Shown here: positions 1 to 64,000 of the stretch, piece by piece
Position numbering within the stretch: position 1 is the first letter of the stretch
How the letters are laid out: every line of letters starts with the position of its first letter
IMG/VR virus record: IMGVR_UViG_3300032236_002285
Location: 1-64,000 of that record
Reading direction: 5' to 3' (one strand)
DNA: 64,000 nucleotides
Notes under the pieces: model-generated
Seen by the model: only the letters and a program-made list of their open reading frames with translations
Databases searched by the model: none
What the model was told of the DNA's origin: nothing
Translations under genes and position numbers: made by a program

Positions 1-1632
1 TCAAGTGGTTCTTCGGGATCATCTGGTAACTCAGGTTCATCTGGATCAAGTGGTACATCAGGTTCTTCTGGATCAAGTGGTACATCAGGATCAAGTGGTT
101 CTTCGGGATCATCTGGTAACTCCGGTTCAAGTGGTTCTTCAGGTTCTTCAGGTTCAAGTGGTAACTCCGGTTCAAGTGGTTCTTCAGGTTCTTCAGGTTC
201 AAGTGGTAACTCAGGTTCATCTGGATCAAGTGGTACATCAGGATCAAGTGGTTCTTCAGGATCATCTGGTAACTCCGGATCAAGTGGTTCTTCAGGATCA
301 TCTGGTACGAGTGGATCTTCGGGATCTTCAGGTTCTTCTGGATCAAGTGGTACATCTGGTACTTCAGGTAGTTCAGGATCAAGTGGTAACTCAGGTTCCT
401 CAGGCTCTAGTGGTGTAAGTGGTTCAAGTGGATCAAGTGGTACATCAGGTTCAAGTGGATCAAGTGGTACATCAGGTAGTTCAGGATCATCTGGTAACTC
501 AGGCTCTTCAGGCTCCTCAGGTACATCAGGATCTTCAGGATCATCTGGTAACTCAGGTTCAAGTGGATCGAGTGGTACATCAGGTTCTTCGGGATCATCT
601 GGTAACTCAGGCTCAAGTGGTTCATCTGGTACATCAGGTTCTTCAGGATCATCTGGTAACTCAGGTTCTTCAGGATCATCTGGTAACTCAGGTTCTTCGG
701 GATCATCTGGTAACTCAGGTTCAAGTGGATCGAGTGGCACATCAGGTTCTTCAGGATCATCTGGTAACTCAGGTTCAAGTGGATCAAGTGGTAACTCAGG
801 TTCAAGTGGATCAAGTGGTACATCAGGTAACTCAGGCTCAAGTGGATCAAGTGGTACATCAGGTTCAAGTGGATCAAGTGGTACATCAGGTAGTTCAGGA
901 TCAAGTGGTAACTCAGGTTCTTCAGGATCATCTGGTAACTCAGGTTCTTCAGGATCATCTGGTAACTCAGGCTCAAGTGGATCAAGTGGTAACTCAGGTT
1001 CTTCAGGATCAAGTGGTACATCTGGTAACTCAGGCTCAAGTGGATCAAGTGGTAACTCAGGTTCAAGTGGATCGAGTGGTAACTCAGGTTCAAGTGGTTC
1101 ATCTGGTACATCAGGTTCTTCAGGATCAAGTGGTAACTCAGGTTCAAGTGGATCGAGTGGTACATCAGGTTCAAGTGGATCAAGTGGTACATCAGGTAGT
1201 TCAGGATCAAGTGGTAACTCAGGTTCTTCAGGATCAAGTGGTAACTCAGGTTCAAGTGGATCGAGTGGTACATCAGGTAGTTCAGGATCAAGTGGTACAT
1301 CAGGTAGTTCAGGATCAAGTGGTACATCAGGCTCACATGGATCAAGTGGATCTTCAGGAACATCAGGATCATCAGGATCATCAGGTGTTAATGGTGCTTC
1401 CGGTTCTTCAGGTTCTTCAGGTGTTAATGGTGCTTCAGGATCAAGTGGATCTTCAGGATCATCAGGATCATCAGGTGTTAATGGTGCTTCCGGTTCTTCA
1501 GGTTCTTCAGGTGTTAATGGTGCTTCAGGATCAAGTGGATCTTCAGGAACATCAGGCTCATCAGGCTCAAGTGGTAATTCAGGTTCAAGTGGATCATCAG
1601 GTACTTCAGGTAGCTCAGGTTCTTCTGGTACA
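1..1632 (+). repeat. Coding tandem repeat, 9-nt period (Gly-X-Ser; X mostly S/T/N), roughly 180 triplets
   Basis: Repeating ggt/gga-(tca/tct/aca/aac)-(agt/tca/tct) units with synonymous variation. A second short block lies near 2056-2187. Confidence 0.95.
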
Positions 1633-2679
1633 AGTGTTTCAGTTACTTCCCCATCAAATAACTCAGTATTAACATCAAATGGTACTGCAAATGGTGCTGT
1701 TGCTCAAGCTAACCTAATATTTAATGGTAGTATATTGAGTGTTACGGGTAGTATTGTTGCTGCAAATGGTTTATATAGTGTTGGTTCATATTCAGGTTCC
1801 TACTCAGATGGTACCGTTGTTGATTATGTTACTGGTAATGGTAGAATATCTGTAGGTCCTGCTGATAATTTAACTTTATATGCTGGTGGTCCGGCAAATA
1901 CATCTATTGGTGTTTTTGCAAGTGGTTCAACTACATTAAACCAACAATTATATTTGACTGGTATAGGTACTCAATCATCTACATTGTATTTAACTATAAG
2001 TACTCCTAGTGGTAAGATTGGCTATGCTACTGCTTCTGGTAGTGGTGGTGGTGGTGCTTCTGGTTCATCAGGTTCATCAGGTACAAGTGGCTCTTCGGGA
2101 TCAAGTGGTACATCAGGCTCACATGGTTCATCTGGATCAAGTGGAACTTCTGGATCAAGTGGTACATCGGGTACTTCTGGTACATCTCCTACTGCTGCTG
2201 TAGTTAGTAGTAGTGGTTCGGCTCTTTTTATTCCTCAGTGGTTAAACTCTACTACTTTACAGAATAGTGCAATGCAACAAGCCGGTTCTTTCCCAACTGC
2301 CAAAATTGGTATTAACCAAGTTCCTACTTCATATGCTTTAGAGGTAACTGGTGATATCTATGCTACAGGTAATATTATAGCATTCTCTGATGAATCAGTA
2401 AAAGATAATGTTAAAACAATTACAAATGCTCTTGATAAAGTCAATAAAATGAGAGGTGTTACCTTTACTAGAAATGACGAACAAGATAAAGATAGAGTGT
2501 ATGCCGGTGTTATAGCACAAGAAATGGCTCAGGCTTTCCCTGAAGTTGTATTCGATAATGCTGATGGTACTAAAGCCGTGGCTTACCCAAGTATTGTATC
2601 TGTCTTAATAGAGGCTATTAAAGAACAACAACTTCAAATAGACCAACTAAAAGAAGAGATTAAAAATCTAAAGAAATAA
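1..2679 (+). CDS. Tail fibre/spike-like protein (5'-truncated by window) with long Gly-X-Ser repeat and C-terminal intramolecular chaperone (peptidase S74-like) domain
   Basis: Frame 1 reads SSGSSGSSGNSG... from base 1 and continues without a stop into the 1735..2679 ORF. The C-terminus has AFSDESVKDNV...GVIAQE...VLIEAIKEQQLQI, typical of S74 chaperones of trimeric fibres. Confidence 0.85.
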   Translation, partial: SSGSSGSSGNSGSSGSSGTSGSSGSSGTSGSSGSSGSSGNSGSSGSSGSSGSSGNSGSSGSSGSSGSSGNSGSSGSSGTSGSSGSSGSSGNSGSSGSSGSSGTSGSSGSSGSSGSSGTSGTSGSSGSSGNSGSSGSSGVSGSSGSSGTSGSSGSSGTSGSSGSSGNSGSSGSSGTSGSSGSSGNSGSSGSSGTSGSSGSSGNSGSSGSSGTSGSSGSSGNSGSSGSSGNSGSSGSSGNSGSSGSSGTSGSSGSSGNSGSSGSSGNSGSSGSSGTSGNSGSSGSSGTSGSSGSSGTSGSSGSSGNSGSSGSSGNSGSSGSSGNSGSSGSSGNSGSSGSSGTSGNSGSSGSSGNSGSSGSSGNSGSSGSSGTSGSSGSSGNSGSSGSSGTSGSSGSSGTSGSSGSSGNSGSSGSSGNSGSSGSSGTSGSSGSSGTSGSSGSSGTSGSHGSSGSSGTSGSSGSSGVNGASGSSGSSGVNGASGSSGSSGSSGSSGVNGASGSSGSSGVNGASGSSGSSGTSGSSGSSGNSGSSGSSGTSGSSGSSGTSVSVTSPSNNSVLTSNGTANGAVAQANLIFNGSILSVTGSIVAANGLYSVGSYSGSYSDGTVVDYVTGNGRISVGPADNLTLYAGGPANTSIGVFASGSTTLNQQLYLTGIGTQSSTLYLTISTPSGKIGYATASGSGGGGASGSSGSSGTSGSSGSSGTSGSHGSSGSSGTSGSSGTSGTSGTSPTAAVVSSSGSALFIPQWLNSTTLQNSAMQQAGSFPTAKIGINQVPTSYALEVTGDIYATGNIIAFSDESVKDNVKTITNALDKVNKMRGVTFTRNDEQDKDRVYAGVIAQEMAQAFPEVVFDNADGTKAVAYPSIVSVLIEAIKEQQLQIDQLKEEIKNLKK

Positions 2680-2712
2680 AAAAAGACCCGTTGTAATTAA
2701 CGGGTCTTTTAA
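2677..2712. terminator. Bidirectional intrinsic terminator
   Basis: AAAAGACCCGTT-loop-AACGGGTCTTTT between convergent genes. Confidence 0.8.
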
Positions 2713-2714
2713 TT

Positions 2715-3455
2715 TTAAGGTGTTGCTACACCTCTTTTCGAGACGACAATAGAAGCCATTTCATTTGCCCAAATTATAGATGATTTGATATCACCTGTTT
2801 CTATGTATTTTAAGATAAAAGCTGATGTAAATGTATCACCTGCACCGCTAACATCTATTGTTTCTTGTGGATTAGGACTTGGATATATTATATCTTTGAA
2901 CTTTGTGCCCCTACTACCTAATGTTATTATAATATTATTACACTCTAATAAGTCTGAATTTTGAATAGACTCTTTTTCATTTAATTTTACAAAAGAATAA
3001 CTTTTAACAATTTCCTTACTTAGCCTCCTTTTTGAGTCTAGTATGGATATTTTGCTACTTCTAGCAATTTTACCAAGGTCTTCATCACTTATAAAGCCTT
3101 TATGATAATCACTAACAATAACAATACTATAATTAACTAAAGAAGATAATTTTTCACTTGTTAGTTCTAATTTAGATATACTTGTTTCACCCTCATCTAA
3201 TCTTAAAAACATATGATTACTCTTTTTCTCTACAAATCTTGTTTTTGTAATTATCTCATCTTGATGCCAATGGTCTACCTCAATATTTTTATTCATTGAT
3301 TTTAAGTTTCTAACAACATTACCAGCCATTCCATCATTTTCAACTATTTCCATAGGGTTTAGAACAGGTACTGGTGCTTCAGGACTAAATCTAGAAACAT
3401 CACAATACATGAATCTATCAATACATTTTTCTCCTATTACTAAAATCTTAATCAT
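2715..3455 (-). CDS. HldE/RfaE domain I-like heptose-7-phosphate kinase (PfkB family)
   Basis: MIKILVIGE...SRFSPEAPVPV...GMAGNV, SDYHKG, DVSGAGDTF anion-hole motif. Start moved to ATG 3455. Confidence 0.85.
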   Translation of the reverse strand: MIKILVIGEKCIDRFMYCDVSRFSPEAPVPVLNPMEIVENDGMAGNVVRNLKSMNKNIEVDHWHQDEIITKTRFVEKKSNHMFLRLDEGETSISKLELTSEKLSSLVNYSIVIVSDYHKGFISDEDLGKIARSSKISILDSKRRLSKEIVKSYSFVKLNEKESIQNSDLLECNNIIITLGSRGTKFKDIIYPSPNPQETIDVSGAGDTFTSAFILKYIETGDIKSSIIWANEMASIVVSKRGVATP

Positions 3456-3465
3456 TTTATACTTT

Positions 3466-3852
3466 TTATTTTTGAGAGTCACCTTTCCAAACTCTATATG
3501 AATCTGAATCAGAATGTGTTGTTGAAACTTCAAAGATAACACCATCTGTTAAAGCTTCTAATTGGTGAGGTTGACCTGGTCTTTGTCTAACGGTATCACC
3601 TTCAACTAACCTTTGTTCTATAACATCAGCTGTTTCGGTATCTATCCAACGATATAGGAATTCACCTTTATCAACATACCAAGTTTCATCTTTAATCATA
3701 TGATAGTGCATCGAAAATTTTGCACCTTTATTAAAACAAAGTAACTTGCCACAATAAAGTTCATTATTTTCAATAATAACTTCCTTACCCCAACCCTTTG
3801 GTACACAACATCCTTCTGTATGAAGTGCGTTTATAACAATTGGTTTATCCAT
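3466..3852 (-). CDS. Cupin-fold sugar isomerase-like protein
   Basis: KGWGKE...SMHYHMIKDETWYV...PGQPHQL...FEVST cupin motifs. Confidence 0.75.
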   Translation of the reverse strand: MDKPIVINALHTEGCCVPKGWGKEVIIENNELYCGKLLCFNKGAKFSMHYHMIKDETWYVDKGEFLYRWIDTETADVIEQRLVEGDTVRQRPGQPHQLEALTDGVIFEVSTTHSDSDSYRVWKGDSQK

Positions 3853-6025
3853 TTATTACTTGATTTATTTTTTCAATTACCATAGATGATGTAATTTGTT
3901 TAGTACATTCAAATTGCCTCTCAGTGTCTTTATGATCCGGACACCAGTTCCAATCACCTCCATTTAATCTATGTCGATTAAAACATCCTGTACAAACATT
4001 TTTATTTATAACACGATAGGTATTTGATGTAGTTTCACTATACTCTTCACTGAAGCCAGATATAAGTACGGTAGGTAATCCAATTGTCCAAGACAACCAA
4101 CTTAAACCAGAACCTAAACCAACAAAGAATTGACAAGTAGCCATTTCTTCAATTAATCTATCAATTGAGCCAGCTTCAAATTTAGTTATGCCTTTTGGTT
4201 GAAAATTACCCATATAACCATCAGGTTCTTTTGAGTAAAGAACAACTTCATAACCAAGTGATATTAAATAATCAACTACTTCTTGCCAACCATTTGGATT
4301 GTTCCAATATTTAGCTTGACAAGTGGCATGAATTCCAATACCAACTTTCTTTTTCTTTTCAACATTTGGAACTTTTAATAAAGCTCTTGTTTCTTTATAA
4401 TCTAAGCCTAAAATATCAGAGGCTGTTTTTTGTAATGGTTCTTTTCTAAAGTCATTTGGATTTCTCGCTTCATCATATTTACCATCTTTATAGAACCAAC
4501 CTATTTTATACATAGCGTATAGATTATCAACAACGCTGCCTGGTTCAACAAATGTAATATCTGGATATGTTTCTCTAAACAAATAGTTCATAAAACAAGA
4601 TACTACTAATTGACATTCATTTTTATCTTTAAATTCTCTAATAAAAGGAATCCAAGCTAATGTATCACCTAATGAGCTACTTTCTAATGTGATAAATACT
4701 TTCTTATCTTTTAAGTCTAAAGTTTTATCATATAATAAAGTACCACCTTCCCAAATCTTAGTATTCCATTTTGTAAAATATTCTCGATTTAACTTAACCC
4801 AGTGATTTATTGGTAGTATTTCAGAGTAATGACATCTACCTGACTCATCATAGAATTCTATTTTGAATTTACTATCAGAACTTCCAGTTATTTCTAAAAA
4901 TGGATTAACTATAAAATGTTGAGTTACTATTGGTTTAGGTATAAATTTAGTTTGTTCCATTATAGGCATTCTGTGTACTTTTTTATAAAAGTTATAATAA
5001 GTATTTGCGAAAGATTCTGACTCATCAATAACTTCATACTTTTTATCACTTTGTAATAAAGCAATGATTTTATACTTTGTAGAAACAAGATCCTCATTTA
5101 TTTCAGTAATATATGGAGTAAACATACTCATATATTGAGGTAAGTTTCTTGAAATTATTTTAAGACCGTGTGAAGCCGATTCTTTAAGAACTAAAGGATT
5201 ACACTCCCATGTTGAATTAAACATAAAGACATCGGCCGCTTTCATAAAAGTATCTATATCAGATCTTTCACCCCAAACTTTTACATTTGAAGGAATATTT
5301 TGCATAATTGGACTCCAATACTCTGAAAAGTTCATTGCTTGATTTCCTATAAAGTGAAATTGTATATCAGGATTTGATTGTTCCATCAATCTAGCTATTT
5401 CAACACCTTCTCCTTGATTCTTACCAGATGTCCAAAGACCTACATTAATTACATGTTTTTTATTAGGATCCATACCTAATAGTATTTTGGATTCTAATTT
5501 TTCAGCATCTGTTGGTACTTTATTTTCTAAAGGAAATTGTATAACCTCGCTATAAGAAGGCATTTTAGCAAATGTTTTTTCTTTGTGCCATGGTGTACAA
5601 AAAGCGTAAGCATCTGGGTTAAATATTTTACCTGAATCAGGGTTAAACCAAACATTATGACAAGTTTCAACTATTTTCCAAGTTCTATTATTATCATATA
5701 GTTCGTTTAAAAAGTTGCTAGGAAATTGTTGACCAAAACCTTCTAATATCTCATCAACATGTACAACATCTATGTTGTTTTCTTTAATTATATCAAGTAC
5801 TCTATTTTTATCTTCATAAAGAGTAAAGAAGTTTTCAGGTTTTATTAGCTTTTTAATTTGCTCTTTTTGAACAACATACTCATTGCTAAAATTTGAATAT
5901 TCAATTACAAATAACTCCAAATCTTCATAAGATATTAAAGCTTCAATTCTTCTTAAAAGAAATGAAGGCATCCCACCAGTTGAAAGATGTGGTGCTAAAA
6001 ATAAAATCTTTATCTTTTCTTGCAT
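3845..6025 (-). CDS. Fused glycosyltransferase: N-terminal GT4-like domain plus C-terminal Aah/TibC-like protein heptosyltransferase
   Basis: N-half has PHLSTGGMP, KNQGE and ECNPLVLKE. C-half has SSSLGDTLAWIP, KYWNNPNGW, GLGSGLSWLSW and a Cys cluster VCTGCFN...WNWCPDH...QFECTKQIT. Confidence 0.8.
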   Translation of the reverse strand: MQEKIKILFLAPHLSTGGMPSFLLRRIEALISYEDLELFVIEYSNFSNEYVVQKEQIKKLIKPENFFTLYEDKNRVLDIIKENNIDVVHVDEILEGFGQQFPSNFLNELYDNNRTWKIVETCHNVWFNPDSGKIFNPDAYAFCTPWHKEKTFAKMPSYSEVIQFPLENKVPTDAEKLESKILLGMDPNKKHVINVGLWTSGKNQGEGVEIARLMEQSNPDIQFHFIGNQAMNFSEYWSPIMQNIPSNVKVWGERSDIDTFMKAADVFMFNSTWECNPLVLKESASHGLKIISRNLPQYMSMFTPYITEINEDLVSTKYKIIALLQSDKKYEVIDESESFANTYYNFYKKVHRMPIMEQTKFIPKPIVTQHFIVNPFLEITGSSDSKFKIEFYDESGRCHYSEILPINHWVKLNREYFTKWNTKIWEGGTLLYDKTLDLKDKKVFITLESSSLGDTLAWIPFIREFKDKNECQLVVSCFMNYLFRETYPDITFVEPGSVVDNLYAMYKIGWFYKDGKYDEARNPNDFRKEPLQKTASDILGLDYKETRALLKVPNVEKKKKVGIGIHATCQAKYWNNPNGWQEVVDYLISLGYEVVLYSKEPDGYMGNFQPKGITKFEAGSIDRLIEEMATCQFFVGLGSGLSWLSWTIGLPTVLISGFSEEYSETTSNTYRVINKNVCTGCFNRHRLNGGDWNWCPDHKDTERQFECTKQITSSMVIEKINQVING

Positions 6026-6112
6026 AGTTACACTTATATTTTTTCTTATAGTTTATATAAAATTTTGTAATAAAGTTATATTCTTTATTATTAAAAAGTA
6101 TGTATGAAAATT

Positions 6113-6120
6113 AATATATA
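6113..6120 (+). promoter_or_regulatory. Putative late promoter AATATATA
   Basis: Recurring octamer, 5 nt before ATG 6126. Confidence 0.6.
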
Positions 6121-6125
6121 CTCAT

Positions 6126-6890
6126 ATGAAACTTGTAAAATATTTTGAATTTAATCAACAAGATTTAGAACCTATTAAATCTTTTTATCTTAAAGAAGAA
6201 TTAAATCCTAGATTATGGGATGATTTTAAGTTAGATGATGAAGTAAGAGAAGAATTACTTACAATTGCTCAAGATTTTTATGAAAATGTTGAGGCTGGTG
6301 CTGATGTAGTTGATATAGTACTTGCTGGATCTTTATGTAACTATAACTGGTCTGAAAAGTATTCAGATTTTGATTTACATATTATTATTGATTTTGATGA
6401 TGTTGATGAAAACTTTGAATTAGTTGAGAAGTTTTGTGATTATGCTAAAAAGATTTGGAATGAACAACATGATATTAAAATCAAAGGCTATGAAGTTGAA
6501 ATAGCTATTCAAGATAATGATGATTTAGATAAAGCTATTGAAGGTGGTAGAATGGGTGGTGTTTTTTCTTTATTGAAAAATAAATGGATTAAAAGACCAG
6601 AAAGAATAGATTTTGAGCCTGATGAAAAGCTAATAGAAGAAAAATCTAAAACTATTATGATGTCTGTTGATGATATCGAAGAACAATCAGAAGAAGATAA
6701 ATATGAAGCTTTTGATGAAAAGATTTCAAAGGTTTGGAAGAAGATTAAAGATTTTAGACAAAGTGGTTTAGATTCTGAATCTGGCGAGTTTTCAGTTGGT
6801 AACTTAGTATTTAAGTTACTAAGAAGAAATGGGTACATTGGTAAAATAATGGAACTAAAGAGAAAAGTTTACGATAAACAATTTAAGTAA
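6126..6890 (+). CDS. Pol-beta superfamily nucleotidyltransferase with N-terminal CTS-like tag
   Basis: DIVLAGSLCNYNWSEKYSDFDLHIIID (GS...DxD motif), third acidic residue in YEVE. Confidence 0.75.
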   Translation: MKLVKYFEFNQQDLEPIKSFYLKEELNPRLWDDFKLDDEVREELLTIAQDFYENVEAGADVVDIVLAGSLCNYNWSEKYSDFDLHIIIDFDDVDENFELVEKFCDYAKKIWNEQHDIKIKGYEVEIAIQDNDDLDKAIEGGRMGGVFSLLKNKWIKRPERIDFEPDEKLIEEKSKTIMMSVDDIEEQSEEDKYEAFDEKISKVWKKIKDFRQSGLDSESGEFSVGNLVFKLLRRNGYIGKIMELKRKVYDKQFK

Positions 6891-6891
6891 T

Positions 6892-7587
6892 ATGGAAATT
6901 AAAATATCAGAAATAGAACAAGTATTCAAAGATGTCTTTGTTGCTGAAGAAGGTGTAGTAAATACAGTTGAATCTGTATATGAGATGTCAAGAGATGAAG
7001 ATTTCTACAAACTTGTTATCTCTATACATGGTTTATCAACTCAAGATACTTCAATTATACATACTAAGTTTATATTCAAAACAGACTTAAATAAAAGACA
7101 TCTTATTGAAGATTCTTTTATCTATCTATATGATATCAATTGTGTTTATCATAAGATAGAGTTTACAAATGTTGTAGACATGAAAAAGAAAATAGAAGAT
7201 ATTGTTGAATCAAAAAACTTTGGAGAGGATTTGCAAATTCTTTCTGACTTTATTGAAGCTCCAGCTATGTTCTTAAACTATTACATGAGAAGAGATAAGA
7301 TTACGGATTATTCAATATTTGATGTTGAGTATGAACCTAAGTTTAAAACAACTCCTTGTGATAAAACAACATTTGATTTTAAGATTAACATTAATAATAA
7401 TTATAAAATGGAACTATCTATACATAAAATAGATAGAGTTGATGAGGAAGAACTAGATACTTATAAGTTTCAATTTAAGTTTATGGATGAGATTGAAACA
7501 TTTGAAACAGATACTCTTAAAAACCTACACTTCTTTATTGGAGACCATATTGCTAAAATTTTAGATAGAAAATTAAAGAATAAGTAA
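6892..7587 (+). CDS. Hypothetical protein
   Basis: 231-aa ORF in operon, typical codon usage. Confidence 0.7.
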   Translation: MEIKISEIEQVFKDVFVAEEGVVNTVESVYEMSRDEDFYKLVISIHGLSTQDTSIIHTKFIFKTDLNKRHLIEDSFIYLYDINCVYHKIEFTNVVDMKKKIEDIVESKNFGEDLQILSDFIEAPAMFLNYYMRRDKITDYSIFDVEYEPKFKTTPCDKTTFDFKININNNYKMELSIHKIDRVDEEELDTYKFQFKFMDEIETFETDTLKNLHFFIGDHIAKILDRKLKNK

Positions 7588-8243
7588 TGAGATATCTTGA
7601 AAAATTTGTCAATTATTTAAATGAATCAACAGAGGATATAACCGATTTAACTAAAGAAGAGTTAGATGAGTTACTTATTCCTATTACAGATTTAGGTGTT
7701 CAATATACATTTTCACCACCAAGAGTTATCACGGATGGTGAATTTTCTGGATTCAAATCAATGAATATAGTTTTTAGAAACTCTTTTCAATTAGGACCAT
7801 CTGGTGGATATACTGAGCAAATTATTGATGATAAATTCTGGGACTTCTTAGATGAGTTAATAGCTCTTAAAAATCGTTTAGAAAGTTCTAGAGTTTCTAT
7901 TAATACTAACTGGAGACACCACATAGTTGTTACTTTTGTACAAAAAGCCAAAGTTGAAGGTGATTTATTTACAATACAAAAGTTGTATAATGATATGTGT
8001 TTAAGAACTAATGCCGCAAAGAGTGATTTTGTAAATAACATGACTAAGAGTTTAGATAAAGAAAATTTAAAAATTACAGTTAATTGTAATGGTTATAGAG
8101 AGGGTGCTTATACTGATAGAAAGTGGAATGGTCTTTTCAGAGGTATAGATTTTTCTAAATTTAATGTTGAAAAGGATATTACTGAAGATAGATATGGTAT
8201 TAAAAATGCTGTTATTACAATTACTCTTAAAAGTGAATCATAA
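7587..8243 (+). CDS. Hypothetical protein with CTS-like N-terminus (MRYLEKFVNYLNES)
   Basis: ORF coupled to the upstream gene through a TAATG overlap. Confidence 0.7.
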   Translation: MRYLEKFVNYLNESTEDITDLTKEELDELLIPITDLGVQYTFSPPRVITDGEFSGFKSMNIVFRNSFQLGPSGGYTEQIIDDKFWDFLDELIALKNRLESSRVSINTNWRHHIVVTFVQKAKVEGDLFTIQKLYNDMCLRTNAAKSDFVNNMTKSLDKENLKITVNCNGYREGAYTDRKWNGLFRGIDFSKFNVEKDITEDRYGIKNAVITITLKSES

Positions 8244-8280
8244 CATTTAATATATATGTTAATAAAAATATTATAGTAAG

Positions 8281-9720
8281 ATGTCTCATATATTATTAAA
8301 ACAAGTACCAACTTCAGCGATTACTGCACCTGCATCAACAGATGTTAAATTTTTTAGTAATTTTAACGATGGTGGTCTTTTGTATTATATGGATAGTTCA
8401 GGCAATCCGATGCCTGTTGGTAGTGGAGGGGGTGGTTCTACATATGTTCCAGTTGTATCAACAACATATGCTAGTTTATACTCTTTGTGTACTTCAAGTG
8501 GATTTGCTACAGGTTCTTATTATTTAATTAATGACTTTGAATCAATTTATGAACAGCCAGATTTTTATTGTGATGGTACTCCTAAGTCTTCCTTAGATTT
8601 AAAAGGTAAGCCTTCTGGTTGGGGATACCAACCTATTTTAGTAATGGCCACTTCTAAAAATTCTTTATCAATTGATGCTTATCAACCGCCTATCACTGGT
8701 GGTAGTTATTATGGTTTTAATAATGATAAAATTAAATATGATTTTTCTTTTAATAAAACAGAGTTTAATAATAACACTAAAGGTAGAATAACAGAAAGAA
8801 TAGATCAGTTTGGTAACAGAACTGATTATGACCATAGAGCTATTAGATTTAAAAGATATCAAAATTATACTAAAAATACTATTAAATCGGGCATTATAGA
8901 CTCATATAATTGCACCACTGGTGATTTGACTGGTGTTGGTACTTTTTTCCTATCCGAACTATCAGCTAATGATATTATTATTATAGATTCAATGTCTGAT
9001 TTAGGTTATAATATTGGATTAAAAGTTAGATCCGTAACAAATGATGTCATGGCTACTGTTTTCATCGATAGCTTATACTCTGGTAGTGTTCCAAGTGTTG
9101 TTGCTTTAAATAGTGGTACGACAATTACTCCTGTTGATTACAGCTTTGGTGGTAAAAATTATGATTATTATTCAACAACGGCTACCGGTGTTTATAATCA
9201 ATATAAGGAAGTTTATTTTGGACAAGGTGATAATAATGATTGTAATAAGGAAGTTTATACGTTTCAATTATCATATCCTAATTTAACATCAGGTGCTACT
9301 AATAATAAAATTGGCAATTACTCTCAGATTTACTTATCTGGTTCTACTAATAATGTTTTTATATTACCTAATAATGTTTTTGGTTCATCTTGTAATAACA
9401 ATGTTATTTTAGATAATTGTTATAACAATCATATTGGTGATGGTTTCTTTGATAATAATTTAGGTTATAATTTTAGTAAAAATTTAATAGGTGATAATTT
9501 CTCAAAGAATACTACTATTGATACATTTTCTTCTAATATTATATCTGATAATTTTAGATGGAATATAATACAAACAGGTATTTCAACCTATGATTTTACA
9601 TCATCAACACATGTTTATAGTAACTATACCTGCTATATGTTTTCAAATTCTTCGGGGTTTTCTAGATTGTCATATTATGACCCATCTGATGTATTGACGA
9701 TTGTTAATGTTGATGCTTAA
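8281..9720 (+). CDS. Virion/tail-associated protein with Asn-rich beta-helix-like C-terminal repeats
   Basis: About 11-residue repeats (NNHIGDGFFDNNLGYNFSKNLIGDNF); AATATATA upstream near 8249. Confidence 0.55.
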   Translation: MSHILLKQVPTSAITAPASTDVKFFSNFNDGGLLYYMDSSGNPMPVGSGGGGSTYVPVVSTTYASLYSLCTSSGFATGSYYLINDFESIYEQPDFYCDGTPKSSLDLKGKPSGWGYQPILVMATSKNSLSIDAYQPPITGGSYYGFNNDKIKYDFSFNKTEFNNNTKGRITERIDQFGNRTDYDHRAIRFKRYQNYTKNTIKSGIIDSYNCTTGDLTGVGTFFLSELSANDIIIIDSMSDLGYNIGLKVRSVTNDVMATVFIDSLYSGSVPSVVALNSGTTITPVDYSFGGKNYDYYSTTATGVYNQYKEVYFGQGDNNDCNKEVYTFQLSYPNLTSGATNNKIGNYSQIYLSGSTNNVFILPNNVFGSSCNNNVILDNCYNNHIGDGFFDNNLGYNFSKNLIGDNFSKNTTIDTFSSNIISDNFRWNIIQTGISTYDFTSSTHVYSNYTCYMFSNSSGFSRLSYYDPSDVLTIVNVDA

Positions 9721-9986
9721 TTCATAAAAGAAATAACCTTATCTAAGTTTTCTCTGTTGAATCCGTCTAATGGTTTTCCGCCACTTTTTAAGTAGTCTCC
9801 GTATAAGTTATTATACTCATCTATTGTGTAGAATCTATTATCTATCTCTGATAATATTACATTTGTATCATGAAAGGTAACAGTTTTGTTTTGTAATCCC
9901 GTCTCTCCATATGCTGGTCCAATTGGTCCTACCAATTCAGTACCAGATACTTCTTCATTAAACTGTTTAAATGATTTAATCTTCAT
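9717..9986 (-). CDS. Small protein with CTS-like N-terminus (MKIKSFKQFNEE)
   Basis: 89-aa ORF carrying the shared N-terminal motif. Confidence 0.7.
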   Translation of the reverse strand: MKIKSFKQFNEEVSGTELVGPIGPAYGETGLQNKTVTFHDTNVILSEIDNRFYTIDEYNNLYGDYLKSGGKPLDGFNRENLDKVISFMN

Positions 9987-10437
9987 TTTCCTTTTCTATT
10001 TTTTCAAAATATTCATCTTGTTCTTCTAATGAATATTCTCTTTTCTTTGTATTATATATTAAATTATAAAGGAACTTATCATGTAGTTTGTGATGCTCAT
10101 CATGAACCATAGTTATGGTACAAGTTTCATCTTCAAAGTTATTTTCTACTTTTATTATTTCCATTCCAAATTTACCATCTTTGTCATGTAAGTTGCAAAT
10201 AACTTTTATTTTTTTCTCTAATAACTCAAGCACTTTATTAAAAGTGGTGTTTTTGGAAAGATATAAAAAGTCTTTCATATCCTCTTTGTTAGTGGATTGA
10301 TATAACTCTAAGAAATCACGCTCTCTTTTAGTTAGTGACTTTTTTTTATAAACCTTTTCTTTTATCTTATTTAATTCCATCTCTTTAACAGATTCGTTTA
10401 GTAGATAATATTTAATAATTCTTTCAAATTTGTTCAT
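9976..10437 (-). CDS. Hypothetical protein (N-terminal ...YLLNES; short 'SLTKRERDFL' helical motif)
   Basis: 153-aa ORF; reverse-strand AATATATA near 10461-10468. Confidence 0.65.
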   Translation of the reverse strand: MNKFERIIKYYLLNESVKEMELNKIKEKVYKKKSLTKRERDFLELYQSTNKEDMKDFLYLSKNTTFNKVLELLEKKIKVICNLHDKDGKFGMEIIKVENNFEDETCTITMVHDEHHKLHDKFLYNLIYNTKKREYSLEEQDEYFEKIEKENED

Positions 10438-10518
10438 ACAAATATAATACTTTCTTACATTATATATTAAGAAGTATTTACTTATTTTATATATACATTG
10501 TAAAATTACACTAAATTA

Positions 10519-13503
10519 ATGGATAAGAAGTTACTTGACGCTCTGAATAATTTATCTATCGCCCTTGGTGATATAGCACAGGCACTTGCTGATAAAAGTG
10601 AGGCTACTTCTGCAACAGCAAAGGCTATGAAGGGAGGTGATTTTATTAGTGAGATTAAAGAAATTAATGTAGGTGTAAAACAACTACAGAAAGATACTAA
10701 GCAAATTTTAAGTAATCAACAAACGATTATGAAAATGGCTGAAACAAAATCTAAAGATTCTAAAACATCAGATGTTGAGGGTTTAGGAAAAGATAAAACA
10801 TCACAAAAGAACTTCAAAGAAGGTATCGGTGTTATATTACTTATTGCAGTTGCTGTATTAGCTTTGGGTGTTGCCTTTAACTTAGTTGGTAAGGTTAACT
10901 TTCTTTCTGTTGTTGCTTTGTCATTAGCACTTCCGTTACTTGCTATTGGTTTTGCTAAAGTTTTAACGACACTAAAAGAAGTTGGTTTTAATGCTAAAGA
11001 AGATAGTAAGAATTTTCTTATTGCTATAGGTGCTATTGCACTATCTATAACAATGGCATCTTGGATATTACAAATGATTATTCCTTTGTCATTTTCTAAA
11101 GCCATGACTGCCACATTTATTGCTGTTACATTTGCACTATTAGCTCCTTCTATTTCAAGTTTTATGACGGCATTTAAGGGTCTAACCTGGATGGAGATAG
11201 CAAAAGGAGCAGTATCAATGGTTATAATATTACCAGCAATGGCTTTAGGTCTTGCTTTTGCATCTTGGGCATTTCAATTAATTAGACCTATTGGTATTGC
11301 ACAATTTCTTACTGCTGTTGGTATATCAGTTGCCTTTGTTGTTATTTCTTTTGGTTTAAAAAAGATGTTAGAGTCGTTTAAAGATGTAGATCTTAAAACG
11401 GCTGTAAAAGATATTGTACTTCTTCCTTTAGTTTTACCAGCAGTTGCTTTGGGTATAGCTCTATCATCATATGCTTTTCAATTAATAAAACCTGTAGGTT
11501 TATCTCAAATGTTTACCGCTGTTTTTATATCAGTTGCGTTTACTGTTATTGCTTATGGTTTGAATAAAATACTAACTTCATTTAAGGATATTTCTCCAGA
11601 ACAAGCAATTGAAGCCGCTATAATGATACCAATATTATTTGTTGGTATATCATATGCGATAGCCTTTTCATCTATAGCTTTTTCTAAAATAGTTCCAATT
11701 AGTTTTACTCAATTTCTTACCGCTGTTGGTATAGCCGCTGTTTTTGTTGTTATATCACTTGGTTTGAAGCTTATGACTAAAGCGATATCTCAGCTGAATT
11801 GGAAAGATGTTTTACTGATACCTGCTTTATACTCTGTTATATCAGTTGCTATATTTATATCTTCAGCTATTTTATCAAAAACTACAGTTATACCATTGTC
11901 TACATTAACCTCTATATTAGCATTTAGTATTACAATAGCGGGTGCTGTTGTTGCTATGGGAGGTGCTGTTTGGTTACTTACAAAAATGGGACTAGGTATT
12001 AAAGATGCTGTTATAGGTGGTTTACTAACTGTAATTATATCAACTGCTATAATGGTATCATCTCATATATTAGCACTTGGTAATTATAAAGATTACCCAG
12101 ATTGGAAATGGGCACTTGGTGTTGGTTTATCATTATTGGCTTTTGCCCCAGCTATGGTTGCTTTGGGTTTAATTAGTATGAGTGGTGTTGGTGCTCTTGC
12201 TTTATTGGCAGGTGCAGCCGCTGTCTTGGGTGTTGCTGGTACTATAGTTGTGACATCTCATATATTATCATCTGGTAAATATACAGGTGGTCCTCCACTT
12301 TGGTGGTCTATGTCTACTGCACTTTCATTAACTGCTTTTACTGCTGGTATGGTTTTACTTGGTGGTATGATTGTTGCTAGTTTTGGATTAGGTGCTTTGG
12401 CGCTTGCTGCTGGTAGTAAGGCTGTTCTAACTGTTGCTCAAACAATAGTTGATACATCTTTTATATTACAAAAGGGTAAGTATGTGGGTGGTCCTACTAA
12501 AGAATGGGCTGAGGGTATATCATTGGCTTTAGGTGCTTTTTCACCTGTTTATGGTATGTTAATGGCTAATAAAATAATGAGTCTATTTGGTGGTGGTGTT
12601 GGTCCAGATGATTTTACAAAGGCAATAAGAGTTGTTTCACAAGGTATAGTAGATGCTGCTATTTTCTTTGCAAATGTTGATCGTAGCATATTTAAGGGTG
12701 GTCCTACTAAAGAATGGTCGGATGGTGTAGGCGGTGCTATTGGTGCTTTCTCGCCTGTGTTTAAGGCTTTACATGAAGATAGTGGTTGGTTTACATCAAG
12801 TGATGATGTTATTAAAAACATGACAAATGCTGTAAAATCCATATCACAAAGTATAGTTGATGTTGCTACAAATTTTTCATCAGCAGGTAATATATGGACA
12901 AATTATCCTACCGCAGATTGGACTAAGAATATAGGACAAGCCATAACAAGTTTTGCAGATTTAGTTAAAAATCTTAAAGGTTATGAGAATTCAGGATTTA
13001 AATCTCTAATTGGTGCTGATCCTATAACTAATATTTCAAATGGTATGATTAAAATAGCCGGTGCTTATGATAGATTAGCAAGAGCTATAAAAAACTTTGG
13101 TTCAGCTCTTAATGGATTGGATATTGTTAAAGTTAATGCCTTTAGATCACTCACTGCTAACTTAGCTATGTTATCTGCTATGGATTCAACGATGTTTAGT
13201 AACATGTTGAAGGTTATTGAAAGTAGAAGTGGTGTTTTTGCTAACTTATTGAAATCACAAACAGCTGAGATTACTAAAAGACCAGGTGTTAATGTTGCAG
13301 GTGCTGCTGGTGCTGCTGGCCAAGGTAAAAAGGTTGATGAGTCATATATGAGAGATAATAAGGGTGAAACTCAACTACAAAAACTTGATAAAGTTGTTGC
13401 TTTATTAAGTGAATTGAGAAACTCAGCAAGAAGCATTGATGAGCATCTTCAAAATCCTAAAATGAAGAAAAATGAAGATATCGGCGCTAAAGGTGATGAT
13501 TAA
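10519..13503 (+). CDS. Tape-measure-like, multi-hydrophobic-helix virion protein
   Basis: 994 aa, Ala/Gly/Ile-rich with ~69-aa repeated hydrophobic units (LIRPIGIAQFLTAV / LIKPVGLSQMFTAV / IVPISFTQFLTAV) and GGPTKEW repeats; TATATATA upstream. Confidence 0.5.
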   Translation: MDKKLLDALNNLSIALGDIAQALADKSEATSATAKAMKGGDFISEIKEINVGVKQLQKDTKQILSNQQTIMKMAETKSKDSKTSDVEGLGKDKTSQKNFKEGIGVILLIAVAVLALGVAFNLVGKVNFLSVVALSLALPLLAIGFAKVLTTLKEVGFNAKEDSKNFLIAIGAIALSITMASWILQMIIPLSFSKAMTATFIAVTFALLAPSISSFMTAFKGLTWMEIAKGAVSMVIILPAMALGLAFASWAFQLIRPIGIAQFLTAVGISVAFVVISFGLKKMLESFKDVDLKTAVKDIVLLPLVLPAVALGIALSSYAFQLIKPVGLSQMFTAVFISVAFTVIAYGLNKILTSFKDISPEQAIEAAIMIPILFVGISYAIAFSSIAFSKIVPISFTQFLTAVGIAAVFVVISLGLKLMTKAISQLNWKDVLLIPALYSVISVAIFISSAILSKTTVIPLSTLTSILAFSITIAGAVVAMGGAVWLLTKMGLGIKDAVIGGLLTVIISTAIMVSSHILALGNYKDYPDWKWALGVGLSLLAFAPAMVALGLISMSGVGALALLAGAAAVLGVAGTIVVTSHILSSGKYTGGPPLWWSMSTALSLTAFTAGMVLLGGMIVASFGLGALALAAGSKAVLTVAQTIVDTSFILQKGKYVGGPTKEWAEGISLALGAFSPVYGMLMANKIMSLFGGGVGPDDFTKAIRVVSQGIVDAAIFFANVDRSIFKGGPTKEWSDGVGGAIGAFSPVFKALHEDSGWFTSSDDVIKNMTNAVKSISQSIVDVATNFSSAGNIWTNYPTADWTKNIGQAITSFADLVKNLKGYENSGFKSLIGADPITNISNGMIKIAGAYDRLARAIKNFGSALNGLDIVKVNAFRSLTANLAMLSAMDSTMFSNMLKVIESRSGVFANLLKSQTAEITKRPGVNVAGAAGAAGQGKKVDESYMRDNKGETQLQKLDKVVALLSELRNSARSIDEHLQNPKMKKNEDIGAKGDD

Positions 13504-13532
13504 ACATTTTAAACAATTATTATATAATCTAT

Positions 13533-13982
13533 ATGGCAAATAAAATTTCTTTTATTAAAAAACTAAGTATCTTTAGAGATTTCAAAAAAGTATTGAGATT
13601 AAATAAGATAGAAATACAAGAGGTATTTGGTGCTAGAGTTGATAATGCTTATAGAATTTACAATGTTATTAATGTACCAGTTGAAGAGATAGGCGAACCT
13701 TATAATTTAAGAAAGTCAGATATTGATTTAATAGCCGAAAAAACAGTTAGAGAATACTCTTCAGGTATTTCCAAGTATTTAGATTCAAAAGGACTACAAG
13801 AGATGTATGATTTCTATGAGATTAGAAAAGTAGATAAATATTCTTATTTAATAGTTATTGGATTTTCATTACCAAATGATCCTTTCAGAAGTAATATATA
13901 TTATGATAATTTGAGGTATAGAGTTATACCGATTTTATCAGTTATAAGTTTGATAATTTTATCGCTTATTTTATTTCTTTAA
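13533..13982 (+). CDS. Hypothetical protein with C-terminal transmembrane anchor
   Basis: C-terminal VIPILSVISLIILSLILFL. Confidence 0.65.
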   Translation: MANKISFIKKLSIFRDFKKVLRLNKIEIQEVFGARVDNAYRIYNVINVPVEEIGEPYNLRKSDIDLIAEKTVREYSSGISKYLDSKGLQEMYDFYEIRKVDKYSYLIVIGFSLPNDPFRSNIYYDNLRYRVIPILSVISLIILSLILFL

Positions 13983-14030
13983 CTAAACTTTTACCACTAC
14001 TCAACTTATAAAATAAAAAATAATTCTAAA

Positions 14031-14462
14031 ATGGATAAATTTTACGAGGTATCTGAAGATGCAATCGCACGCTTTTACGAAATCTTTAACAAAAAAACTT
14101 TCCCAGTAGCTATTGGTTTTCAGTTTATTGGTTGTGAAAAACAAAAAGAACTTATTAAAATTTCAAAAGTTGCAGACCAGTATGCTTTTCTTCTTAAAAA
14201 AGAAATACTAGTTTCTATCAATGATGATTTAATGAGTGTATTTGATGATGAATCAATTGAAATCTTAATCGAACAAGAAATTGATAAGGTAACAATGAAC
14301 ATTGAAACTGGAAAGATTAAATTAATCAAAACAGACTTAAATACTTTCTCAGCTATTGTTAATAAGTATGGTGTTGAAAAAGTAGCAAGAGCTAATAAAG
14401 TTGAAGAACTTTATCAAGAACAAAAGAAAGACGGTAAAGCTGACGAAGAATTTATAGCTTAA
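14031..14462 (+). CDS. Phage metallopeptidase-like protein, probably catalytically inactive
   Basis: ILIEQEIDKV where HExxH is expected, followed by DLNTFSAIVNKYG. Confidence 0.4.
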   Translation: MDKFYEVSEDAIARFYEIFNKKTFPVAIGFQFIGCEKQKELIKISKVADQYAFLLKKEILVSINDDLMSVFDDESIEILIEQEIDKVTMNIETGKIKLIKTDLNTFSAIVNKYGVEKVARANKVEELYQEQKKDGKADEEFIA

Positions 14463-14483
14463 TAAAATAAAAATAAAATTAAT

Positions 14484-15146
14484 ATGGAAAACATTGAAAC
14501 AAGAGTAGTTAAACCAGCAGTATCATTTTTTGAAAATGAGGAGGTTTATTTAGTTATAGATCCTCAAGAAGAATCTAATTTAGATTCTAAAATTAAAGAT
14601 ATTGAGGATTACATGAAAAATAATACAGGTAAAGGTAAAACTGAACAAGAGAAAGATGACCTTTATAAAAGTGCACAAGATTTGTGGAATAATTATGCTA
14701 CAGCACTTAAAAGTGCTCAGTATAATTTTCAATTAAATAGACCACAACACAGATTTTTAACTGATTTAATTCTCACTAAAATGGAATATGATGTTAATAC
14801 TGTATTTTTTGCTATAGAATTAACAGATATGTTAGGTAGTATGAAAGGTGCTAAATATACAGATGATAAGAATTTAATTTCTTTCCCTGTAAACGCAACA
14901 GAAATCACTTATATTTATCACTTAATCTCTAAGCATAAAGTAAAAGGTCTTTCAAAAGAAGCTTACTTATTTTCACAAATTCTTTATAGAATTGGTGGTA
15001 TCAGTAAGATGTTTAATTACTATGAGGCAGCTCATAAAAATTTATCAAGTGATATCCAAAATTGGGTTCTTACTTTTGATGAAGGTGTTGAGTTAGACAC
15101 TGTTACAACAAAAAAATCTTCTAAGAAAGAAAAAGTAACTGAATAG
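14484..15146 (+). CDS. Hypothetical protein
   Basis: 220-aa ORF followed by a terminator. Confidence 0.7.
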   Translation: MENIETRVVKPAVSFFENEEVYLVIDPQEESNLDSKIKDIEDYMKNNTGKGKTEQEKDDLYKSAQDLWNNYATALKSAQYNFQLNRPQHRFLTDLILTKMEYDVNTVFFAIELTDMLGSMKGAKYTDDKNLISFPVNATEITYIYHLISKHKVKGLSKEAYLFSQILYRIGGISKMFNYYEAAHKNLSSDIQNWVLTFDEGVELDTVTTKKSSKKEKVTE

Positions 15147-15165
15147 TAAATATCGGTTAAAAAAT

Positions 15166-15197
15166 TAAAACCTCTGTAAAACTACAGAGGTTTTTTA
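15166..15197. terminator. Bidirectional intrinsic terminator
   Basis: AAAACCTCTGTA-loop-TACAGAGGTTTT. Confidence 0.8.
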
Positions 15198-15199
15198 TT

Positions 15200-18100
15200 T
15201 TAATATATTGGTGTTATTGGTTGAAATGGACCTATTAAATCAATATAAGTCACCGGTTGTCTCAAGTCTTTAAGACCTCTTATTTCATAGTTCTTTTTAT
15301 CTTTATAAACCAACCCATACCCATTGTCTGTTGTTATCTCGATAACAATAAAAGGATCTATATTAGAGTCAATTGTAAAATTGAATGGTAATATAGGATT
15401 TGGTGGTGGTAACAACGAAGTAGTTGACTGTGTTGCATATTTAGGAACTTGTCTAAACTCTTTAATAGTCTGAACTGGTTCATAGTTAATTTCTTTCCAC
15501 TCAGTTATTTTTAACCAATTTTGAGTATCAACTACAGGTGTTATAGAGCTAGTTGCTGTTGAAGCCGTTCCTAATCCACTATAAACAAATATATCTCTAT
15601 TATACTCAACAATACTTGTTACACTATAGGATAGTCCAGATACCCATGATTGTACATTTTCGTAAGTTCTTGGGTTATGTACTTTATTATTATCAATTTG
15701 TGACTCATATATCTTACCATAATAGCTTACTTTATCTCCAATATTATAAGTTGTAAATGGATACCACTCTTTATATGTTTTATAAGTTCTAACTAATATA
15801 TCAAAATATTCTGGTAGTTCTAATGGAATACCATTATATGGTTTTGGTGGTGGTGTTAATCCAGTTGGATTTTTATCAGCACCTACTTTATCTATTATTG
15901 AGTAAAAATCAATTACACAATTGTAAACAGTTGAACCACTATTAATTGGCATCAAGTAAGCTTCGTTTAACTTAAATGATATTGGTGTCATATTCTGTCT
16001 AATATTGAATATTTGAACATCATATGATGTGTGTTGTATCTGTGGTTGATCATTAAAATAAGCCTTACCGGTTATATCTAATATCTTATGTGTTAAAGGT
16101 ATGATATTTCTCTTTAACCAATATTTAAGACCTTGTAATTTAATGATTACTTCATCTATTGAATAGTTTAGTACATTGTTACCATCTTTATCAGTAATAG
16201 CATAGGTTAGATTGAATAGATTTGTAGCCTCATAATCATTATTTGGGAAGTTATTTTTGAAGAAATCACTTTCTGTCCAACCTGGAACTGAATTATCAAA
16301 TATATCAGGAATTTCTTGTTTGAACAATTTTAAGAACTTTTCAGATTGTGGGTTAATGTTTCTATAATACTCATTTAATTGTAAATCATTATAACCAAAA
16401 AAGTTAATAGCATTAATAATTGATTTATAAGCACCGATATAAGGATATATCAAATGCTTCATCATTAACATTTCTTTTCTTTTCTTATTTAAGTATGTCC
16501 AGTCGATGCCACCTTCTAGTATATCATACTCCTTGAATATAAATACTTCACTAGGTGCTACCAATTTACCTACATTTCCCAATTCTGTTTTAAATCTTAT
16601 GTCTTCGATTTCAGTTTGACCGTAAGTTATAAATCTACCAATTTCTCTATCAATTACATTGATGTTAACAGTACAATATGTTGTGCTTCCACTAGATGGA
16701 TAATTACTTATTACAGAACTTTCTTGATATAAATAGTCATCAGAGTTAATAAAATCAACAATAATACTTTTGTAGTAAACACTTCTAATTTTAACAATTG
16801 TTCCATTGTTATCGGATATGTATTGTTTTTTATTGTTAGTTGTATCTTTTACATAGATAGTAATAATTTGACCTTCTTTTAACCCAATATCTGTGAAGCT
16901 ATATGGTGAGTTAACATTAAGCTCTATATAACCTCTTCTATCAGGTCCGTAAACATCAAGAGTTTGAAATGACATTATAGAATTATTAGTTGATGTTGAA
17001 TCAAATATAAGAGATATATCTTCTTTTTTATAAAGTTGAAGGATTGATCTTATTGCTCCTTCCTCATCTGCTCTAAAACCTATAAATAATTCTAAAGGTT
17101 CAGGTGAGGTTGATATGTCATTATCATCATCTATGTAACTTAAAGCATAAGAAACCGTTCCAAATATAGTTTGCTGATATTCTGGTGCGCTTAATTTTGT
17201 TAAGTCTTTATTAGGTTTAGTATTTAAAACCGCTGTTGTTAGTGGTTTAGGTCCAACATATGAATAACTACCGGTTGTTGGTAATTGAGTTCCTGAAAAA
17301 TCATACATGAAAAATTCAGGTGATACATCAGAATACCATTTAAAGTAGTATGTAACTTGAGCATCATTTTTGAAGTTTTCTCTTGGTTTTCTTAAATATT
17401 CTTTAGTCTTTAGCCAAAGGTCTACATGTGGTGTATAATCAGGACTTAAAGTTCCATATAAATTATCTTCAGCTATTTGAGTATTTATAACCTCTGGTGT
17501 TATTACACTATTTAATGTGACCTCCATCTCAAGTACTGAGTTTATTGATGGTTGTATAGTCCAAATAGACTTTCTTTCAGGATTGTATATTATTCTTCCT
17601 GAACCAGCTGATAAAGCCTCTGTATGTACTACTGAGCCGTTTGTAGGGTTTATAACTTGTATTACATTACTTAGCTTTGATGATAGATATACATCACCAT
17701 CATATTGATTTAGTGATAAATAACCCCAGTTACCAAGTGCTGTATTAACAACAACAGAGTTAGAATTTAAATCTAGAGCTTTAAATGATGTTGTTGAATC
17801 GGATATATTAACATCTCCTGTTAAATTGTTATAAATGATATCTTCAAATCCGCTTGTTAATACATTTGGTATTGATATTGTTAAACTATTATCTATTTTC
17901 CATAATGATGCTGAGCCATAAACATAAATTGATTCGTTAACTGGCTCATAGAAAATTGAGCCTGTTGCGCCTGGTACACCAAATGTAGTTTGTATAGCTC
18001 TTGTTGAGCCTAAAACTCTTAAAACAGAGCTTGTATTTGAGTTTGTGATGATATACATATCACCTTCAAAATCATTGAATATCATAGTACCCGTAGATGT

Positions 18101-21031
18101 TGCATCAACTGGGAAATTAGTAGAAGATGTTGTTAAAGTTTGTGATAAAACATTATTTAAATTGTATATTTCTACCTTAGCTACATCAGTATAAGAGATA
18201 TAAATATCACCATTGGAATTGTTTATTTGTAAATCCTTAGCCATATTTGGTAATGACCAATAAGTAACTAATGTATTCAATAATGGATCAACAACATATA
18301 CTTTTTGCTTTGATAAGCAATATAAATAATTGTTTATACCGTTGAATCTCATCAAGATACTTTGTGTGTTACCTGGTAGATTTACACTTGATATATAATT
18401 TCCTGAATAAGCATCTAATACAATTACACCATCACCAAATGCGTACATTGAACTTGATAATTGAACATATAATATGTCTACTAGATTAGAAGAACCAGGA
18501 TATGATAATAATGTGTAGTTATTTAAGTTATATGTGTTTGGATTGTATGTTAAACTAAACGCTGAGCTAAATTGTGACTTATTAAAAGGTCCACCAACCG
18601 CACTAGCACCTGTTGGTCCTACTATTGGTCCACATCCAGTTTGTCCAAATCCTACCTCAAATGCTAAGGTAATAAATGGTGATGAGTTACAAAGTTCGTT
18701 ATTAGTTCCCCAAAAAGGTCCTTGATAACTTAAATTCATTACACTTGGGTCAAGATGTTGTATATTATACTCTTGATTATTATAAGAATGGAATGTGTTG
18801 TTTATTGAAAACGCCATTCCGGTTGCAAACCCCGCATCTTCAAATGAGTAAGTTCCAGTTGATGTTGTTGATAGATTTACTTCATTTGAAGATATCAAAA
18901 CACCAAAATTTCCTTTAAGTTTTTTAGTTATAATGTAATCGTTTATACCTGGTAGAGTACTTTTACCAGTACTTATTGTGTAATCCAATCTTTGAATTGC
19001 AGACTTTATATCAAATTTCAATAAATTATTAATATTTGATACTACAATACCATATGTACTTAGATAATCACCATGTTCTTTAACCCAAGCAGATAAAGTA
19101 GATGGTATATCTGGATATTGTGAATATGTTCCTGTTAAATAAATTGTACTTTGGTCATATGTATCACCATTTATATTAAATGATAAATAGTTACCCATGT
19201 CATTGAATAAGACTCTTGAGTGTTCGATATAATAATTAGCAGTTGTACCAACTAAAACATTGTTTATAACCATTTCAACATTTGGATAATCCGTTGTTAA
19301 TTTAATTGAATTATAAAAAGGAGAAACAAAAGAACCAATATATTGTAGATCTGCTACTATACCTAACTTTTGTAAATCTACATAGTTTCTAGTTAGCCAA
19401 GATCTTAAAGTTCTATCAATAGTTCTTTGCATGTCTGGTGCAATACCACTATATACCCAAGCAATTTCCTCTTCAAATACTTGCTTGTTTATTACTATTT
19501 TAAATCCATACTCATCTAAATCAGTAAATACAATATTTACAGAGAAATTAGAAGAAAAATTATAGTTTAATTCTTTATTTACCGACTCAGTTACTTGTAT
19601 AAGTCTTTCATATGTTTCCTTAACATGACCAATAGAATATGTTGGTCCTATTGATGTTTGGTAAAAATTAACCTCAACATATTTAGAAGGGTACATCAAG
19701 TCTGCCTTTAGTTTACTATTTTCATAGTATAATTCAACATTAAATGATTTTAAGTCATTTACATATTTTTGAGCAGCAGATGCTAATGTTACCTCACTAC
19801 TTTGAGTCCAACCATATTGGAAATAAAGTTTATCTGTTGTTAAATATATTTGACAACTTGATAATGTTTCTGGTGTTATTAACTCATCTACTTCTAAATA
19901 TGAAATAACACTTGTCCAGTATGTTGTACTTGATTTTGGTGTTACAAATTGAGTTGTTGGGTCTGCAAAACTCTGAGTATAAGCTTGAATACATTCATAT
20001 ATTACATTTTCATATAATACATGAGATTGTACATCATAGAAAGTTTGTTGTGTATTTCCATTAAACGTAGGAATACTAGCTACCGTGAAAAAGTTTTGAT
20101 TGTTAACTGATCCAGTTATTTTAAATTGTGTTCCAGGTTTCAAAACAGCAGGTACCGTACTACCAAATACTATTTTATTTGTAGATGAATGTGTACTAGA
20201 TATGTATTGAAGCGTTAAAGAACCATCATATATTTTAGGTAGGTCTGTTTTTGTAGCAACTTCAATTATTAAGTCATTATTTAACAAATCAGATGTTGAT
20301 GTGTAATATTCAAAAAACTTATTATCAGTTACTTGTTCTTCTAATACCGTAAATGTTTTATTATTGTTAGTTGTATTTACGACATTTAACTTCTTTTTCT
20401 TGTATAACTTGTCATAAAAGTTTGGTTCATTCCAAGTTGATAAGTTATTCGCATATGACTGATTTATATAATTATAAATACCAATAGCATTTATAGCCGA
20501 TATAGATTTGCCTGTATATGTAGCATCATATATGTATTGACTATAAAAATTAGTCTCAAATGTTGCATTATCAACAGATGATATAATCATGATGGCACCT
20601 TTTTTAACACCAACAACCGTATATGTTTGTAATGGATTTGTAAATTCTAAAAGAGGGTAATCAAATCTTATAATTGTTCCAACAGGAAATGATTTATCTA
20701 AAAGTGTACCATATATCCACTTTGAATAAAAGCCTGGGTCGTTATTAATTGGTTCTATTTTAGTAATAGATTGTGTTGAAAAGTTACCAGCGTAAAAGTC
20801 AAATCCAAACTCATTGAATAATTGAAATTTATTCAAAGTCATTTCACCTGGTGATTCAAATTCAAAAGAAGGAATTCTTTCTAATGTATAAAGACCAGCA
20901 GTCTTGAATGTATCATTTGAGTTTTCATCAAAAAGGATTGTTCCTTCAAATCTATCGTTTGTATCGCTATAATTAAAATTTAAATTATCTCCTTCTTTGT
21001 TGAAAAATAATAAGTTCTTGTGATTAGACAT
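15200..21031 (-). CDS. Large baseplate wedge-like protein with beta-propeller and carbohydrate-binding-like modules
   Basis: IYPYIGAYKSIINAINFFGY wedge-type helix; YVTN-like repeats (YLYCLSKQKVYVVDP, DVYLSSKLSNVIQVINP); CBM5/12-like WYPFTTYNIGDKVSYYGKIYES. Confidence 0.6.
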   Translation of the reverse strand: MSNHKNLLFFNKEGDNLNFNYSDTNDRFEGTILFDENSNDTFKTAGLYTLERIPSFEFESPGEMTLNKFQLFNEFGFDFYAGNFSTQSITKIEPINNDPGFYSKWIYGTLLDKSFPVGTIIRFDYPLLEFTNPLQTYTVVGVKKGAIMIISSVDNATFETNFYSQYIYDATYTGKSISAINAIGIYNYINQSYANNLSTWNEPNFYDKLYKKKKLNVVNTTNNNKTFTVLEEQVTDNKFFEYYTSTSDLLNNDLIIEVATKTDLPKIYDGSLTLQYISSTHSSTNKIVFGSTVPAVLKPGTQFKITGSVNNQNFFTVASIPTFNGNTQQTFYDVQSHVLYENVIYECIQAYTQSFADPTTQFVTPKSSTTYWTSVISYLEVDELITPETLSSCQIYLTTDKLYFQYGWTQSSEVTLASAAQKYVNDLKSFNVELYYENSKLKADLMYPSKYVEVNFYQTSIGPTYSIGHVKETYERLIQVTESVNKELNYNFSSNFSVNIVFTDLDEYGFKIVINKQVFEEEIAWVYSGIAPDMQRTIDRTLRSWLTRNYVDLQKLGIVADLQYIGSFVSPFYNSIKLTTDYPNVEMVINNVLVGTTANYYIEHSRVLFNDMGNYLSFNINGDTYDQSTIYLTGTYSQYPDIPSTLSAWVKEHGDYLSTYGIVVSNINNLLKFDIKSAIQRLDYTISTGKSTLPGINDYIITKKLKGNFGVLISSNEVNLSTTSTGTYSFEDAGFATGMAFSINNTFHSYNNQEYNIQHLDPSVMNLSYQGPFWGTNNELCNSSPFITLAFEVGFGQTGCGPIVGPTGASAVGGPFNKSQFSSAFSLTYNPNTYNLNNYTLLSYPGSSNLVDILYVQLSSSMYAFGDGVIVLDAYSGNYISSVNLPGNTQSILMRFNGINNYLYCLSKQKVYVVDPLLNTLVTYWSLPNMAKDLQINNSNGDIYISYTDVAKVEIYNLNNVLSQTLTTSSTNFPVDATSTGTMIFNDFEGDMYIITNSNTSSVLRVLGSTRAIQTTFGVPGATGSIFYEPVNESIYVYGSASLWKIDNSLTISIPNVLTSGFEDIIYNNLTGDVNISDSTTSFKALDLNSNSVVVNTALGNWGYLSLNQYDGDVYLSSKLSNVIQVINPTNGSVVHTEALSAGSGRIIYNPERKSIWTIQPSINSVLEMEVTLNSVITPEVINTQIAEDNLYGTLSPDYTPHVDLWLKTKEYLRKPRENFKNDAQVTYYFKWYSDVSPEFFMYDFSGTQLPTTGSYSYVGPKPLTTAVLNTKPNKDLTKLSAPEYQQTIFGTVSYALSYIDDDNDISTSPEPLELFIGFRADEEGAIRSILQLYKKEDISLIFDSTSTNNSIMSFQTLDVYGPDRRGYIELNVNSPYSFTDIGLKEGQIITIYVKDTTNNKKQYISDNNGTIVKIRSVYYKSIIVDFINSDDYLYQESSVISNYPSSGSTTYCTVNINVIDREIGRFITYGQTEIEDIRFKTELGNVGKLVAPSEVFIFKEYDILEGGIDWTYLNKKRKEMLMMKHLIYPYIGAYKSIINAINFFGYNDLQLNEYYRNINPQSEKFLKLFKQEIPDIFDNSVPGWTESDFFKNNFPNNDYEATNLFNLTYAITDKDGNNVLNYSIDEVIIKLQGLKYWLKRNIIPLTHKILDITGKAYFNDQPQIQHTSYDVQIFNIRQNMTPISFKLNEAYLMPINSGSTVYNCVIDFYSIIDKVGADKNPTGLTPPPKPYNGIPLELPEYFDILVRTYKTYKEWYPFTTYNIGDKVSYYGKIYESQIDNNKVHNPRTYENVQSWVSGLSYSVTSIVEYNRDIFVYSGLGTASTATSSITPVVDTQNWLKITEWKEINYEPVQTIKEFRQVPKYATQSTTSLLPPPNPILPFNFTIDSNIDPFIVIEITTDNGYGLVYKDKKNYEIRGLKDLRQPVTYIDLIGPFQPITPIY

Positions 21032-21124
21032 CTATGGTTATAAACTTTTACATATATATTAATTTATCTTTTCTTAGTAAGTGATTTTAATATATACAAA
21101 TAATGAAAAAATAAACATTTATGT

Positions 21125-22258
21125 ATGAGACATATTAAAAAGTTCAATGAAACAAAAAAGTCAGAAAAAGTAAAAGACCAAGAGGTTCTTTTTAATGCTG
21201 AGGTTTTAGCTGATAAAGATGAGAAACCATCTTTTAAAACAGAAGTTGAAGACCAAGAAGAGGTTAAAAAAGAATTTGATAAGTTAAGAGGTAAAGTTGA
21301 GAAATTTGAAAACTTTATCATCGCTATCGAGATTGAACCTACTGATGAACTTGAAAAAGAAATAGAATCTGAATATGAAGAAGATAATGGTTGTGGTTGT
21401 TGTGATAACTGCACTGGTCAGCCTGGTTGTGATTGCGGTTGTGGTAACTGCACTTGTAGTGATGTTCAACATCCTGAAGAAGTTCAAGTTTTACCTGCTT
21501 CCCAGTTTGTTAACAATATGTTCGTTTTGCAGTTTTCTGAGAGTTTAAAGTTTCATTTAGATAATAATAAACCAATTACTGAAAATATATTCAGACCTGG
21601 TTCAGATGCTTTTTATGAAGTAATCAAAGAAGCAAGACAAATGTTTGATTTAGCTAAAGTTACTTTATGTGATGTTGATAAAGATATCTTTGAATCTACT
21701 GAGATTGGTAACTTTGCTATGTTCAAAGGTGAATTAGTTCCTTTAGATTTACCAATGGAAAGTATAGTTGAGACAAATCAACCAGCATTTTCTATACACG
21801 ATGTAACTCCTGATTTCAATTATGAGGTTATGGGTAAAACCGTTACAAATATTAAACCATTGGCTTGGACTAAAAATAAAGAGGCTTCTTGTATAACATT
21901 TGAAGGTGAGGTTGATGGTCAAACTTGTAAATGTAAATATGATGATGGTCAAGATGGATATGTATTTGAGGCTAAATATCAAGGAAAAGAAGTTAAATTA
22001 AACTACCCTATGAGAGGTGGTGCTAAGAAGTACCATGTTTTTGTGAAGACACCTAAAGGTAATGTTAAAAAGATTTCATTTGGTGATGTTCATGGTGGGT
22101 TAACGGCTAAGGTTAGTGATCCTAAAGCAAGAAAGTCATTTGCTGCCAGACATCAATGTGATATGAAGAAAGATAAAACTAAAGCTGGATATTGGGCTTG
22201 TAGAATTAATAAATATGGTCACCTATGGGGTGGCAAAACTTATCCTGGTTACTGGTAA
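21125..22258 (+). CDS. Multi-module protein: CTS-like N-terminus, Cys-rich segment, basic C-terminal domain (KSFAARHQC...AGYWAC)
   Basis: MRHIKKFNE; GCGCCDNCTGQPGCDCGCGNCTC; C-terminal domain resembles DUF6321-type phage proteins; AATATATA at 21089. Confidence 0.65.
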   Translation: MRHIKKFNETKKSEKVKDQEVLFNAEVLADKDEKPSFKTEVEDQEEVKKEFDKLRGKVEKFENFIIAIEIEPTDELEKEIESEYEEDNGCGCCDNCTGQPGCDCGCGNCTCSDVQHPEEVQVLPASQFVNNMFVLQFSESLKFHLDNNKPITENIFRPGSDAFYEVIKEARQMFDLAKVTLCDVDKDIFESTEIGNFAMFKGELVPLDLPMESIVETNQPAFSIHDVTPDFNYEVMGKTVTNIKPLAWTKNKEASCITFEGEVDGQTCKCKYDDGQDGYVFEAKYQGKEVKLNYPMRGGAKKYHVFVKTPKGNVKKISFGDVHGGLTAKVSDPKARKSFAARHQCDMKKDKTKAGYWACRINKYGHLWGGKTYPGYW

Positions 22259-22260
22259 TT

Positions 22261-22677
22261 ATGAAACACTTAAAAACATATCAAATATTTGAATCTGTTG
22301 ATAAAACATTTGTTAAAGATTTTTTAACAGATTTTGGCATACTTATGTCTCTTAATTTTAGTCAAATAACTAGAATGGGTAAAGATGCTGATGCTACAAA
22401 AGAGTTAACTCTTATGATGCAACAACTTAGAAAGCCAATAATAAATGGTCAAAATTATTTTGAATTTATTCAAGATAACATAAATAGTGTTTCAAATAAT
22501 CCTAAGTTACTTTCTACTATTTTAGGTATAGTAAGAGATTATTTAATCTATATAGAACCAAGAATTAAAAAGTTTGTAACTGATGAGCCATCTTCAAATG
22601 GTGTTAATTATAAAGAATCTTGGTTAAAAAGAATTGAAAAAATTAAAAACGACTATAAATTAATAGTAAGTCAATAA
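22261..22677 (+). CDS. Hypothetical protein with CTS-like N-terminus (MKHLKTYQIFES)
   Basis: Start moved to ATG 22261, directly after the upstream stop. Confidence 0.7.
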   Translation: MKHLKTYQIFESVDKTFVKDFLTDFGILMSLNFSQITRMGKDADATKELTLMMQQLRKPIINGQNYFEFIQDNINSVSNNPKLLSTILGIVRDYLIYIEPRIKKFVTDEPSSNGVNYKESWLKRIEKIKNDYKLIVSQ

Positions 22678-22678
22678 T

Positions 22679-22948
22679 ATGTCACTGCCATTCAAAGAAA
22701 CTAAATTAGGTGATAATACATTTATCAGAGAGTTCAAACAAGATACTGACTCTGGTGAGTTTATGTGGCATCGTGATAGAGAAGATAGAATAATTGAATC
22801 TATTGGCGAAACAGATTGGTTAATTCAAATTGATAATGAATTACCTAAAGAAATTAATAAAGAAGTGTTTATACCAATGGGTGTTTATCATAGATTGATA
22901 AAAGGTACAAATGATTTAAAGATAAAGTTAATAAAAAACCCATCTTAA
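22679..22948 (+). CDS. Small cupin-like protein
   Basis: WHRDREDR...FIPMGVYHRLIKG. Confidence 0.6.
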   Translation: MSLPFKETKLGDNTFIREFKQDTDSGEFMWHRDREDRIIESIGETDWLIQIDNELPKEINKEVFIPMGVYHRLIKGTNDLKIKLIKNPS

Positions 22949-22960
22949 AGATGGGTTTTT
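22934..22960. terminator. Bidirectional intrinsic terminator
   Basis: AAAAACCCATCTT-AAGATGGGTTTTT. Confidence 0.8.
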
Positions 22961-22963
22961 GTT

Positions 22964-24097
22964 TTAGTCAGCTTTGACTTTATAATTTTCATTGTATATT
23001 TTAATAACTTCATCAAATTCATTTACAATTCCTGATTTGAACTTATCATTATCATAAGATTGTTTTAAGATATACTCTTTGATATAATCTTCATATTCTA
23101 ATTGAACTGATATTTCCATTCCATTCTCATCAAATTCAACTTCATTAGATTCATTTACTTCTTCACCATCTACTAACTCTTTAGTAATGTCATCAATATA
23201 CTCTACTGAAGCAAAGTTACCTTTCTCTAACATAACTTCTAACTTTCTACGAAGCTTTCTGTTGTTGATTAATAAGTTATTTGAAATAGCCAAATCAATA
23301 TAATCTTTAGTATCTCTTAACTCATCTAAGTTATCAACATCTTCTTCTGTAACAACTCTAAATTTTCTAAATACAGGAGAAACATTATTTGGAAAAAATT
23401 CTTCAGTGTCATCATCTGTGTTTATTACAAAAATACCTTTTTGGTCACCTATGTCATTTCTGTCCATTTGAAATATAGAACCTACGAATGTAAATTGTTT
23501 ATTTGATTGAATTAAATGTATATGACCTGACCTAACTTTTTTGAATGATATGAAGTCGCTTATGTCTATTTTATCAGCATTTTTATGAGCAACTGATGTT
23601 AGGTGCATTTTACAACCATTTAGATCAGAGTGACAGAATAGATAATCACAGTTTTTATTATCATCTATGGCTTTTATTTGATCTAATCTTTTTTCAAAGA
23701 AAGGCATCATAAGTATTTTTAAACCATTGTATTCTATTACTTCGGTAGAGTTATAAACTTTAACATTTGGTATGTATCTAAATGGTCTTACTGAGTTAAT
23801 TTCGGAAGCACTTTTTGACCATAAGTCGTGATTTCCAATAATAATATGAAGAGGAGCAATTTTAGATATCTCTTCTACAACATCCATTCCATAATTAAGT
23901 AAGTTAATTGGAATAATGTTTCTATTATCAAAAAGGTCACCTAAGTGAACTATTATATCACCTGGTTTTACTTCTTTTTTAAGAAGGGGTATTAAAAATT
24001 TACTAAAGTATTCTTGGTGTACTTTGAACCATTTATCAACACTGTTTGGGTAGCCAAGACCTATATGTGTGTCACCTATTAGAAATATTTTACTCAT
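22964..24097 (-). CDS. gp47: Recombination endonuclease subunit (Mre11/SbcD-like)
   Basis: GDTHIG, HLGDLFD, GNHD, SGHIH metallophosphoesterase motifs. Confidence 0.85.
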   Translation of the reverse strand: MSKIFLIGDTHIGLGYPNSVDKWFKVHQEYFSKFLIPLLKKEVKPGDIIVHLGDLFDNRNIIPINLLNYGMDVVEEISKIAPLHIIIGNHDLWSKSASEINSVRPFRYIPNVKVYNSTEVIEYNGLKILMMPFFEKRLDQIKAIDDNKNCDYLFCHSDLNGCKMHLTSVAHKNADKIDISDFISFKKVRSGHIHLIQSNKQFTFVGSIFQMDRNDIGDQKGIFVINTDDDTEEFFPNNVSPVFRKFRVVTEEDVDNLDELRDTKDYIDLAISNNLLINNRKLRRKLEVMLEKGNFASVEYIDDITKELVDGEEVNESNEVEFDENGMEISVQLEYEDYIKEYILKQSYDNDKFKSGIVNEFDEVIKIYNENYKVKAD

Positions 24098-24166
24098 GTG
24101 TAAAAGGACGGAATTATTTTTTAATATATAGATATATTAGTTTATATTAAAAAAATAAGAATAGTT

Positions 24167-24967
24167 ATGATATATGATAAGAATTTCGTTTATTTCCTTG
24201 GATTCCTTTGGTCCGATGGTAATATTGAGAGATATAGAACAGTTTTGGAAATAGTTGAGGATGATGCTCTAGATATAGTTGAAGATATAAAGCTTATAAG
24301 TTTTCTAAATATTAAAACTATGAACCGTGTTAGAAAAAATAGAAGACCTCAGATGTCCATTTATTTTTGTGACTCTAAGTTCTATGATAGTTATCAATCA
24401 AAATATTTTATTGATAAAAGTGTAAAGGCACCGCTTGATTTACTATCTGATATACCCGTTGATTTGGTTAGGTATTTTTATCTTGGTCTTATTGATGGTG
24501 ATGGATGTTTTTATTTTAATGAGAAGAATAAATCAAGACAATTTTATATCACATCTTGTTATGATCAAGATTGGTCACATATAGAAGACTTATTTATATC
24601 ATTGAATATTAAACAATATGAGATTAGAAGAACAATTAATAAAAATGGAAATAGTAGTTCATATATAAGAATAAAAAAACATCAAGAAATAGAAATTCTA
24701 TATGAATATTTATATCCTATTGGATATGAGATAGGTTTAAAAAGAAAGTATAATAAGTGTAAAAGTATTGTTGATAATAAGCCTAAAAATTCATCTAATA
24801 AATCCAATATAGATACTGATTTGTTAATATCAAAAATAAACGAAGGTTTGGATATAATAGATATTGCCAACCATTTTGAGTGTAATTGGAGAAAGATATA
24901 CAATTGTTGTAAGAAAAACAATATATCTTATAATAGAGGTTTCTTTAAAAGAACTAGAAAAGTTTAA
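24167..24967 (+). mobile_element. Free-standing LAGLIDADG homing endonuclease
   Basis: YFLGFLWSDG and FYLGLIDGDG motifs; C-terminal HTH-like segment. Confidence 0.8.
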
Positions 24968-25299
24968 TCTTTTCTTCTGGCTTCTCTAGCACATTTCTCA
25001 CATCCACTACCTGCATATAAGTGAGCATTTGGTGTTTGTTCAAACTCACCATGTATAGGACATATTATTTTGACTTTAGTTCTACAGTTCTCATAAAGAA
25101 CTAAGTCGTAGTTATACTTATAGTTATGTTTAATATTTGACTTTTCAACAAATTCTTTACTCTTTTTACTTCTTCTATTAAGAGCTTTTAATTCTTTTGA
25201 TATGGCTTTTTCTTTAGACTTGCAATTTTTATTACAAAACTTTCTATCGGGTCTACCCCAAATAATCTCTTTATTGCAATATCTATAGTTACAGTTCAT
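24964..25299 (-). CDS. Zn-binding homing-endonuclease-associated protein (DUF723-like); no nuclease domain evident
   Basis: CNYRYC...KFCNKNC; KVKIICPIHGEFEQTPNAHL...GCEKC. Confidence 0.65.
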   Translation of the reverse strand: MNCNYRYCNKEIIWGRPDRKFCNKNCKSKEKAISKELKALNRRSKKSKEFVEKSNIKHNYKYNYDLVLYENCRTKVKIICPIHGEFEQTPNAHLYAGSGCEKCAREARRKD

Positions 25300-25412
25300 A
25301 TACTATTTATTAAATAGTGGAAATGGCATTTTTTACAACATAATATTTTAAAATAGAGCTAAAGAGAGAAAGAAGAAAAATATATAATTTATAAAAAATA
25401 ATTTAAAAAAAT

Positions 25413-26033
25413 ATGCCATTACCACACTTCACTCAACTTTTAAACACCGGTTCACCGGGTGGACCAGGTACGTTACCTGATGAAGTAGTATATACAAATT
25501 TGTTTGAGACGACATTTGTATTACCTGTAATTTTACAGGCTCAAGGTAGAAACCCTATCTTACTTCTTCAAAATGCGTTGAATATAGATTTTAACTTAAC
25601 AGAATTTGATGTTGCGGTTAAAGAACAAAGATTTAAATATTCAACAAGAGCGTTTTTAACAACTCCTACAAAAACTTCTGGTTCATTTAACATTAAGTTT
25701 AATGTTAACGTAAATCAACAAGGTTCTATGGAGACTTGGAACGCAATGAAAGCTTGGTACGATTTAGTATTTAACTCACAAAATGGTACACTTCACTATA
25801 AATCTGATATCATTGGTACAATTATTGTTAACCAACATGATAAAAAAGGTGTTGTTTTAAGACGTGTAACATTCCAAAACTGCCAAATCAGTAAGTTACA
25901 AGGTTATTCACTTGATTGGTCATCTAATAATATTATTGAATCAGTTCAAGCAGACTTTATCTATGATTACTTCATTGATGAATATATTGATAACAACTTT
26001 ACTATTAATCCTCCGATTGTATCTGGATACTAA
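25413..26033 (+). CDS. gp19: Tail tube protein
   Basis: MPLPHF start, AWYDLVFN...YKSDIIG...QHDKKG...LDWSS...FIYDYF pattern of T4-like tubes; close to the sheath gene. Confidence 0.8.
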   Translation: MPLPHFTQLLNTGSPGGPGTLPDEVVYTNLFETTFVLPVILQAQGRNPILLLQNALNIDFNLTEFDVAVKEQRFKYSTRAFLTTPTKTSGSFNIKFNVNVNQQGSMETWNAMKAWYDLVFNSQNGTLHYKSDIIGTIIVNQHDKKGVVLRRVTFQNCQISKLQGYSLDWSSNNIIESVQADFIYDYFIDEYIDNNFTINPPIVSGY

Positions 26034-26049
26034 GAATAGTGTTAAAAAT

Positions 26050-26111
26050 AAAAACCCATCTTTTAGATGGGTTTTTTTATGCACTAAAAAACCCACTTTT
26101 CAGTGGGTTTA
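26050..26111. terminator. Tandem pair of intrinsic terminators
   Basis: AAAACCCATCT..AGATGGGTTTT and AAAACCCACT..AGTGGGTTTT. Confidence 0.8.
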
Positions 26112-26117
26112 ATTATT

Positions 26118-26369
26118 TTAGAATTTTGGAATATTATTTGTCATATTTGAAGCATTTTTCATCATTGAATTAGCATCAAAGTTAGGCATTCCTTTTTGTT
26201 GTTCTTGCTCTTGTTTCTTTCTACTTGTTTCTTCTTCCTCAACAATTTCATTTACTAACTTAATGTTTTCTTCAAACATCCAGAAAGGCCACTCATCCAT
26301 AGCCATTTCTTGAGTGTGAAAATGCTTTTGTAAAAGAAGCTTATTCTTTAATATATGCTTCAAAGGCAT
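26118..26369 (-). CDS. Baseplate hub assembly protein (gp51-like)
   Basis: LQKHFH...MDEWPFWMFE motif; overlaps the 3' end of the gp26-like gene; start set at ATG 26369. Confidence 0.6.
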   Translation of the reverse strand: MPLKHILKNKLLLQKHFHTQEMAMDEWPFWMFEENIKLVNEIVEEEETSRKKQEQEQQKGMPNFDANSMMKNASNMTNNIPKF

Positions 26370-27279
26370 CGTGAATAACGAAAATACCTGACGCTCCGTT
26401 GGGAAATTGCATATCTGTGTGGACCTCCTCACCACACGAACAAGTTTTCTTCAATTCTTTGATACCAAATGTCATTTTACTAACTGCTGCATTTAAGAAT
26501 TGGAATGAAATATCATCAATCTCTTCAAACTCTTTCAATTTAGATTTAATACCTTCGTATGTTATTGAAGATCTACCTGTTAGCATGAAAGGAATAATCT
26601 TTAAGAAAGATAAGTTTGGAGTTCTTTTCTCGTTATTTTCTTTTAAGATATAATCTGTGAATGCTTTTTGTAGACCGATGTTCGGTGGAGTTAATTCAAA
26701 CTCTTTTCCATTTACTGTTCTAAAGTGATAAGATCTTGTAGAAGCACTGAAGTACTTGTCAAGTTTCTCATCAATTTCATGAAATGAAAAGTTTTCTCTT
26801 TTTAATTCCAATTGTAATTCATTTCCACAACCGCATCTTGTAGTTACTGTTAATGAATTGCCTTGTTGGAATGTTAATTCTCTAACTAAGAATATTAAGA
26901 ATAATCTATCTTGGTCTTTTATTTCAAGGTAAGAACTCATTCTACCATCTGAGTATTTAATTCTAACACAAGATTGTAGAATATCATTCATTTTTTCAAC
27001 AATATCATAGAAGTTTTGATCATCAACCATTGAATATGCTTGAATTTCTTTTACCTGAGCTGGTCTCACCATAAATATAGTACCTGCTGGATAAAAATCA
27101 CCACAAGGTAATTCTTTAATATCAAAATTAAAAAACTGAAGATCTGTAGTTCTTGTGTTGTCAATTTTTGGTTGTTCTACAAATGGAATATCAGAGTTAC
27201 TTTGACTCTTAGAAGCTTCTAAATTACCAAGATGTTTCTTTAAGTAATCTTCTTCGCTCATATTATTTTGTTCAGACAT
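26341..27279 (-). CDS. gp26: Baseplate hub subunit / tail assembly chaperone (gp26-like)
   Basis: ELPCG..FY, VRPAQVKE, DRLFLIFLVRELT, CGCG and CSCG Zn motifs. Confidence 0.65.
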   Translation of the reverse strand: MSEQNNMSEEDYLKKHLGNLEASKSQSNSDIPFVEQPKIDNTRTTDLQFFNFDIKELPCGDFYPAGTIFMVRPAQVKEIQAYSMVDDQNFYDIVEKMNDILQSCVRIKYSDGRMSSYLEIKDQDRLFLIFLVRELTFQQGNSLTVTTRCGCGNELQLELKRENFSFHEIDEKLDKYFSASTRSYHFRTVNGKEFELTPPNIGLQKAFTDYILKENNEKRTPNLSFLKIIPFMLTGRSSITYEGIKSKLKEFEEIDDISFQFLNAAVSKMTFGIKELKKTCSCGEEVHTDMQFPNGASGIFVIHDAFEAYIKE

Positions 27280-27350
27280 ATTAATTATTTATTTTTTATT
27301 ATATATTCGTGGGTTTATTATCCCTTGAATTCACCTTATGGTTATAATAA

Positions 27351-27383
27351 AAAAAAGAGGAAAGTTTTCACTTTCCTCTTTTT
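27351..27383 (-). terminator. Intrinsic terminator after the sheath gene
   Basis: AAAAAGAGGAAAG...CTTTCCTCTTTTT. Confidence 0.75.
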
Positions 27384-27402
27384 AGTATAAATTTAATGTT
27401 TA

Positions 27403-30400
27403 TTATCCGTTTATGAATCCACCTGCTGAGATAGCACCTGTTCTCAAGATTGTAATATTATTTACAATAATACCCATACCCTTGATTGGTTCAACATAAG
27501 TATCAAGAACACCAATTTGGTTGTCAATGATTTCACTTGTGTTATTTTCTTCATCCATTTTGTTAAAGTAGTTATATAAACCATTCTTACTTACATAAGT
27601 TTCACAGATAACGTCTGCTCTAAGTTTAATTTCTGATCTAACATCAGGTGTATTAAATTTCCATTGGAAGTCTAATAACATTCTTGATAATTCTCTCTCA
27701 AGTTCAATCAACACCTCTCTAACGTGTAAGTATGAAAGAGCTGATTTGTAAAGTGTTTGAGCTGTATTTTCAGTTTCAATTACATTTCCTCTGTTTCTCT
27801 TGAACACAATTGGGTTCATTTGAGCACCATTTATGTATTCGATATCAGTTGGAGTGAAATCCATTTCAGTTTTTGTAATGTTAGTGATTCTACCATTAGT
27901 AACACCTGCTGCGATTGTCCAAGGAGTAACACCACTTACATTAGAGATGTGTTTTCTCATATAAGTTGAAGCTACCCAAGCTGCTGGTGGTACATCTATT
28001 GGTCTACCATTGTCATCAACTGTAACATAAGGCATAAAGTAACCTACTGAAGTTGAACCTAATCCATCACCAAAAGAGTAAAGGAATGCAGGAGAGCTTG
28101 TTGGGTCACCGCCTTCTGCTACATAGTCAAGTCTAAGAGTACCATATGTAGGAGATGTTGGGTCATTGTCCATAAATGATGGAGATGTTGAGTTCTTGAA
28201 CTCCTTCATAGAAGGCATATTAATAATTCCAAGAGCGTCTAATCTTTCACCACAAATATCTACTAATTGTTGTTTAGATCTTTCAGTTAAACCAAGACCG
28301 AATGAGTCGATTAAATATCTAAAGTCAATAGCTTCTTTGTTAGTTATTGCTTTGAATAAAGGAGTTCCTTTAGCAACAATATTTAATATTGTATTTTGTC
28401 TTGATTCAGTACCGTCAGGTAAAGAAGCTGTTCTGATTCTAAATCCTTTCATAGCAATACCTTTGTAAGTAAGAGCATAGTCTTCAATTGCTGTATATCT
28501 AGTTGTTTCTAAACGTCCACCATAGTTAACTTTATAAATCTTATCATCACAAGTGATTTCAGATAATGTTGAGTCACCACTGTAAGCTTTCTTAGTTAGA
28601 ATTCTTGTAAGTTTTCTAGGTACACCAGCTTCAGGTGTTGTATTCCAACCTTCTGCTAATAAGAAGTTACCAGGAACGATTTCAGTATATCTACTTGACT
28701 TAACAAGTATTTTATTAGCCACTTGAACATATCCAGAAGGAACTTCAATTTCAACTGTTTGAGTGAAGTTTGATTTTTCTGATTGAATATAGATAGTATT
28801 ATTAGCTATTATATCAAGAGCTGTATTACCACTGAATGCAGCATCATCAAAGAATCCAACATAAAGATCTCCACTATTTAGATACATTTTAATAAATTTC
28901 TTATTAATGTAGTCATAAATTTCAGAAACATTCATAACTTCTTCATATACTACAGCCTCACTAACTTCATAAGCAAAATAACCACTATAACCTAAGTGAG
29001 TTGCTAAAGTTGCAGGTGCAGTATTTGATGCTATTATAAATGAACCAGTATTTTTTGTAGAATCTGGAACAATAAATTGTTCATATACATTGAAGGCTGG
29101 GTCAACAGCACCATCAAATATAACATAATTATGACCAGCATATGCAGATGTTGCACCTGTAGCTGTTTCACCATCAATGAATATAATAGTGTAAGTTTCG
29201 CCGTTTTGTATCATTGACTGAGGAACTCTATTAGTATAGAAGAAATCACCAGTGTTGATAATACCATCATAGTAGTTTGTGTAGTATTTAGAGTATAAAC
29301 CTACGACACCATCTGAAGTTGTAGCAGCTTCCATTTTAGTAGTCATAGAATCTTCACCCATTATAAGTTCATTATCTACTGTGTAAACTACAAAGAAACC
29401 AGCAAGTATATCAGATAATTGACCACTTGATAATCCTGTATTTAATACAAATGATTTGTTAGCAGTTGTTGTAGTAACAATATTTGTTATTGTCATTCCT
29501 GATAAGCTAACTTTATCAAAGTTATTAGCTGGACCAAGATTTAATACCATTTTGTCTTTGTTAACTGAACTAATAAGACTTACCAACTTGTTGAATAATT
29601 TAATTCTTCTATATTGTTGGTAGTTAGCACTTGTAGGTGTTGCGTTAGTGTTCATAAATTCTACCTTGATAGAACCAGAACCTAAGTTAGTGATATGATA
29701 ATCATCAGAACCACCTGTACCATAACTAAGATCTACAAAACTATTTAAGTCTACGTTTACATCTGTTATAGTAAGTGAGTTAGGTATAATTTGACCGTTA
29801 ATCATTCTAAAGTTAGCATAACCTAGAACGATATCAGTTGCTGGAACTGATGGGTGTGTAGTATTTACACCCGATGTTGAACCAGTTGTGTTAGAAACCA
29901 TTGTTATAGCTCCTGTGCTATCCAATACAAATGTAGATACAAATGATAATGTAGCTGAAGAAACTGAATAGTCAGTTGCACTTATAGTTAATGATGTTGT
30001 TGCAGAAACCGGAACTTGAACATCACCTATCATAGCAAAGGCATTATCTGCTACATTGTAGGTAACTACGATAGAAGCAGAAGCTGATGATGTAGCACCA
30101 TTTCTTGTTACGTTATACACATAACCTTCACCAAACCAGAATGTTCTGTTTTCACCATATGCGATTACACCAGTGCTTTCAGGGCCATTACCATTATCAA
30201 ATGCGTGGTATGGTTGTCCATTATAGTTGTATGTTACGTTTGTTAAAGCTGTAACGTTACCTGGTAAGTCTAATGGAGTATTTGTAATTTCAATAGACTC
30301 TGCGATTGTTTCTTTATAAGACAAGAACTCAATTGATGATTCATCAATACCTGCAGTTGTTTGACCTACTAAGTCTAATAAACCGTTGTAGTAATCTGTT

Positions 30401-31293
30401 TCAACTAAATCTGAGTTAAAAGCGCAGAATAAACCAGTTTTATCTGTATCTCTGTTAATTGTTGTTTCAATAAAAATATTAGTACCGTTGGCATCTCTAA
30501 AATATGGAATTAATGACAATCCTTGATAATAAGCTAATAAAGTAACATTTCTATCATTAGCGAAGTTTCCAATCTGTTCTTTAATAAGACCAGATGTGTT
30601 GAAGTAAGATTTCCATCTATTGTCAACTGCTAAAGTTTGGTAATCAGTCCAATCACCACCTACAACTAAAACATCTACTAAGTAGTCAGATGCCCAGTCA
30701 TTAGCATTTACATATGGCGGAAGTTTTTCTTGAGAACCATACCATTCGATAAGAGTTCTGTCGAAACCAGTTCTAGCACTTTTAATGATAAATGTAGTAA
30801 TATATTTATCAGAAAGATTAGTGATATTGAAAGCTCTCTCAGTATAACCAGTATTACCTTTAGTTAAATTGATGAAAGATTCTGTATCTCTTTTCCAGAA
30901 GCCAGTAGTGTCAAAGAATCTTCTGTATGCACCACTTCTTTCGATGTCGTTCATATATCCAGCAGAAGCTGATAATGATTTATAATCAATAACATCAAGA
31001 GTATCATCTGTACTTAAAAGATTGATAGCGTATACCGGAGCAGATTCTAACATTTTTTGGATAGTTCTGTGGAAAAATGAACCTTTTCTTTCCAAGCCTC
31101 TGTCAAGTTGACCAAATATCGACTCTAGGTCGCTAAGAGTTGTAAGTCTAATAGGTGTGTTTACTGGTCCTTTTTTAGAAACACCAATAACCATATTAGT
31201 AATACCCTCAACAACAGGAGATGTTATAATTGAATTATCATACTCTTCTATGAAGATTCCTGGTCTTTTGTATTTTCCAATTTGAATTGCCAT
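27403..31293 (-). CDS. gp18: Tail sheath protein (extended, 1296 aa)
   Basis: PGIFIEEYD, KGPVNTP, PWTIAAG..NG, LSYLHVRE, FNTPDVR, ENNTSEIID, YVEP. Confidence 0.92.
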   Translation of the reverse strand: MAIQIGKYKRPGIFIEEYDNSIITSPVVEGITNMVIGVSKKGPVNTPIRLTTLSDLESIFGQLDRGLERKGSFFHRTIQKMLESAPVYAINLLSTDDTLDVIDYKSLSASAGYMNDIERSGAYRRFFDTTGFWKRDTESFINLTKGNTGYTERAFNITNLSDKYITTFIIKSARTGFDRTLIEWYGSQEKLPPYVNANDWASDYLVDVLVVGGDWTDYQTLAVDNRWKSYFNTSGLIKEQIGNFANDRNVTLLAYYQGLSLIPYFRDANGTNIFIETTINRDTDKTGLFCAFNSDLVETDYYNGLLDLVGQTTAGIDESSIEFLSYKETIAESIEITNTPLDLPGNVTALTNVTYNYNGQPYHAFDNGNGPESTGVIAYGENRTFWFGEGYVYNVTRNGATSSASASIVVTYNVADNAFAMIGDVQVPVSATTSLTISATDYSVSSATLSFVSTFVLDSTGAITMVSNTTGSTSGVNTTHPSVPATDIVLGYANFRMINGQIIPNSLTITDVNVDLNSFVDLSYGTGGSDDYHITNLGSGSIKVEFMNTNATPTSANYQQYRRIKLFNKLVSLISSVNKDKMVLNLGPANNFDKVSLSGMTITNIVTTTTANKSFVLNTGLSSGQLSDILAGFFVVYTVDNELIMGEDSMTTKMEAATTSDGVVGLYSKYYTNYYDGIINTGDFFYTNRVPQSMIQNGETYTIIFIDGETATGATSAYAGHNYVIFDGAVDPAFNVYEQFIVPDSTKNTGSFIIASNTAPATLATHLGYSGYFAYEVSEAVVYEEVMNVSEIYDYINKKFIKMYLNSGDLYVGFFDDAAFSGNTALDIIANNTIYIQSEKSNFTQTVEIEVPSGYVQVANKILVKSSRYTEIVPGNFLLAEGWNTTPEAGVPRKLTRILTKKAYSGDSTLSEITCDDKIYKVNYGGRLETTRYTAIEDYALTYKGIAMKGFRIRTASLPDGTESRQNTILNIVAKGTPLFKAITNKEAIDFRYLIDSFGLGLTERSKQQLVDICGERLDALGIINMPSMKEFKNSTSPSFMDNDPTSPTYGTLRLDYVAEGGDPTSSPAFLYSFGDGLGSTSVGYFMPYVTVDDNGRPIDVPPAAWVASTYMRKHISNVSGVTPWTIAAGVTNGRITNITKTEMDFTPTDIEYINGAQMNPIVFKRNRGNVIETENTAQTLYKSALSYLHVREVLIELERELSRMLLDFQWKFNTPDVRSEIKLRADVICETYVSKNGLYNYFNKMDEENNTSEIIDNQIGVLDTYVEPIKGMGIIVNNITILRTGAISAGGFING

Positions 31294-31354
31294 ATTTTTA
31301 ATATTTTTTTTTATGTTATAGAGTATATATAAAATGTAAAAAATGATATTTTTT

Positions 31355-31915
31355 CTATTTTGATGTCTGACTTGACATCTTCTTGATATTATCCATCATA
31401 TTTTTTTCTACATCTTTCATTTTATCATCTAATGACTTTTGTGCTTCTGCTATATCTTTAACTAAAGAAGCTATAGTTGTCGTATTTGTCGATATTCTGT
31501 TGGTTATATCAGTGATTTTACCATTTACAGATTGTTTTGTACTGTCGTCGGTTATACTTTGTAGTTGACTACTAAAATCATCTTTTTTAACTTTATCATC
31601 AGCAATACTATTTTGAAGATTATCAACTTTTCTTTTAAGATTAGCAACATGTAAGTATTCAACTAAAAAAGGATTTTTAGGTGTTTTTTCATCGGCCTTG
31701 CCTATAATCTCATCAACCTTTATTTGTAAGTCAGCATCTGATTTTATTTTAAGATAAGCATTGTCTAACAAAGGTTTCTTTGTTTTGTATTCAGCCAATT
31801 GCTTTTGAGTTATTGATAACTCATCTTTAGCCATTTTAACATCAGGTTCGTCTGTTAGATTAATATCAAAGTCTGCTTCTTCTATAAAGAGTTTATATGT
31901 TTTAAGAGTTCTCAT
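31355..31915 (-). CDS. Coiled-coil protein with CTS-like N-terminus (MRTLKTYKLFIEE)
   Basis: 186-aa helical ORF. Confidence 0.7.
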   Translation of the reverse strand: MRTLKTYKLFIEEADFDINLTDEPDVKMAKDELSITQKQLAEYKTKKPLLDNAYLKIKSDADLQIKVDEIIGKADEKTPKNPFLVEYLHVANLKRKVDNLQNSIADDKVKKDDFSSQLQSITDDSTKQSVNGKITDITNRISTNTTTIASLVKDIAEAQKSLDDKMKDVEKNMMDNIKKMSSQTSK

Positions 31916-34797
31916 TATTTTTTAACTATTGATGTTTTGTTAGCATCGTTTGATGCTGCAATATTTACAAAGCCGCCATTTTTTGTTATTGAATTTGAGG
32001 CATTTGTTAATACAAATCTCCTAACTATATCTTTACCCTCTTTATCTTTTAATTTTTCCTGTAAAGTAAATATTGACTTAATATCAATTTCAGCCTCTTC
32101 TGATAATTTTGAAGATGCTGCTTTATTTTTACCCTCATCAAACTTAGTTATGGCTTTAATTGAATATTTACCACTTAACTTAAACTTACCATCTTTATCA
32201 ATAAGAGATTCTGGTTTTATTCTAAAAGCTGATATTATAAATTCCTTACCATCTTTATTTTTTTGATTTTTATTTAAACCAAATGGTAGATTACCACCTT
32301 CTAACTTAATAGAATTTCCCGATTCTGTTATGTATTTGTCAAAAAAGTACATACTTCTACAATATGAGATGTATAACTCACCATTTTGCAAGTCTTGTAT
32401 GTAGAAATATAATACTTTATTGTCATTTGTACTTGTTGCAAAGAAAGTACCTTTTAATTGTTCGTAGTTATCAAACTTTAATGGTTTTTCTGTAAAATTT
32501 AAGTTTCTAACCTTTATAGAATCTGCAATTTTACCATTTTCATTCATTTCTTTTTCTCCACCGATAGCCAACTTTTCGTTATCTACGGATGTACCAAAGT
32601 ATTTTTCAATAAATTCGGCTTGTTTGCCTTTCCCGGATTTATCAGTTTTGTATAAGGTATCACCATCAATCATATCATTCATGAATCTTAAAAGGTTCTT
32701 ACCCGCATCTTTTATTATGTTACCTTCTTCGGTTTTTAGTGTAGTCTCTTGTCTAAATATTTTTTGATATTTTGTATCTTTTTTAATATTAAGAACCGCA
32801 TCTTCCCATTGGTCAAAAATCGCATTATTTCTATATGGACCACCAGTAGAACCCGCGTTGTCTGGTGACCCACCGCCAAATGTTGTGTACTCTCTAAATG
32901 TTTTATTAGATACCCTTCCTCCTTGTCTGCCTGTTGGTATAACTTGAGTTGTATGTAATTTATATGCTCTATTAAAAACTTTAACTATTTCAATAATAGG
33001 ATCCATTCCTTGTATCACAATAGAATCGCTTTTACTAGCCTTGTCAAATGCTATACGAGCTTTTTCCATTTCACTCTTTGTCATTACAAAGCTTTTGATA
33101 TCTACATTTTTATCCCAATAATCTTTTATCTTTTGAGACATGATCATTTGAGTTGGTTCTGAAACCTCTTCAGTTTTATCGGTTGTTATTTTTTCCTCTT
33201 TAGAATCTACATCCTCGTCAGCTTCATTTATAAAGTCAAAATATCTAAATATTGATTTAGATTCTTTTTTTAATTGATTGGGTCTAACAGCAAATGTTCC
33301 ATTTGATTTGTCAGTTGCTACTGATAAAAGGTCTTTATTATCTAATTCTTTTCCTTTTTTATCATCAGATGTTAGATATTTTTTATCATCACCTGGATAA
33401 ACAACTTTATCCTTATCTACTGCAATAACATCTTTAGTCTCGCCTTTTTTATTGGTGTATTTATAATGCTTACCTAATTCAATATCATCTTCTGTTTTAA
33501 CCTCTGATTCAGTATTGGAATCTTTAGTTTCTTGAGACGATTTTAACTTTGGTAATAGTTCTTTTAATTTATCATATGAACTAATAAAATCTTTAATAGG
33601 TTGATTAGCTTCTGTTAGTTGAGCTGATAAGCCCATATCACCTTTGAATGCTAAAATAACATTACCAAATAATGAAATAGCCTTAGGTATGTCATTATCA
33701 GAATCTGGATTTAATTCTTCTTTAACAAGATCATCATGGCTTAATAGGTTCTTACCAATAGTTTGCTCATTCATAACTACTTGGTATCCTATTTTACTTA
33801 TAGTTTTTTTATATAGTTCTGCATTCTCACCGGATTCAGAGTTCTTAATAAGATCTTGAATTCTAGTAACCATATTAGAAATACCTGACTTAGTGTAAGC
33901 ACTTTCAACTTTTTTCCAAGCATTAATAGCTTTAGTTTCATTTGATGCTAACTCTGACTCAAATATTGGAAGAGACTCATTTTCATAAAAAAATCTTTCA
34001 GTTGTTACCTCTGCTTTTACAGGTTCTTTTGTATCAACTTTAGTTGTTTCTTTTTCATTTGGTTTAGCCTGAGTTGTTGATTTTGGATAAGTTATTTTAC
34101 CATCTTTTACAACATCGCATAAAGAAATAACAGATTTTAGTAAAGTAACTGATGTTTTGTAAAATAATTCAGATGTTTCACTTGATACCTCTGGCTTTTC
34201 TTCACTTTTTTCTTCACCTTCTGTTTCTACAGGCTTTTCTTCTTCTCCTTTTTTAAACTCATTTAAGAATTCTCTAAACTTTTTTAATTCTTTTATTAAT
34301 TTATCTAAATCACTCTTATCAATTGTTAATTCATCCGCTGGTGTTTTATTTTCAAAGTCTGTAATTTCTTTGATAGCGGTATCGGTTAGATTTTTTAACC
34401 CTTCTATTTCTTTAAGTGTCTCATCATCACTTTTACCTTCAAGTTCCTCAACTGAATTCTTTAACTCTTCTAAAAAAGCATATAGTGAAACTTTATTATA
34501 TCTAGCTTTATCTTCTTTTGATAAGCCAGATGCGTATGATCTACTTAATAAATCATCAAAAGCTTCTTGCAATCTTTTACCAACTTGCTTTATTTTAACT
34601 AGATTTGCACCTATTTTTGCTTTTCTGATGGCAGAGTTTATCAATCTACCAAGTAATGAGTCATTCCAAGGTATATCATTGGCAAATGGACCAGATTCAA
34701 TTTCTTCATTGATTGAATCATCTTTTATAGATATATGTTCATCGATCTTGATTATACTTCTTTTAAGGAATTCATCTCTATTACTAAGATACTTCAT
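31915..34797 (-). CDS. Large charged putative internal head protein
   Basis: Start at ATG 34797 (MKYLSNRDEFL); several x-N/F-E processing-like sites (SINEE, PIFES, DFINEA); reverse-strand AATATATA at 34821-34828. Confidence 0.55.
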   Translation of the reverse strand: MKYLSNRDEFLKRSIIKIDEHISIKDDSINEEIESGPFANDIPWNDSLLGRLINSAIRKAKIGANLVKIKQVGKRLQEAFDDLLSRSYASGLSKEDKARYNKVSLYAFLEELKNSVEELEGKSDDETLKEIEGLKNLTDTAIKEITDFENKTPADELTIDKSDLDKLIKELKKFREFLNEFKKGEEEKPVETEGEEKSEEKPEVSSETSELFYKTSVTLLKSVISLCDVVKDGKITYPKSTTQAKPNEKETTKVDTKEPVKAEVTTERFFYENESLPIFESELASNETKAINAWKKVESAYTKSGISNMVTRIQDLIKNSESGENAELYKKTISKIGYQVVMNEQTIGKNLLSHDDLVKEELNPDSDNDIPKAISLFGNVILAFKGDMGLSAQLTEANQPIKDFISSYDKLKELLPKLKSSQETKDSNTESEVKTEDDIELGKHYKYTNKKGETKDVIAVDKDKVVYPGDDKKYLTSDDKKGKELDNKDLLSVATDKSNGTFAVRPNQLKKESKSIFRYFDFINEADEDVDSKEEKITTDKTEEVSEPTQMIMSQKIKDYWDKNVDIKSFVMTKSEMEKARIAFDKASKSDSIVIQGMDPIIEIVKVFNRAYKLHTTQVIPTGRQGGRVSNKTFREYTTFGGGSPDNAGSTGGPYRNNAIFDQWEDAVLNIKKDTKYQKIFRQETTLKTEEGNIIKDAGKNLLRFMNDMIDGDTLYKTDKSGKGKQAEFIEKYFGTSVDNEKLAIGGEKEMNENGKIADSIKVRNLNFTEKPLKFDNYEQLKGTFFATSTNDNKVLYFYIQDLQNGELYISYCRSMYFFDKYITESGNSIKLEGGNLPFGLNKNQKNKDGKEFIISAFRIKPESLIDKDGKFKLSGKYSIKAITKFDEGKNKAASSKLSEEAEIDIKSIFTLQEKLKDKEGKDIVRRFVLTNASNSITKNGGFVNIAASNDANKTSIVKK

Positions 34798-34847
34798 AAA
34801 TTTATGTAATTTTTTCAACTTATATATTAAAAACTATTTACTTAAAA

Positions 34848-34878
34848 TTGGTAAATTAGATAATAATGCTTATATTTG
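34848..34878 (+). promoter_or_regulatory. Bacteroidota housekeeping-sigma type promoter (-33 TTG / -7 TAnnTTTG)
   Basis: TTG at 34848, 20-nt spacer, TATATTTG at 34871. Confidence 0.65.
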
Positions 34879-34902
34879 TATAACAAATTAACCACTACAA
34901 CA

Positions 34903-35370
34903 ATGAAATCTATGAATATTGACATCAACAAAATTGTTCACTTAGAATTGAGAAACAAACACGGTAAAAAGTTTTCTAACACAAGACTTAAATTTATTGC
35001 TGAATTTCTATCAATTAACTCTGATTTTTTGGTTGATTTAAGTGATAAGTATGACAATATCTGGTTTATCAATACTGGTGTTACAACTATGGTATTCGCT
35101 ACCTGTGGTGTATCTTCTTATTCTTTTGAGCCTTTTAGTGTTGGATATGATGTTGTTAGAGATATAAAAGCCATTGAAGTTCCAAAAACTCCACCTCAAA
35201 CTAAAAAATCTAAAGTTGTTAAAACTAATGAAGTTGGTAACGTCTTTATTGAAGATTTGATTGGTGATTTAGATTTAGACGTGGATACTATTCTTGATAA
35301 GATTTCTGCTACTGGTATGGCATCTTTGACCAAGAGAGAATTAGAGTTTTTGAACAGCCTTAATAAATAA
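34903..35370 (+). CDS. Hypothetical (probably early) protein with C-terminal DUF6576-like helix
   Basis: VDTILDKISATGMASLTKRELEFL; start set at ATG 34903. Confidence 0.6.
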   Translation: MKSMNIDINKIVHLELRNKHGKKFSNTRLKFIAEFLSINSDFLVDLSDKYDNIWFINTGVTTMVFATCGVSSYSFEPFSVGYDVVRDIKAIEVPKTPPQTKKSKVVKTNEVGNVFIEDLIGDLDLDVDTILDKISATGMASLTKRELEFLNSLNK

Positions 35371-35395
35371 AAAAAATCATTTTTTTCCACTTCTT

Positions 35396-35424
35396 AAAAA
35401 ACCAGGCATATGTCTGGTTTTTTT
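35396..35424 (+). terminator. Intrinsic terminator
   Basis: AAAAACCAGGCA-TA-TGTCTGGTTTTT. Confidence 0.75.
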
Positions 35425-35536
35425 TATTTTAAAATATATTTTTTTTATCCACCTTTGAAATTTTTGTAAATTCCACGATTGTCTTTTTAATAATAAAAAA
35501 ATAGAATATATAAGTCATACAAATTCATATTTTATT

Positions 35537-35830
35537 ATGAGATATACAGAGTTAAATTATCGTGGTAAAACTTACACAAGTACAAATGAAATACACGATA
35601 TTCTTCTTAAAGAAAAATTCTACTGGCTTATTGACTCAGAGATTGAGAATGCTCAGTTAGAAATAAAAAACAACACACTTATATGGAAAAAAGGTAGTTT
35701 CTATAATGGAGACTGGTACTATGGTATTTTTAAAGACGGTAGCTTTTATGGAAACTGGGAAAACGGTATATGGGAAAACGGCAATTTTGGCGGTAAATGG
35801 CAAAGCGGCATTAATCTTACAAAGATATAA
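35537..35830 (+). CDS. Small protein with G-x-W/F pentapeptide-type repeats
   Basis: GDWYYGIFKDGSFYGNWENGIWENGNF. Confidence 0.65.
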   Translation: MRYTELNYRGKTYTSTNEIHDILLKEKFYWLIDSEIENAQLEIKNNTLIWKKGSFYNGDWYYGIFKDGSFYGNWENGIWENGNFGGKWQSGINLTKI

Positions 35831-35847
35831 AAAAAAACTAAATTACC

Positions 35848-36321
35848 ATGAAGAGAAAAAGAATTGCTCTTGAAACTAAAGAAAAGAAACAAGAAGCTAA
35901 TGAAATTTTGAATCAGAGAGAATTAAGAGTAACAAAAGAAGGAACTGAGTACTTCTTTGAGATTGGTCCAGAAATGACATCAGATTTAGCAGAGGCGGTG
36001 TCAATATTAATGAGAAAGGCTGACTGGAATGATCCGATTTGGAATACGGCAATAGATAAAAAAATGATTTATGAAGATATAACCCCTGAAAAAGCACTAT
36101 ATTGGTTATCTGGTGGACACAAAGAATGGGACTCACTAGATCATTATAATAGACCTTGGTGTGATTGTTATTTAGAATTTCAAGAAGAATTTGGGTTTTT
36201 AATAATAAACATAGTTAAAAAGTCAAAAACGTTATTAGATATAAGAAATGGCTTTATGAAATACTTAAATTTACCAACATTATATAACTTCGCAATAGGC
36301 AAAAGCATGGTAAGAAACTAA
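35848..36321 (+). CDS. Hypothetical protein
   Basis: 157-aa ORF followed by a terminator at 36338-36366. Confidence 0.65.
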   Translation: MKRKRIALETKEKKQEANEILNQRELRVTKEGTEYFFEIGPEMTSDLAEAVSILMRKADWNDPIWNTAIDKKMIYEDITPEKALYWLSGGHKEWDSLDHYNRPWCDCYLEFQEEFGFLIINIVKKSKTLLDIRNGFMKYLNLPTLYNFAIGKSMVRN

Positions 36322-36382
36322 AAATAATATATTTAAGAAATCCCGTTAGAAATGACGGGATTTTTTATTTAATATATACATT

Positions 36383-36664
36383 ATGGAAAAAATGAAAAAG
36401 GTTTGTAGCAACCCCTGGTGTAAAGCACATTTCTATTACACAGAAGATGATATGGTGGAAGTTAAAAACGACCATAGAATATCTAAGATAGATAATGTTT
36501 TGAGGGAAGTTCAAAAAATTGCACCAAGTGAGTGTCCAAAGTGTAGAAGCTTTGCTACTGAACTAAGTGGTGGTGTTGAATGGAAAGATAAAGAATATGA
36601 GGGTCCAAGATTTGATGGTACTCCACATGAATTTAGATATAAAGTAACAAATTATAAATTATAA
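36383..36664 (+). CDS. Zn-ribbon protein
   Basis: CSNPWC...CPKC; AATATATA 4 nt upstream. Confidence 0.65.
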   Translation: MEKMKKVCSNPWCKAHFYYTEDDMVEVKNDHRISKIDNVLREVQKIAPSECPKCRSFATELSGGVEWKDKEYEGPRFDGTPHEFRYKVTNYKL

Positions 36665-37509
36665 TGAAATCACATTTTTTTGACTTAGATGTAATATTGA
36701 CTACTAATAGTTCTGTTTGGATTGTTGATAAAACAAAACCTAATATTCCTATTATGAAAATATCTGAATCAGATTTTAATTTGATTAAAAGAGGTATTTA
36801 TAAAAGCCAAGGAAACTCAATTAATTTTGGTGGTCATATTTACTGGATTCCAACAGAAATGTTTGAAACACTGAAGATAAAAGCAAAAAACTATAAAGCT
36901 GATATTTCAAATCTTGCTTTTTCTATGCAAGAATTCATGAATAAAGAATTAATAGAAAATTTAGAATATACTATTAATTTAGATAACATTTTACATTTAA
37001 AAAATACCAACGATGATATTTACGTTATTTGTTCTAGAAATAATAAAAGAAATTATGAGTTAATGATTTCTAAGATAGAAGATAAATTAAAAGAGAATGG
37101 ATTGGTTATAAAGAAGTTTTACTATATTTCTGAAACTTTTTATAATAGAAACTCTGACGATATATCACATAAAAAAGTAAGATTATTATTACAACATATT
37201 ATTGGTCTAAAAACAGATGGTGAAAAATTCACTGATGAGAAATTAGAACAATATGATGAGTTATTCTATTATGATGATGAAGATAGTGCTATAAAATTAG
37301 CAAAAGATTCTAACAAATTATTAACAGTTTTATTATCAAATACTGAATCAGATCTAAAAGACAATATTAAAGAAGAATTAAAATCTAAAGAACATACACT
37401 ATATGTTAATTATGCAACTGGTAATAAAGTAAATAGATTTATAATCACAAAAGTTGATATTCAATTTAGTAATTTAATAACTGTATTTGAAAGTTTTAAG
37501 TGGAGATAA
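36664..37509 (+). CDS. HAD-fold-like protein
   Basis: FFDLDV motif I-like, ICSR motif II-like, YYDD motif IV-like. Confidence 0.5.
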   Translation: MKSHFFDLDVILTTNSSVWIVDKTKPNIPIMKISESDFNLIKRGIYKSQGNSINFGGHIYWIPTEMFETLKIKAKNYKADISNLAFSMQEFMNKELIENLEYTINLDNILHLKNTNDDIYVICSRNNKRNYELMISKIEDKLKENGLVIKKFYYISETFYNRNSDDISHKKVRLLLQHIIGLKTDGEKFTDEKLEQYDELFYYDDEDSAIKLAKDSNKLLTVLLSNTESDLKDNIKEELKSKEHTLYVNYATGNKVNRFIITKVDIQFSNLITVFESFKWR

Positions 37510-38145
37510 TTATTTATCCTTATCTTTATTTATCATAGCATTCTTAATCAAATCATTCAACTTTCTATTATCCATAATAGCACCTGATGCGTCTTCACTT
37601 GCTGCTTCTTCTGATGCTGCATTTTGAGCTTTAATAACATCTGGATTTTCAATTTCGTTAAGACCTAAGTCTTTTCTCAATCCTTTATAAAACTTTTCAA
37701 GTTCGGTTCTTTGTGTAGATGAGAATTTAGAATTTTCTCTAATTTGACCAATTGTTTGATTGACAACCTCGTGCATTCTAGCAGAGTTATCACCATTATC
37801 AACTTGTCTTAATTGTGATAAGAAGTTCTTTCTTGTCATTTTTTGTAAGAAGATAGTCTCAGCATATACTTTAGCATCTTCTTTCATTTTATTTCTAATA
37901 TAAGGGTGTTCTTTTAATTGAGGTACATCACTTAAATATAAATCAATAAGTGATTCTAATACGTCCATAGACTGTTGTGTTGCAACTGTCATATCTGAGT
38001 CGTAATCATATATTTCTATCTCACCTAAATCTGGTAAATCTTCAGGTCTGGCAAGGTGTTTACTAATATCAAATTCACCACTCTCTGATTGGATTTCATC
38101 GAATTCGTCTTTGATTCTATTTCTTTCATTCTCTGTTTTTGACAT
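37510..38145 (-). CDS. gp16: Terminase small subunit (gp16-like)
   Basis: SARMHEVVNQTIGQ resembles the gp16 PRxxEV motif; divergent from the large terminase; start set at ATG 38145. Confidence 0.6.
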   Translation of the reverse strand: MSKTENERNRIKDEFDEIQSESGEFDISKHLARPEDLPDLGEIEIYDYDSDMTVATQQSMDVLESLIDLYLSDVPQLKEHPYIRNKMKEDAKVYAETIFLQKMTRKNFLSQLRQVDNGDNSARMHEVVNQTIGQIRENSKFSSTQRTELEKFYKGLRKDLGLNEIENPDVIKAQNAASEEAASEDASGAIMDNRKLNDLIKNAMINKDKDK

Positions 38146-38163
38146 AAGAAGGCGGTTTTTTAC

Positions 38164-38173
38164 AATATATATT
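38164..38173. promoter_or_regulatory. Palindromic bidirectional late promoter AATATATATT
   Basis: Only such motif in the 50-nt gap between divergent TerS and TerL. Confidence 0.6.
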
Positions 38174-38195
38174 AAAAAATATCTTTTCCTAAAAT

Positions 38196-40340
38196 ATGGC
38201 GTTTGCTCCACAACAAGAAAGACAAATGGTTTTCACAACCAAATTGGTAGATGATGCTACAGATAAGATTAATGACGGTGTTGTTGTTAAGAGATATCAA
38301 AATCCTTGGTTAAAGTCTGAAGTAGGACTTAGAAGAGCCGGTGTTACATTTAAAATGACCGCTGATGAACAATCAGAATATGTTAGGTGTGCTTTAGATG
38401 TTCATTACTTTACTGAAAAGTATTGTAAGGTTAAAACCGAAGATGGTTCTATTAATAATATAAAACTAAGAGATTATCAAGAAGAGATATTAGATAACTT
38501 TGTAAACAACAGATTTAATATTTTAATGGCATCTCGTCAGGTTGGTAAAACAATCTCATCATCTATTTTCATGTTGCATACAATTTTATTTAATAATGAT
38601 AAAAATATAATGATTGTAGCCAACAAAGGTGATACAGCAGTAGAGATTGTTGATAAGATTAAATCAATTTATTCATTATTACCTTTCTTCTTAAAACCAG
38701 GTATTAAAACTTGGAATCAAAAGTCATTAACATTTGAAAATGGTTGTAGAATTAAAACATCTGCTAGAACAAAGACTCCAGCCATCGGTTTTACCATTGA
38801 CGTACTTTATTTAGATGAGTTTGCTCATATTCCTTCAAATATTATTGAGCCTTATTATACCGCGGCTTTTCCAACTGTATCAGCCGTTCAGAATTCAAAA
38901 ATTATTATTACATCTACTCCAAATGGTATGAATTTATTTCATAGATTATTGATAGATGCGGAAAGACCTGAGGGTGATCCTTTAAAAAATAACTATAAAC
39001 CAATGAGGGTTTATTGGTATCAAGTACCTGGTCGTTTCGTTACTTATATAAGGTTAAATGCTCATAAATTGTATGAACATGGTGTCACTAAAGAAGACAT
39101 TTTTAATACTGTTAGTGATGCTTGGTCTTCTGTTACTAAGGTTGAGATGAAGTTTATCACAGATACAATGAAAGATGTCATTTATGTTTATAATAATGAT
39201 AAGTGTACTGATGAAGATGTTAGAAAAATGACATTTATTGATAGTAAAGGACACGAGGTTCCTATTTTAGCAATATCAGAAATGACAACCTGGAAAGAAG
39301 AAGCCATTAAGGACATTGGTGGTGAAGATGCGTTTAACCAAGAATATGGTTTAAGATTTATTAATGCTTCTAAGTCATTATTAAACGAAGCAATTATTGA
39401 TGAGTTATTAAGAAATAAAAAGCATTATGTTCATGAGCCTATAATGGAATTTGATAAAAGACTAAAATTTAGTTATGCCGATTTAAAATGGGTAGATGAT
39501 GATGAGGTTTTTATACCTATCATGAGAAAAGATTATAAATATGTAATATCGGTCGATATATCAGAAGGACTTGGTCAGGATTACTCTATTATAAATATAT
39601 TTAAGATATCTGAAAAACCAAGAGATTTAATAGAAATTCAAAAACCATCTTATAAGTCAATAGTTGATTTCTTTAGGTTAGAACAGATTGGTATTTATAG
39701 AAATAATTACATATCTGTCAAGCAGTTGGCTGAGTTACTTTATATGATAGTATTTGAATATTTAAACCCGGATAACTGTAAGGTGGTTGTTGAGTTAAAT
39801 AATTATGGCAACACTTTATTTGCTGAATTGCCACATGTATTTGATGGTAATAATAATTATGGTTCTTCGGTATTTGTTAGATATAAACACAGAGCAGACG
39901 CTACTGAAGAAAAGGTCGGATTAAAAGTGGGTGAGAATAAAAATCTTATGGTTAAAGATTATCAAGATTTGATGCAAAGTAAGGGTTTTGTTATTACCAA
40001 TGAAGAAAACATAAGAGAGATTACAACATTTGTTAAACACACTACATCAGCAGGTAATACTAGATATGCCGCTGACGTTGGACATGATGATACCGTAATG
40101 ACAATTGTCAATGCTACCACTGTGTTTGGTAGACATGACTTTAGTGAGATGATTGAAGAGTGGTCAAGTAAGTTTGTTGATAAGGAGTTTATGAGTTATG
40201 TTCAAGAAACATTAAAAAATATGGACTATGTAGAAGGTTTAGACTATGGTCAAGTCTTAAAAATAAGAAAACAGCAAATGAATCGATTTAAGGCTAATAA
40301 TAATGGATTTGGTACGGGTACTAATTGGTTTGGTAAATAA
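38196..40340 (+). CDS. gp17: Terminase large subunit
   Basis: LRDYQ, SRQVGKT Walker A, LYLDEFA Walker B, ITSTPNG, VDISEGLGQDYS, HDDTVM. Confidence 0.95.
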   Translation: MAFAPQQERQMVFTTKLVDDATDKINDGVVVKRYQNPWLKSEVGLRRAGVTFKMTADEQSEYVRCALDVHYFTEKYCKVKTEDGSINNIKLRDYQEEILDNFVNNRFNILMASRQVGKTISSSIFMLHTILFNNDKNIMIVANKGDTAVEIVDKIKSIYSLLPFFLKPGIKTWNQKSLTFENGCRIKTSARTKTPAIGFTIDVLYLDEFAHIPSNIIEPYYTAAFPTVSAVQNSKIIITSTPNGMNLFHRLLIDAERPEGDPLKNNYKPMRVYWYQVPGRFVTYIRLNAHKLYEHGVTKEDIFNTVSDAWSSVTKVEMKFITDTMKDVIYVYNNDKCTDEDVRKMTFIDSKGHEVPILAISEMTTWKEEAIKDIGGEDAFNQEYGLRFINASKSLLNEAIIDELLRNKKHYVHEPIMEFDKRLKFSYADLKWVDDDEVFIPIMRKDYKYVISVDISEGLGQDYSIINIFKISEKPRDLIEIQKPSYKSIVDFFRLEQIGIYRNNYISVKQLAELLYMIVFEYLNPDNCKVVVELNNYGNTLFAELPHVFDGNNNYGSSVFVRYKHRADATEEKVGLKVGENKNLMVKDYQDLMQSKGFVITNEENIREITTFVKHTTSAGNTRYAADVGHDDTVMTIVNATTVFGRHDFSEMIEEWSSKFVDKEFMSYVQETLKNMDYVEGLDYGQVLKIRKQQMNRFKANNNGFGTGTNWFGK

Positions 40341-40367
40341 AAAAAAGACACATTTCTGTGTCTTTTT
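40340..40367. terminator. Bidirectional intrinsic terminator
   Basis: AAAAGACACA-TTTC-TGTGTCTTTT. Confidence 0.75.
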
Positions 40368-40369
40368 TA

Positions 40370-40654
40370 TTAATTATTTGCTTCCATTGTCGCACTTAGT
40401 CCAGCACTTCTTAGTTTATCCTTCATTGTTGAGATTGTTTCTATATCACCATATTTAACATCACAAAATCCGTTATAGTGAACTATGTGAGCACACTGAG
40501 TTGCTTGCTCTTGCTCGTGTTTACAAACTTTCATTAAACAAGTGATAACCCAATCAAACGTATTGTGATCATCATTGTGAAGTATTAACTTATAAGGTTT
40601 TGATAAAATCTCATCTACCTTTGATTCAGTTTTCTTTTTGGTAATTGTCGCCAT
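40370..40654 (-). CDS. clpS: ATP-dependent Clp protease adaptor ClpS
   Basis: YKLILHNDDHNTFDWVI...AHIVHYNG. Confidence 0.85.
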   Translation of the reverse strand: MATITKKKTESKVDEILSKPYKLILHNDDHNTFDWVITCLMKVCKHEQEQATQCAHIVHYNGFCDVKYGDIETISTMKDKLRSAGLSATMEANN

Positions 40655-40660
40655 AATTTA

Positions 40661-41191
40661 TTATATATTATTTGAGAAAATAGTTTCTTTTTTGTTAACA
40701 ACATCAACTACTGTAACTTTCACATGATGTTCTTCAGCCCATTCTTCAAACTTAATTAAATGTTCATGTCTATCGTCAAAAAGTATAAACTCATGGACTC
40801 CTAGTTCTTCAATCTTTTCTTCAAATAGTTTAGTTTTGAAGTTATATGTATCACCACCCCAGTTTAAATGTACTTCATCAAATGATAGATTATGTTGGTT
40901 TAGAATACTCATAACATTTTCAAGCATTCCTGTTTTTTTTCTAAGACGACCTGTTGCCAAAATAACATAGTTATCTGGATCTGATACGGCTTCTAAGTAT
41001 TTTTTATAAACCCATTGATTTAATGGTACATAAAATATTTCAGGGTCTATACTTTCTGGTCTACCCCACCAACCACCAAACGGCCAATCAGTTCCAGTTT
41101 TTTCTTTCCAAATTTTTTGACCTTCTTCAGGCTTTGGGGTGTGACAAATTGTATCGTCAAAGTCAAATGATATCAGCCTTTTATAACTCAT
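40661..41191 (-). CDS. HAD phosphatase (RNA-repair 'Swiss army knife'-like)
   Basis: SFDFDDT, WWGRPES, LATGR, FDDRHEH. Confidence 0.7.
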   Translation of the reverse strand: MSYKRLISFDFDDTICHTPKPEEGQKIWKEKTGTDWPFGGWWGRPESIDPEIFYVPLNQWVYKKYLEAVSDPDNYVILATGRLRKKTGMLENVMSILNQHNLSFDEVHLNWGGDTYNFKTKLFEEKIEELGVHEFILFDDRHEHLIKFEEWAEEHHVKVTVVDVVNKKETIFSNNI

Positions 41192-41292
41192 TATTGTAGT
41201 TTATTTTTAAATATTTACAAATATATATAAAATTTTTGAAAATTAAAAGGGTAAATTGAAAAATAATATATATTGCAAAAATAATAAGTTTT

Positions 41293-41709
41293 ATGAAATT
41301 AGACATTAAGTCAATTTTGATACTTGTTTTACTTGGACTAACAATTTTATTTGGTTTCAAATGGTTTTTATCTGGTGATTCAGCATCAAAAGAAAGAGTT
41401 AAACAATTAGAGTTACAATTCGACTCATTACAAAAACAAAAAGCAGCGGTTGATATTGAAATAAACTCCTGGAAAGCAAAATCTGATAGTCTTAAACAAT
41501 TGGATATTAAATTACAATCAGAATTAGTTAAGCAAGAGGCTCAAACAAAAAAAGCAGAAATTGAAGCTAATAAATCTAAAGCTAATTTAGATAAGTTAAG
41601 ACATGATATGGCTGAAACTAAAAGTAAAATAAATGATTTTAAGAACCATCCACCTAATAGAACAGGAGATTCACTCTTGCAGTCACTAAAAAATAAACTA
41701 TCACACTAA
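41293..41709 (+). CDS. Membrane-anchored coiled-coil protein, i-spanin-like
   Basis: N-terminal TM (SILILVLLGLTILFGF) followed by a coiled coil. Confidence 0.5.
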   Translation: MKLDIKSILILVLLGLTILFGFKWFLSGDSASKERVKQLELQFDSLQKQKAAVDIEINSWKAKSDSLKQLDIKLQSELVKQEAQTKKAEIEANKSKANLDKLRHDMAETKSKINDFKNHPPNRTGDSLLQSLKNKLSH

Positions 41710-42221
41710 TGAAAAAACTTTTATCAATAATTATAGGAATGACTTTAAGTTTAACAGCTTTTTGTCAATATTCAAATCCTATAGAATACCCAAGATATGA
41801 AAAGGATTCAAATGGTCAAGATGTTGTTGTTATAACTATACAACAAGCTCAAACTCTTGATAATAATATGGAGCTATTAGGACTTTTAGAACAACTTAAT
41901 TCTCAATTGCAAAATTCAGATTCAGTTTGTATTAAAGTTATTAACGATAAAGACCAGGTAATTTCTTCACAAAAAATGGAAATTCAAAAATTAAAAGAGT
42001 CTTTAGATAATAAAGATCAACAAATTTCAGCATTACAAGGTGAGATTGCTGGTTATCTTAAAAAGATTATGGTTTTAGAGGACCAAGTAGAAAATAGACA
42101 AAATGTTATAGATGAGAAGAATTTACAATTAAGAAAAGCAAAGACTAAAATGGTCATAGGTGGTATAGGCGGTACTGCCATTATTATTGGCTTAATAGTA
42201 AGTATTATAACACATCATTAA
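41709..42221 (+). CDS. Exported coiled-coil protein with C-terminal TM, spanin-like partner
   Basis: Signal peptide MKKLLSIIIGMTLSLTAFCQ; C-terminal hydrophobic helix; coupled to the upstream gene. Confidence 0.45.
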   Translation: MKKLLSIIIGMTLSLTAFCQYSNPIEYPRYEKDSNGQDVVVITIQQAQTLDNNMELLGLLEQLNSQLQNSDSVCIKVINDKDQVISSQKMEIQKLKESLDNKDQQISALQGEIAGYLKKIMVLEDQVENRQNVIDEKNLQLRKAKTKMVIGGIGGTAIIIGLIVSIITHH

Positions 42222-42280
42222 TGTGAAAAAAATGACTTTTTATACTTAATATATAATCTATAAAAAATATTCAAATACAA

Positions 42281-42847
42281 ATGAAGCATATTAGAACATA
42301 TGAAAGTTATCGTGTTAAAAAGAATAGAGAAGAAATTATTAGAGAATCTGTTCTTCAAGTTAACGATATTTACAAAGTAAAGACAATGATTGATATTCCT
42401 CAATCTTTAATCAATGCTTATGTAAAAAAAGTAAAAGATACTACTGGTAAAAACTTACGCACGTTCTTTGGTGATGTTGATATTGCTGAAGAAATTGTAA
42501 AGTTTATTAATATGGATAACTTAGATGTTGATAAAATCCCTGGTGGTGCTTTAATGGGTGGTGGTCAATCACAAACTCAAACACAATCACAGGCTCAACC
42601 TCAAGTTCAAGTAGAAGCACAACCTCAAGCTCAAACTCAAGAAGCTCCTCAGGCACAAGCTCAACCAGCTCAAACTGAAGAAGCTCCTCAAGCTCAAGCA
42701 CCTGCACAAGGTGAATTTGAAGAACCTGCACAAGGACAAGCTCAAGCACCTGCACAAGGACAAGCTCAGGCTCCTGCTGAAGAGGAAGAAGCTCCAGCAC
42801 AAGGTGAAGAAGAAAAAGAAGAAGGTGAAGAAGAATTACCTCTTTAA
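42281..42847 (+). CDS. Protein with CTS-like N-terminus and Q/A/P/E low-complexity tail
   Basis: MKHIRTYESY...IIRES; AATATATA at 42248; terminator at 42870-42899. Confidence 0.7.
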   Translation: MKHIRTYESYRVKKNREEIIRESVLQVNDIYKVKTMIDIPQSLINAYVKKVKDTTGKNLRTFFGDVDIAEEIVKFINMDNLDVDKIPGGALMGGGQSQTQTQSQAQPQVQVEAQPQAQTQEAPQAQAQPAQTEEAPQAQAPAQGEFEEPAQGQAQAPAQGQAQAPAEEEEAPAQGEEEKEEGEEELPL

Positions 42848-42964
42848 TTAATAAAATATTAAAAGAATTAAAACCCATCAAATATTTGATGGGTTTTTTA
42901 TTTAATAAAATTACCATCAATGTGATTATCAATTTTTAATATATATAATAAAAATAAGTTATTT

Positions 42965-43654
42965 ATGAAAGTTTGTTGTTCATGTAAACAGGTAAAAACA
43001 CTTGATTCATTTGGTAAATTAAAATCAAGTAAAGATGGCTATAGACATAATTGTAAAGATTGTAGAAAAATATACTCTATAGATAATAAAGATAAAATTA
43101 AAGAATATAGAAAAGGTTATTATTTATCAAATAAAGAAAAGTGTAATTATAAAAGTAAGCAGTGGTACATAGAAAATATAGAATTCAAAAAAGAATATGA
43201 CAAAGAATATGCTTTAGTAAATAAAGATAAAAGAAGTGAAACTTATAAGAAGTGGAGAAATGATAATATTGATAAAATAAGAGAATATAAAAAAAATTAT
43301 TATCATAATGTTACTACAAAAGATCCTGATAAACTAATTAAAGTTTCTGCTAGGTCTTTAGTTAAGAGATTTATGAAGGTTAAAAATCACAAAACAAATG
43401 AGATAATTGGGTGTTCTTATGAGTATCTAAGATTTTATTTAGAATCTAAATTTGAAAAATGGATGACTTGGGATAATTATGGTTTATATAATGGTGAATT
43501 AAATCATGGGTGGGATATTGATCACATAATACCACTATCGTCTGCTAAAACAGACGAAGAATTAATTAGATTAAATCACTATACTAACTTACAACCTCTT
43601 TGTAGTAAAGTGAATAGAGATATTAAAAATGATAAAATTGATTTTTATATATAG
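42965..43654 (+). mobile_element. HNH-type homing endonuclease
   Basis: N-terminal CxxC...CKDC; WDNYG...WDIDHIIPL...HYTNLQPL. Confidence 0.75.
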
Positions 43655-43657
43655 TTA

Positions 43658-44272
43658 ATGGCTTATATTAAAAAATTTGAGAGTTTTCAAAGTCAATCTA
43701 TATTGGTTATAGTTGATGTTCAGAAAAGCTTTCGTAAGTTTTTTTCAGAAATGTATCTGAATGAATTAAAGAAGTATTGTAAACAATTTGATATTGTTTA
43801 TCAAATTTTTGATAATCACATAGATGGTAAGAATGTGGATAAAGATTATTTATATGATGATGAGCCGATTATTCCTATTCATAAAGATCTTTATCATTTC
43901 CCTAATCAAAAAGAACTTATTGAAAAAAGATACAATTATAAAGTAGATGCTGACTTTTATAAGAAAATTCTAGATAAAGAAGTATATAATGATATTTCTG
44001 ATAAAGAAGATAAGAAATTATTAAAGAAAGGTGATATATTTCCTACTAAAGAATATACATACATAGTTTATATTGGTAATAACCATCAGTGGTATCACTG
44101 CCCTAAGAAGTTATATGAGTTATTAACATCATTAAAAGATAAAGAAGTTACAATAGTTGGTGGTGCTGATGGTGAATGTCTTGAAGACATTGTAACCACC
44201 GCTGAAAGTTTAGGCGTTAAAATTAAAAGAAATTACAAGTATATCTATACTGCTAGTAGTTGTCCGATTTAA
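43658..44272 (+). CDS. Cysteine hydrolase (isochorismatase/nicotinamidase-like) with CTS-like N-terminus
   Basis: ILVIVDVQKSF; VTIVGGADGECL; N-terminus MAYIKKFES. Confidence 0.6.
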   Translation: MAYIKKFESFQSQSILVIVDVQKSFRKFFSEMYLNELKKYCKQFDIVYQIFDNHIDGKNVDKDYLYDDEPIIPIHKDLYHFPNQKELIEKRYNYKVDADFYKKILDKEVYNDISDKEDKKLLKKGDIFPTKEYTYIVYIGNNHQWYHCPKKLYELLTSLKDKEVTIVGGADGECLEDIVTTAESLGVKIKRNYKYIYTASSCPI

Positions 44273-44760
44273 CCCTCGTCAGGCATATCAAAACAAATTC
44301 TTAAAACATCACCGTCAAATCCAACCGAACATTGTTCAAAGTTAGAAAAAGCTTGAAACCTCGGAACAATTTCTTCTTGAAGTAGTTTAAATATTTTTTT
44401 AATTTTATTATTATTTGCCATAATAATGTTCTTTAATTTTTCTAGATTTTCGATCTGATTGTCAACTGAATAGCCAAGTGGTGTATAAAGTAACTCTATA
44501 TTACCTGGTTCATCTGTTGGTGGTATTACTTCAAGTAAATATTTAGCTGTTAAGTAAGTTCCTTCTTCATCAACTTCCTCATCATTTATTTGAGGTATCG
44601 TTAATTCACAATCGTAAAAATAGTCGTTCTCTTTTGTATAGTCGTGAAATTCGCAGTGGAAATAATCAGATAATTCCATCATAATCTCTTTGAATGTTTC
44701 AAAATCACATTCTTCTCCTGAAGCTTCGTTGAACTTTTTTAAGTAAGTCATCTTTTTCAT
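44269..44760 (-). CDS. Acidic protein with CTS-like N-terminus (MTYLKKFNEA)
   Basis: 163-aa ORF. Confidence 0.65.
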   Translation of the reverse strand: MKKMTYLKKFNEASGEECDFETFKEIMMELSDYFHCEFHDYTKENDYFYDCELTIPQINDEEVDEEGTYLTAKYLLEVIPPTDEPGNIELLYTPLGYSVDNQIENLEKLKNIIMANNNKIKKIFKLLQEEIVPRFQAFSNFEQCSVGFDGDVLRICFDMPDEG

Positions 44761-45845
44761 AGTGTATCTATAAATTTATATAGTTTTTTAGTATATTCTT
44801 TTCTTTTGTATTCTGCATTTGTCATACAATAAGCAACAAAAGCAAAGTACTTAACTTTCTCTATTAGTACTTCTCTTGATAGTACACCACCAGCATATCT
44901 AAACTCAACATAATTATTGGATAGTTTTGTTATATTGAAGCCAAGATTCTTAAATCCGATATCAGTAACTTTTTTACTTATGAATTGATTTAATACAACT
45001 TCAGCTTCTTTTAAATTATGTAGGTCTAAAGATTTTAGCTTTAACTTTTCTTTATCAGTTAGTTTTCTCAAATATGGTATTAAAGAACCACAAAACTTGT
45101 TATTCATTCTCCAAGTCATGTCTTTGAATGTGTAGGGTGTTGTTTCTTTTTCTGAGAAGTCATTTAACAACATTAAACCTTTAATTGGATTCCACTCTAC
45201 TGGTTGGTTTGAACCAATGTTTATGTGTATACCAGTTCTTTCTGAGAAGTACCAATAATCTTGTTTTTCTAAATCATTATAAAAGTCATTTATCATCTCA
45301 ATTGATTCTGATAAACTTGGTATGTAAGTTTTTGGTTTAATTTCAATACCTCTATCTAAAGTAGAATCACCCACAAAATCAATCTTTCTATACCATTTTC
45401 TTGTAAAGTTAGGCATATGTTGTTTAACCATCCTTTTTAGATGTGAATAATTCTCCTCGTAAATAAATGATTTAATTGAGTTTTTAAGATGATCTATTAT
45501 TTCTTTTTCTCTTTCAGTTTCGTATTTATTAATATCAAACATCTCTTCAAATGTATTTAAATCAATAGATTTATCTTCAACATGATCATATAATTTATAC
45601 ATTAAATCATAAACTAAATCTTTTTCGGATTTCTTTCTTATTCTCATGTCTTTGTAAACAATATCTATAATATCTTCTACCGCATCTTCGTCAATATCTT
45701 TAAATTTAACCTTAATATTACTTCTATCTAATGTTTCTATTTCAAACTCAAATGCCACCGTGAAGTAATCGCTGAAGCTTTCAATCATTGCGATATCTTT
45801 AGGGTTTACTTCTTCAAATAAAGAGAATTTAATTAGATGTTTCAT
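44757..45845 (-). CDS. Putative amidoligase (COOH-NH2 ligase type 2) with CTS-like N-terminus
   Basis: AFEFEIE, DSTL..GIEI, TGIHINIG, VEFRYAGG; N-terminus MKHLIKFSLFEE. Confidence 0.7.
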   Translation of the reverse strand: MKHLIKFSLFEEVNPKDIAMIESFSDYFTVAFEFEIETLDRSNIKVKFKDIDEDAVEDIIDIVYKDMRIRKKSEKDLVYDLMYKLYDHVEDKSIDLNTFEEMFDINKYETEREKEIIDHLKNSIKSFIYEENYSHLKRMVKQHMPNFTRKWYRKIDFVGDSTLDRGIEIKPKTYIPSLSESIEMINDFYNDLEKQDYWYFSERTGIHINIGSNQPVEWNPIKGLMLLNDFSEKETTPYTFKDMTWRMNNKFCGSLIPYLRKLTDKEKLKLKSLDLHNLKEAEVVLNQFISKKVTDIGFKNLGFNITKLSNNYVEFRYAGGVLSREVLIEKVKYFAFVAYCMTNAEYKRKEYTKKLYKFIDTL

Positions 45846-45893
45846 ATTGTCTATATATATAAAATTAATATATACTAAAAATTAATGTGAATT

Positions 45894-46340
45894 ATGCCAG
45901 CTCGTTCAAAAACACAACAAAGATTAATGGGTCAAGCTTATGCTTACAAAACAGGTGAGTTAAAGTCAAAAGATATGGATCCAGAGTATGCTGATGAGAT
46001 AAAGAAATTAGCTAAGTCAATGACTGAGAAACAGCTAAGAGATTTTGCTAAGACAAAACATAAAAATCTTCCTGAGAAAGTAGAAGAAAAAATAAAAAGA
46101 TTTGATTCTTTTAATGAATCTATTGAAGATGGTATGAATGATAGAGTTGTCTATATAATAATAGACCAAGATATGCACAGTTATGAAGCTATTCTAGGTA
46201 TATATGACACATTTGAAAAGGCAATGAACTCTAATGTGTGGTCAAATAGAGGTATAACTCCTAATGAAGAAGGTGAAGGAGATTCTCTATTCATCTATAA
46301 AGAGTATGTGAACAAAGAACTACAACCAAAATATAATTAA
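45894..46340 (+). CDS. DUF3008-like protein with internal CTS-like motif
   Basis: MPARSKTQQRLMG...SMTEKQLRDFAKTKHKNLP followed by KIKRFDSFNES. Confidence 0.65.
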   Translation: MPARSKTQQRLMGQAYAYKTGELKSKDMDPEYADEIKKLAKSMTEKQLRDFAKTKHKNLPEKVEEKIKRFDSFNESIEDGMNDRVVYIIIDQDMHSYEAILGIYDTFEKAMNSNVWSNRGITPNEEGEGDSLFIYKEYVNKELQPKYN

Positions 46341-46344
46341 AAAC

Positions 46345-46370
46345 AAAAACCAGTCATTTGACTGGTTTTT
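46345..46370. terminator. Bidirectional intrinsic terminator
   Basis: AAAACCAGTCA-TT-TGACTGGTTTT. Confidence 0.75.
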
Positions 46371-46743
46371 ATGTTATAACTGCATATACATTATAGTCTG
46401 CTATTTGAAATAGTATCTCCATATATTCCTGATATCTTTCGGGGTCTTCATAAAAGTTAACTTGTAATTGATAAGATATTGAATCTAATTCAGGTATATA
46501 ATTTTTTACTTGATTTCTTAATTCCGCTTCAATTGTTTCGGCTGATAATCTTGTCTCATGTAAATATCTTGGTAAATCTCCGCCAAAATTTGGCTCACAT
46601 AATAATTCACCTCTATTGGTGAATATCATCATCTCCCATTTTTGCACGACAACTTTAACAAGATCATCTTCAATGATTTGAGAATCATTAAATCTTGGGT
46701 GTCCAGTGTATTCAATATAAAAATCTGTAAAGTCAAAAGCCAT
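46369..46743 (-). CDS. gp25: Baseplate wedge subunit / sheath initiator
   Basis: FTNRGELLCEPNFGGDLPRYLHE...YIPEL. Confidence 0.8.
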   Translation of the reverse strand: MAFDFTDFYIEYTGHPRFNDSQIIEDDLVKVVVQKWEMMIFTNRGELLCEPNFGGDLPRYLHETRLSAETIEAELRNQVKNYIPELDSISYQLQVNFYEDPERYQEYMEILFQIADYNVYAVIT

Positions 46744-46775
46744 AACATATATATTAATATATTATGGCTCTTTTG

Positions 46776-47738
46776 TTATAGTAAAATCTCTCTGAATTTA
46801 CCAACTATTGTTAAACCTAAAACAATAGGGTCAGTGTTGGTTTCTAGCTTGGAAGAATAATCAGCAATAATAAAATTACATTCAAATAATTTATCTATAT
46901 TCTTACTCTCTGAGATAGACCAATCAATAAATGGCCTGCCTAATAGTTTAATCATGACATCAATCTTTTCAGCGCCAAAGTTAGTCATTAAAAAGTGATA
47001 TATTTTCTCATAATCTAAAGATTTATCATAGATACAATTGTATAAGTCTGTTTTTACTTTATTAGATACATTTGAAGTATTATCACCAAGACTACCTGTT
47101 TCTAAGTAGTTTTGAACTTCAACCATTATAGACCTAAAGTCTGGAAACTTCTTAGTAATAATAGAAATTAAATCTTCTTTAGGTATTTGTTTACCTTCTT
47201 TAGGTAGAATTACATTATTAATTCTTTTATAAATCTCTTGTTTAAGATATTTCTCTTCTTCAACACCTTGACAATCAAAGTTTATTTGAGGAATTCTTGA
47301 TTTGATTCCATCAGAAATCTTATTTAAGTGATTGGTGGTAATAATGAATCTAACATTCTTATTGTACTTTTCTATAAAAGCTTTGAATGCGTCTTGGAAT
47401 TGAGCAGATACTCTTTCAAACTCATCTAAGAAGATATATTTAATATCAGAATCTGTCTCCATCATTGGTTTGAATTTACAAAAATCTTCTATTTCACTTC
47501 TTAAAACATCAATAGATGTGTATAAAGATGAGTTTAGTTCTAAGTAAGGCTTATCTTTTGTGTACTTACCAACAAGTATTCTAGCTAAGCTAGTTTTACC
47601 AGTTCCAAAGTGACCGTAAAATATAAAGTTTTGATTTATACCATTTTCAAAGTGTTTCTTGATTCTTGGTAAAAGAATAACATCGTCCATATTCTTTGGA
47701 CGCCATTTTTCCCATAAAAGTAAAGATTTAACTGACAT
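46776..47738 (-). CDS. gp44: Sliding clamp loader large subunit (RFC-like AAA+)
   Basis: LWEKWRP, GHFGTGKT, FLDEFE, FIITTN, KSR, FPDFR. Confidence 0.9.
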   Translation of the reverse strand: MSVKSLLLWEKWRPKNMDDVILLPRIKKHFENGINQNFIFYGHFGTGKTSLARILVGKYTKDKPYLELNSSLYTSIDVLRSEIEDFCKFKPMMETDSDIKYIFLDEFERVSAQFQDAFKAFIEKYNKNVRFIITTNHLNKISDGIKSRIPQINFDCQGVEEEKYLKQEIYKRINNVILPKEGKQIPKEDLISIITKKFPDFRSIMVEVQNYLETGSLGDNTSNVSNKVKTDLYNCIYDKSLDYEKIYHFLMTNFGAEKIDVMIKLLGRPFIDWSISESKNIDKLFECNFIIADYSSKLETNTDPIVLGLTIVGKFREILL

Positions 47739-47788
47739 ATTAGGTATATAAATTATTAAGAGAAAGTTTATATTTAATATATACTCGT

Positions 47789-48736
47789 ATGATAGGTGAA
47801 AGATTTAATTTTGAAGATGTATTTTTTAGAGATTTAACCGTTTGTGTTTTAGATACTTTAGAGGGACAAGTTAAATGGATCAACAGGTTTTCATCTGGTG
47901 ATGTTTTTGTTGAGGTTCCCTTTTATTATTCACTTACGGGTGACGAGAGATTTCTATTAGATTCATTTGCGGATGATATAGTATCAGAAAACAGATTTGT
48001 TGAGTTAAATACAGATATGATTCCAAGAGGTCATTTAACAATGACTGGTTTTAATATCAAGTCTGATGAATTTGCTAACCCAAATGTTTGGCTAAGAATG
48101 GTTGTTGAGAATGAAGTAGAGATTAGAAAAATAATAGCTAAAGTTAGAGCTGTTCCAATTACCGTAAACTATGATTTAGAAATATTACTAAACTCTGAAA
48201 TTGACACATTCAAGTGTTCTCAGGCTATTATGGATACTCTTTGGTTATATAAGTTTATGTACTTTGAGTATAACTTCATGAATATAGATGCTGTTATTTT
48301 AATGCCTGATTCAAATCAAATTGAAATGTCAAGAGAGAAAAATCTAACATCAGATAATAGTATTAAATTAAAAGTTTCTTTTACGGTTGATACTTATTAT
48401 CCAGCTTTTAGAAGTGATAGAGTTAATGGTACTGGTTACCCTCAACAATATGGTTCAGGTATGAAAGATAGTAATGGTTTTGCATTTTCTGGTGGATATT
48501 CAGAGTATTTTGACCAACCTAAGCAAGCAACACCTTATGGTGCTACTACTAGTTTTTATAATACGCAATCAGCTTCACCAAATAGTGCTTATGGTCAGTT
48601 TGCTAACTCTGATTATATGATAATATCACCTAAAAGAACTAGATGGTTTAACAACATCTTAAAAGCAAGAGAAAAGGCAACCGGTAATATAATTAACCCT
48701 AATGGTAAGGATCCAGGTGGTCCTCCAAATCATTAA
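47789..48736 (+). CDS. gp15: Tail terminator / sheath stabiliser
   Basis: VPFYYS, IPRGHL, AVPITVNYDLEI pattern; late promoter 5 nt upstream. Confidence 0.7.
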   Translation: MIGERFNFEDVFFRDLTVCVLDTLEGQVKWINRFSSGDVFVEVPFYYSLTGDERFLLDSFADDIVSENRFVELNTDMIPRGHLTMTGFNIKSDEFANPNVWLRMVVENEVEIRKIIAKVRAVPITVNYDLEILLNSEIDTFKCSQAIMDTLWLYKFMYFEYNFMNIDAVILMPDSNQIEMSREKNLTSDNSIKLKVSFTVDTYYPAFRSDRVNGTGYPQQYGSGMKDSNGFAFSGGYSEYFDQPKQATPYGATTSFYNTQSASPNSAYGQFANSDYMIISPKRTRWFNNILKAREKATGNIINPNGKDPGGPPNH

Positions 48737-48815
48737 TACAACTAATTTAAAAAATGGTAAAAAATGACTTTTTATCTATAATATATAGAGTATATAAAAA
48801 AAAATATTTTAAAAT

Positions 48816-50099
48816 ATGAAGAATCTTAAACTTGAGTTATTTAACTTCAAAAAGGATCTTACTCTAGACCAGGAGGAAGTTTCTGTGATAGTTGAGGGAC
48901 ATATGAATGCTTGTAATCAGTTATCTGAGAAGCAAATCATAGTTTCTCTTAACGAAAGACTTAAACCATACACTTATGATAAAAGCGTTAAATCTTTATT
49001 AGAAAGTCTTAACGATGATATGAAGAATTATGAGTTGTTATATGAATTGAAGAATTTATATAATGTTCTTAACTCTAAGAATCAAGGAGAGCTTTACAGA
49101 CAACCTTTGAATGTTGTTCTTCAAACAATTAATTTAGAAACTGATCAAGATAGAATGTCTAAAATTCTTAATGAATTAGCAGTTTATGACTGGGTTCCAG
49201 AAGTTAAATTATTCGTTCATAATTTAACAAAATCACCTGAAAAGAAAACAAACCTTTTAAGTGGCGGTAAAGCGGAATCAACATTTACTATTGTTGAGCA
49301 AGTTGAAGATGGTCACATCGCTTTAGTTAAAGATTCATGGTTCTTATTATCTGAAAATACAATTGAAAAAACATTATTAGAAACTCATGTTAAAGATGAA
49401 GAGTCTTTGAAGTCTTTAAGAATGTTAGAAACAGCAATGAAATATGCTCAAGTTACAGAAGATAGAGTTAATTTCAGAATTTCTGAATATTTAACAATCG
49501 GTCTTGCAGTTGGTAAAAAATCTGGTCTTTTTATCAATGATGACGAAATGAACGAAGAAACAACATTAGAAAGTTTATTCTCTTCTCCTATTGTTCCTAT
49601 CGTTAACAAAAATTTCTACCCTATTTTATTAGAAGTTTCTAAAAACTTAGATAAATTCGTAGAATTAGATGTTGTTAAAAGAGTTAACAACTTAATCAAT
49701 CCTTATTTGGAATTATTTGCTTTCAATTACAAAAACAATACTTTTGTTTACAGATGTGATGAGAGATATGGTAATTCATTCTTCAAATACGAATCTGCTT
49801 TAGAATTAGTAAACGAAGTAAGAAACGAATTAAACTATGATTTAACTTATTTCTTTGAAAATAAATTAGATAAAGAATTAATCGTTAAAAGAAAATTAGA
49901 AGATAAAGAAAGAGAAATCACTTTGAAACTTGAAGATGTTAACTTTAACATCGCTAAAGTTAAAGGTTCTATCCAAATGATTGGTGAATCTGAAGTTTTA
50001 ACTACTGCTCTTAAAAACTTAGAAAAGAGAAAAGATAACTTAGATGTTGAATTACAAGCTACTAAGGAACTTCAATACAAAGAAAGAATTAAACTTTAA
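48816..50099 (+). CDS. Hypothetical late protein, possibly a prohead core component
   Basis: 427 aa with highly expressed-type codon usage; late promoter at 48780; terminator at 50114-50143. Confidence 0.55.
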   Translation: MKNLKLELFNFKKDLTLDQEEVSVIVEGHMNACNQLSEKQIIVSLNERLKPYTYDKSVKSLLESLNDDMKNYELLYELKNLYNVLNSKNQGELYRQPLNVVLQTINLETDQDRMSKILNELAVYDWVPEVKLFVHNLTKSPEKKTNLLSGGKAESTFTIVEQVEDGHIALVKDSWFLLSENTIEKTLLETHVKDEESLKSLRMLETAMKYAQVTEDRVNFRISEYLTIGLAVGKKSGLFINDDEMNEETTLESLFSSPIVPIVNKNFYPILLEVSKNLDKFVELDVVKRVNNLINPYLELFAFNYKNNTFVYRCDERYGNSFFKYESALELVNEVRNELNYDLTYFFENKLDKELIVKRKLEDKEREITLKLEDVNFNIAKVKGSIQMIGESEVLTTALKNLEKRKDNLDVELQATKELQYKERIKL

Positions 50100-50239
50100 T
50101 ATCAAATATTAATAAAATCCTCAAAGAAATTTGAGGATTTTTTATTTTAAAATAAACTTTCATGTTGCATGTATGTATAACATGAAAGCATGAAAAAAAG
50201 GCTCTACTCTTTAGAGACTTAAAAAATAAGTACTTATGA

Positions 50240-50605
50240 ATGTATTTAAATAATAAAGACCTTTATATTGAGGTAATCGTATCAAAAGCACAAGGCAAAC
50301 TAACAAGAAATGCTGAAAAAATGTTAGAACTACTTGCCAAAAAAACAATCAAAAAAATGAGATATTGGTCTAATGATGATAAATTAGACTGCTACCAATC
50401 AGGACTATTAGATATGTTCCAAAACTGGTATAACTTTAATGAAGATAAATCCGTAAATGCTTTCGCATACTTTACAGAGGTATTCAAAAGAGGAATCGCC
50501 AAAGGTTATAACGAACTTTATAAGAAGAAAGGTGATAACGAACACTTAATCAAATTAATTTCAATTGAAGGTTCAAACGATGGACAAGGACTTCACTCAC
50601 TCTAA
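50240..50605 (+). CDS. gp55: Late-transcription sigma factor (gp55-like, minimal)
   Basis: YLNNKDL start; NFNEDKSVNAFAYFTEV sigma region 2 motif. Confidence 0.75.
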   Translation: MYLNNKDLYIEVIVSKAQGKLTRNAEKMLELLAKKTIKKMRYWSNDDKLDCYQSGLLDMFQNWYNFNEDKSVNAFAYFTEVFKRGIAKGYNELYKKKGDNEHLIKLISIEGSNDGQGLHSL

Positions 50606-50729
50606 TATTAATATCAAAACATTTGATATAGTTATGGAACCCGCCTTTGGTGTGAGTTCTATACCTATAACTATACTTCCCTCTCGACAGAAAAGAATAA
50701 AGCAAAAAATTGAAAACATCTTTAAAATA

Positions 50730-50757
50730 AAAAATCCACTCAATTGAGTGGATTTTT
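50730..50757. terminator. Bidirectional intrinsic terminator
   Basis: AAAATCCACTCAATTGAGTGGATTTT. Confidence 0.75.
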
Positions 50758-50773
50758 ACTTTATAATCATTTA

Positions 50774-51865
50774 TTATGCTTCTGTTGAAACTTCAACTTC
50801 TGAGTAAACCGTTTGTAACATTCTGAGTGATACTTGATAAGGGTCGCAGTTAGAAGCAGGTCTTCTATCTTCAAAATATCCTTTGTTTTCTACAATTGCT
50901 TGAGCTGGAATTCTTATAGAAGTGTCTCTTGTAGAGAATCCATAACTAAAATCGTTGATACTTGATGTTTCATGAGCACCAGTTAATCTTTGGTCGTTGT
51001 ATAATCCATAAACTTCAATGTGTTCTTTTTGATATTTTTCCAATCTACTCATAGTATCTTTGATAATATCTAAACCACCTTCTTCTCTCATTTCTTTAGT
51101 AGAGAAGTTAACGTGACAACCTGTTCCGTTCCAATCACCTTTAATTGGTTTTGGGTGAAGTGATACATTTACGTTATGTTTCTCCGCAACTCTATCAAGA
51201 ATATATCTTGAAACCCATAGTTGATCAGAGCCATTTAAAGCGGTAACTGGTCCAATTTGATATTCCCATTGTCCTAAAAGAACTTCCGCATTTATACCAG
51301 AGATATCTAAACCAATTTCCATACACATATTCATATGTTCTTCGACAATTTCTCTACCAATTACATTGTCAGCGCCTATACCACAATAGTAATCACCTTG
51401 AGGTCTTGGAGCGATGTTTTCTTGAAAGCCTAATGGTAAACCAATACCTTCACCAAAAGGTGAACCTGACTTGTGCATTAATGTGTATTCTTGTTCCCAA
51501 CCAAACCAAGGAAGTTCATTTTTAACATAATTTTCGTTTAACTTTAATGCTTTTAATTTTTCGGATAATGCTTTTCTGTGATTTGTTTTGTGTGGTGTTC
51601 CATCTGGGTTTAAAACTTCACAAAAAACTAATTTATTTGTTCCTTTTCTGAAAGGATCATAGGTTACAAATACAGGCTTTAGTAAACAATCTGTATTTTT
51701 ACCTTTACCTGATTGAGCTTGTAGTGTTGAACTCCCATCAAAAGACCATACCGGAAAATCATTAGGACTCATTGAGTCGATTTCATTAGTAATTTTAGTT
51801 TTACTTCTAAGTCTTTGTGGATTTGAACCATCAAGCCAAATGTACTCTAATTTGATATTACTCAT
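50774..51865 (-). CDS. glnII: Glutamine synthetase type II
   Basis: LEYIWLDG, WSFDGSST, EQEY, GINAEV..GQWEYQIGP, HPKPIKGDWNGTGCH, RLTGAHET, YFEDRRPASNCDPY. Confidence 0.93.
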   Translation of the reverse strand: MSNIKLEYIWLDGSNPQRLRSKTKITNEIDSMSPNDFPVWSFDGSSTLQAQSGKGKNTDCLLKPVFVTYDPFRKGTNKLVFCEVLNPDGTPHKTNHRKALSEKLKALKLNENYVKNELPWFGWEQEYTLMHKSGSPFGEGIGLPLGFQENIAPRPQGDYYCGIGADNVIGREIVEEHMNMCMEIGLDISGINAEVLLGQWEYQIGPVTALNGSDQLWVSRYILDRVAEKHNVNVSLHPKPIKGDWNGTGCHVNFSTKEMREEGGLDIIKDTMSRLEKYQKEHIEVYGLYNDQRLTGAHETSSINDFSYGFSTRDTSIRIPAQAIVENKGYFEDRRPASNCDPYQVSLRMLQTVYSEVEVSTEA

Positions 51866-51947
51866 ATGTTATTGTTTTTTTTTATTTTATATCAATTATT
51901 AAACTTTGTTTAATTTAATTCCTAAAATATGTACAAAATTTAAAATA

Positions 51948-52253
51948 ATGAATAAGGTAATTTTACAACTTTGGGAGGAATCTAACACCAAAGAAGGTTT
52001 TCTTAGTAATGGGTGCTCATTACATATAAATTTAAAAGAAAGAGGTGACTACGTTGCCGATGTTTATAAAGATAGAGTAGATTCATCTATCCCTAATGAA
52101 TATGATAGAATAGTAGGTGAATGTGTTGAGGTCTTTGTAGATGATAGATTATACAATATGATTGTTGAGGAAAAATCAGTTAAAATAAATGAGGCTTCTT
52201 TTCAAAATCTACTAAATTTTCAAGAGATAATTTTTAACAGAAATAATATATGA
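51948..52253 (+). CDS. Hypothetical protein
   Basis: Start set at ATG 51948 (MNKVILQLWEES). Confidence 0.6.
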   Translation: MNKVILQLWEESNTKEGFLSNGCSLHINLKERGDYVADVYKDRVDSSIPNEYDRIVGECVEVFVDDRLYNMIVEEKSVKINEASFQNLLNFQEIIFNRNNI

Positions 52254-52597
52254 TAACTTTTTTATTTTACATAGTATCAATTCTTTTTGCCTGTAACGAA
52301 GTTTATTATGTACTTAATAAGCTACGATTAGATACTAATTTTAAGAACTTGGATCTTACATCATCTAGTAAGGTAGATATAGCACATTATTTATTTAGAA
52401 TTATGTTTTGGGTTTGGATGATTATTGGTATTTGGTCATCTCAATCTGGCTTATTTATATTTCTGTGTATATTACACGCTGTTAGATTTCCTTTTTATCA
52501 TCTTAGTAGAAGACTTTATATAATTTGGACTAATATCTTACCAAGTATATCCTTTATCTTTATACTTATAATATTAGTTTATAAAATTAAAGGTTAA
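52250..52597 (+). CDS. Small multi-pass membrane protein
   Basis: Three to four hydrophobic segments in 115 aa. Confidence 0.6.
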   Translation: MITFLFYIVSILFACNEVYYVLNKLRLDTNFKNLDLTSSSKVDIAHYLFRIMFWVWMIIGIWSSQSGLFIFLCILHAVRFPFYHLSRRLYIIWTNILPSISFIFILIILVYKIKG

Positions 52598-53114
52598 ACT
52601 TTTTTAGATGTTGTTCAGTTATGATAATAAATTCATAGCCTTTCTTATTACACCAATTTATCATAGTCTCCCATTTTTGCTTATTTTTATAAGCCATTTT
52701 AAGGTCATATTCAAAGTTTTTTAACTTCTTCATTCCAGACTCTGGTACGTTAAGGTTGCCTTCATTTAAGTCTTGAACCATCTTATACTCTTTGAATGGT
52801 TTAACCTCTACAACGACTTGTTTAAGTACTCCATCTGAATTTCTCATCTCATAGTAGAAGTCAGGATAATAACAATGTTCTTTTATCTTAGTATCACCGT
52901 TATCAAAGTGTGTCATTTGATATGGTATTCTCATACACTCAGCACCCCACTTTGTAATGGTTTTATTATTATCTAACCAAGTCATTATTTTCTTTTCCCA
53001 AGAACTTCTGTAATAAACACCACCTTGTGTATTTAATTTAATTACTTTGTCTTTGTACTTTGGTATATAGTTGCCTTGATTATAGTTAGTGTTATTTGGT
53101 TTTGAATTTAACAT
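52587..53114 (-). CDS. gp4: Head completion nuclease
   Basis: YRSSWE, WGAE..IPY, YYPDF, VEVKP, NKQKWE, FIIITE. Confidence 0.85.
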   Translation of the reverse strand: MLNSKPNNTNYNQGNYIPKYKDKVIKLNTQGGVYYRSSWEKKIMTWLDNNKTITKWGAECMRIPYQMTHFDNGDTKIKEHCYYPDFYYEMRNSDGVLKQVVVEVKPFKEYKMVQDLNEGNLNVPESGMKKLKNFEYDLKMAYKNKQKWETMINWCNKKGYEFIIITEQHLKKFNL

Positions 53115-53130
53115 ACCTTGGATTAGTTTA

Positions 53131-53144
53131 TTTTATATATAAAA
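53131..53144. promoter_or_regulatory. 14-bp palindrome TTTTATATATAAAA, putative bidirectional late promoter
   Basis: Lies in the 44-nt gap between divergent gp4 and gp2. Confidence 0.55.
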
Positions 53145-53158
53145 GAAAATAGATTTCC

Positions 53159-53854
53159 ATGGGTGAATTAGTAGATAGAGTCGGACTAAGAATGTTAGTT
53201 GATGGTGATGGGTTAGTAGATAACTTCAAAAACAATTCATTATACTTCTATGATAAATATCAAAAATCAGATAAAGATGTTAAAGCTGTTGATGTTAAAG
53301 ATATTTATCCAGGTGGCTTTTATCACTTTCATTATTTAGATGATTCTAATTGGATGAAATATTCACCGGTATTTATTACCAACTTTAAGAAGATATCAAA
53401 TCAAATAATAATATTTGGTGTAAATTTTAATTTTATTCCACTAGAGATAAGAGCTTACTTATTTGATAAATTTATAAAAGAAGAAGATTTTGATAAAGAT
53501 AATTTATTAAAAGTTAACTACGAGGGAATGTATTCTGAATTAATTAAATATGGCTTTGAATATGCTTTAGTTGAGTATAATGCTATACAAATAAGATTAG
53601 TACATAAAATAAGTATGAATCTTGTTCCTAGATTTATAATGTCAGCACACCCTAAGAATAAATACGACCCTGCTAAGTTATTTGATATATGGAAAGCTAA
53701 AATAGGTGATAAGAGTAAGAGAAATCAAGAGATAATGAAATCAATGATAGATGATTTTTATGACGTTAAAGGTGAGATTAATGAGAAGTATGTTTTATTA
53801 AAAGACCATATACAAAGAATACAGAATAGTATGAAAAAATATGGTGGTGGATAA
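53159..53854 (+). CDS. gp2: DNA end protector
   Basis: PGGFYHFHY...SPVF...FGVNFNFIPLEIR; adjacent to gp4. Confidence 0.65.
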   Translation: MGELVDRVGLRMLVDGDGLVDNFKNNSLYFYDKYQKSDKDVKAVDVKDIYPGGFYHFHYLDDSNWMKYSPVFITNFKKISNQIIIFGVNFNFIPLEIRAYLFDKFIKEEDFDKDNLLKVNYEGMYSELIKYGFEYALVEYNAIQIRLVHKISMNLVPRFIMSAHPKNKYDPAKLFDIWKAKIGDKSKRNQEIMKSMIDDFYDVKGEINEKYVLLKDHIQRIQNSMKKYGGG

Positions 53855-53887
53855 TAATATATACACTATAAAAAATTAAAACTCTAA

Positions 53888-54361
53888 ATGAAACATTTAA
53901 GAAAATTTGAAGAACTTCAGTATTCTACATATATGAAAGCGGCTGATAAGATGCAGTCTTATGGTCAAACTGGTAAATCAGAGGTAATGAGAAAACATGC
54001 TAAAGATATCTCTAGAAAAGAGATAGATGAGATGACATTTGGTATATTAGTTGGTAATGTAAAAGAGTTTCCAAATGCTAAGCTTCAAACAGCTAGACTT
54101 TTTAAATCAGCTTCTTCTTGGGTTTTACAAGCTATTTTTAATTCTAATGAAAATACACATAGTATAACTTGTAGTGTTTCAAATAAAGGTGAAATTACCT
54201 GGTCAAGTGGTAATAAGTTCATCAATAGAAAATCAGTTGCTAAATTTCAACATTTAGTTTTATTACTTGCTAACTACCAACCAGATTTTTTAACATTCTT
54301 AAAAGATAATAACCTTAAATCTGAAGATTTAAAATTAGTGTCAAGAACATTTTATATCTAA
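53888..54361 (+). CDS. Hypothetical protein with CTS-like N-terminus (MKHLRKFEE)
   Basis: 157-aa ORF; AATATATA upstream near 53856. Confidence 0.7.
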   Translation: MKHLRKFEELQYSTYMKAADKMQSYGQTGKSEVMRKHAKDISRKEIDEMTFGILVGNVKEFPNAKLQTARLFKSASSWVLQAIFNSNENTHSITCSVSNKGEITWSSGNKFINRKSVAKFQHLVLLLANYQPDFLTFLKDNNLKSEDLKLVSRTFYI

Positions 54362-54434
54362 CACCTAATCTGGTTCTGACTTTAGAGGAAGGTTAGAAAT
54401 TTAATATATAAACGAAATAGTTATTTTAAAATAA

Positions 54435-56162
54435 ATGGCATCTTATAATCAATTTCAAGCCGGCTCAGGTCAATCAAATTTCACTTATACAAATAGTGCT
54501 GTTGAAAATAAAGGACTTTTTAGTAGAATTTTAAGAAGTTTGTCATCATACGGTATGAACTATGATGATATGATTGTTAGAAACCAAGTTGGTATTGGTA
54601 TCAACGAAGATCCATTTGCTGCTAGAGGAAACTCAATGTATGATTTCTTTTCACAAAGAGCAGTGGCTTCTGTTTTAAACAGAAAATCAATTCCTTATTT
54701 AGATAAAGCATACGCTGATAAAAGAAGAATTCTAAGAGAATATTCAATTAAAGATGAAATCAGAGATTTCGTTAGTTCTATTACAGATGAAAGTATTGTT
54801 TATAATGATGAAAGAGATTTTTGCTCACCTGCTGCTTTAGGTAATGACTATTCTCAAGAAATTAAAGATAAATACCAAGAATATTTTGAAAAAATTTATA
54901 ATAAATATGGCTTTGGTGATAACATCACAGCTTGGAATATGATGAGAGATTTCTTAATTGATGGTTATCTAGCATTGGAAGTTATTTATGATGATAAGAA
55001 AAAGAATATTATTGGTTTTAATAGATTAAGACCTGAAACATTAGTTCCCGCATTTGAACCAACAATTGGTCACTTGTGGATCCAGTTTCCAGAAGATCCT
55101 CAATTAAGAAGAATCTTCTTAGACTCTCAAATTGTTTATATCTCATATTCAACTCAAAATGATTATTCAGAAACATCTTATGTAGAGGGTTTAATTAAAC
55201 CTTATAACCAATTAAAGATTCTTGAACAAACAAGAGTAATGTTTAACATTATTAATGCTACGGTTTATCAAAAGTTTACTATTCCTATTAAGGGTTTATC
55301 AAGACAAAGAGCCGAAGAACAAATCGGTCAATTGATTAATGACTATTCGGAAGAAGTTGAATGGGATGATTCATTAGGTACATTAACTATTAATGGTGCT
55401 AAACACTTACCTTATAATAAACAAATTTGGTTCCCTGAAGGAGATGCTGGTACTCCAGCTATGGAATTGGTTTCACCTGAAGGACATAATTTGAATGAGT
55501 CAGATATGTTGACTTGGTTCTACAATGCTCTAAAAAGAGCTTCTAAAATTCCTTTCCAACGTTTTGATAAAGAAAATGGTGGTGGTAACTTAATCAATGA
55601 CTCATCAGATATGACAAGAGATGAGATTAAATTTTATAACTTTATTAATAGATTAAGAGCTAACTTCAAAGAGATTATCGTTAAGCCGTTAAAACTTCAA
55701 ATGTTAATTGAGTTTCCTGAATTAAAAGAAGATGAGGTTCTTATGAACCAAATTGATATTATCTTTAACTCAAATCAAGTATTTGAAGAATGGAAAAAAT
55801 TAAATAATTTGGCTAAGAAAGCTGAAATATTTGGTACTTTAGTTGGTATTATGAATGGTGAAAAACCTTACTTCCATATTGAGTATTTAATTGATAACGT
55901 ATTCAAATTAACTCCAGAAGAAAAAGCAGAAAACCAAAAATATTGGGCTAAAGATGCCGCTGGTGCTCCTGGTGGAGGCGGTGGTGCTGGTGCTCCAGGT
56001 GGTGAAGGCGGTGGTGAAGGCGTTGTTCCTGGTGAAGGCGGTGAAGCCGGTGGTGGTGAGGCTCCTGAAGCTGGTGGTGCTCAAGCTGCTCCTGAAGCTC
56101 AGGCGGCTCCTGAAAATCCTCCTCCAGCCGAAGGTGGTGGTGAAACCGAATTTGAATTCTAA
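54435..56162 (+). CDS. gp20: Portal protein
   Basis: FLIDG, KPYNQLKILE, AEEQIGQLINDY, ASKIPFQRF, MTRDEIKFYNFINRLR; Gly/Glu/Ala-rich tail. Confidence 0.92.
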   Translation: MASYNQFQAGSGQSNFTYTNSAVENKGLFSRILRSLSSYGMNYDDMIVRNQVGIGINEDPFAARGNSMYDFFSQRAVASVLNRKSIPYLDKAYADKRRILREYSIKDEIRDFVSSITDESIVYNDERDFCSPAALGNDYSQEIKDKYQEYFEKIYNKYGFGDNITAWNMMRDFLIDGYLALEVIYDDKKKNIIGFNRLRPETLVPAFEPTIGHLWIQFPEDPQLRRIFLDSQIVYISYSTQNDYSETSYVEGLIKPYNQLKILEQTRVMFNIINATVYQKFTIPIKGLSRQRAEEQIGQLINDYSEEVEWDDSLGTLTINGAKHLPYNKQIWFPEGDAGTPAMELVSPEGHNLNESDMLTWFYNALKRASKIPFQRFDKENGGGNLINDSSDMTRDEIKFYNFINRLRANFKEIIVKPLKLQMLIEFPELKEDEVLMNQIDIIFNSNQVFEEWKKLNNLAKKAEIFGTLVGIMNGEKPYFHIEYLIDNVFKLTPEEKAENQKYWAKDAAGAPGGGGGAGAPGGEGGGEGVVPGEGGEAGGGEAPEAGGAQAAPEAQAAPENPPPAEGGGETEFEF

Positions 56163-56173
56163 AACATATTATA

Positions 56174-56205
56174 AAAAAAGCCTCTCAAAATTGAGAGGCT
56201 TTTTT
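56174..56205. terminator. Bidirectional intrinsic terminator
   Basis: AAAAGCCTCTCAA-AA-TTGAGAGGCTTTT. Confidence 0.8.
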
Positions 56206-56656
56206 ATGCTGCTTGTTTTGGATAATCTATATAAAAGTATTTTATATTATTGTCAATGATTAATTGATTAATTTCAATCTCTACATTTGATTCTATCAAT
56301 GATTTTAACAAATCACCCATATCAGTACTTAATGGCTTTATACCTAATGTTAGTTTTTCAACTAAGTCGTCTTTTATTATAAAGTGCATAGACTTTACAT
56401 CAAAACAAGCTTCTTTTATTTTTGCTTCTTCTTTAATATTTGGTGTCATCATACCCCAAATCATTCCTTTGTTGTATATTTCTTCAATATCAAACTGAAC
56501 TCTTCTTCCTTCTAATAAGTTAGTTAGTTTAATCTCTCTTTTAAATGAAATCCAGTCGCTAAAATTTTTAAGTATATCTTCATAATACTCTAATTTAGCA
56601 TCTTTTAAAATGACATCATATTTATATGTTTCACTATTTAATGATAAAAGTCCCAT
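56204..56656 (-). CDS. Hypothetical protein
   Basis: 150-aa ORF coupled to rnr. Confidence 0.6.
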   Translation of the reverse strand: MGLLSLNSETYKYDVILKDAKLEYYEDILKNFSDWISFKREIKLTNLLEGRRVQFDIEEIYNKGMIWGMMTPNIKEEAKIKEACFDVKSMHFIIKDDLVEKLTLGIKPLSTDMGDLLKSLIESNVEIEINQLIIDNNIKYFYIDYPKQAA

Positions 56657-58536
56657 TACAATAAAGTAAAATCTATTTGTTTTCTTTCTAAATCTACAGA
56701 CTTAACCACAACTTTAAGAGCATCTCCTAATCTAATTTTATCACCAGATTCATTAGTTATTGTGTAGTTATTTGTATCAACTGACCAAGTTCCTTCTAAA
56801 GATTGATATCTAACCATTCCTTCGCACTTACTTTCAATCAATTCAACATACATACCCCAGTCAGTTACACCTGAAACAATACCATCAAATACATTACCTA
56901 TCTTATCTAAAAGATATTCAGCTTGTTTATATTTAATTGAATCTCTTTGAGCCTTAGCCGCAACCAATTCTCTAGCAGAACACCATTTAGCTTGCTCTTC
57001 AATCTTACCTGGATTTCCTTGACCTGCTTTGTTTAAGAAATCAAACAAAATTCTATGTGTAATTAAGTCCGGGTATCTACGAATTGGAGAAGTAAAGTGA
57101 GAATAGTGAGTAAATCCTAAACCATAGTGTCCGATGTTCTTAATTGTATAAGTTGCTTTAGACATACATCTAGTAACTAAAGTCTCAATCATATTTTCTT
57201 CAGGAGTGTCTTTAATCTCTTTTAGTAAGTTATTAAGTGATTTTTTAATTTCAGCTGGATCATCAAAGATTTCCACATCATATCCAAAAGTTTTACAAAC
57301 TCCAACTAAAGCATTTAACTTGTCTATATTTGGTGTGTCGTGAACACGATAAACATTTGCCCAAATAGCATCAGATAAAGTTTTAGCAACTGACTTATTA
57401 GCAAGTAACATAAACTCTTCAATTAACTTGTTGGCTTCTTTTTGTTCTTTGAAATAAACTCCAATTGGCTTTTTATTATCTTCAGCTAATTTGAATCTTA
57501 CTTCAATGCCTCCCATTTCAATGGAACCTTCATTAATTCTTTTCTTTCTAATCTTTTTTGCTAGTGTGTCAAGTAATCTAATTTCTTTAGAATAATCACC
57601 ATCTTTGCCTTCAATGATTTCTTGTGCTTCTTCATAAGCATATCTTCTATCAGAATGAATAACGGTTTTACCCATCCAAGTATTTAATATCTCACCATTA
57701 CTATTCAAAGTAAATACAACAGAAAATGCTAATCTGTCTTCGTGTGGTTTAAGTGAACATATACCATTACTTAAACGTTCTGGTAACATTGGAACACATC
57801 TATCAACTAGATAAACAGAGGTAGCTCTTTTGAAAGCTTCATCGTCTAATTTAGTTCCTGGTTTAACATAGTGACCTACGTCAGCAATGTGAACACCTAC
57901 TTCAATTTTATTATCACTAATAATATTAACTGATAAGGCATCATCAAAGTCTTTAGCATCAACTGGGTCAATGGTTAAAGTAGTAACACTTCTCATATCT
58001 TTACGAGACTTTATTTCTTTTTCAGTGATAGTCTCAGGAACTAATTGAGATTCATCAATAACTTCTTGTGGAAACTCAACAGGTAAACCATACTCAATCA
58101 TAATTGAGTTCATTTCTGTATTGTTGTCACCTGAATTTCCTAGTATTTTTGTGATTTTTCCTTGTGGTGATTTAGAATCTTCCCACTTTGTTAGTTCAAC
58201 TACAACCTTTTGGTCGTGTTCGGCTTTTAATCCGCCTTTAATATAAAAGTCAACTGGTACTTTATAACTATCAGGTACAACAAATATTGTTTTTTTACCT
58301 ATTTGTACTCTACCGACATATTCAGTTTTAAATCTTGAAACAACTTCAATGACTTTCCCTTCTAATTTTCTTTCGGCTTGAAATATTTGAATTTTTACTT
58401 TATCTAAGTGTAAAGCCTTACCTGTGTTTTTCTTGTAGATAAAGATTTCTTTATCTTCTACTAATAAGGATGCGTTACCACTTGTCGCAAATTCTATCTG
58501 ACCTTCAAATACATCCCCTTCTTTTAATTTTATCAT
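56656..58536 (-). CDS. rnr: Ribonuclease R
   Basis: TIDPVDAKDFDDALS, HIADV, IEEFMLLAN, HFTSPIRRYPDL, C-terminal S1 domain. Confidence 0.93.
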   Translation of the reverse strand: MIKLKEGDVFEGQIEFATSGNASLLVEDKEIFIYKKNTGKALHLDKVKIQIFQAERKLEGKVIEVVSRFKTEYVGRVQIGKKTIFVVPDSYKVPVDFYIKGGLKAEHDQKVVVELTKWEDSKSPQGKITKILGNSGDNNTEMNSIMIEYGLPVEFPQEVIDESQLVPETITEKEIKSRKDMRSVTTLTIDPVDAKDFDDALSVNIISDNKIEVGVHIADVGHYVKPGTKLDDEAFKRATSVYLVDRCVPMLPERLSNGICSLKPHEDRLAFSVVFTLNSNGEILNTWMGKTVIHSDRRYAYEEAQEIIEGKDGDYSKEIRLLDTLAKKIRKKRINEGSIEMGGIEVRFKLAEDNKKPIGVYFKEQKEANKLIEEFMLLANKSVAKTLSDAIWANVYRVHDTPNIDKLNALVGVCKTFGYDVEIFDDPAEIKKSLNNLLKEIKDTPEENMIETLVTRCMSKATYTIKNIGHYGLGFTHYSHFTSPIRRYPDLITHRILFDFLNKAGQGNPGKIEEQAKWCSARELVAAKAQRDSIKYKQAEYLLDKIGNVFDGIVSGVTDWGMYVELIESKCEGMVRYQSLEGTWSVDTNNYTITNESGDKIRLGDALKVVVKSVDLERKQIDFTLL

Positions 58537-58551
58537 ATATGAGTATTCTAT

Positions 58552-58947
58552 TTAAGAAACCTCATTTTGTTTATCTCTTTTTGATATATTATCTACACCA
58601 TATTTCTCAATAAGTGTATTCTTCATCTTATTAAGTACTTTTTTATTTTGTATTGGGTAGTCAACTCCAAAGTTTTTTCTTAGGGTTTCTTTTCTTTTTA
58701 CCTCTGAGCATTTTCTACAATAGTATTCTCCAAACTTGTTATCATATTTAACATAGTTCTTAAATATTACTTCTTTCTCAACTCCACATCCATCACACTT
58801 ACATTTTATTTTATAATGTGATCCTTTTGACATTAATTCAATTGGTATTTTAATTATTTCACCAATTGCTACATCATATCCTAAATCATCATAATACTGA
58901 TAATTTGATTCATTAATTTTTATCTCTATCTCTCTTGTTAGGATCAT
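58552..58947 (-). CDS. Zn-ribbon protein with homing-endonuclease-associated 'KYGVD' repeats; no nuclease domain evident
   Basis: CDGCG...CRKC; KNFGVDYP, EKYGVDN. Confidence 0.6.
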   Translation of the reverse strand: MILTREIEIKINESNYQYYDDLGYDVAIGEIIKIPIELMSKGSHYKIKCKCDGCGVEKEVIFKNYVKYDNKFGEYYCRKCSEVKRKETLRKNFGVDYPIQNKKVLNKMKNTLIEKYGVDNISKRDKQNEVS

Positions 58948-59058
58948 AAAAAACCGCTCAATTTCTTTTATTTATTAAATTTTATTCCTTTCCTCTTGAA
59001 TCTATCTATAAATAATCCTAACTTTTATAAATATGGTTTTCCTTTTAATAAATAGTGT

Positions 59059-59691
59059 ATGGCTTTTAAAAGAAAATGTACTAATTGTTTTTTTATTGGA
59101 ATGGATGATCAATACTTTACAAATAATAAAAAAATTTGTAATACTTGTTTTGATTTAAAATCTGAAGTTAAAATAAAGAAAAAATTAGAATCAAAAATAA
59201 AAAAGAGTGAGTATCTAAAATCTTGGCGATTAAAAAATAAAGAATATCTGAAAAAATATTCAGATAAGTGGATAAGTGAGAATCCTGAGAAAGTTAAAAA
59301 GTACTCAAAAAAAGCGTATTTAAAGAACAAAGAGTCTATAAATGAATATCAAAAATTTTATGTAAAAAAAAGAAGATTGAGTGATCCACTATTTAAATTG
59401 AAAACCAATCTAAGAAATCTAATAAAGAATAGTTTACAAAAACAAGGTTATACTAAAAAATCTAAAACCTATGATATAGTTGGGATATCTTATGATGAAT
59501 TTAGAGAGTATATAGAGAGTCAGTTTACAGATGGTATGTGTTGGGATAATTATGGAGAATGGCACTTAGATCATATAATTCCTATATGTTCTGCTGACTC
59601 TGAATCATCAGCTATTGATTTATGTTATTATAAAAATTTTCAACCATTATGGGCGGTTGATAATCAAACTAAAAGTGGTAAAATTTTATAG
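59059..59691 (+). mobile_element. HNH-type homing endonuclease
   Basis: CTNC...CNTC; DPLFKLK; WDNYGEWHLDHIIP...NFQPLWA..N. Confidence 0.75.
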
Positions 59692-59696
59692 GTTGG

Positions 59697-59745
59697 AACG
59701 TCTAAAATGTTGATTTTTATTTAAAAAATCAACATTTTAGACGTT
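59697..59745. repeat. Perfect 22-bp inverted repeat (hairpin)
   Basis: AACGTCTAAAATGTTGATTTTT-ATTTA-AAAAATCAACATTTTAGACGTT. Confidence 0.9.
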
Positions 59746-59875
59746 TTATTTTTACACACTCTTGAAACAAAATGCCCTGATAGATTACACTCGGTCTGTA
59801 AATAATCCACCTTTGATTTTTTTGAATAAATAAGGTCTTATATATACTCTATATTTTAAAAAATAATAAACTTAA

Positions 59876-62038
59876 ATGAAACCAGTATTAATTATAGAAA
59901 ATTCAACAAACTCTCTTATTAGAGAGAATAATGGTTCACAAAAGAAGGATTATATTTTAGGTGGTACATTCACAGAATTTGGTGTTAAAAACCGTAATGA
60001 AAGAATTTACACTGCTGAGAAATTTCTTCCAGCGTTACAAGAACTAAATGAAAGAATGAGCAGCTTAGGTGTTGTTTATGGTGAGTTTGATCATCCAGAT
60101 GTTTTCGATACATCTCTTTCTAGAGCATCACACATCATTACAAAAGCTAATTATGTTAAAGAGTCAAATCTTGTTAGTGGTGAAATCAGATTATTAAATA
60201 CTTATTGGGGTAGAGAAGCTAAGGCATTGGTCGATGACGGATGTCCTGTTTTTGTTTCTTCAAGAGCAGCTGGTATCACTGAATCAGATGGTACTGTTTC
60301 GTTAAAAAAATTATTCACTTATGATATCGTTGCTGATCCGGGTTTTGCTTCAGCTAAAATGTCTATCAAGACGCTTAATGAATCATTAGGATATAATGAA
60401 AACTCTAACTTTAGGATATATGAAATGTCCGATGAGTCCAAAATAAATCAACTATTTGATATGAACAAAAATGAATTTGTTACAAAGCAACAGTTAACTG
60501 AATATTCTCAGTATTTAGTTAAGGAATTAGCTTCTACTAAAAAAGAAGTTAAAGGTGCTCTTACTAAAGGTAACTTATCTCCAAAGAAAATGGAGCAACT
60601 TTTAGAGTACTATGAAGAGTTAAATTCAACAAATGCTCAAGTTGTTAAATATCTAGATTATTTGGCTGAAAAAGTACAAGTTATGGTTAATGAGAACAAG
60701 TCGTTAAAAGAAACAACTGACAAACTTATTAAGCACAATGACTATTTAGCTGAAAATTTAGAGAAAGCTGTTAACTACTCTGAATATTTAGCTGAAAACT
60801 TAGACAAAAATATTGAGTATTCTGAATACTTAGCTGAGAACTTAGATAAGAACATTTCTTACTCTGAATACATTGCTGAAAACTTAGATAAGAACATTTC
60901 TTACTCTGAATATTTAGCTGAAAACTTAGACAAAAATATCGAATACTCTGAATACTTAGCAGAAAATCTTGATAAGAATATTGCTTATTCAGAATATATC
61001 GCTGAAAACTTAGACAAAAATATTGCATACGCTGAATACATTGCTGAGCACGTTGATAATTCAATTGCTTACTCTGAATACTTAGCAGAACATGTTGAAG
61101 GTAACATTGCTTACTCTGAATACATTGCTGAACATTTAGATGATAACATTGCTTATTCAGAATATATTGCTGAAAATCTTGACAAATCAATTTCATATCA
61201 AGGTTTAATCGTTGAAAAGTTAAATTCTAAAAAATTAAACGAATCAATGAATGAAGAAGATGAGGAAGCTTTCCCATCATTACATGATGCTGGTTTTGAA
61301 GATGCTCACGAAGAAGAAGGTCATGAAGATGCTCACGAAGATGACGAAGAAGATTGTGGTCCAATGGGTCATGAAGAAGAAGGTCATGAAGAAGAAGCTC
61401 ACGAAGACGTTCACGAAAATAAAGAAGAAGATGACGAAGAAGATTGCGGTCCAATGAGTCATGAAGAAGAAGGACATGAAGATGAAGAAGAAGAAAACTG
61501 GGAAGTTAAAGGTAACAGCGATTCTGAATTATCTGAGTCAATAAATAAATTAATTGAAGAAGCTAAAAAACGTAAAGTTTCTGAAAATAGTGATTTGAAT
61601 TTCTTAAAATTCTTAAACAAATCACAAGTAGATAGTTTCTATGCTTTGTCTGATGAAGACCAAGAGGCTGTTAAATTTCACATAAGCGAAAGAAATTACT
61701 TCACATCTAAAGATGTGTTAAGCCTAATCGCAGAAGCACTATCATCTAAGAATGAATCTCTTGAAGAAAGAGTTATCAGATTAATGCCTGAAAACACTAA
61801 GGCTATCTGGAGTCAAATGAATGAATCTGCTAAAAAATCTATCTTATCACAAGCTAGACTTTACCCAGCTGAAGTTTTAATGACTGAATCACAAATTGAA
61901 CATTTCTGGTTAACTAGAAATTTCAAGAAAAACGAATCTGTAACTAAAAAGTTAGTAGCTCATGAAAGTTTAATACAAGAAGATAAACTTTCTGATAATG
62001 ACGTTACTGCGATTATGGAAAGATTCAAAAACATCTAA
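59876..62038 (+). CDS. gp21: Prohead protease fused to scaffold/core protein (gp21+gp22-like)
   Basis: KNRNERIY, GEFDHP, ASHII, VSSRAAG, YDIVADPGF, followed by coiled-coil repeats and an acidic tract; directly upstream of the MCP. Confidence 0.9.
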   Translation: MKPVLIIENSTNSLIRENNGSQKKDYILGGTFTEFGVKNRNERIYTAEKFLPALQELNERMSSLGVVYGEFDHPDVFDTSLSRASHIITKANYVKESNLVSGEIRLLNTYWGREAKALVDDGCPVFVSSRAAGITESDGTVSLKKLFTYDIVADPGFASAKMSIKTLNESLGYNENSNFRIYEMSDESKINQLFDMNKNEFVTKQQLTEYSQYLVKELASTKKEVKGALTKGNLSPKKMEQLLEYYEELNSTNAQVVKYLDYLAEKVQVMVNENKSLKETTDKLIKHNDYLAENLEKAVNYSEYLAENLDKNIEYSEYLAENLDKNISYSEYIAENLDKNISYSEYLAENLDKNIEYSEYLAENLDKNIAYSEYIAENLDKNIAYAEYIAEHVDNSIAYSEYLAEHVEGNIAYSEYIAEHLDDNIAYSEYIAENLDKSISYQGLIVEKLNSKKLNESMNEEDEEAFPSLHDAGFEDAHEEEGHEDAHEDDEEDCGPMGHEEEGHEEEAHEDVHENKEEDDEEDCGPMSHEEEGHEDEEEENWEVKGNSDSELSESINKLIEEAKKRKVSENSDLNFLKFLNKSQVDSFYALSDEDQEAVKFHISERNYFTSKDVLSLIAEALSSKNESLEERVIRLMPENTKAIWSQMNESAKKSILSQARLYPAEVLMTESQIEHFWLTRNFKKNESVTKKLVAHESLIQEDKLSDNDVTAIMERFKNI
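60733..61200 (+). repeat. Coding tandem repeat, 42 nt / 14 aa (YSEY[LI]AENLDKNI[AES]), 10 full copies plus degenerate flanks
   Basis: Read directly in the translation of 59876..62038. Confidence 0.95.
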
Positions 62039-62114
62039 TCTATAAAAAATCCACACTTACGAAAATCAAGTAAATAAAGGGTTATATATAGATCATAAAA
62101 AAAAATAAAAAATT

Positions 62115-63809
62115 ATGTCACACATTAGAATAGACAAAACAAAAGCAGTTAAGAAATGGGCTCCTGTATTGGAGAACATGGGCGTTGCTGCTGATAGAGT
62201 TGAATGGATGTCAGAAATGGCTGAGTATCACTCAATCAATGAAAACGCATATGTAAATGCTTCTAACGTAGCAGGTATGGGTAGTGTATTGAATCCAGTT
62301 GTTGGTTCATTAGCTGGTAACCCAGGTAACTACACAAATGCTTACGGTAACGTAGCAGGTTCTGGCGACGTAGGTCAAAACTTACTTCCAGTAGCTATGA
62401 AAATCGCGGGTCAAACTATCGGTTTAGACTTAGTAGCTGTTAAACCAACTCCTGGTCCAAAAATCGATTTGTTATATATCGACTTCCAATATGACGATAT
62501 TAACACATCATCAAATGAAAGACCACAAGTTTTCAAATTGACTTGTGATAACGTAGCAGCTATCGAAGCAGCTATTACTTCTGATCTTTCTGGTTATTCA
62601 ATTAATCAAAGTCAAGGTGGTTTACAAGGTGGTAGAGTATTCTACGGTATTACTGCATCTAGCGTTTATAAAACAACAACTGAACCAGGTACTAAAACAA
62701 ACATCGTTGAGTTCTTAGGTTTCTCTCGTGTTGATGGTTTACCAATGTTCAGAGCTTACAGACAAAATAACTCTACAGCAGTAGGTGCTTATAATAACAC
62801 TTTTGACGCAACTAAAAACACTTTTGACCAAACTAGTCCAATAGTTTCTCAAATTTTAAGTATCTCTGGTGTAACTCCAACAGCTAACTCTAATAAAGCA
62901 GTTCAATTAGTATCTGCTCTTGAAGATCATCTTCCTGGTTTCTCTGCAAACTGGACATCTTCTACAGGTGCTGCTTCTGGTAACTACCCAATGGGTCGTC
63001 AAGCAGATGATGACAGCTATGCTGGTGTTATCGGTCCAAAAATTTCTTCTAAAACTGTTGCAGTTGGTACTATTGAAGTATCTTCAGCTCTTAGAAGAAC
63101 TGAAATTGAAGATATCAAAGCTAATACAGGTATGGATATCGTTCAAAAAATGGAATCAATCCTTGTTAACGAACTTTCTCAAACAATCTCTAAACAAATT
63201 GTTGCTAAAGTATTCGAAATGGGTGATTTGAACAGAACAGGCGCTCCTGCTTCTTCTGCAACTGCTAACCCTAACTCACTTTCAGGTTGGACAATTTTTG
63301 ACTTGGATACTGCATACGCATCTAACCAAGTTGGTGGTGAAACAACTCACGCTGTTCAACGTAAGTTGATCACTAAGATTGCTCACGCTTCTAACTATAT
63401 CGCAACTGAAGGTCGTGTTGGTCCTGCTCAATACCTTATCACAAACGGAGGTCTTGCTGCCGCTTTACAAGATATCGCTGGTTATACAATTAACCCAGTT
63501 AAATCTAAATTAAACGGTCAAGGTCAACTTTATCCAGTTGGTTCAATCGGAGATATCTCTATCTATGTAGATCCATATCAAAGATACAACGATAATAGAA
63601 TCGTTCTTGGTAGAAAAAACAACCCAGATCAACCAGGTATCATTTTCGTACCTTACTTGATGGCTCAGTCTATCTCAGTTATCTCTGAAGCTACATTCGC
63701 TCCACGTATGTTACTTCGTTCAAGATACGCTGTAACTGAAGTTGGTTGGTACCCACACAAGCAATACATGACTATTAAAGTTAATGATGCTGCTCAATTA
63801 CTTAACTAA
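62115..63809 (+). CDS. gp23: Major capsid protein
   Basis: KKWAPVLE, QTIGLDLVAVKP, IYVDPY, GIIFVPY, TFAPRMLLRSRYA; probable processing site SINE near residue 43. Confidence 0.93.
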   Translation: MSHIRIDKTKAVKKWAPVLENMGVAADRVEWMSEMAEYHSINENAYVNASNVAGMGSVLNPVVGSLAGNPGNYTNAYGNVAGSGDVGQNLLPVAMKIAGQTIGLDLVAVKPTPGPKIDLLYIDFQYDDINTSSNERPQVFKLTCDNVAAIEAAITSDLSGYSINQSQGGLQGGRVFYGITASSVYKTTTEPGTKTNIVEFLGFSRVDGLPMFRAYRQNNSTAVGAYNNTFDATKNTFDQTSPIVSQILSISGVTPTANSNKAVQLVSALEDHLPGFSANWTSSTGAASGNYPMGRQADDDSYAGVIGPKISSKTVAVGTIEVSSALRRTEIEDIKANTGMDIVQKMESILVNELSQTISKQIVAKVFEMGDLNRTGAPASSATANPNSLSGWTIFDLDTAYASNQVGGETTHAVQRKLITKIAHASNYIATEGRVGPAQYLITNGGLAAALQDIAGYTINPVKSKLNGQGQLYPVGSIGDISIYVDPYQRYNDNRIVLGRKNNPDQPGIIFVPYLMAQSISVISEATFAPRMLLRSRYAVTEVGWYPHKQYMTIKVNDAAQLLN

Positions 63810-63829
63810 TTTGAGTTACCAAATATTGA

Positions 63830-63855
63830 AAAAAGACCCTTTATGGGTCTTTTTT
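63830..63855 (+). terminator. Intrinsic terminator after the MCP gene
   Basis: AAAAGACCC-TTTAT-GGGTCTTTT. Confidence 0.8.
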
Positions 63856-63889
63856 CTTTTTAAACAATTTTGAATTTAATATATACTTT

Positions 63890-64000
63890 ATGAAAAAATA
63901 CTTACTTATTGAGGTAAATTCTGATGATGATATCATTGTTAAGTACTTTGATGATTTAACTGATGTACATTCTTATGTTTGTCATGAGTTAATGTACGAG
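63890..64000 (+). CDS. Partial hypothetical protein running off the window
   Basis: ATG 4 nt after AATATATA (63878-63885); open to the end of the window. Confidence 0.5.
   Translation, partial: MKKYLLIEVNSDDDIIVKYFDDLTDVHSYVCHELMYE

What the first reader, a model, noticed from the sequence alone, without database searches (positions are those of the whole stretch)
1..6025. Ser-rich Gly-X-Ser fibre next to a heptose kinase / Aah-TibC-like heptosyltransferase operon: candidate virion O-glycosylation system
Seen: a fibre with more than 540 residues of Gly-X-Ser converges on an operon of GT4+Aah/TibC-like transferase, cupin and HldE-like kinase. Known: Aah/TibC enzymes transfer heptose from ADP-heptose onto Ser residues of autotransporter adhesins and contain a Cys iron-finger, and HldE kinase acts in ADP-heptose synthesis. 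Inference: the phage supplies activated heptose and densely glycosylates its own fibre, possibly with a second sugar added by the GT4 domain. This could give a mucin-like shield or adhesin, or stabilise a proline-poor triple helix.
Basis: partly seen in the sequence, partly recalled or inferred. Interest (0 to 1): 0.85.

Follow-up and report, generated by a model that had tools for sequence, protein, structure and literature searches.

The report
Phage sugar-coating enzyme beside collagen-like fibre
A huge environmental phage encodes a very long, proline-free Gly-Ser-Ser collagen-like fibre next to an enzyme of the family that attaches heptose sugars to serines, and the same enzyme-plus-repeat pairing recurs across many phages and some bacteria, so the phage very probably sugar-coats this fibre.

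Summary
Frame 1 is open from base 1 to 2679. It holds 181 uninterrupted Gly-X-Y triplets (Y = Ser in 176), with no Pro and no charged residue, then a knob, a second short run and a Peptidase_S74 chaperone. The gene is cut by the contig end.

A bidirectional terminator separates it from a converging operon:
- a 726-aa GT4 + Aah/TibC-type fusion;
- a cupin;
- an HldA-like kinase.

The transferase half passes NCBIfam TIGR04414 (279.7 bits, cut-off 200). It keeps TibC's catalytic Asp and all four iron-finger Cys.

The fibre-as-acceptor idea could only be tested by comparative genomics, and that test came out positive:
- 32 of 80 viral loci carrying this enzyme hold a G-[ST]-[ST] repeat ORF, at a median 1.75 kb, in several gene orders.
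- 0 of 80 lineage-matched control loci do.
- In methanotroph chromosomes the enzyme sits directly next to small secreted (Gly-Thr-Ser)n proteins.
- Classical Aah/TibC enzymes instead sit next to AIDA-type autotransporters.

Caveats:
- This phage has lost the adenylyltransferase gene that its siblings keep.
- No GmhA or GmhB was found.
- Most Gly-Ser-Ser fibres have no enzyme in view.
- One phage subclade has the enzyme but no such repeat.

Nothing is shown biochemically. I rate it a new variant of a known kind.

The parts
1..2682 (+). 3' part of the fibre gene (893 codons plus stop). The N-terminus is missing because the contig ends here.
   Evidence: Frame 1 is open throughout. The C-terminal 358 aa match PHROG tail-fibre families, for example phrog_5668 at E 3e-32. 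The window is bases 1-64000 of IMGVR_UViG_3300032236_002285.
7..1635 (+). Collagen-like run of 181 uninterrupted Gly-X-Ser triplets (aa 3-545); proposed acceptor region with 324 Ser/Thr.
   Evidence: Composition; Pfam Collagen 266.8 bits; TRF period 27.
1636..2043 (+). Non-repeat Ser/Gly/Thr-rich knob between the two collagen-like runs (aa 546-681).
   Evidence: Translation. No Pfam domain was found.
2044..2187 (+). Second short Gly-X-Ser run of 16 triplets (aa 682-729).
   Evidence: weak Pfam Collagen hit.
2386..2679 (+). Peptidase_S74 intramolecular chaperone, with an S796-D-E-S-V-K801 motif at its start. It is predicted to cleave itself off after trimerisation.
   Evidence: PF13884 E 8.8e-15, aa 262-316 of window:1603-2679; motif position. 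The Ser/Lys dyad reading rests on my own knowledge of endosialidase chaperones.
2681..2710 (.). Bidirectional intrinsic-terminator-like hairpin between the converging fibre and kinase genes.
   Evidence: 12-bp stem with 5 GC pairs, flanked by an A run and a T run.
2715..3455 (-). HldA/HldE-domain-I-like pfkB sugar kinase, 246 aa (proposed heptose-7-phosphate kinase).
   Evidence: TIGR02198 scores 124 bits, best of 15 NCBIfam hits but below the cut-off of 345. The best PDB match is Burkholderia HldA 4E84, including the SPEAPVPV motif. phrog_8133 E 2e-70.
3466..3852 (-). 128-aa metal-type cupin. Proposed sugar-phosphate isomerase acting with the kinase; function not established.
   Evidence: Cupin_2, with weak Lyx_isomer and MannoseP_isomer hits. 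The HxH...E and later His positions are invariant in 24 homologues. It forms a cupin-NT-kinase triad in other phages, and viral CTP_transf_like+cupin fusions exist. Its fold neighbours are generic cupins.
4976..6025 (-). N-terminal GT4 (GT-B) glycosyltransferase domain of the 726-aa fusion (about aa 1-350).
   Evidence: PF00534 E 4e-11, PF13692; weak NCBIfam hits to IagA/BgsA and SdgA, far below their cut-offs; AlphaFold model pLDDT 85.
3848..4873 (-). C-terminal Aah/TibC-type (BAHT) O-heptosyltransferase module (aa 385-726). Catalytic Asp454 is at codon 4664-4666. Iron-finger Cys678, 681, 695 and 707 are at codons 3992-3994, 3983-3985, 3941-3943 and 3905-3907.
   Evidence: TIGR04414 279.7 bits, above the cut-off of 200. 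TibC 4RAP E 1.4e-60, with D110, T226, K230 and C339/342/358/370 aligned (residue roles from PMC4358343). These residues are invariant in 78 clade II and 13 clade I sequences.

Best explanation
The 726-aa protein is a cytoplasmic two-module protein O-glycosyltransferase. Its C-terminal module belongs to the iron-finger Aah/TibC (BAHT) heptosyltransferase family. It lies in a deep sister clade (clade II) whose acceptor is proposed to be a Gly-[Ser/Thr]-[Ser/Thr] collagen-like repeat rather than an autotransporter beta-helix.

Proposed sequence of events during infection:
1. The enzyme adds heptose, most likely from ADP-glycero-manno-heptose, to many of the roughly 320 visible Ser/Thr of the neighbouring fibre, before or during trimerisation by the S74 chaperone.
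2. The fused GT4 module probably adds a second sugar.
3. The cupin and the HldA-like kinase boost the early steps of nucleotide-heptose synthesis (isomerisation of sedoheptulose-7-P, then phosphorylation at C1).
4. Because this phage has lost the HldC-like adenylyltransferase that its siblings carry, the last steps must come from the host or from a gene outside the window.

The product would be a long (at least 155 nm in view; more than 2,600 aa in a relative), heavily glycosylated, proline-free and charge-free fibre.

Shown: domain identities, conserved catalytic and metal residues, gene order, and the comparative association. Inferred: the acceptor, the donor sugar, the roles of the cupin and the GT4 module, and any benefit of the glycan.
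For: Enzyme identity:
- TIGR04414 is passed at 279.7 bits against a cut-off of 200, and TibC 4RAP matches at E 1.4e-60.
- The equivalents of D110, T226, K230 and the four iron-finger Cys are invariant in all 78 clade II sequences. Their roles are taken from PMC4358343.
- E. coli WaaC and WaaF give no hit in the window or in any locus.

Acceptor:
- 32 of 80 IMG/VR loci with the enzyme (26 of 57 after dereplication) hold a G-[ST]-[ST]-run ORF. Over all 49 loci, viral and bacterial, that hold such an ORF, the median distance is 1.75 kb and 40 lie within 3 kb. The ORF lies upstream or downstream, on the same or the opposite strand.
- 0 of 80 sheath-centred control loci of the same lineage (1.07 Mb) hold one; Fisher p = 9e-12.
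- In the reverse test, 6 of 119 new G-[ST]-[ST] stretches (1.0 Mb) showed the enzyme, and two further matches lie on contigs already known to carry it. The enzyme was found in 356 of 2.9 million viral contigs.
- Microcystis phage Mel-JY01 and a 216-kb phage contig show the same pairing.
- 10 of 12 clade II loci from bacterial genomes (methanotrophs, a Polaromonas MAG and uncultured gamma- and betaproteobacteria) have a small signal-peptide or lipoprotein (GTS)n protein within 255 bp. Those inspected lie among housekeeping genes.
- Classical clade I enzymes are followed by AIDA and Autotransporter proteins, so the substrate is encoded next door in both clades.
- The tree splits the two clades with support 100.

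Donor:
- The kinase's best matches are HldE domain I and HldA.
- Siblings and group B carry an HldC-like nucleotidyltransferase between or beside these genes.
- The cupin-NT-kinase triad is conserved in other phages.
Against: - There is no biochemical evidence of any kind.
- One 21-member phage subclade (group B) has the enzyme, nucleotidyltransferase and kinase but no long G-[ST]-[ST] run within 10 kb. It has only a giant S/T-rich protein.
- Relatives L012 and L013 keep the operon but have other genes in the fibre slot.
- At least 85% of sampled G-[ST]-[ST] fibres show no enzyme in the visible stretch.
- The kinase is below the HldE equivalog cut-off and is short (246 aa).
- The nucleotidyltransferase is deleted here, and no GmhA or GmhB homologue was found.
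- Arg286 of TibC contacts the adenine and is Arg in 13 of 13 clade I sequences. It is Val, Leu or Ile in most (68 of 78) clade II sequences, so the nucleotide of the donor may differ.
- TibC is known to act on a folded beta-helix, not on a Gly-X-Y chain.
- The association largely reflects one deep clade, so it is not many independent gains.
Confidence: 0.6

Rival explanations
1. The operon is an auxiliary 'LPS' module. The GT9-type enzyme, GT4 domain and rfaE-like kinase remodel the host's lipopolysaccharide core or O-chain during infection (superinfection exclusion or receptor masking). On this view its position beside a fibre gene only reflects the usual clustering of such genes in host-recognition regions.
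For: Pfam sees only Glyco_transf_9, the family of the LPS heptosyltransferases. Pelagimyophage host-recognition clusters hold glycosyltransferases and rfaE, and their authors read these as O-chain modification (PMC7029224).
Against: The specific Aah/TibC equivalog model is passed. The N-terminal beta-strand domain, thumb and iron finger typical of the protein-modifying family are present. WaaC and WaaF give no hit. In methanotroph chromosomes the enzyme forms a two-gene pair with a secreted (GTS)n protein away from LPS genes. The lineage-matched control shows that the repeat proteins are not simply everywhere.
Confidence: 0.1
2. The enzyme is a protein O-glycosyltransferase, but its acceptor is something other than the Gly-X-Ser run. 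Candidates are another virion protein (as in group B, where a giant S/T-rich protein is the neighbour), the non-repeat knob of the fibre, or a host surface protein.
For: Group B, L012/L013, L003 and L206 have the enzyme without a long repeat nearby. TibC recognises a folded strand-loop-strand motif (PMC4358343).
Against: The common denominator of the neighbours across phages and bacteria is the repeat itself. The flanking domains differ: S74 fibres, Mel-JY01 fibre tips, and small secreted bacterial domains.
Confidence: 0.15
3. The acceptor is the fibre, but the sugar is not ADP-heptose. Clade II may use another nucleotide or another sugar-phosphate-derived donor made by the cupin, nucleotidyltransferase and kinase cassette.
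For: The adenine-contacting Arg286 is lost in clade II, and the stereoselectivity position (TibC Pro300, AAH Ser294) is Gly (PMC4358343). The kinase is below the HldE cut-off. No GmhA or GmhB was found. A long branch (1.58) separates the clades.
Against: Both the kinase and the sibling nucleotidyltransferase match HldE and HldA best. The beta-phosphate and heptose contacts T226 and K230 are invariant.
Confidence: 0.2
4. In this particular phage the system is decaying. Loss of the adenylyltransferase gene has left a non-functional remnant, and the fibre is unmodified.
For: The nucleotidyltransferase is cleanly deleted relative to L004. No copy was found elsewhere in the window or, by a pattern-limited scan, in the contig.
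Against: The transferase, cupin and kinase ORFs are intact, with all catalytic residues. L010 and L011 also lack the nucleotidyltransferase but retain intact genes and a fibre of more than 2,696 aa. This suggests the gene is dispensable where the host supplies the step.
Confidence: 0.1

Closest known systems
Aah/AIDA-I and TibC/TibA: bacterial autotransporter heptosyltransferases (BAHT; Lu et al. 2014; Yao et al. 2014, PMC4358343)
   Same: Same enzyme family by curated HMM. It has the same catalytic Asp, beta-phosphate contacts, iron-finger Cys4 and hydrophobic thumb tip. The enzyme is cytoplasmic, the substrate is encoded next to it, and many Ser residues in a repetitive protein are the target.
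   Different: It belongs to a deep sister clade (support 100, branch 1.58). The neighbour is a Gly-X-Ser collagen-like repeat, not an AIDA-repeat beta-helix autotransporter. It is encoded by a phage, is fused to a GT4 module, and lacks the adenine-contacting Arg286.
ADP-L-glycero-beta-D-manno-heptose pathway (GmhA, HldE or HldA+HldC, GmhB, HldD)
   Same: The kinase matches HldE domain I and HldA best. Siblings carry an HldC-like nucleotidyltransferase with the HxGH motif.
   Different: No SIS-type GmhA, no GmhB and no HldD were found. A cupin sits where an isomerase would be expected. The nucleotidyltransferase is deleted in this phage, and the kinase is short and below the equivalog cut-off.
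BclA, the collagen-like exosporium glycoprotein of Bacillus anthracis (own knowledge, not tested here)
   Same: A bacterial-type collagen-like Gly-X-Thr repeat that is densely O-glycosylated and forms a hair-like nap.
   Different: BclA repeats are Gly-Pro-Thr and carry rhamnose/anthrose oligosaccharides. They are made by unrelated glycosyltransferases, not by a GT9 iron-finger enzyme.
Virion O-glycosylation in mycobacteriophages (Freeman et al. 2023, as summarised in PMC12619734)
   Same: Phage-encoded glycosyltransferases that modify the phage's own structural proteins.
   Different: The acceptors there are C-terminal tails of capsid and tail-tube subunits, the hosts are actinobacteria and the glycosyltransferase families differ. 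No heptose and no collagen-like fibre are involved.
Serine-rich-repeat and SD-repeat adhesin glycosylation (GtfA/B; SdgA/SdgB)
   Same: GT4-type enzymes decorate long Ser-rich repeats. The GT4 half here has a weak SdgA hit (25.5 bits).
   Different: The hit is far below the cut-off of 800. Those systems belong to Gram-positive adhesins and use GlcNAc or Glc.

Membership tests
BAHT (Aah/TibC autotransporter O-heptosyltransferases, TIGR04414) | Score at or above the curated cut-off of the equivalog HMM | tested here: met
   279.7 bits against a cut-off of 200, aa 385-723 covering profile positions 27-374 of 374.
BAHT (Aah/TibC autotransporter O-heptosyltransferases, TIGR04414) | Catalytic base Asp110 and the donor phosphate contacts Thr226 and Lys230 of TibC | tested here: met
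   D454, T568 and K572 align to these residues. They are invariant in 78 of 78 clade II sequences. Their roles are from PMC4358343.
BAHT (Aah/TibC autotransporter O-heptosyltransferases, TIGR04414) | Iron finger: four Cys (TibC 339, 342, 358, 370) | tested here: met
   C678, C681, C695 and C707 align and are invariant in all 91 sequences. Iron binding itself was not tested.
BAHT (Aah/TibC autotransporter O-heptosyltransferases, TIGR04414) | N-terminal beta-barrel plus GT-B catalytic domain; ring dodecamer held by the beta-hairpin thumb | tested here: inconclusive
   The AlphaFold model has seven beta-strands at aa 366-435 before the catalytic domain. The thumb tip Phe265-Val266 aligns with Tyr604-Met605, which is conserved as Tyr-Met in clade II. 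The fold search of this model failed, and the oligomeric state cannot be tested here.
BAHT (Aah/TibC autotransporter O-heptosyltransferases, TIGR04414) | Adenine recognition by Arg286 (ADP-sugar specificity) | tested here: not met
   Arg in 13 of 13 clade I sequences. The window has Leu624, and 68 of 78 clade II sequences have Val, Leu or Ile.
BAHT (Aah/TibC autotransporter O-heptosyltransferases, TIGR04414) | Partner substrate is an AIDA-type autotransporter encoded next to the enzyme | tested here: not met
   No autotransporter is present; the neighbour is a collagen-like fibre. Clade I loci do have AIDA and Autotransporter neighbours.
BAHT (Aah/TibC autotransporter O-heptosyltransferases, TIGR04414) | Transfers heptose from ADP-heptose to Ser | not testable with these tools
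   This needs an enzyme assay or mass spectrometry.
HldE domain I / HldA heptose-7-phosphate kinase (TIGR02198) | Score at or above the curated cut-off | tested here: not met
   124.4 bits against a cut-off of 345. It is still the best of 15 NCBIfam hits.
HldE domain I / HldA heptose-7-phosphate kinase (TIGR02198) | N-terminal (V/I)GD/E...SPEAPVPV motif and C-terminal pfkB GAGD motif | tested here: met
   KILVIGEKCIDRF...SPEAPVPV aligns with Burkholderia HldA 4E84, and DVSGAGDT is present.
Complete ADP-heptose pathway encoded by the phage | GmhA isomerase, GmhB phosphatase and HldC/HldE-II adenylyltransferase present | tested here: not met
   phmmer with E. coli GmhA, GmhB, HldD and a phage nucleotidyltransferase finds nothing in the window. 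The nucleotidyltransferase is deleted relative to L004. Only 64 kb of the 476-kb genome could be seen.
Collagen triple-helix repeat (PF01391) | Uninterrupted Gly-X-Y periodicity recognised by the HMM | tested here: met
   266.8 bits against a cut-off of 27.2; 181 uninterrupted triplets.
Collagen triple-helix repeat (PF01391) | Stabilising Pro/Hyp or charged pairs in the X and Y positions (own knowledge of bacterial collagens) | tested here: not met
   No Pro and no Asp, Glu, Lys or Arg in aa 1-545. Whether it forms a triple helix is untested.
Peptidase_S74 intramolecular chaperone of fibres and spikes | HMM above cut-off and a Ser...Lys cleavage dyad | tested here: met
   55.2 bits against a cut-off of 22; S796-D-E-S-V-K801. 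The dyad reading rests on my own knowledge, and cleavage was not tested.
LPS inner-core heptosyltransferases WaaC/WaaF (GT9) | Detectable similarity to WaaC or WaaF | tested here: not met
   phmmer with E. coli K-12 WaaC and WaaF gives no hit in the window (E <= 0.01) or in about 200 loci (E <= 1e-4).

The most novel reading that the evidence does not exclude
A large, undescribed subfamily of iron-finger heptosyltransferases has the collagen-like Gly-[Ser/Thr]-[Ser/Thr] repeat as its acceptor. The family search found more than 4,000 relatives, and 356 viral contigs carry the enzyme. Huge aquatic phages would use it, with their own cupin, nucleotidyltransferase and kinase cassette for sugar activation, to build heptose-coated, proline-free fibres hundreds of nanometres long. 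Methanotrophs would use it on secreted proteins. On this reading the glycan, rather than proline or charge pairs, gives the repeat its stiffness, solubility or protease resistance.
Probability: 0.4. Interest if true: 0.85.

Novelty: new variant of a known kind. Interest (0 to 1): 0.72.

Why it matters
- It would be the first case of heptose O-glycosylation of a virus particle.
- It would be the first acceptor class for Aah/TibC-type enzymes other than autotransporters. That would extend a family known from enteric virulence factors into environmental phages and methanotrophs.
- It offers an explanation for how Gly-Ser-Ser 'collagens' without proline or charge can work as long fibres.
- It would reassign genes usually annotated as phage 'LPS' auxiliary genes to virion modification.
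- It gives a simple enzyme-plus-tag pair, a (GSS)n or (GTS)n repeat, that could be tested and perhaps used for protein glycoengineering in E. coli.
- A cultured carrier, Microcystis phage Mel-JY01, makes the idea directly testable.

Tried and rejected
- Megablast of 2700-9000 against GenBank phages found no match.
- tblastn of the TibC half found only 4 of 50,697 phage records.
- Fold search of the 726-aa AlphaFold model failed four times with 'no such model on the box'. The fold of the GT4 half and the TibC superposition could therefore not be checked structurally.
- The cupin has no PDB sequence match. Its Foldseek neighbours are generic metal cupins (KdgF, lyxose isomerase, oxalate decarboxylase, cupin PGI), so its role rests on context only.
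- Searches for GmhA, GmhB, HldD, WaaC and WaaF homologues in the window and in all loci found none.
- A search for the missing nucleotidyltransferase elsewhere in the window (tblastn, E <= 10) and in the contig (pattern-limited scan) found none.
- Literature searches for phage heptosyltransferases, virion heptosylation, collagen-like glycosylated phage fibres and Mel-JY01 found nothing relevant in the held library.
- The reading 'LPS heptosyltransferase' was considered and rejected on the family-specific HMM, the iron finger and the neighbourhood data.
- DNA glycosylation was considered and set aside: nothing in the domains or neighbours points to it, but it was not tested further.
- I checked whether group B giant proteins hide the repeat. 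Only a few have runs of five or six triplets, so that clade remains unexplained.

Full report
**What is in the sequence**

The window is the first 64 kb of a 476,236-bp IMG/VR contig (L014 is the same DNA). It comes from a low-GC (about 29%) contractile-tailed phage. Sheath, large terminase, portal, protease and major capsid genes were all identified. The capsid protein is 69% identical to those of the 635-642-kb 'huge phages' LR756502 and LR745206.

Frame 1 of the + strand is open from base 1 to 2679. It encodes, in order:
- 181 uninterrupted Gly-X-Y triplets;
- a knob of about 135 aa;
- 16 more triplets;
- a Peptidase_S74 chaperone with an S-D-E-S-V-K motif.

Y is Ser in 176 of the 181 triplets. 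X is Ser 120, Asn 26, Thr 26, Val 5, Ala 4. The repeat has no proline and no charged residue. Pfam Collagen scores 266.8 bits. The N-terminus is lost at the contig end. In a relative (L010) the same gene is open for more than 2,696 aa. ORFs in other frames across the repeat are artefacts.

A strong hairpin flanked by A and T runs (2681-2710) separates the fibre from a converging operon. The operon holds a kinase (2718-3455), a cupin (3469-3852) and a 726-aa glycosyltransferase (3848-6025).

**The transferase**

The N-terminal half is a GT4-type domain. The C-terminal half passes NCBI's equivalog model for autotransporter strand-loop-strand O-heptosyltransferases, TIGR04414, at 279.7 bits against a cut-off of 200. 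It matches TibC (PDB 4RAP) at E 1.4e-60.

I mapped that alignment onto the residues defined by Yao et al. (PMC4358343):

| TibC residue | Role | Window residue |
|---|---|---|
| Asp110 | catalytic base | Asp454 |
| Thr226, Lys230 | phosphate contacts | Thr568, Lys572 |
| Cys339, 342, 358, 370 | iron finger | Cys678, 681, 695, 707 |
| Phe265-Val266 | hydrophobic thumb tip | Tyr604-Met605 |

All but the thumb pair are invariant in 78 clade II and 13 classical sequences. The exception is TibC Arg286, which contacts the adenine. It is Arg in every classical sequence but hydrophobic in the window and in most of its clade. E. coli WaaC and WaaF find nothing. An AlphaFold model (pLDDT 85) shows the expected beta-rich N-terminal module followed by an alpha/beta domain. 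It could not be compared with the PDB because the fold search lost the model.

**The sugar-activation genes**

The kinase's best family match is HldE domain I, at 124 bits and below the equivalog cut-off of 345. Its best solved relative is Burkholderia HldA, and it shares the SPEAPVPV signature.

In sibling phages (L004, L006-L009, L012, L013) an HldC-like nucleotidyltransferase with the HxGH motif lies between the cupin and the kinase. In the window, about 373 bp holding that gene are replaced by 7 nt. L010 and L011 lack it too.

The cupin-nucleotidyltransferase-kinase triad recurs as a cassette in unrelated phages of about 303 kb, inside larger sugar islands. Viral fusions of CTP_transf_like and cupin domains exist. 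The cupin keeps the metal-binding His/Glu pattern and belongs to a very conserved viral family of more than 3,000 proteins. Its fold neighbours are unspecific.

My reading is that the cupin replaces GmhA as the isomerase, the kinase acts as HldA and the nucleotidyltransferase as HldC. This is an inference from context. No GmhA, GmhB or HldD homologue was found in the window or in any fetched locus.

**Is the fibre the acceptor?**

- *Forward test.* The enzyme occurs in 356 IMG/VR contigs. Of the best 80 loci, 32 hold an ORF with long Gly-[ST]-[ST] runs of up to 2,295 aa (26 of 57 after dereplication). Over all 49 loci, viral and bacterial, that hold such an ORF, the median distance is 1.75 kb and 40 lie within 3 kb. 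The ORF lies upstream or downstream, on the same or the opposite strand.
- *Control.* I fetched 80 loci centred on the tail sheath of the same phage lineage (1.07 Mb). None has such an ORF; Fisher p = 9e-12.
Of the 119 new stretches, 6 show the enzyme within the visible DNA (mean about 8.5 kb). Two further matches lie on contigs already known to carry it, and two more stretches show the kinase alone. This is far above the base rate, yet it means most such fibres have no enzyme in view.
- *Cultured and other phages.* Microcystis phage Mel-JY01 carries a 1,226-aa GT4...TibC fusion two genes from a G-[ST]-S fibre. That fibre is mis-annotated as minus-strand hypothetical proteins. A 216-kb phage contig has four consecutive GTS-repeat genes just downstream of the enzyme, after one small gene.
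- *Bacterial chromosomes.* This is the most telling result. In Methylomicrobium, Methylobacter, other Methylococcales, a Polaromonas MAG and uncultured proteobacteria, the enzyme is 44-52% identical to the window's. In 10 of 12 loci it sits within 255 bp of a small protein made of a signal peptide or lipobox, a (Gly-Thr-Ser)n run of up to about 30 triplets, and a globular domain. The loci inspected lie among housekeeping genes such as mfd.
- *Classical enzymes.* The classical enzymes of Escherichia, Citrobacter, Oxalobacter, Desulfovibrio and others are 35-39% identical to the window's. They are followed by AIDA-repeat autotransporters.

A quick maximum-likelihood tree of 91 dereplicated domains separates the classical clade from the phage and methanotroph clade. 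The classical clade has 13 rows, none with the repeat. The other clade (clade II) has 78 rows, 41 with it. Support is 100 and the branch length is 1.58. In both clades the neighbour is the presumed substrate, and in clade II that neighbour's only common feature is the Gly-[ST]-[ST] repeat.

**Exceptions and limits**

- A 21-member phage subclade ('group B') has a GT4+methyltransferase+GT25 protein, then the TibC-like enzyme, a nucleotidyltransferase and a kinase. It has no long repeat within 10 kb. Directly upstream lies a giant S/T-rich protein of 2,200-2,450 aa, which in a few cases carries runs of five or six triplets.
- A six-member subclade has ordinary collagen-like fibres with only scattered GTSGTT motifs.
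- L012 and L013 keep the operon but have other genes in the fibre slot.
- Many loci are cut by contig ends. The locus searches find only relatives that share back-translated peptides with the query.
- The tree is a quick search rooted at its midpoint.
- The association is largely one deep clade that has kept the linkage, not many independent gains.

**Mechanism proposed**

Late in infection the cytoplasmic enzyme adds heptose to serines and threonines of the nascent fibre's Gly-X-Ser run. The conserved thumb and iron finger suggest it may form a TibC-like ring. The fused GT4 module may extend or add a second sugar. The S74 domain then trimerises the fibre and removes itself.

The cupin and kinase raise the supply of heptose-1,7-bisphosphate. 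The host, or a gene outside the window, completes the nucleotide sugar.

The benefit could be solubility, stiffness, protease resistance, shielding or adhesion, but this is open. Because most Gly-Ser-Ser fibres lack a visible enzyme, the glycan is unlikely to be a general requirement for folding.

I put about 0.9 on the enzyme being a BAHT-type protein O-glycosyltransferase. I put about 0.7 on the repeat being the acceptor and about 0.7 on the donor being heptose. For the whole statement I give 0.6.

**Comparison with what is known, and novelty**

The enzyme is a member of the Aah/TibC family by every sequence criterion I could test except two: the adenine contact and the type of partner protein. 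The kinase resembles HldA but fails the equivalog cut-off. The pathway is incomplete.

Known analogies are BclA-type glycosylated collagen-like proteins and mycobacteriophage virion glycosylation. Both use unrelated enzymes and acceptors. The held literature has nothing on phage-encoded BAHTs, virion heptosylation or (GTS)n acceptors. JGI's pipeline simply names these proteins 'autotransporter strand-loop-strand O-heptosyltransferase'. Phage papers read similar genes as LPS modification (PMC7029224).

I therefore rate this a new variant of a known kind. It is well supported as a hypothesis and cheaply testable.

Noticed in passing
window 3456-3468 (junction between cupin and kinase); L004 11396-11797: Sibling phages carry an HldC-like nucleotidyltransferase (HxGH motif) between the cupin and the kinase. 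In the window about 373 bp holding it are replaced by 7 nt. L010 and L011 also lack it, possibly through an independent loss.
   Followed up: yes
L212, L213, L215-L220, L235, L236 (methanotroph and other proteobacterial chromosomes): A two-gene cassette of a TibC-like enzyme plus a small secreted or lipoprotein with an N-terminal (Gly-Thr-Ser)n run, set among housekeeping genes in the loci inspected. It looks like an undescribed bacterial protein-glycosylation pair.
   Followed up: partly
L001 (Microcystis phage Mel-JY01, PP395634) 2-3049: A 1,016-codon + strand ORF encoding a G-[ST]-S collagen-like fibre (Pfam Collagen E 1e-66) is annotated in GenBank as two minus-strand hypothetical proteins plus a short CDS. 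The record start probably cuts the gene.
   Followed up: partly
L326-L330 (about 303-kb phage contigs) 5001-6536 and flanks: The cupin, CTP_transf_like and PfkB triad is a conserved cassette. It sits beside DegT, hexapeptide acetyltransferases, two PF11397 'GlcNAc' glycosyltransferases and a HAD+NTP_transferase fusion. This looks like another phage sugar island, possibly for protein glycosylation.
   Followed up: partly
L040-L083 (group B), e.g. L044 6-6722 and 7737-12173: This phage subclade has GT4+methyltransferase+GT25, TibC-like, nucleotidyltransferase and kinase genes but no long Gly-[ST]-[ST] run. Upstream lies a 2,200-2,450-aa S/T-rich protein with a weak intein/Hint hit, and downstream a large protein with an N-terminal CTP_transf_like domain and DUF5661. 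The acceptor there is unexplained.
   Followed up: partly
window 27403-31293 (-), 15200-21031 (-), 10519-13503 (+), 31915-34818 (-): The tail sheath is unusually long (1,296 aa). Three very large ORFs (1,943, 994 and 967 aa) have no PHROG match.
   Followed up: no
window 62115-63806: The major capsid protein is 69% identical to those of the huge phages LR756502 and LR745206, and 52-54% identical to LR756501, LR756503 and LR756504, which also carry the TibC-like gene. More distant matches are Tenacibaculum and Prevotella (Lak) phages, hinting at a Bacteroidota host. No tRNA gene was found in the window.
   Followed up: partly
window 8281-9720 (+): A 479-aa Ser/Asn/Gly-rich ORF with a Gly run and a repetitive Asn-rich C-terminal part, with no Pfam or PHROG hit. 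It may be another fibre or baseplate protein. Its position is conserved in L013 and L206.
   Followed up: no
window 5-418 (+), 419-1672 (+), 407-1381 (-): Long ORFs in other frames and on the other strand across the Gly-X-Ser repeat are by-products of the repeat. They could be mis-called as genes, as happened in Mel-JY01.
   Followed up: yes
clade II alignment, window residue Leu624 (codon about 4154-4156): TibC's adenine-contacting Arg286 is invariant in classical enzymes but hydrophobic in the window and in most of the phage and methanotroph clade. The D,D/L,D-heptose selectivity position is Gly. The donor may therefore differ.
   Followed up: partly

What the first reader, a model, noticed from the sequence alone, without database searches (positions are those of the whole stretch)
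6113..63885. Genome-wide late promoter AATATATA, a variant of T4 TATAAATA
Seen: (A/T)ATATATA precedes most structural and tagged genes. On + it occurs at 6113, 21089, 35505, 36371, 42248, 42938, 43646, 45867, 47776, 48780, 59839, 62083 and 63878. On - it occurs near 10461, 21053, 31324, 34821, 45852 and 46748. Known: T4 gp55 recognises the -10-only octamer TATAAATA. Inference: the minimal gp55 at 50240 has shifted specificity, and each scattered structural gene has its own promoter.
Basis: partly seen in the sequence, partly recalled or inferred. Interest (0 to 1): 0.6.

Follow-up and report, generated by a model that had tools for sequence, protein, structure and literature searches.

The report
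Late-gene promoter of a huge phage
A strict eight-base signal, (A/T)ATATATA, sits just upstream of about a quarter of the genes of this 476 kb Bacteroidota-type phage, mainly virion genes; it is most likely the phage's own version of the T4 late promoter, and nearly half of these genes appear to be made as leaderless mRNAs.

Summary
All 19 listed sites exist, and about a dozen more in the window were missed. In the whole 476 kb genome, 233 of 285 copies lie in the 7% that is non-coding. AATATATA is the commonest 8-mer upstream of genes. It is strand-specific (53 sense, 3 antisense) and nearly absent between convergent genes. Orthologous upstream regions in relatives of 73-86% DNA identity almost always keep it.

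Where PHROG gave a function, it precedes virion genes and not replication genes (Fisher p about 1e-5). RNR and some nucleases are exceptions.

The 121-aa protein at 50240 belongs to the gp55 family by sequence and by fold. No phage RNA polymerase was found by Pfam.

More distant phages carrying this short sigma show AATAAATA (XacN1, Lak) or TATACATA (PAU) in the same geometry. The change is at octamer position 5.

New points:
- The distance to the ATG is bimodal, 4-6 nt or 17-30 nt. An A lies 5 nt after the motif, which implies a fixed start site and about 75 leaderless late mRNAs.
- The self-complementary TATATATA serves divergent gene pairs.

No start site, timing or binding has been measured. 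This is a new variant of a known kind.

The parts
6113..6120 (+). AATATATA, 5 nt before ATG 6126 (254 aa, phrog_36119, unknown function); leaderless-type
8249..8256 (+). AATATATA, 24 nt before ATG 8281 (479 aa, unknown)
10461..10468 (-). AATATATA, 23 nt before ATG 10437 (gene 9976-10437)
10488..10495 (+). TATATATA, 23 nt before ATG 10519 (994 aa, unknown)
21053..21060 (-). AATATATA, 21 nt before ATG 21031 (1943 aa protein, no PHROG hit)
21089..21096 (+). AATATATA, 28 nt before ATG 21125 (377 aa)
24123..24130 (+). AATATATA, 36 nt before ATG 24167 (endonuclease, phrog_4645)
25379..25386 (+). AATATATA, 26 nt before ATG 25413 (tail tube)
27300..27307 (-). AATATATA, 20 nt before ATG 27279 (312 aa)
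31324..31331 (-). TATATATA, 30 nt before ATG 31293 (tail sheath, 1296 aa)
34821..34828 (-). AATATATA, 23 nt before ATG 34797. This is the likelier start of the 960-aa gene; the TTG at 34818 is only 2 nt from the motif.
35505..35512 (+). AATATATA, 24 nt before ATG 35537
36371..36378 (+). AATATATA, 4 nt before ATG 36383; leaderless-type
38164..38173 (.). 10-bp palindrome AATATATATT that gives the motif on both strands. Plus strand: 24 nt before terminase large subunit (ATG 38196). Minus strand: 20 nt before ATG 38145.
40662..40669 (-). AATATATA, 7 nt before ATG 40654 (94 aa)
41222..41229 (-). TATATATA, 30 nt before ATG 41191 (176 aa)
41265..41272 (+). AATATATA, 20 nt before ATG 41293
42248..42255 (+). 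AATATATA, 25 nt before ATG 42281; kept in 22 of 22 distinct orthologous upstream regions
42938..42947 (+). AATATATATA, 17-19 nt before ATG 42965 (endonuclease VII-like)
43646..43653 (+). TATATATA, 4 nt before ATG 43658; leaderless-type. 13 of 21 distinct orthologous upstreams keep the motif, 12 of them at spacer 4.
45852..45861 (-). TATATATATA, 6-8 nt before ATG 45845 (362 aa)
45867..45874 (+). AATATATA, 19 nt before ATG 45894
46748..46755 (-). AATATATA, 4 nt before ATG 46743 (baseplate wedge); leaderless-type; motif kept in 30 of 30 relatives
47776..47783 (+). AATATATA, 5 nt before ATG 47789; motif kept in 34 of 34 relatives (28 with a 4-6 nt spacer, 6 with 20-25 nt)
48780..48787 (+). AATATATA, 28 nt before ATG 48816; kept in 31 of 31 relatives
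53134..53141 (.). One palindromic TATATATA shared by divergent genes: head-closure protein (minus strand, 19 nt) and gene 53159 (plus strand, 17 nt)
53856..53863 (+). AATATATA, 24 nt before ATG 53888; kept in 21 of 21 relatives
54403..54410 (+). AATATATA, 24 nt before ATG 54435 (portal); kept in 19 of 19 relatives
59839..59846 (+). TATATATA, 29 nt before ATG 59876 (prohead protease); kept in 20 of 20 relatives
62083..62090 (+). TATATATA, 24 nt before ATG 62115 (gp23-type major capsid protein)
63878..63885 (+). AATATATA, 4 nt before ATG 63890 (228-aa gene that runs past the window end); leaderless-type
50240..50605 (+). 121-aa gp55-family late sigma (sigma region-2 fold with a disordered conserved C-terminal tail); the proposed reader of the motif
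50157..50188 (+). Regulatory region specific to the gp55 gene. A 10-nt perfect inverted repeat, CTTTCATGTT/AACATGAAAG, encloses the one-mismatch octamer TATGTATA (50172-50179).

Best explanation
(A/T)ATATATA is the only sequence-specific element of this phage's late promoters. Host RNA polymerase core carrying the phage's 121-aa gp55-family sigma (50240-50605) reads it as a -10-type box at about -12 to -5. Transcription starts at the A five bases downstream. The promoters drive mainly virion genes, many as single-gene units closed by hairpin terminators.

There are two architectures:
- About 91 genes have a short A-rich leader of 17-30 nt without a Shine-Dalgarno sequence.
- About 75 genes have the ATG at the predicted start site, so their mRNA would be leaderless.

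Because TATATATA is its own reverse complement, one box can serve two divergent genes.

Early and replication genes instead tend to use the host Bacteroidota sigma-A box, TAnnTTTG.

Shown: the motif statistics, geometry, conservation, gene association, and the gp55 family and fold of the sigma. Inferred: late timing, the start site, leaderless translation, and which protein reads the box.
For: - Enrichment, strand bias and position.
- Bimodal spacer: peaks at 4-5 nt (59 hits) and at 17-26 nt, with none at 10-13 nt.
- Start-site inference: A at the 5th base after the motif in 81 of 98 leadered sites. This is the position of the A of the ATG in the short class, usually preceded by T.
- The same 4-5 nt box-to-start spacing is documented for flavobacterial sigma-A -7 boxes (PMC6847099, PMC9723704).
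- Conservation: the exact motif is kept in 19/19 to 34/34 distinct orthologous upstream regions of relatives, where flanking columns agree only about 70%. Genes without the motif stay without it (0/14, 0/19). Some orthologues switch between 4-6 nt and 20-25 nt spacers yet keep the box.
- Function: 10 PHROG-annotated structural genes carry the motif and none lacks it. Non-structural genes: 3-5 with the motif, 19 without (Fisher p 4e-6 to 2e-5).
- Sigma identity: phrog_234 E 4e-6. BLASTP to T4 gp55 E 7e-4, collinear. A profile of 29 homologues gives T4 gp55 (7d7c_F) as best PDB hit. The AF2 model (pLDDT 83) has gp55 as best fold match, TM 0.75, followed by sigma-E region 2 bound to -10 DNA.
- T4 promoter-pocket residues N13, F86, Y97 and T99 are conserved.
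- No phage RNA polymerase found by Pfam.
- Comparative: XacN1 has AATAAATA, 8 of 9 copies before ORF starts, spacers 5, 6 and 22-32. PAU has TATACATA, 6 of 6. LR756504 and LR756501 have wATATATA with the same bimodal spacing.
Against: - No start site, expression timing or protein-DNA binding was measured. The RNA runs found were assembled contigs of relatives and cannot show 5' ends; some cross the protease-capsid spacer.
- gp33 and gp45 homologues were not detected by PHROG or Pfam profiles, although a clamp loader is present. The T4 activation mechanism may therefore not apply.
- The genome encodes a second, ECF-like sigma.
- Some non-virion genes carry the motif: RNR large subunit, endonuclease VII-like and another endonuclease.
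- Most large motif-bearing proteins have no annotation, so the function test rests on about 34 genes.
- The gp55 gene itself has a late-like box, which complicates a simple early-sigma, late-promoter cascade.
Confidence: 0.7

Rival explanations
1. The octamer is a promoter, but a different factor reads it. Candidates are the phage's ECF-like sigma (genome 209428-210216) or host sigma-A re-targeted by a phage protein. On this view the gp55-like protein does something else.
For: - A 262-aa sigma with a Sigma70_r2 match (61.8 bits) and a phrog_1740 match exists in a non-motif operon.
- The octamer occupies the same -12 to -5 register as the host TAnnTTTG box and shares A(-11), T(-8) and T(-6) with it.
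- gp33 and gp45 were not found.
Against: - ECF sigmas normally need a -35 element plus a CGT-type -10 element. No second conserved element is present here.
- No tblastn hit for that ECF-like sigma was listed in XacN1, pT24 or PAU. These phages still show T4-like single-octamer motifs and carry the short gp55.
- The host box's nearly invariant T(-7) and G(-5) are both A here, and single-base variants of the octamer are at background.
- The gp55-like protein keeps the T4 residues that hold the flipped -10 bases.
Confidence: 0.17
2. The octamer acts at the RNA level, as a translation enhancer, an RNase processing site or an mRNA stability element, and not as a promoter.
For: - It lies very close to start codons in a host group that lacks Shine-Dalgarno sequences. 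Only 5 of 616 genes have an SD-like core.
- Many copies are only 4-5 nt from the ATG.
Against: - The distance to the ATG is bimodal and variable (4-6 nt or 17-36 nt), and it switches class between orthologues while the box is kept.
- Its fixed partner is an A five bases downstream, not the ATG.
- One palindromic copy serves divergent genes.
- It marks first genes of units and follows terminator hairpins.
- It parallels T4-type boxes in related phages that have a gp55 homologue.
Confidence: 0.05
3. It is a compositional by-product: TA-rich low-complexity sequence that accumulates in AT-rich spacers.
For: The genome is 30% GC and its spacers 26% GC.
Against: - z about 20 against a Markov null trained on the same upstream windows.
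- 53 sense against 3 antisense; 1 copy in 10 kb-strands of convergent spacers.
- Single-base variants are at background.
- The exact motif is retained across relatives of 73-86% DNA identity.
Confidence: 0.01

Closest known systems
Bacteriophage T4 late promoters (TATAAATA) read by the gp55-gp33-gp45 system
   Same: - A single 8-bp TATA-type box about one helical turn from the start, with no -35 element and an AT-rich downstream region (PMC2988020).
- Placed before head, tail and packaging genes.
- A gp55-family sigma is encoded. It has the same region-2 fold and keeps the pocket residues N13, F86, Y97 and T99.
- 6 of 8 octamer positions are identical for AATATATA, and 7 of 8 for TATATATA.
   Different: - Position 5 (T4 -9, a base flipped into a gp55 pocket) is T instead of A. 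Position 1 is mostly A.
- The inferred start lies 5 nt after the box, against 6 nt in T4.
- The sigma is 121 aa against 185 aa, so its C-terminal region is much shorter and does not align with T4's.
- gp33 and gp45 were not detectable.
- The host is a Bacteroidota-type cell without Shine-Dalgarno sequences.
- About 45% of the units look leaderless.
- The palindromic form works in both directions.
'Minimal sigma factor' of group 2.2 jumbo phages (Iyer et al. 2021, PMC7824862), including Lak megaphages, XacN1, PAU and pT24
   Same: The same protein family (tblastn 30-56% identity). The same genome type: gp23-type capsid, no phage RNAP, plus a second fuller sigma. In my 40-kb samples these phages also show a single octamer before ORF starts with similar spacing.
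   Different: Their octamers are AATAAATA (XacN1, Lak-C1, probably pT24) or TATACATA (PAU). The clade of this window (with LR756504 and LR756501) uses wATATATA. I found no published promoter consensus for these phages in the library searched.
Bacteroidota sigma-A promoter, -7 box TAnnTTTG with a weak -33 TTTG
   Same: An eight-base box at -12 to -5 with 4-5 nt to the start site, followed by short A-rich leaders without SD (PMC6847099, PMC9723704). The phage itself carries such boxes before many genes that lack the motif: 52 sense against 14 antisense.
   Different: T(-7) and G(-5), nearly invariant in host promoters, are both A here. The two motif classes mark different gene sets. Hosts have only about 5.5% leaderless mRNAs, against about 45% here.
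Leaderless phage transcripts. Lavysh et al. (PMC5312081) state that phage transcripts are often leaderless. From memory, not checked here: Thermus phage P23-45 middle and late genes.
   Same: A -10-type promoter placed so that the start site coincides with the A of the AUG.
   Different: Here the pattern is predicted only. It concerns a gp55-type late regulon in a host phylum where leaderless mRNAs are rare, and it coexists with a leadered class driven by the same box.

Membership tests
T4-type late promoter (gp55-dependent) | A single conserved TATA-type octamer with no -35 element | tested here: met
   Eight-position box with 7 invariant positions. Upstream information content is 0.36 bits or less; only a TT at -1/-2 and a weak A at -18 stand out. 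Single-base variants are at background.
T4-type late promoter (gp55-dependent) | The octamer sequence is TATAAATA | tested here: not met
   The consensus is (A/T)ATATATA. TATAAATA itself is not enriched in the window (21 against 17 expected). AATAAATA is only mildly enriched in the genome (30 sense, 7 antisense).
T4-type late promoter (gp55-dependent) | The box lies about 10 bp upstream of the mapped transcription start | not testable with these tools
   The start is inferred only, from the A 5 nt downstream and the 4-5 nt ATG class. The RNA data were contigs without 5' ends.
T4-type late promoter (gp55-dependent) | It drives late (virion, packaging) genes | tested here: met
   Association by annotation: capsid, protease, portal, terminase, head closure, sheath, tube, baseplate wedge and 2 fibres carry it. 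Polymerase, helicases, topoisomerase, clamp loader and SbcCD do not (Fisher test). Timing itself was not measured. RNR and nucleases are exceptions.
T4-type late promoter (gp55-dependent) | Co-activator gp33 and sliding clamp gp45 are present | tested here: not met
   phrog_254, phrog_223, PF09116, PF02916 and PF00712 gave no match at E <= 1 in the 476 kb genome. A gp44-like clamp loader is present, so a divergent clamp may have been missed.
gp55 late sigma family (PHROG 234) | Sequence similarity to gp55 over the sigma region-2-like core | tested here: met
   phrog_234 E 4.3e-6 over residues 2-86. BLASTP to T4 gp55: 24% identity over 111 aa, E 7e-4. The profile's best PDB hit is 7d7c_F gp55, E 0.007. 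Weak Sigma70_r2 match, E 0.01.
gp55 late sigma family (PHROG 234) | gp55 fold | tested here: met
   AF2 model with pLDDT 82.9 and four helices. Foldseek top hit is 7d7c_F: probability 1.00, TM 0.75, E 4e-3. The next hits are sigma-E region 2 bound to -10 DNA.
gp55 late sigma family (PHROG 234) | Residues that hold the flipped -12, -9 and -8 bases (T4 N13, H95, Y97, T99, F86) | tested here: inconclusive
   N5, F66, Y77 and T79 align with N13, F86, Y97 and T99. H95 is F75. That F is also present in the homologues whose phages show AATAAATA, so it does not explain the change.
gp55 late sigma family (PHROG 234) | C-terminal region that aligns with T4 gp55 (T4's carries an HLH motif, PMC7892883) | tested here: not met
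   The protein ends at residue 121, against 185 in T4, and the C-terminal regions do not align. Residues 98-121 are predicted disordered but end in a conserved SNDGxGLHS(L/I). Its function is unknown.
Bacteroidota sigma-A promoter | -7 box TAnnTTTG (T-12, A-11, T-8, T-7, T-6, G-5) | tested here: not met
   The octamer has A at -7 and at -5. TAnnTTTG marks the other gene class (PMC6847099).
Leaderless mRNA | The 5' end lies at, or within a few nt of, an AUG start codon | not testable with these tools
   Predicted for about 75 genes from the 4-6 nt spacer and the common A(+1) position. The pattern recurs in LR756504 (spacers 4, 4, 4, 5, 5) and XacN1 (5, 6).

The most novel reading that the evidence does not exclude
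A whole clade of freshwater huge phages that infect Bacteroidota has re-tuned the T4-type late promoter by one base, position 5 A to T. This makes the box self-complementary.

A minimal 121-aa gp55, acting without recognisable gp33 or gp45, would then fire compact and often bidirectional promoters. Nearly half of their transcripts would be leaderless. That is a mode of late-gene expression rare in the host phylum, and it may give phage late mRNAs a translation route independent of host leader signals.

The sigma gene itself sits behind a late-like box caged in a palindrome, which suggests a gated positive-feedback switch.
Probability: 0.4. Interest if true: 0.65.

Novelty: new variant of a known kind. 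Interest (0 to 1): 0.5.

Why it matters
Huge phages of Bacteroidota are uncultured and largely unannotated. About 87% of PHROG families have no function, and most large motif-bearing proteins here have no PHROG hit at all.

- **Annotation.** A strict, easily scanned late-promoter box marks about 167 genes of this genome as probable late or virion genes. It also fixes their start codons and delimits transcription units. The same logic transfers to hundreds of related contigs.
- **Specificity.** The comparative series is T4, XacN1 and Lak with A, PAU with C, and this clade with T at one octamer position. It is a natural experiment on how a region-2-only sigma reads single-stranded -10 DNA.
- **Translation.** The predicted leaderless late regulon bears on how translation starts in a phylum without Shine-Dalgarno pairing.
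- **Tools.** The box and its 121-aa sigma could become an orthogonal expression switch for Bacteroidota.

Tried and rejected
- **H95-to-F idea.** I asked whether the T4 H95 to F75 change (H95 contacts the -9 base) explains A to T at position 5. Rejected: F is shared by the XacN1, Lak, pT24 and PAU homologues, whose phages show A or C there.
- **First structure model.** The first AF2 run used 13 near-identical sequences and gave pLDDT 54. It was not used. phmmer of the single protein against PDB found nothing. A broader alignment solved both problems.
- **RNA evidence.** All 24 runs were Logan contigs of roughly 90%-identical relatives from freshwater and estuary metatranscriptomes. They show no 5' ends, and some contigs span the protease-capsid spacer.
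- **gp45, gp33, beta-clamp.** Profile searches of the genome found nothing.
- **Phage RNA polymerases.** Pfam Rpb2_6 and Rpb1_2 found nothing. The T7-type model rang in no control genome, so that search is uninformative.
- **Sigma-70 consensus scan.** Not enriched: 121 found, 119 expected.
- **gp55 leader structure.** RNAalifold gave no consensus because the alignment was poor. Single-sequence folds were used instead.
- **Literature.** No paper in the library links AATATATA to a phage promoter.
- **Not run.** Complex prediction was not used because I make no binding claim between named proteins. The large representative-protein search was not used because the protein was not left open.
- **Genetic code.** The window's genome uses the standard code (stops TAA 485, TGA 83, TAG 48). 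Only for ORF calling in the comparator Lak-C1 did my scripts treat TAG as sense. This rests on my recollection that Lak phages recode TAG, which I did not verify here.

Full report
**What the window is.**
The window is the first 64 kb of a 476,236-bp virus record. The genome is 29.9% GC and uses the standard code, with stops TAA 485, TGA 83 and TAG 48. My greedy ORF caller gives 616 genes covering 92.6% of the sequence. The nearest named relatives are the 634-642 kb "uncultured phage" genomes LR745206 and LR756502. These come from the Mahaphage clade, whose largest members were predicted to infect Bacteroidetes (PMC7162821). The sequence itself points the same way. Only 5 of 616 genes have a Shine-Dalgarno-like core. 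The Bacteroidota sigma-A box TAnnTTTG is enriched in sense orientation before genes that lack the motif studied here: 52 of 158 sense, 14 antisense. E. coli-type sigma-70 promoters are not enriched. The window is a T4-like virion module. It encodes a gp23-type capsid protein, prohead protease, portal, large terminase, head-closure protein, sheath, tube and baseplate wedge.

**The observation.**
The window has 49 matches against 27 +/- 7 in shuffles. In total, 32 of 64 window genes have the box within 45 nt upstream, against 4.4 +/- 1.9 expected. One further copy, at 63878, precedes a gene that leaves the window.

Genome-wide figures:
- 233 of 285 copies lie in the 7.4% non-coding DNA.
- AATATATA is the commonest 8-mer upstream of genes, present before 131 of 616.
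- In co-directional spacers it occurs 53 times in sense and 3 times in antisense.
- Convergent spacers hold one copy.
- 72% of all AATATATA copies in the genome are upstream-sense.
- Almost every one-base variant sits at background, so seven positions are effectively invariant.
- The extended consensus is TT-(A/T)ATATATA-(C/A).
- T4's own TATAAATA is not enriched in the window.

**Geometry and the inferred start site.**
The distance from the last A of the box to the ATG is sharply bimodal. There are 40 copies at 4 nt, 19 at 5 and 8 at 6. None fall at 10-13 nt. A broad second peak lies at 17-26 nt. In the long class, the fifth base after the box is A in 81 of 98 sites and begins an A-rich run. 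In the short class, that same position is the A of the ATG. The base before it is usually T.

The simplest reading is one start site, the A five bases downstream. That puts the box at about -12 to -5. This is the register and the 4-5 nt spacing reported for flavobacterial -7 boxes (PMC6847099, PMC9723704). It is one base closer than in T4, if T4's TATAAATA is taken as -13 to -6. That numbering follows from PMC2988020 and PMC7892883, which place the bases at -13/-12 and at -12, -9 and -8.

It follows that about 75 genes would be transcribed as leaderless mRNAs and about 91 with short SD-less leaders. Leaders of 5-12 nt, too short for either initiation mode, are avoided. Hosts of this phylum have only about 5.5% leaderless mRNAs. 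This start-site step is an inference; no 5' ends were available.

**Conservation.**
Eighty contigs that encode a 93-100% identical sigma share only 73-86% DNA identity with window 40-60 kb. I counted distinct orthologous upstream regions that keep the exact box:

| Downstream gene | Box kept |
|---|---|
| 42281 | 22 of 22 |
| 46369 (baseplate wedge) | 30 of 30 |
| 47789 | 34 of 34 |
| 48816 | 31 of 31 |
| 52587 (head closure) | 34 of 36 |
| 53159 | 25 of 25 |
| 53888 | 21 of 21 |
| portal | 19 of 19 |
| prohead protease | 20 of 20 |

Two genes without the box stay without it: 0 of 14 and 0 of 19. Flanking columns agree only about 70%. That per-column profile is anchored on the motif, so only the retention counts are independent evidence. 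Several orthologues switch between a 4-6 nt and a 20-25 nt spacer while keeping the box. This fits a promoter and argues against a translation signal.

**Which genes carry it.**
I combined the window with the 18 longest motif-bearing genes and the 20 longest promoter-bearing non-motif genes elsewhere in the genome.
- PHROG assigns 10 motif-bearing genes to head, tail, connector or packaging.
- It assigns no non-motif gene to those categories.
- Non-motif genes include DNA polymerase, DnaB-like and other helicases, topoisomerase II, SbcC, SbcD, clamp loader, nucleases, both sigma genes and a glycosyltransferase.
- Fisher's test gives p 4e-6 to 2e-5, depending on how weak hits are counted.
- Exceptions carrying the box are the RNR large subunit (genome 92971), an endonuclease VII-like protein and another endonuclease.
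- Most large motif-bearing proteins have no PHROG hit.

Terminator-like hairpins are four-fold enriched and lie between units.

ORF 50240-50605 (121 aa) matches phrog_234, "late sigma transcription factor", at E 4e-6. It aligns collinearly with T4 gp55 at 24% identity, E 7e-4. It belongs to a large, tightly conserved family of 119-136-aa proteins found on huge-phage contigs up to 770 kb.
- A profile of 29 homologues finds T4 gp55 (7d7c_F) as its best hit in the PDB.
- With that alignment, AlphaFold gives a confident four-helix model (pLDDT 83).
- The model's best Foldseek match is again gp55 in the T4 late open complex: probability 1.00, TM 0.75.
- The next matches are sigma-E region 2 bound to its -10 element.
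- The T4 residues shown to hold the flipped promoter bases or needed for open-complex formation (N13, F86, Y97, T99; PMC7892883) are conserved as N5, F66, Y77 and T79.
- The protein is 64 residues shorter than T4 gp55, and the C-terminal regions do not align. It ends in a disordered but conserved tail, SNDGxGLHS(L/I).

Pfam found no multisubunit phage RNA polymerase. Neither gp33 nor gp45 could be detected, although Iyer et al. report gp33 orthologues in this phage group. Iyer et al. also describe a "minimal sigma" plus a fuller sigma as typical of group 2 jumbo phages, Lak included. This genome has both. The second is an ECF-like 262-aa protein at 209428-210216, inside a non-motif operon.

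**Comparison across phages with this sigma.**
I sampled 40 kb around each homologue and ran the same upstream k-mer analysis.

| Phage | Sigma identity to window | Octamer found | Placement |
|---|---|---|---|
| LR756504 | 56% | wATATATA | spacers 4, 4, 4, 5, 5 and 17-25 |
| LR756501 (735 kb) | 45% | wATATATA | spacers 5, 10 and 17-25 (plus four at 47-60) |
| XacN1 (49% GC) | 32% | AATAAATA or TATAAATA | 8 of 9 copies before ORF starts, including portal and baseplate genes; spacers 5, 6 and 22-32 |
| Lak-C1 | 40% | wATAAATA | 18 of 35 copies before ORF starts; spacers 18-33 for most |
| pT24 | 36% | ATAAATA, weakly | 8 sense, 1 antisense |
| PAU | 30% | TATACATA | 6 of 6 copies before ORF starts, including portal |

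These are small samples. The tempting explanation, T4 H95 to F at the residue touching -9, fails because all these homologues have F. No tblastn hit for the ECF-like sigma was listed in XacN1, pT24 or PAU.

**Consequences of the T at position 5.**
TATATATA and AATATATATT are self-complementary, which T4's TATAAATA is not. About ten single boxes lie in correct register for two divergent genes:
- 53134 serves head closure and gene 53159.
- 38164-38173 serves terminase and gene 37510-38145.
- At genome 139688, a 15-nt spacer holds one box and two leaderless-type starts.

**The sigma gene's own control region.**
The window's gp55 gene has no exact box. Sixty nt upstream lies TATGTATA, one mismatch from the consensus. 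It is enclosed by a perfect 10-nt inverted repeat, CTTTCATGTT/AACATGAAAG. The core TATAACATGAA is found at this locus in the genome's non-coding DNA and otherwise only once, inside a gene. It is kept upstream of gp55 in most relatives, and in 16 of 44 the octamer there is a perfect wATATATA. A short hairpin of variable sequence precedes a conserved TTAAAAAAT in the leader; 24 of 29 relatives fold better than shuffles. RNAalifold found no consensus on a poor alignment. This looks like gated autoregulation, but that is speculation.

**What was not achieved.**
The single RNA search returned only assembled contigs of relatives from freshwater and estuary metatranscriptomes. They show that capsid and protease sequences of the clade occur in RNA libraries. 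They say nothing about starts, strands or timing.

**Verdict.**
The feature is real and strong. It is best explained as the late-promoter box of a gp55-type system adapted to a Bacteroidota host. It is a new sequence variant of a known kind of promoter. I found no description of it in the searched literature. The predicted leaderless half of the regulon, the bidirectional use of the palindromic box and the position-5 series across phages are the parts worth an experiment.

Noticed in passing
window 50114-50239: Upstream of the gp55-like gene lie four elements. First, a terminator-like hairpin (50114-50141). Second, a perfect 10-nt inverted repeat, CTTTCATGTT/AACATGAAAG, that encloses the one-mismatch late-like octamer TATGTATA (50172-50179). 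Third, a short leader hairpin. Fourth, a conserved TTAAAAAAT. The core TATAACATGAA is the only non-coding copy in the genome, yet it is conserved in relatives, 16 of 44 of which have a perfect wATATATA there.
   Followed up: partly
genome 209428-210216 (L090:1237-2025), outside the window: A second phage sigma, ECF-like, 262 aa (Sigma70_r2 61.8 bits; phrog_1740). It sits in an operon without the motif. Homologues occur in Mahaphage, Lak and crAss-like phages; none was listed in XacN1, pT24 or PAU. Its promoters are unknown.
   Followed up: partly
whole genome; in the window e.g. upstream of 34903-35370: The host-type Bacteroidota -7 box TAnnTTTG is enriched in sense orientation before genes lacking the late box (52 of 158 sense, 14 antisense). 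Only 5 of 616 genes have an SD-like core. This indicates a two-class promoter layout and a Bacteroidota host.
   Followed up: partly
window 38164-38173 and 53134-53141; genome 139688, 315262, 348010 and others: Single palindromic boxes (TATATATA or AATATATATT) lie in correct register for two divergent genes. At 139688 the whole spacer is 15 nt, with leaderless-type starts on both sides.
   Followed up: partly
genome 92971-95517 (L101): The ribonucleotide reductase large subunit carries the late-type box 24 nt upstream. It is a clear non-structural exception to the virion-gene rule.
   Followed up: no
window 59007-59014 and 59026-59033: Two exact T4-type TATAAATA octamers lie 19 nt apart, upstream of an endonuclease VII/HNH-like gene (59059-59691). 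This gene lacks the wATATATA box and has no orthologue in the related loci, so it may be a mobile nuclease with foreign signals.
   Followed up: no
window 1-2679: The window opens inside a collagen-repeat tail-fibre gene with a C-terminal endosialidase-chaperone domain. This explains the 39% GC of the first 4 kb. It is phage DNA, not host flank, so IMG/VR's 'provirus' label for the record looks doubtful.
   Followed up: partly
window 50531-50602 (residues 98-121 of the gp55-like protein): The C-terminal tail is predicted disordered but ends in a conserved SNDGxGLHS(L/I). More distant homologues end in similar hydrophobic-x-S/N-hydrophobic tails. It may be a docking peptide for an unknown partner, perhaps a clamp.
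   Followed up: no
window 40341-40368, 42870-42897, 46343-46372, 50730-50757, 59698-59744: Terminator-like hairpins followed by T-runs are four-fold enriched (22 found, 5.4 expected). They lie between transcription units, and several are bidirectional.
   Followed up: no
window 46776-47738 (-): A gp44-like clamp loader is present, but no sliding clamp could be found by T4, bacterial-beta or PHROG profiles. A very divergent clamp probably hides among the unannotated neighbours.
   Followed up: partly
window 59874-63757: Contigs about 85-99% identical to the protease and capsid genes occur in freshwater, lake and estuary metatranscriptome runs from at least four studies. Relatives of this phage are therefore widespread in such waters.
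   Followed up: partly

Follow-up and report, generated by a model that had tools for sequence, protein, structure and literature searches.

Why do otherwise unrelated genes of a giant uncultured phage start with the same short peptide? This question was raised by a preliminary description of a 64,000-nucleotide stretch of DNA (positions 1 to 64,000 of IMG/VR record IMGVR_UViG_3300032236_002285; hereafter, the window). It proposed that about 12 unrelated proteins carry a portable N-terminal tag resembling the capsid-targeting sequence (CTS) of phage T4, and that this tag, removed after Glu by a gp21-type protease, serves to load many proteins, enzymes included, into the prohead for delivery at infection. 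To investigate this proposal, the window was analyzed together with the complete genome of a related 634-kb phage (LR745206) and with sequences of further relatives.

Occurrence and position of the N-terminal tag

All eleven N-termini listed in the preliminary description were found in the sequence at their positions, and the observation of a shared N-terminal motif was confirmed. The strict pattern ^M[KRAT][HYT][LI].[KT][FY], generally followed by a Glu, occurred at 8 of 65 called gene starts in the window, or at 9 when the start at 44751 was used. Based on N-terminal composition, 0.007 occurrences were expected, while shuffling of residues 2-13 within each protein gave a mean of 0.008. When the initial Met was omitted from the pattern, it occurred 11 times in about 20,000 residues, 9 of which were at an N-terminus. 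In an independent test, a position matrix trained only on LR745206 separated nine window starts (scores 3.9-18) from all 468 other Met positions (score at most -1.1; Table 1). Four or five additional genes carried weaker versions of the tag; those at 6126, 9986 (-), 10437 (-), and 34797 (-) were real but degenerate or register-shifted. Two internal copies, in 45894..46340 and 31915..34797, were also confirmed. The reported absence of the motif from recognizable tail, replication, and metabolic genes was confirmed for the window.

The number of about 12 proteins given in the preliminary description greatly understates the system. In LR745206, 84 of 907 called genes (9.3%) carried the tag, almost always at the first Met. 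Of 38 strict hits, 36 were at the first Met of their ORF, and a related pattern was 126 times denser in the first 9 residues than elsewhere. In 93% of the tags, the first Glu was located at position 8-12, in three discrete registers, and the residue following it was most often Ser. The tag is an extreme N-terminal element of 8-13 residues.

Table 1. Features of the window that bear on the N-terminal tag. A slash marks the putative cleavage position; matrix scores refer to the LR745206-trained position matrix.
Position	Strand	Feature	Size (aa)	N-terminus or motif	Observations
6126..6890	+	Weakly tagged gene	254	MKLVKYFEF	Matrix score -2.0; orthologue reads MKLNKFYEF; hits phrog_36119, of unknown function
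7587..8243	+	Tagged gene; tag 7587-7625	218	MRYLEKFVNYLNE/S	Strict pattern; score 9.4; LR745206 orthologue reads MKHLTQFFDYIKES; no Pfam or PHROG hit
9717..9986	-	Register-shifted tag	89	MKIKSFKQFNE/E	
9976..10437	-	Degenerate tag	153	MNKFERIIKYYLLNE/S	N-E-S at residues 14-16
21125..22258	+	Tagged gene; tag 21125-21151	377	MRHIKKFNE/T	Strict pattern; score 13.7; TAATATATA at -37; only the C-terminal part hits phrog_7595, of unknown function
22261..22677	+	Tagged gene; tag 22261-22293	138	MKHLKTYQIFE/S	Best matrix score in the window, 18.0; start just after the stop of the upstream gene
31355..31915	-	Tagged gene; second gene of the operon that continues into the tail sheath gene	186	MRTLKTYKLFIE/E	Strict pattern; score 9.7; orthologue reads MKYLKKYKIFLEAD at 42% overall identity
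31915..34797	-	Weakly tagged gene; first gene of the sheath operon	960	MKYLSNRDE; internal tag-like IFRYFDFINEA at residues 516-526	Score -1.1; TAATATATA at -32
42281..42847	+	Tagged gene	188	MKHIRTYE/S	Strict pattern; score 15.9; TAATATATA at -34; weak hit to phrog_6015, ssDNA-binding, E=1e-4
43658..44272	+	Tagged gene	204	MAYIKKFE/S	Strict pattern and matrix; 1187 metagenomic homologues; AF2 model poor (pLDDT 59), tag unstructured
44269..44751	-	Tagged gene	160 (from the Met at 44751)	MTYLKKFNE/A	Strict pattern; score 5.6; an upstream ATG at 44760 would add MKK
44757..45845	-	Tagged gene	362	MKHLIKFSLFE/E	Strict pattern; score 12.3; orthologue 39% identical
45894..46340	+	DUF3008 domain (residues 3-63) fused to an internal tag-like sequence and a roughly 70-aa body		KIKRFDSFNE/S (residues 66-76)	Pfam PF11450, E=5e-12
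50240..50605	+	gp55-like late sigma factor, candidate reader of the TAATATATA promoters			phrog_234, E=4e-6; 92% identical to the LR745206 orthologue
53888..54361	+	Tagged gene directly upstream of the portal gene	157	MKHLRKFE/E	Strict pattern; score 16.4; own TAATATATA at -33
54435..56162	+	gp20-type portal protein			PF07230, E=4.7e-59; TAATATATA at -33
59876..62038	+	Prohead protease fused to a scaffold; presumed enzyme that removes the tag and core that the tag would bind	720	About 12 repeats of YSEY[LI]AEN	phrog_207, E=1e-31; weak hit to PF03420 Peptidase_S77; 27% identical to T4 gp21, with GEFDHP and VSSRAAG aligned to the catalytic His and Ser motifs; five N-E-S sites against 0.5 expected
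62115..63809	+	gp23-type major capsid protein		Propeptide ends ...WMSEMAEYHSINE43/NA	PF07068, E=4.5e-27; aligned with T4 gp23; site conserved across six relatives

Selection on the tag and diversity of the tagged proteins

A preferred 5' coding sequence for efficient initiation on AT-rich, often leaderless, mRNAs, in a host that does not rely on Shine-Dalgarno pairing, could in principle generate such a motif. Consistent with this RNA-level explanation, many TAATATATA motifs started at -13/-14 from the ATG, which implies leaderless or near-leaderless transcripts, and most tag residues had A/T-rich codons. However, synonymous codon choice in the tags did not differ from that of untagged N-termini for K, Y, L, N, I, S, and T, and differed only marginally for F, E, and H. 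Moreover, residue order mattered, as shown by the within-protein shuffles, tags also occurred on genes inside operons that overlap the upstream stop codon, and the conserved His, Thr, Glu, and Ser are not encoded by A/T-only codons. An RNA-level or translation signal was therefore considered very unlikely. Instead, these results indicated selection at the protein level: orthologues changed tag residues but stayed within the pattern. Among the best 120 of the 1187 metagenomic homologues of 43658..44272, nearly all listed N-termini retained M-x-[YF]-[LI]-K-[KT]-F-E-[SN], while about a dozen began at what look like upstream start calls.

The claim that the tagged proteins are otherwise unrelated held. 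No pairwise BLASTP hit between tagged proteins of the window was better than E=0.001 in a tiny database, and the 84 LR745206 proteins, after removal of the tag, fell into 79 BLASTP families without detectable similarity, with lengths from 63 to 1284 aa. Alternatively, the tagged genes might be one very old, heavily diverged paralogous family, of which the N-terminus, for example a structural helix of a shared fold, is the only part still recognizable. The occurrence of tandem arrays, which suggests duplication, a few detectable paralogous pairs (5 small clusters), and degenerate tags on some 'untagged' paralogues are in line with this possibility. However, between orthologues the tag diverged as fast as the body and yet stayed within the pattern. 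In addition, the tag was attached to a copy of the capsid N-arm in one protein and appeared downstream of a DUF3008 domain in another, both of which imply shuffling onto unrelated bodies. A single ancient family is therefore regarded as improbable.

The tagged proteins were small, acidic orphans. Only 1 Pfam family hit the 42 longest tagged proteins, against 36 families in 42 length-matched untagged proteins. No tagged protein had a recognizable enzyme domain, and the inclusion of enzymes among the cargo, as claimed in the preliminary description, was not supported. Tagged bodies had a median pI of 4.8, against 5.5 for untagged proteins, and a net charge of -0.05 per residue, with -0.13 per residue over residues 11-40.

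Gene organization and the upstream promoter-like motif

According to the preliminary description, almost all tagged genes follow a late promoter or lie in an operon preceded by one. This claim was partly confirmed. Exact TAATATATA occurred 23 times in the window, against 4.6 expected, and was found within 80 nt upstream of 7 of the 13 tagged or weakly tagged genes; the others had a one-mismatch copy or were located inside operons. In LR745206, the motif was found within 80 nt upstream of 34 of 84 tagged genes, against 112 of 823 untagged genes (odds ratio 4.3, p=1e-8). The same motif preceded the portal, gp15-like, giant 1943-aa, and sheath-operon genes, but also untagged and non-structural genes, so that late timing is not established. 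Of the 84 tagged genes, 40 had a tagged neighbor, against 15 expected, an organization that recalls the variable internal-protein loci of T-even phages.

The head module and similarity to the T4 capsid-targeting sequence

Consistent with the involvement of a T4-type mechanism, the window encodes a T4-type portal, a gp23-type capsid protein, and a gp21-family (S77) protease with conserved catalytic His and Ser motifs, fused to a C-terminal repeat region that is scaffold-like (Table 1). A T4-type terminase, gp15, and a gp55-like sigma factor were also present. Sequences of the T4 CTS type are located at the extreme N-terminus of the precursor and are about 10-19 residues long. The T4 CTS has the sequence MKTYQEFIAE (PMC8442874), in which targeting depends on hydrophobic or aromatic residues at positions 4 and 7, and processing on residues 8 and 10 (Mullaney and Black 1996, as summarized in PMC9026906). 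When genes were selected only by M[KR][YH], positions 7 (2.18 bits, F/Y in 80 of 95) and 4 (1.85 bits, L/I in 85 of 95) were the most constrained. The most constrained positions of the tag are thus the T4 targeting residues, although their role in targeting is inferred here from sequence alone.

The end of the tag (Φ-N-E-S) matched conserved, predicted sites in other head proteins. Φ-N-E-[SNA] was conserved at the end of the capsid propeptide (I-N-E/N-A) and just after the protease domain (L-N-E/S) in six related phages, in which [LI]-A-E-N scaffold repeats were also seen; these sites were predicted rather than mapped. N-E-S was about tenfold enriched in the protease-scaffold protein. The tag of an 84-aa LR745206 protein aligned residue for residue onto the end of the capsid propeptide, followed by a copy of the mature capsid N-arm (E=9e-11). 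T4 shows the same relation, with …FGSFLTE/A in gp23 and …YQEFIAE/ in the CTS. The residue at P3 of the tag was F, L, I, T, or Y; it was hydrophobic in the F-N-E and K-[IL]-F-E registers, but not in the F-E register (24 of 84 tags), which does not fit the Φ-x-E rule of gp21-type sites (L/I-x-E).

A function of the tag outside the capsid is possible but less likely. In this view, the tag would be a docking helix for a common hub, chaperone, or compartment in the infected cell, or a recognition signal or degron for a protease that times the activity of many small host-takeover proteins. The tagged set indeed looks like typical phage early or host-takeover genes (small, acidic, orphan, and in arrays), and a share of about 9% of the proteome is easier to accept for a regulatory tag than for cargo. 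Moreover, the cultured relative PTm1 has the same fused protease-scaffold and the same capsid site, but showed no such tag in the 50 kb examined. However, the correspondence with the T4 targeting residues, the match with the predicted capsid and protease-scaffold sites, and the association with a promoter motif shared with portal and tail genes argue against this alternative, for which no hub was identified.

A proposed role in loading of the phage head

Based on these results, the motif is most likely a capsid-targeting and cleavage tag of the T4 CTS type, expanded in this megaphage lineage to roughly a tenth of the proteome. This interpretation is favored with moderate confidence. In the proposed mechanism, tagged proteins are made together with head proteins and their N-terminal segment, M-K-[YH]-[LI]-K-x-[FY], would bind the scaffolding core via hydrophobic residues at positions 4 and 7, as in T4. 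Since the tag resembles the last stretch of the propeptide of the capsid protein, the cargo would use the same handle as the capsid protein itself. After closure of the shell, the gp21-family protease would cut after the Glu at position 8, 9, or 11 (…F-N-E/S, …I-F-E/S) and free the mature protein inside the head, from which it would leave with the DNA at infection. The cargo would consist of dozens of small, acidic, fast-evolving orphan proteins, plausibly host-takeover or anti-defense factors. The interpretation in the preliminary description was partly supported: a portable, T4-CTS-like tag for loading of cargo into the prohead remains the best-supported explanation.

The sequence analysis demonstrated the motif, its strict N-terminal position, protein-level selection, the unrelated bodies, a T4-type head module with an intact protease, and matching conserved sites, themselves predicted, in capsid and scaffold proteins. 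In contrast, binding, cleavage, packaging, injection, and cargo function are inferred for this uncultured phage. A share of about 9% of all genes is far more than any known packaging tag serves, and the AF2 model gave no structure for the tag. More tentatively, and somewhat less likely than not, megaphages of this clade may pre-load their heads with a library of 80 or more different small acidic proteins, about a tenth of the coding capacity, each addressed by a T4-like tag that mimics the end of the capsid propeptide. The virion would then deliver a large, rapidly evolving set of host-takeover or anti-defense proteins along with the DNA, and the tag would be a sequence-only predictor of injected proteins in uncultured giant phages.

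With the exception of phage G, megaphages of 0.5-0.7 Mb have not been cultured and most of their genes have no known function. If the tag is a capsid address label, it assigns a fate (packaged, processed, and injected) to about 9% of the genes of a whole clade from sequence alone, a prediction that can be tested in the laboratory without culturing the phage. It would further show that the T4 CTS principle is old and can scale from a handful of proteins to dozens, and would offer a second, differently specified tag-and-protease pair for loading foreign proteins into phage heads. It would also help to explain why such phages need so large a head, and what a large part of their orphan genes is for.

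Comparison with known systems

The closest known system is the T4 CTS. Both tags are located at the extreme N-terminus, are about 8-13 residues long, have Lys at position 2 and hydrophobic or aromatic residues at positions 4 and 7, end in Glu followed by a small residue, sit on mutually unrelated proteins, and resemble the end of the propeptide of the capsid protein. The phage also encodes a gp21-family protease, a scaffold, and gp20 and gp23 homologues. However, the consensus differs (MK[YH][LI]Kx[FY] with three Glu registers, against MKTYQEFIAE), the preferred P2 residue is Asn, the protease is fused to the scaffold, and the tag is carried by about 84 or more genes rather than a handful. The putative cargo also differs from the T4 internal proteins in the narrow sense, which are small, highly basic, and DNA-associated, whereas the tagged proteins are acidic.

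The giant phages phiKZ, 201phi2-1, and SPN3US likewise pack many different proteins in the head, use a gp21-related protease that cuts after Glu, and have propeptides of head and ejection proteins that are thought to target proteins to the prohead (PMC5694885). However, those propeptides are mostly longer than 100 residues and share no common N-terminal motif, their cleavage motif is S/A/G-x-E, which does not match the P3 residues of the tag, and only about 8-20 proteins are processed. In encapsulins, which share the HK97 capsid fold, and in bacterial microcompartments, a short, portable terminal peptide on unrelated cargo docks onto the inside of a self-assembling protein shell. These are cellular compartments, whose peptides are usually C-terminal (encapsulins) or amphipathic helices of about 18 residues (microcompartments), without proteolytic removal or delivery to another cell. 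In the Dar system of phage P1 (DarA, DarB, Hdf, Ddr, Ulx), anti-restriction proteins are reported to be incorporated into the head during assembly and injected with the DNA (PMC9024508; PMC12810830). There, incorporation follows an ordered dependency among specific proteins, rather than a common short N-terminal tag.

Genomic context

The AT-rich window (about 29% GC) is the first 64 kb of a 481,145-bp contig from JGI metagenome 3300032236. Its nearest public relatives are the uncultured huge phages LR745206 (634,780 bp) and LR756502 (642 kb). Bases 6,000-64,000 were syntenic with LR745206 161-220 kb, with protein identities of 35-92%. The window encoded a T4-type morphogenetic core, in which a gp20 portal protein, a gp23 major capsid protein and a 720-aa prohead protease fused to a scaffold were accompanied by a T4-type large terminase, a gp15-like sheath stabiliser, tail sheath and tube, a clamp loader, endonuclease VII and a gp55-like late sigma factor. 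Probable mobile or nuclease genes were interspersed in this structural region. One of these, a protein starting MIYDKNFVYFLGFLWSDGN, resembled by eye a LAGLIDADG-type homing endonuclease; the other was the endonuclease VII homologue, located between the portal and protease genes.

A very long Gly-Ser-x triplet repeat (…SGSSGSSGTSGNSG…) in a collagen-like G-X-Y register ran off the start of the window. Its GC content was 39%, against about 29% elsewhere, it had no counterpart in LR745206, and it may represent a fibre or decoration protein. ORFs listed on the other frames and strand of this region were shadows of the repeat.

Coordinates of the features discussed in the text
Feature	Sequence	Coordinates	Strand	Identification
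Gly-Ser-x repeat	window	1-2680	+ (frame 1)	
Weaker or register-shifted tag	window	6126 (start)		
Weaker or register-shifted tag	window	9986 (start)	-	
Weaker or register-shifted tag	window	10437 (start)	-	
Weaker or register-shifted tag	window	34797 (start)	-	
LAGLIDADG-like protein (by eye)	window	24167-24967		
DUF3008 domain fused to tag-like segment	window	45894-46340		DUF3008, residues 3-63
Portal gp20	window	54435..56162		PF07230, E=4.7e-59
Possible degenerate tag, 131 aa	window	58552-58947	-	
Endonuclease VII homologue	window	59059-59691		phrog_1035, E=8e-13
Prohead protease-scaffold	window	59876..62038		phrog_207, E=1e-31; weak PF03420
Major capsid protein gp23	window	62115..63809		PF07068, E=4.5e-27
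TAATATATA motif, examples	window	6112, 36370, 46748 and 47775		
Tagged copy of capsid N-arm, 84 aa	LR745206	93266..93520 (L003:44266-44520)		
Second copy of capsid N-arm	LR745206	554784-555284		

Occurrence of the N-terminal tag

All eleven N-termini listed in the preliminary description were present in the sequence, and its observation of a shared N-terminal motif was thereby confirmed. The strict pattern M[KRAT][HYT][LI]x[KT][FY] started 8 of 65 called genes, or 9 when the Met at 44751 was used. In comparison, 0.007 occurrences were predicted from N-terminal composition, and shuffling of residues 2-13 within each protein gave 0.008. Because this pattern had been fitted to the window, a position matrix was trained on LR745206 only and used to score every Met of every window ORF. 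Nine starts scored 3.9-18.0, while the best of the other 468 Met positions scored -1.1. Four further starts carried weaker or register-shifted versions. A 131-aa protein starting MILTREIEIKINES, with N-E-S at residues 12-14 but without the canonical first seven residues, may represent a further degenerate tag.

To assess the scale of the system, the complete LR745206 sequence was analyzed in pieces (L001-L014) and 907 genes were called. Of these, 84 (9.3%) matched M[KRN][YHT][LIV]xx[FY], which indicated that the system is much larger than was originally thought. This count is a lower bound, since several ‘untagged’ paralogues carried the tag after a mis-called start or carried degenerate forms. 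Of 38 strict hits, 36 were located at the first Met of their ORF, and a related pattern was 126 times denser in the first nine residues than elsewhere. The 735-kb phage LR756501 showed a looser version (…LKTYKTFEN…), while few tags were seen in the sampled stretches of LR756504 and LR756500. In the cultured relative Tenacibaculum phage PTm1, whose capsid protein is 29% identical, no tag was found in the 50 kb examined, and a literature search yielded no open paper on its virion proteome. Literature searches also found no earlier description of this tag in huge phages.

Conservation at the protein level

Synonymous codon choice inside tags matched that of untagged N-termini and gene bodies for K, Y, L, N, I, S and T and differed only marginally for F, E and H. 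Tags of orthologous proteins differed in residues but stayed within the pattern, as illustrated by MAYIKKFES and MKYIRTYES in proteins that were 72% identical overall, and by MRYLEKFVNYLNES and MKHLTQFFDYIKES. Among the 120 closest of 1187 metagenomic homologues of the tagged protein starting at 43658, nearly all listed N-termini kept M-x-[YF]-[LI]-K-[KT]-F-E-[SN], while about a dozen began with what appeared to be upstream start calls. These results indicated that the motif is conserved at the protein level rather than at the nucleotide level; a role as a translation signal was considered very unlikely.

Properties of the tagged proteins

After removal of the first 14 residues, the 84 tagged LR745206 proteins fell into 79 BLASTP families, and the tagged proteins of the window showed no mutual similarity. 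The alternative that they represent a single diverged paralogous family was regarded as improbable. Their lengths ranged from 63 to 1284 aa, with a median of 168. Pfam and PHROG searches gave essentially nothing: the 42 longest proteins yielded a single Pfam hit, to a DUF, and a single weak PHROG hit, whereas 42 length-matched untagged proteins hit 36 Pfam families, including PhoH, DnaJ, RNA ligase, deformylase and glycosyltransferases. No tagged protein had a recognisable enzyme domain, so that the proposed presence of enzymes among the cargo was not supported. The tagged proteins were more acidic than the remaining proteins (median pI 4.8 against 5.5), most strongly just after the tag. They were also clustered, with 40 of 84 having a tagged neighbour, against 15 expected.

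An AF2 model of the 43658 protein, built on 26 homologues, was poor (mean pLDDT 59; tag residues below 50), and a Foldseek search against the PDB gave no hit with E<0.5. An isochorismatase-like identity, suggested by its ILVIVDVQKSF motif, was unsupported. In another window protein, a DUF3008 domain was fused in frame to a tag-like KIKRFDSFNES and a body of roughly 70 aa, as if a tagged gene had been joined to an upstream gene. The internal tag of this protein, which had no orthologue in LR745206, could act as a cleavage site.

Upstream promoter-like motif

The motif TAATATATA occurred 23 times in the window, against 4.6 expected, and was located upstream of the portal, gp15-like, giant 1943-aa and sheath-operon genes and of many tagged genes. 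In LR745206, it was found within 80 nt upstream of 40% of tagged genes and 14% of untagged genes (odds ratio 4.3, p=1e-8). Its start positions relative to the ATG fell into two classes, at -13/-14 (61 cases) and at about -28 to -36, of which the first implies leaderless or near-leaderless mRNAs. In view of the gp55-like sigma factor, a late promoter, as proposed in the preliminary description, is plausible. However, one-mismatch copies also preceded replication genes, being found upstream of the clamp-loader and endonuclease VII genes, so that late timing was probable but not established.

Relation of the tag to the predicted prohead protease sites

To examine the anatomy of the tag, genes were selected on residues 1-3 only (M[KR][YH]; 95 genes, against 18 expected). 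The most constrained later positions were 7 (F/Y in 80 of 95, 2.18 bits) and 4 (L/I in 85 of 95, 1.85 bits). In 93% of tags the first Glu occurred at position 8-12, nearly always in one of three discrete registers at 8, 9 or 11 (F-E, F-N-E and Y-K-[IL]-F-E), and was most often followed by Ser.

The protease domain was 27% identical to T4 gp21, with GEFDHP and VSSRAAG aligned with the T4 motifs that hold the catalytic His and Ser. Directly after this domain, all relatives had [LIV]-N-E-[SA], which in the pairwise alignment was located opposite ITES in T4 gp21. The scaffold part contained about 12 tandem 14-residue repeats of YSEY[LI]AEN[LV]DKNI, each with an [LI]-A-E of the T4 site type, as well as further N-E-S sites, giving five N-E-S in 720 aa, against about 0.5 expected from the window's rate. 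The repeats were followed by a His/Glu/Asp-rich block that contains two CGPM motifs (residues about 470-545), which may bind metal. The protease-scaffold fusion was conserved in LR756504, LR756501, LR756500 and PTm1, while the repeat array was clearest in LR756504 and LR756501.

The N-terminal region of the capsid protein was homologous to that of T4 gp23. However, a MAFFT alignment placed T4 Glu65 opposite a region of the megaphage capsid protein without a Glu, so that the T4 cleavage site could not be transferred. The predicted site INE43|N is instead based on its conservation across relatives and on its being the last Glu of the propeptide region, in the segment …WMSE[YM]AE[FY]HSINE|NA, which was conserved in six relatives, including PTm1. 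The commonest tag ending, F-N-E-S, is therefore the site type predicted for the protease of this lineage. In addition, an 84-aa LR745206 protein aligned from its first residue onto capsid residues 30-85 (E=9e-11), with its canonical tag (…KKFIE-NA) on the propeptide end (…HSINE-NA), followed by a copy of the mature capsid N-arm (GMGAV…AQP…LAG…GSGD). A second small LR745206 protein carried a copy of this arm after a leader of roughly 45 residues that ends in LILE|T, while the window contained no such copy apart from the capsid gene itself. These two proteins might be capsid-arm mimics.

The interpretation in the preliminary description, that the motif targets proteins to the capsid, was partly supported: it remains the best explanation, held with moderate confidence, although it rests on analogy and on predicted sites. 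Whereas the motif, its N-terminal position and its conservation at the protein level were established by the sequence analysis, binding to the scaffold, cleavage and targeting to the head are inferred in the absence of experimental data. The unprecedented share of the proteome, the acidic cargo, the lack of a hydrophobic P3 in the F-E register and the absence of the tag in PTm1 within the examined 50 kb argue against this reading. A docking or degradation signal unrelated to the capsid is a less likely, but possible, alternative.

The T4 capsid-targeting sequence (CTS) is MKTYQEFIAE (PMC8442874). Suppressor-based substitutions of amber codons at positions 2, 4, 7 and 8 of the IPIII CTS placed targeting mainly at residues 4 and 7, and processing at residues 8 and 10 (PMC9026906, summarising Mullaney and Black 1996). 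The megaphage tag therefore has Lys2, a hydrophobic residue at position 4, an aromatic residue at position 7 and a terminal Glu in the same layout, while differing in the share of the proteome that carries it. T4 shows the same relation as that between the megaphage propeptide end and tag, between the end of the gp23 propeptide (…FGSFLTE|A) and its CTS (…YQEFIAE|). It is inferred that the tag mimics the scaffold-binding, protease-released end of the capsid propeptide.
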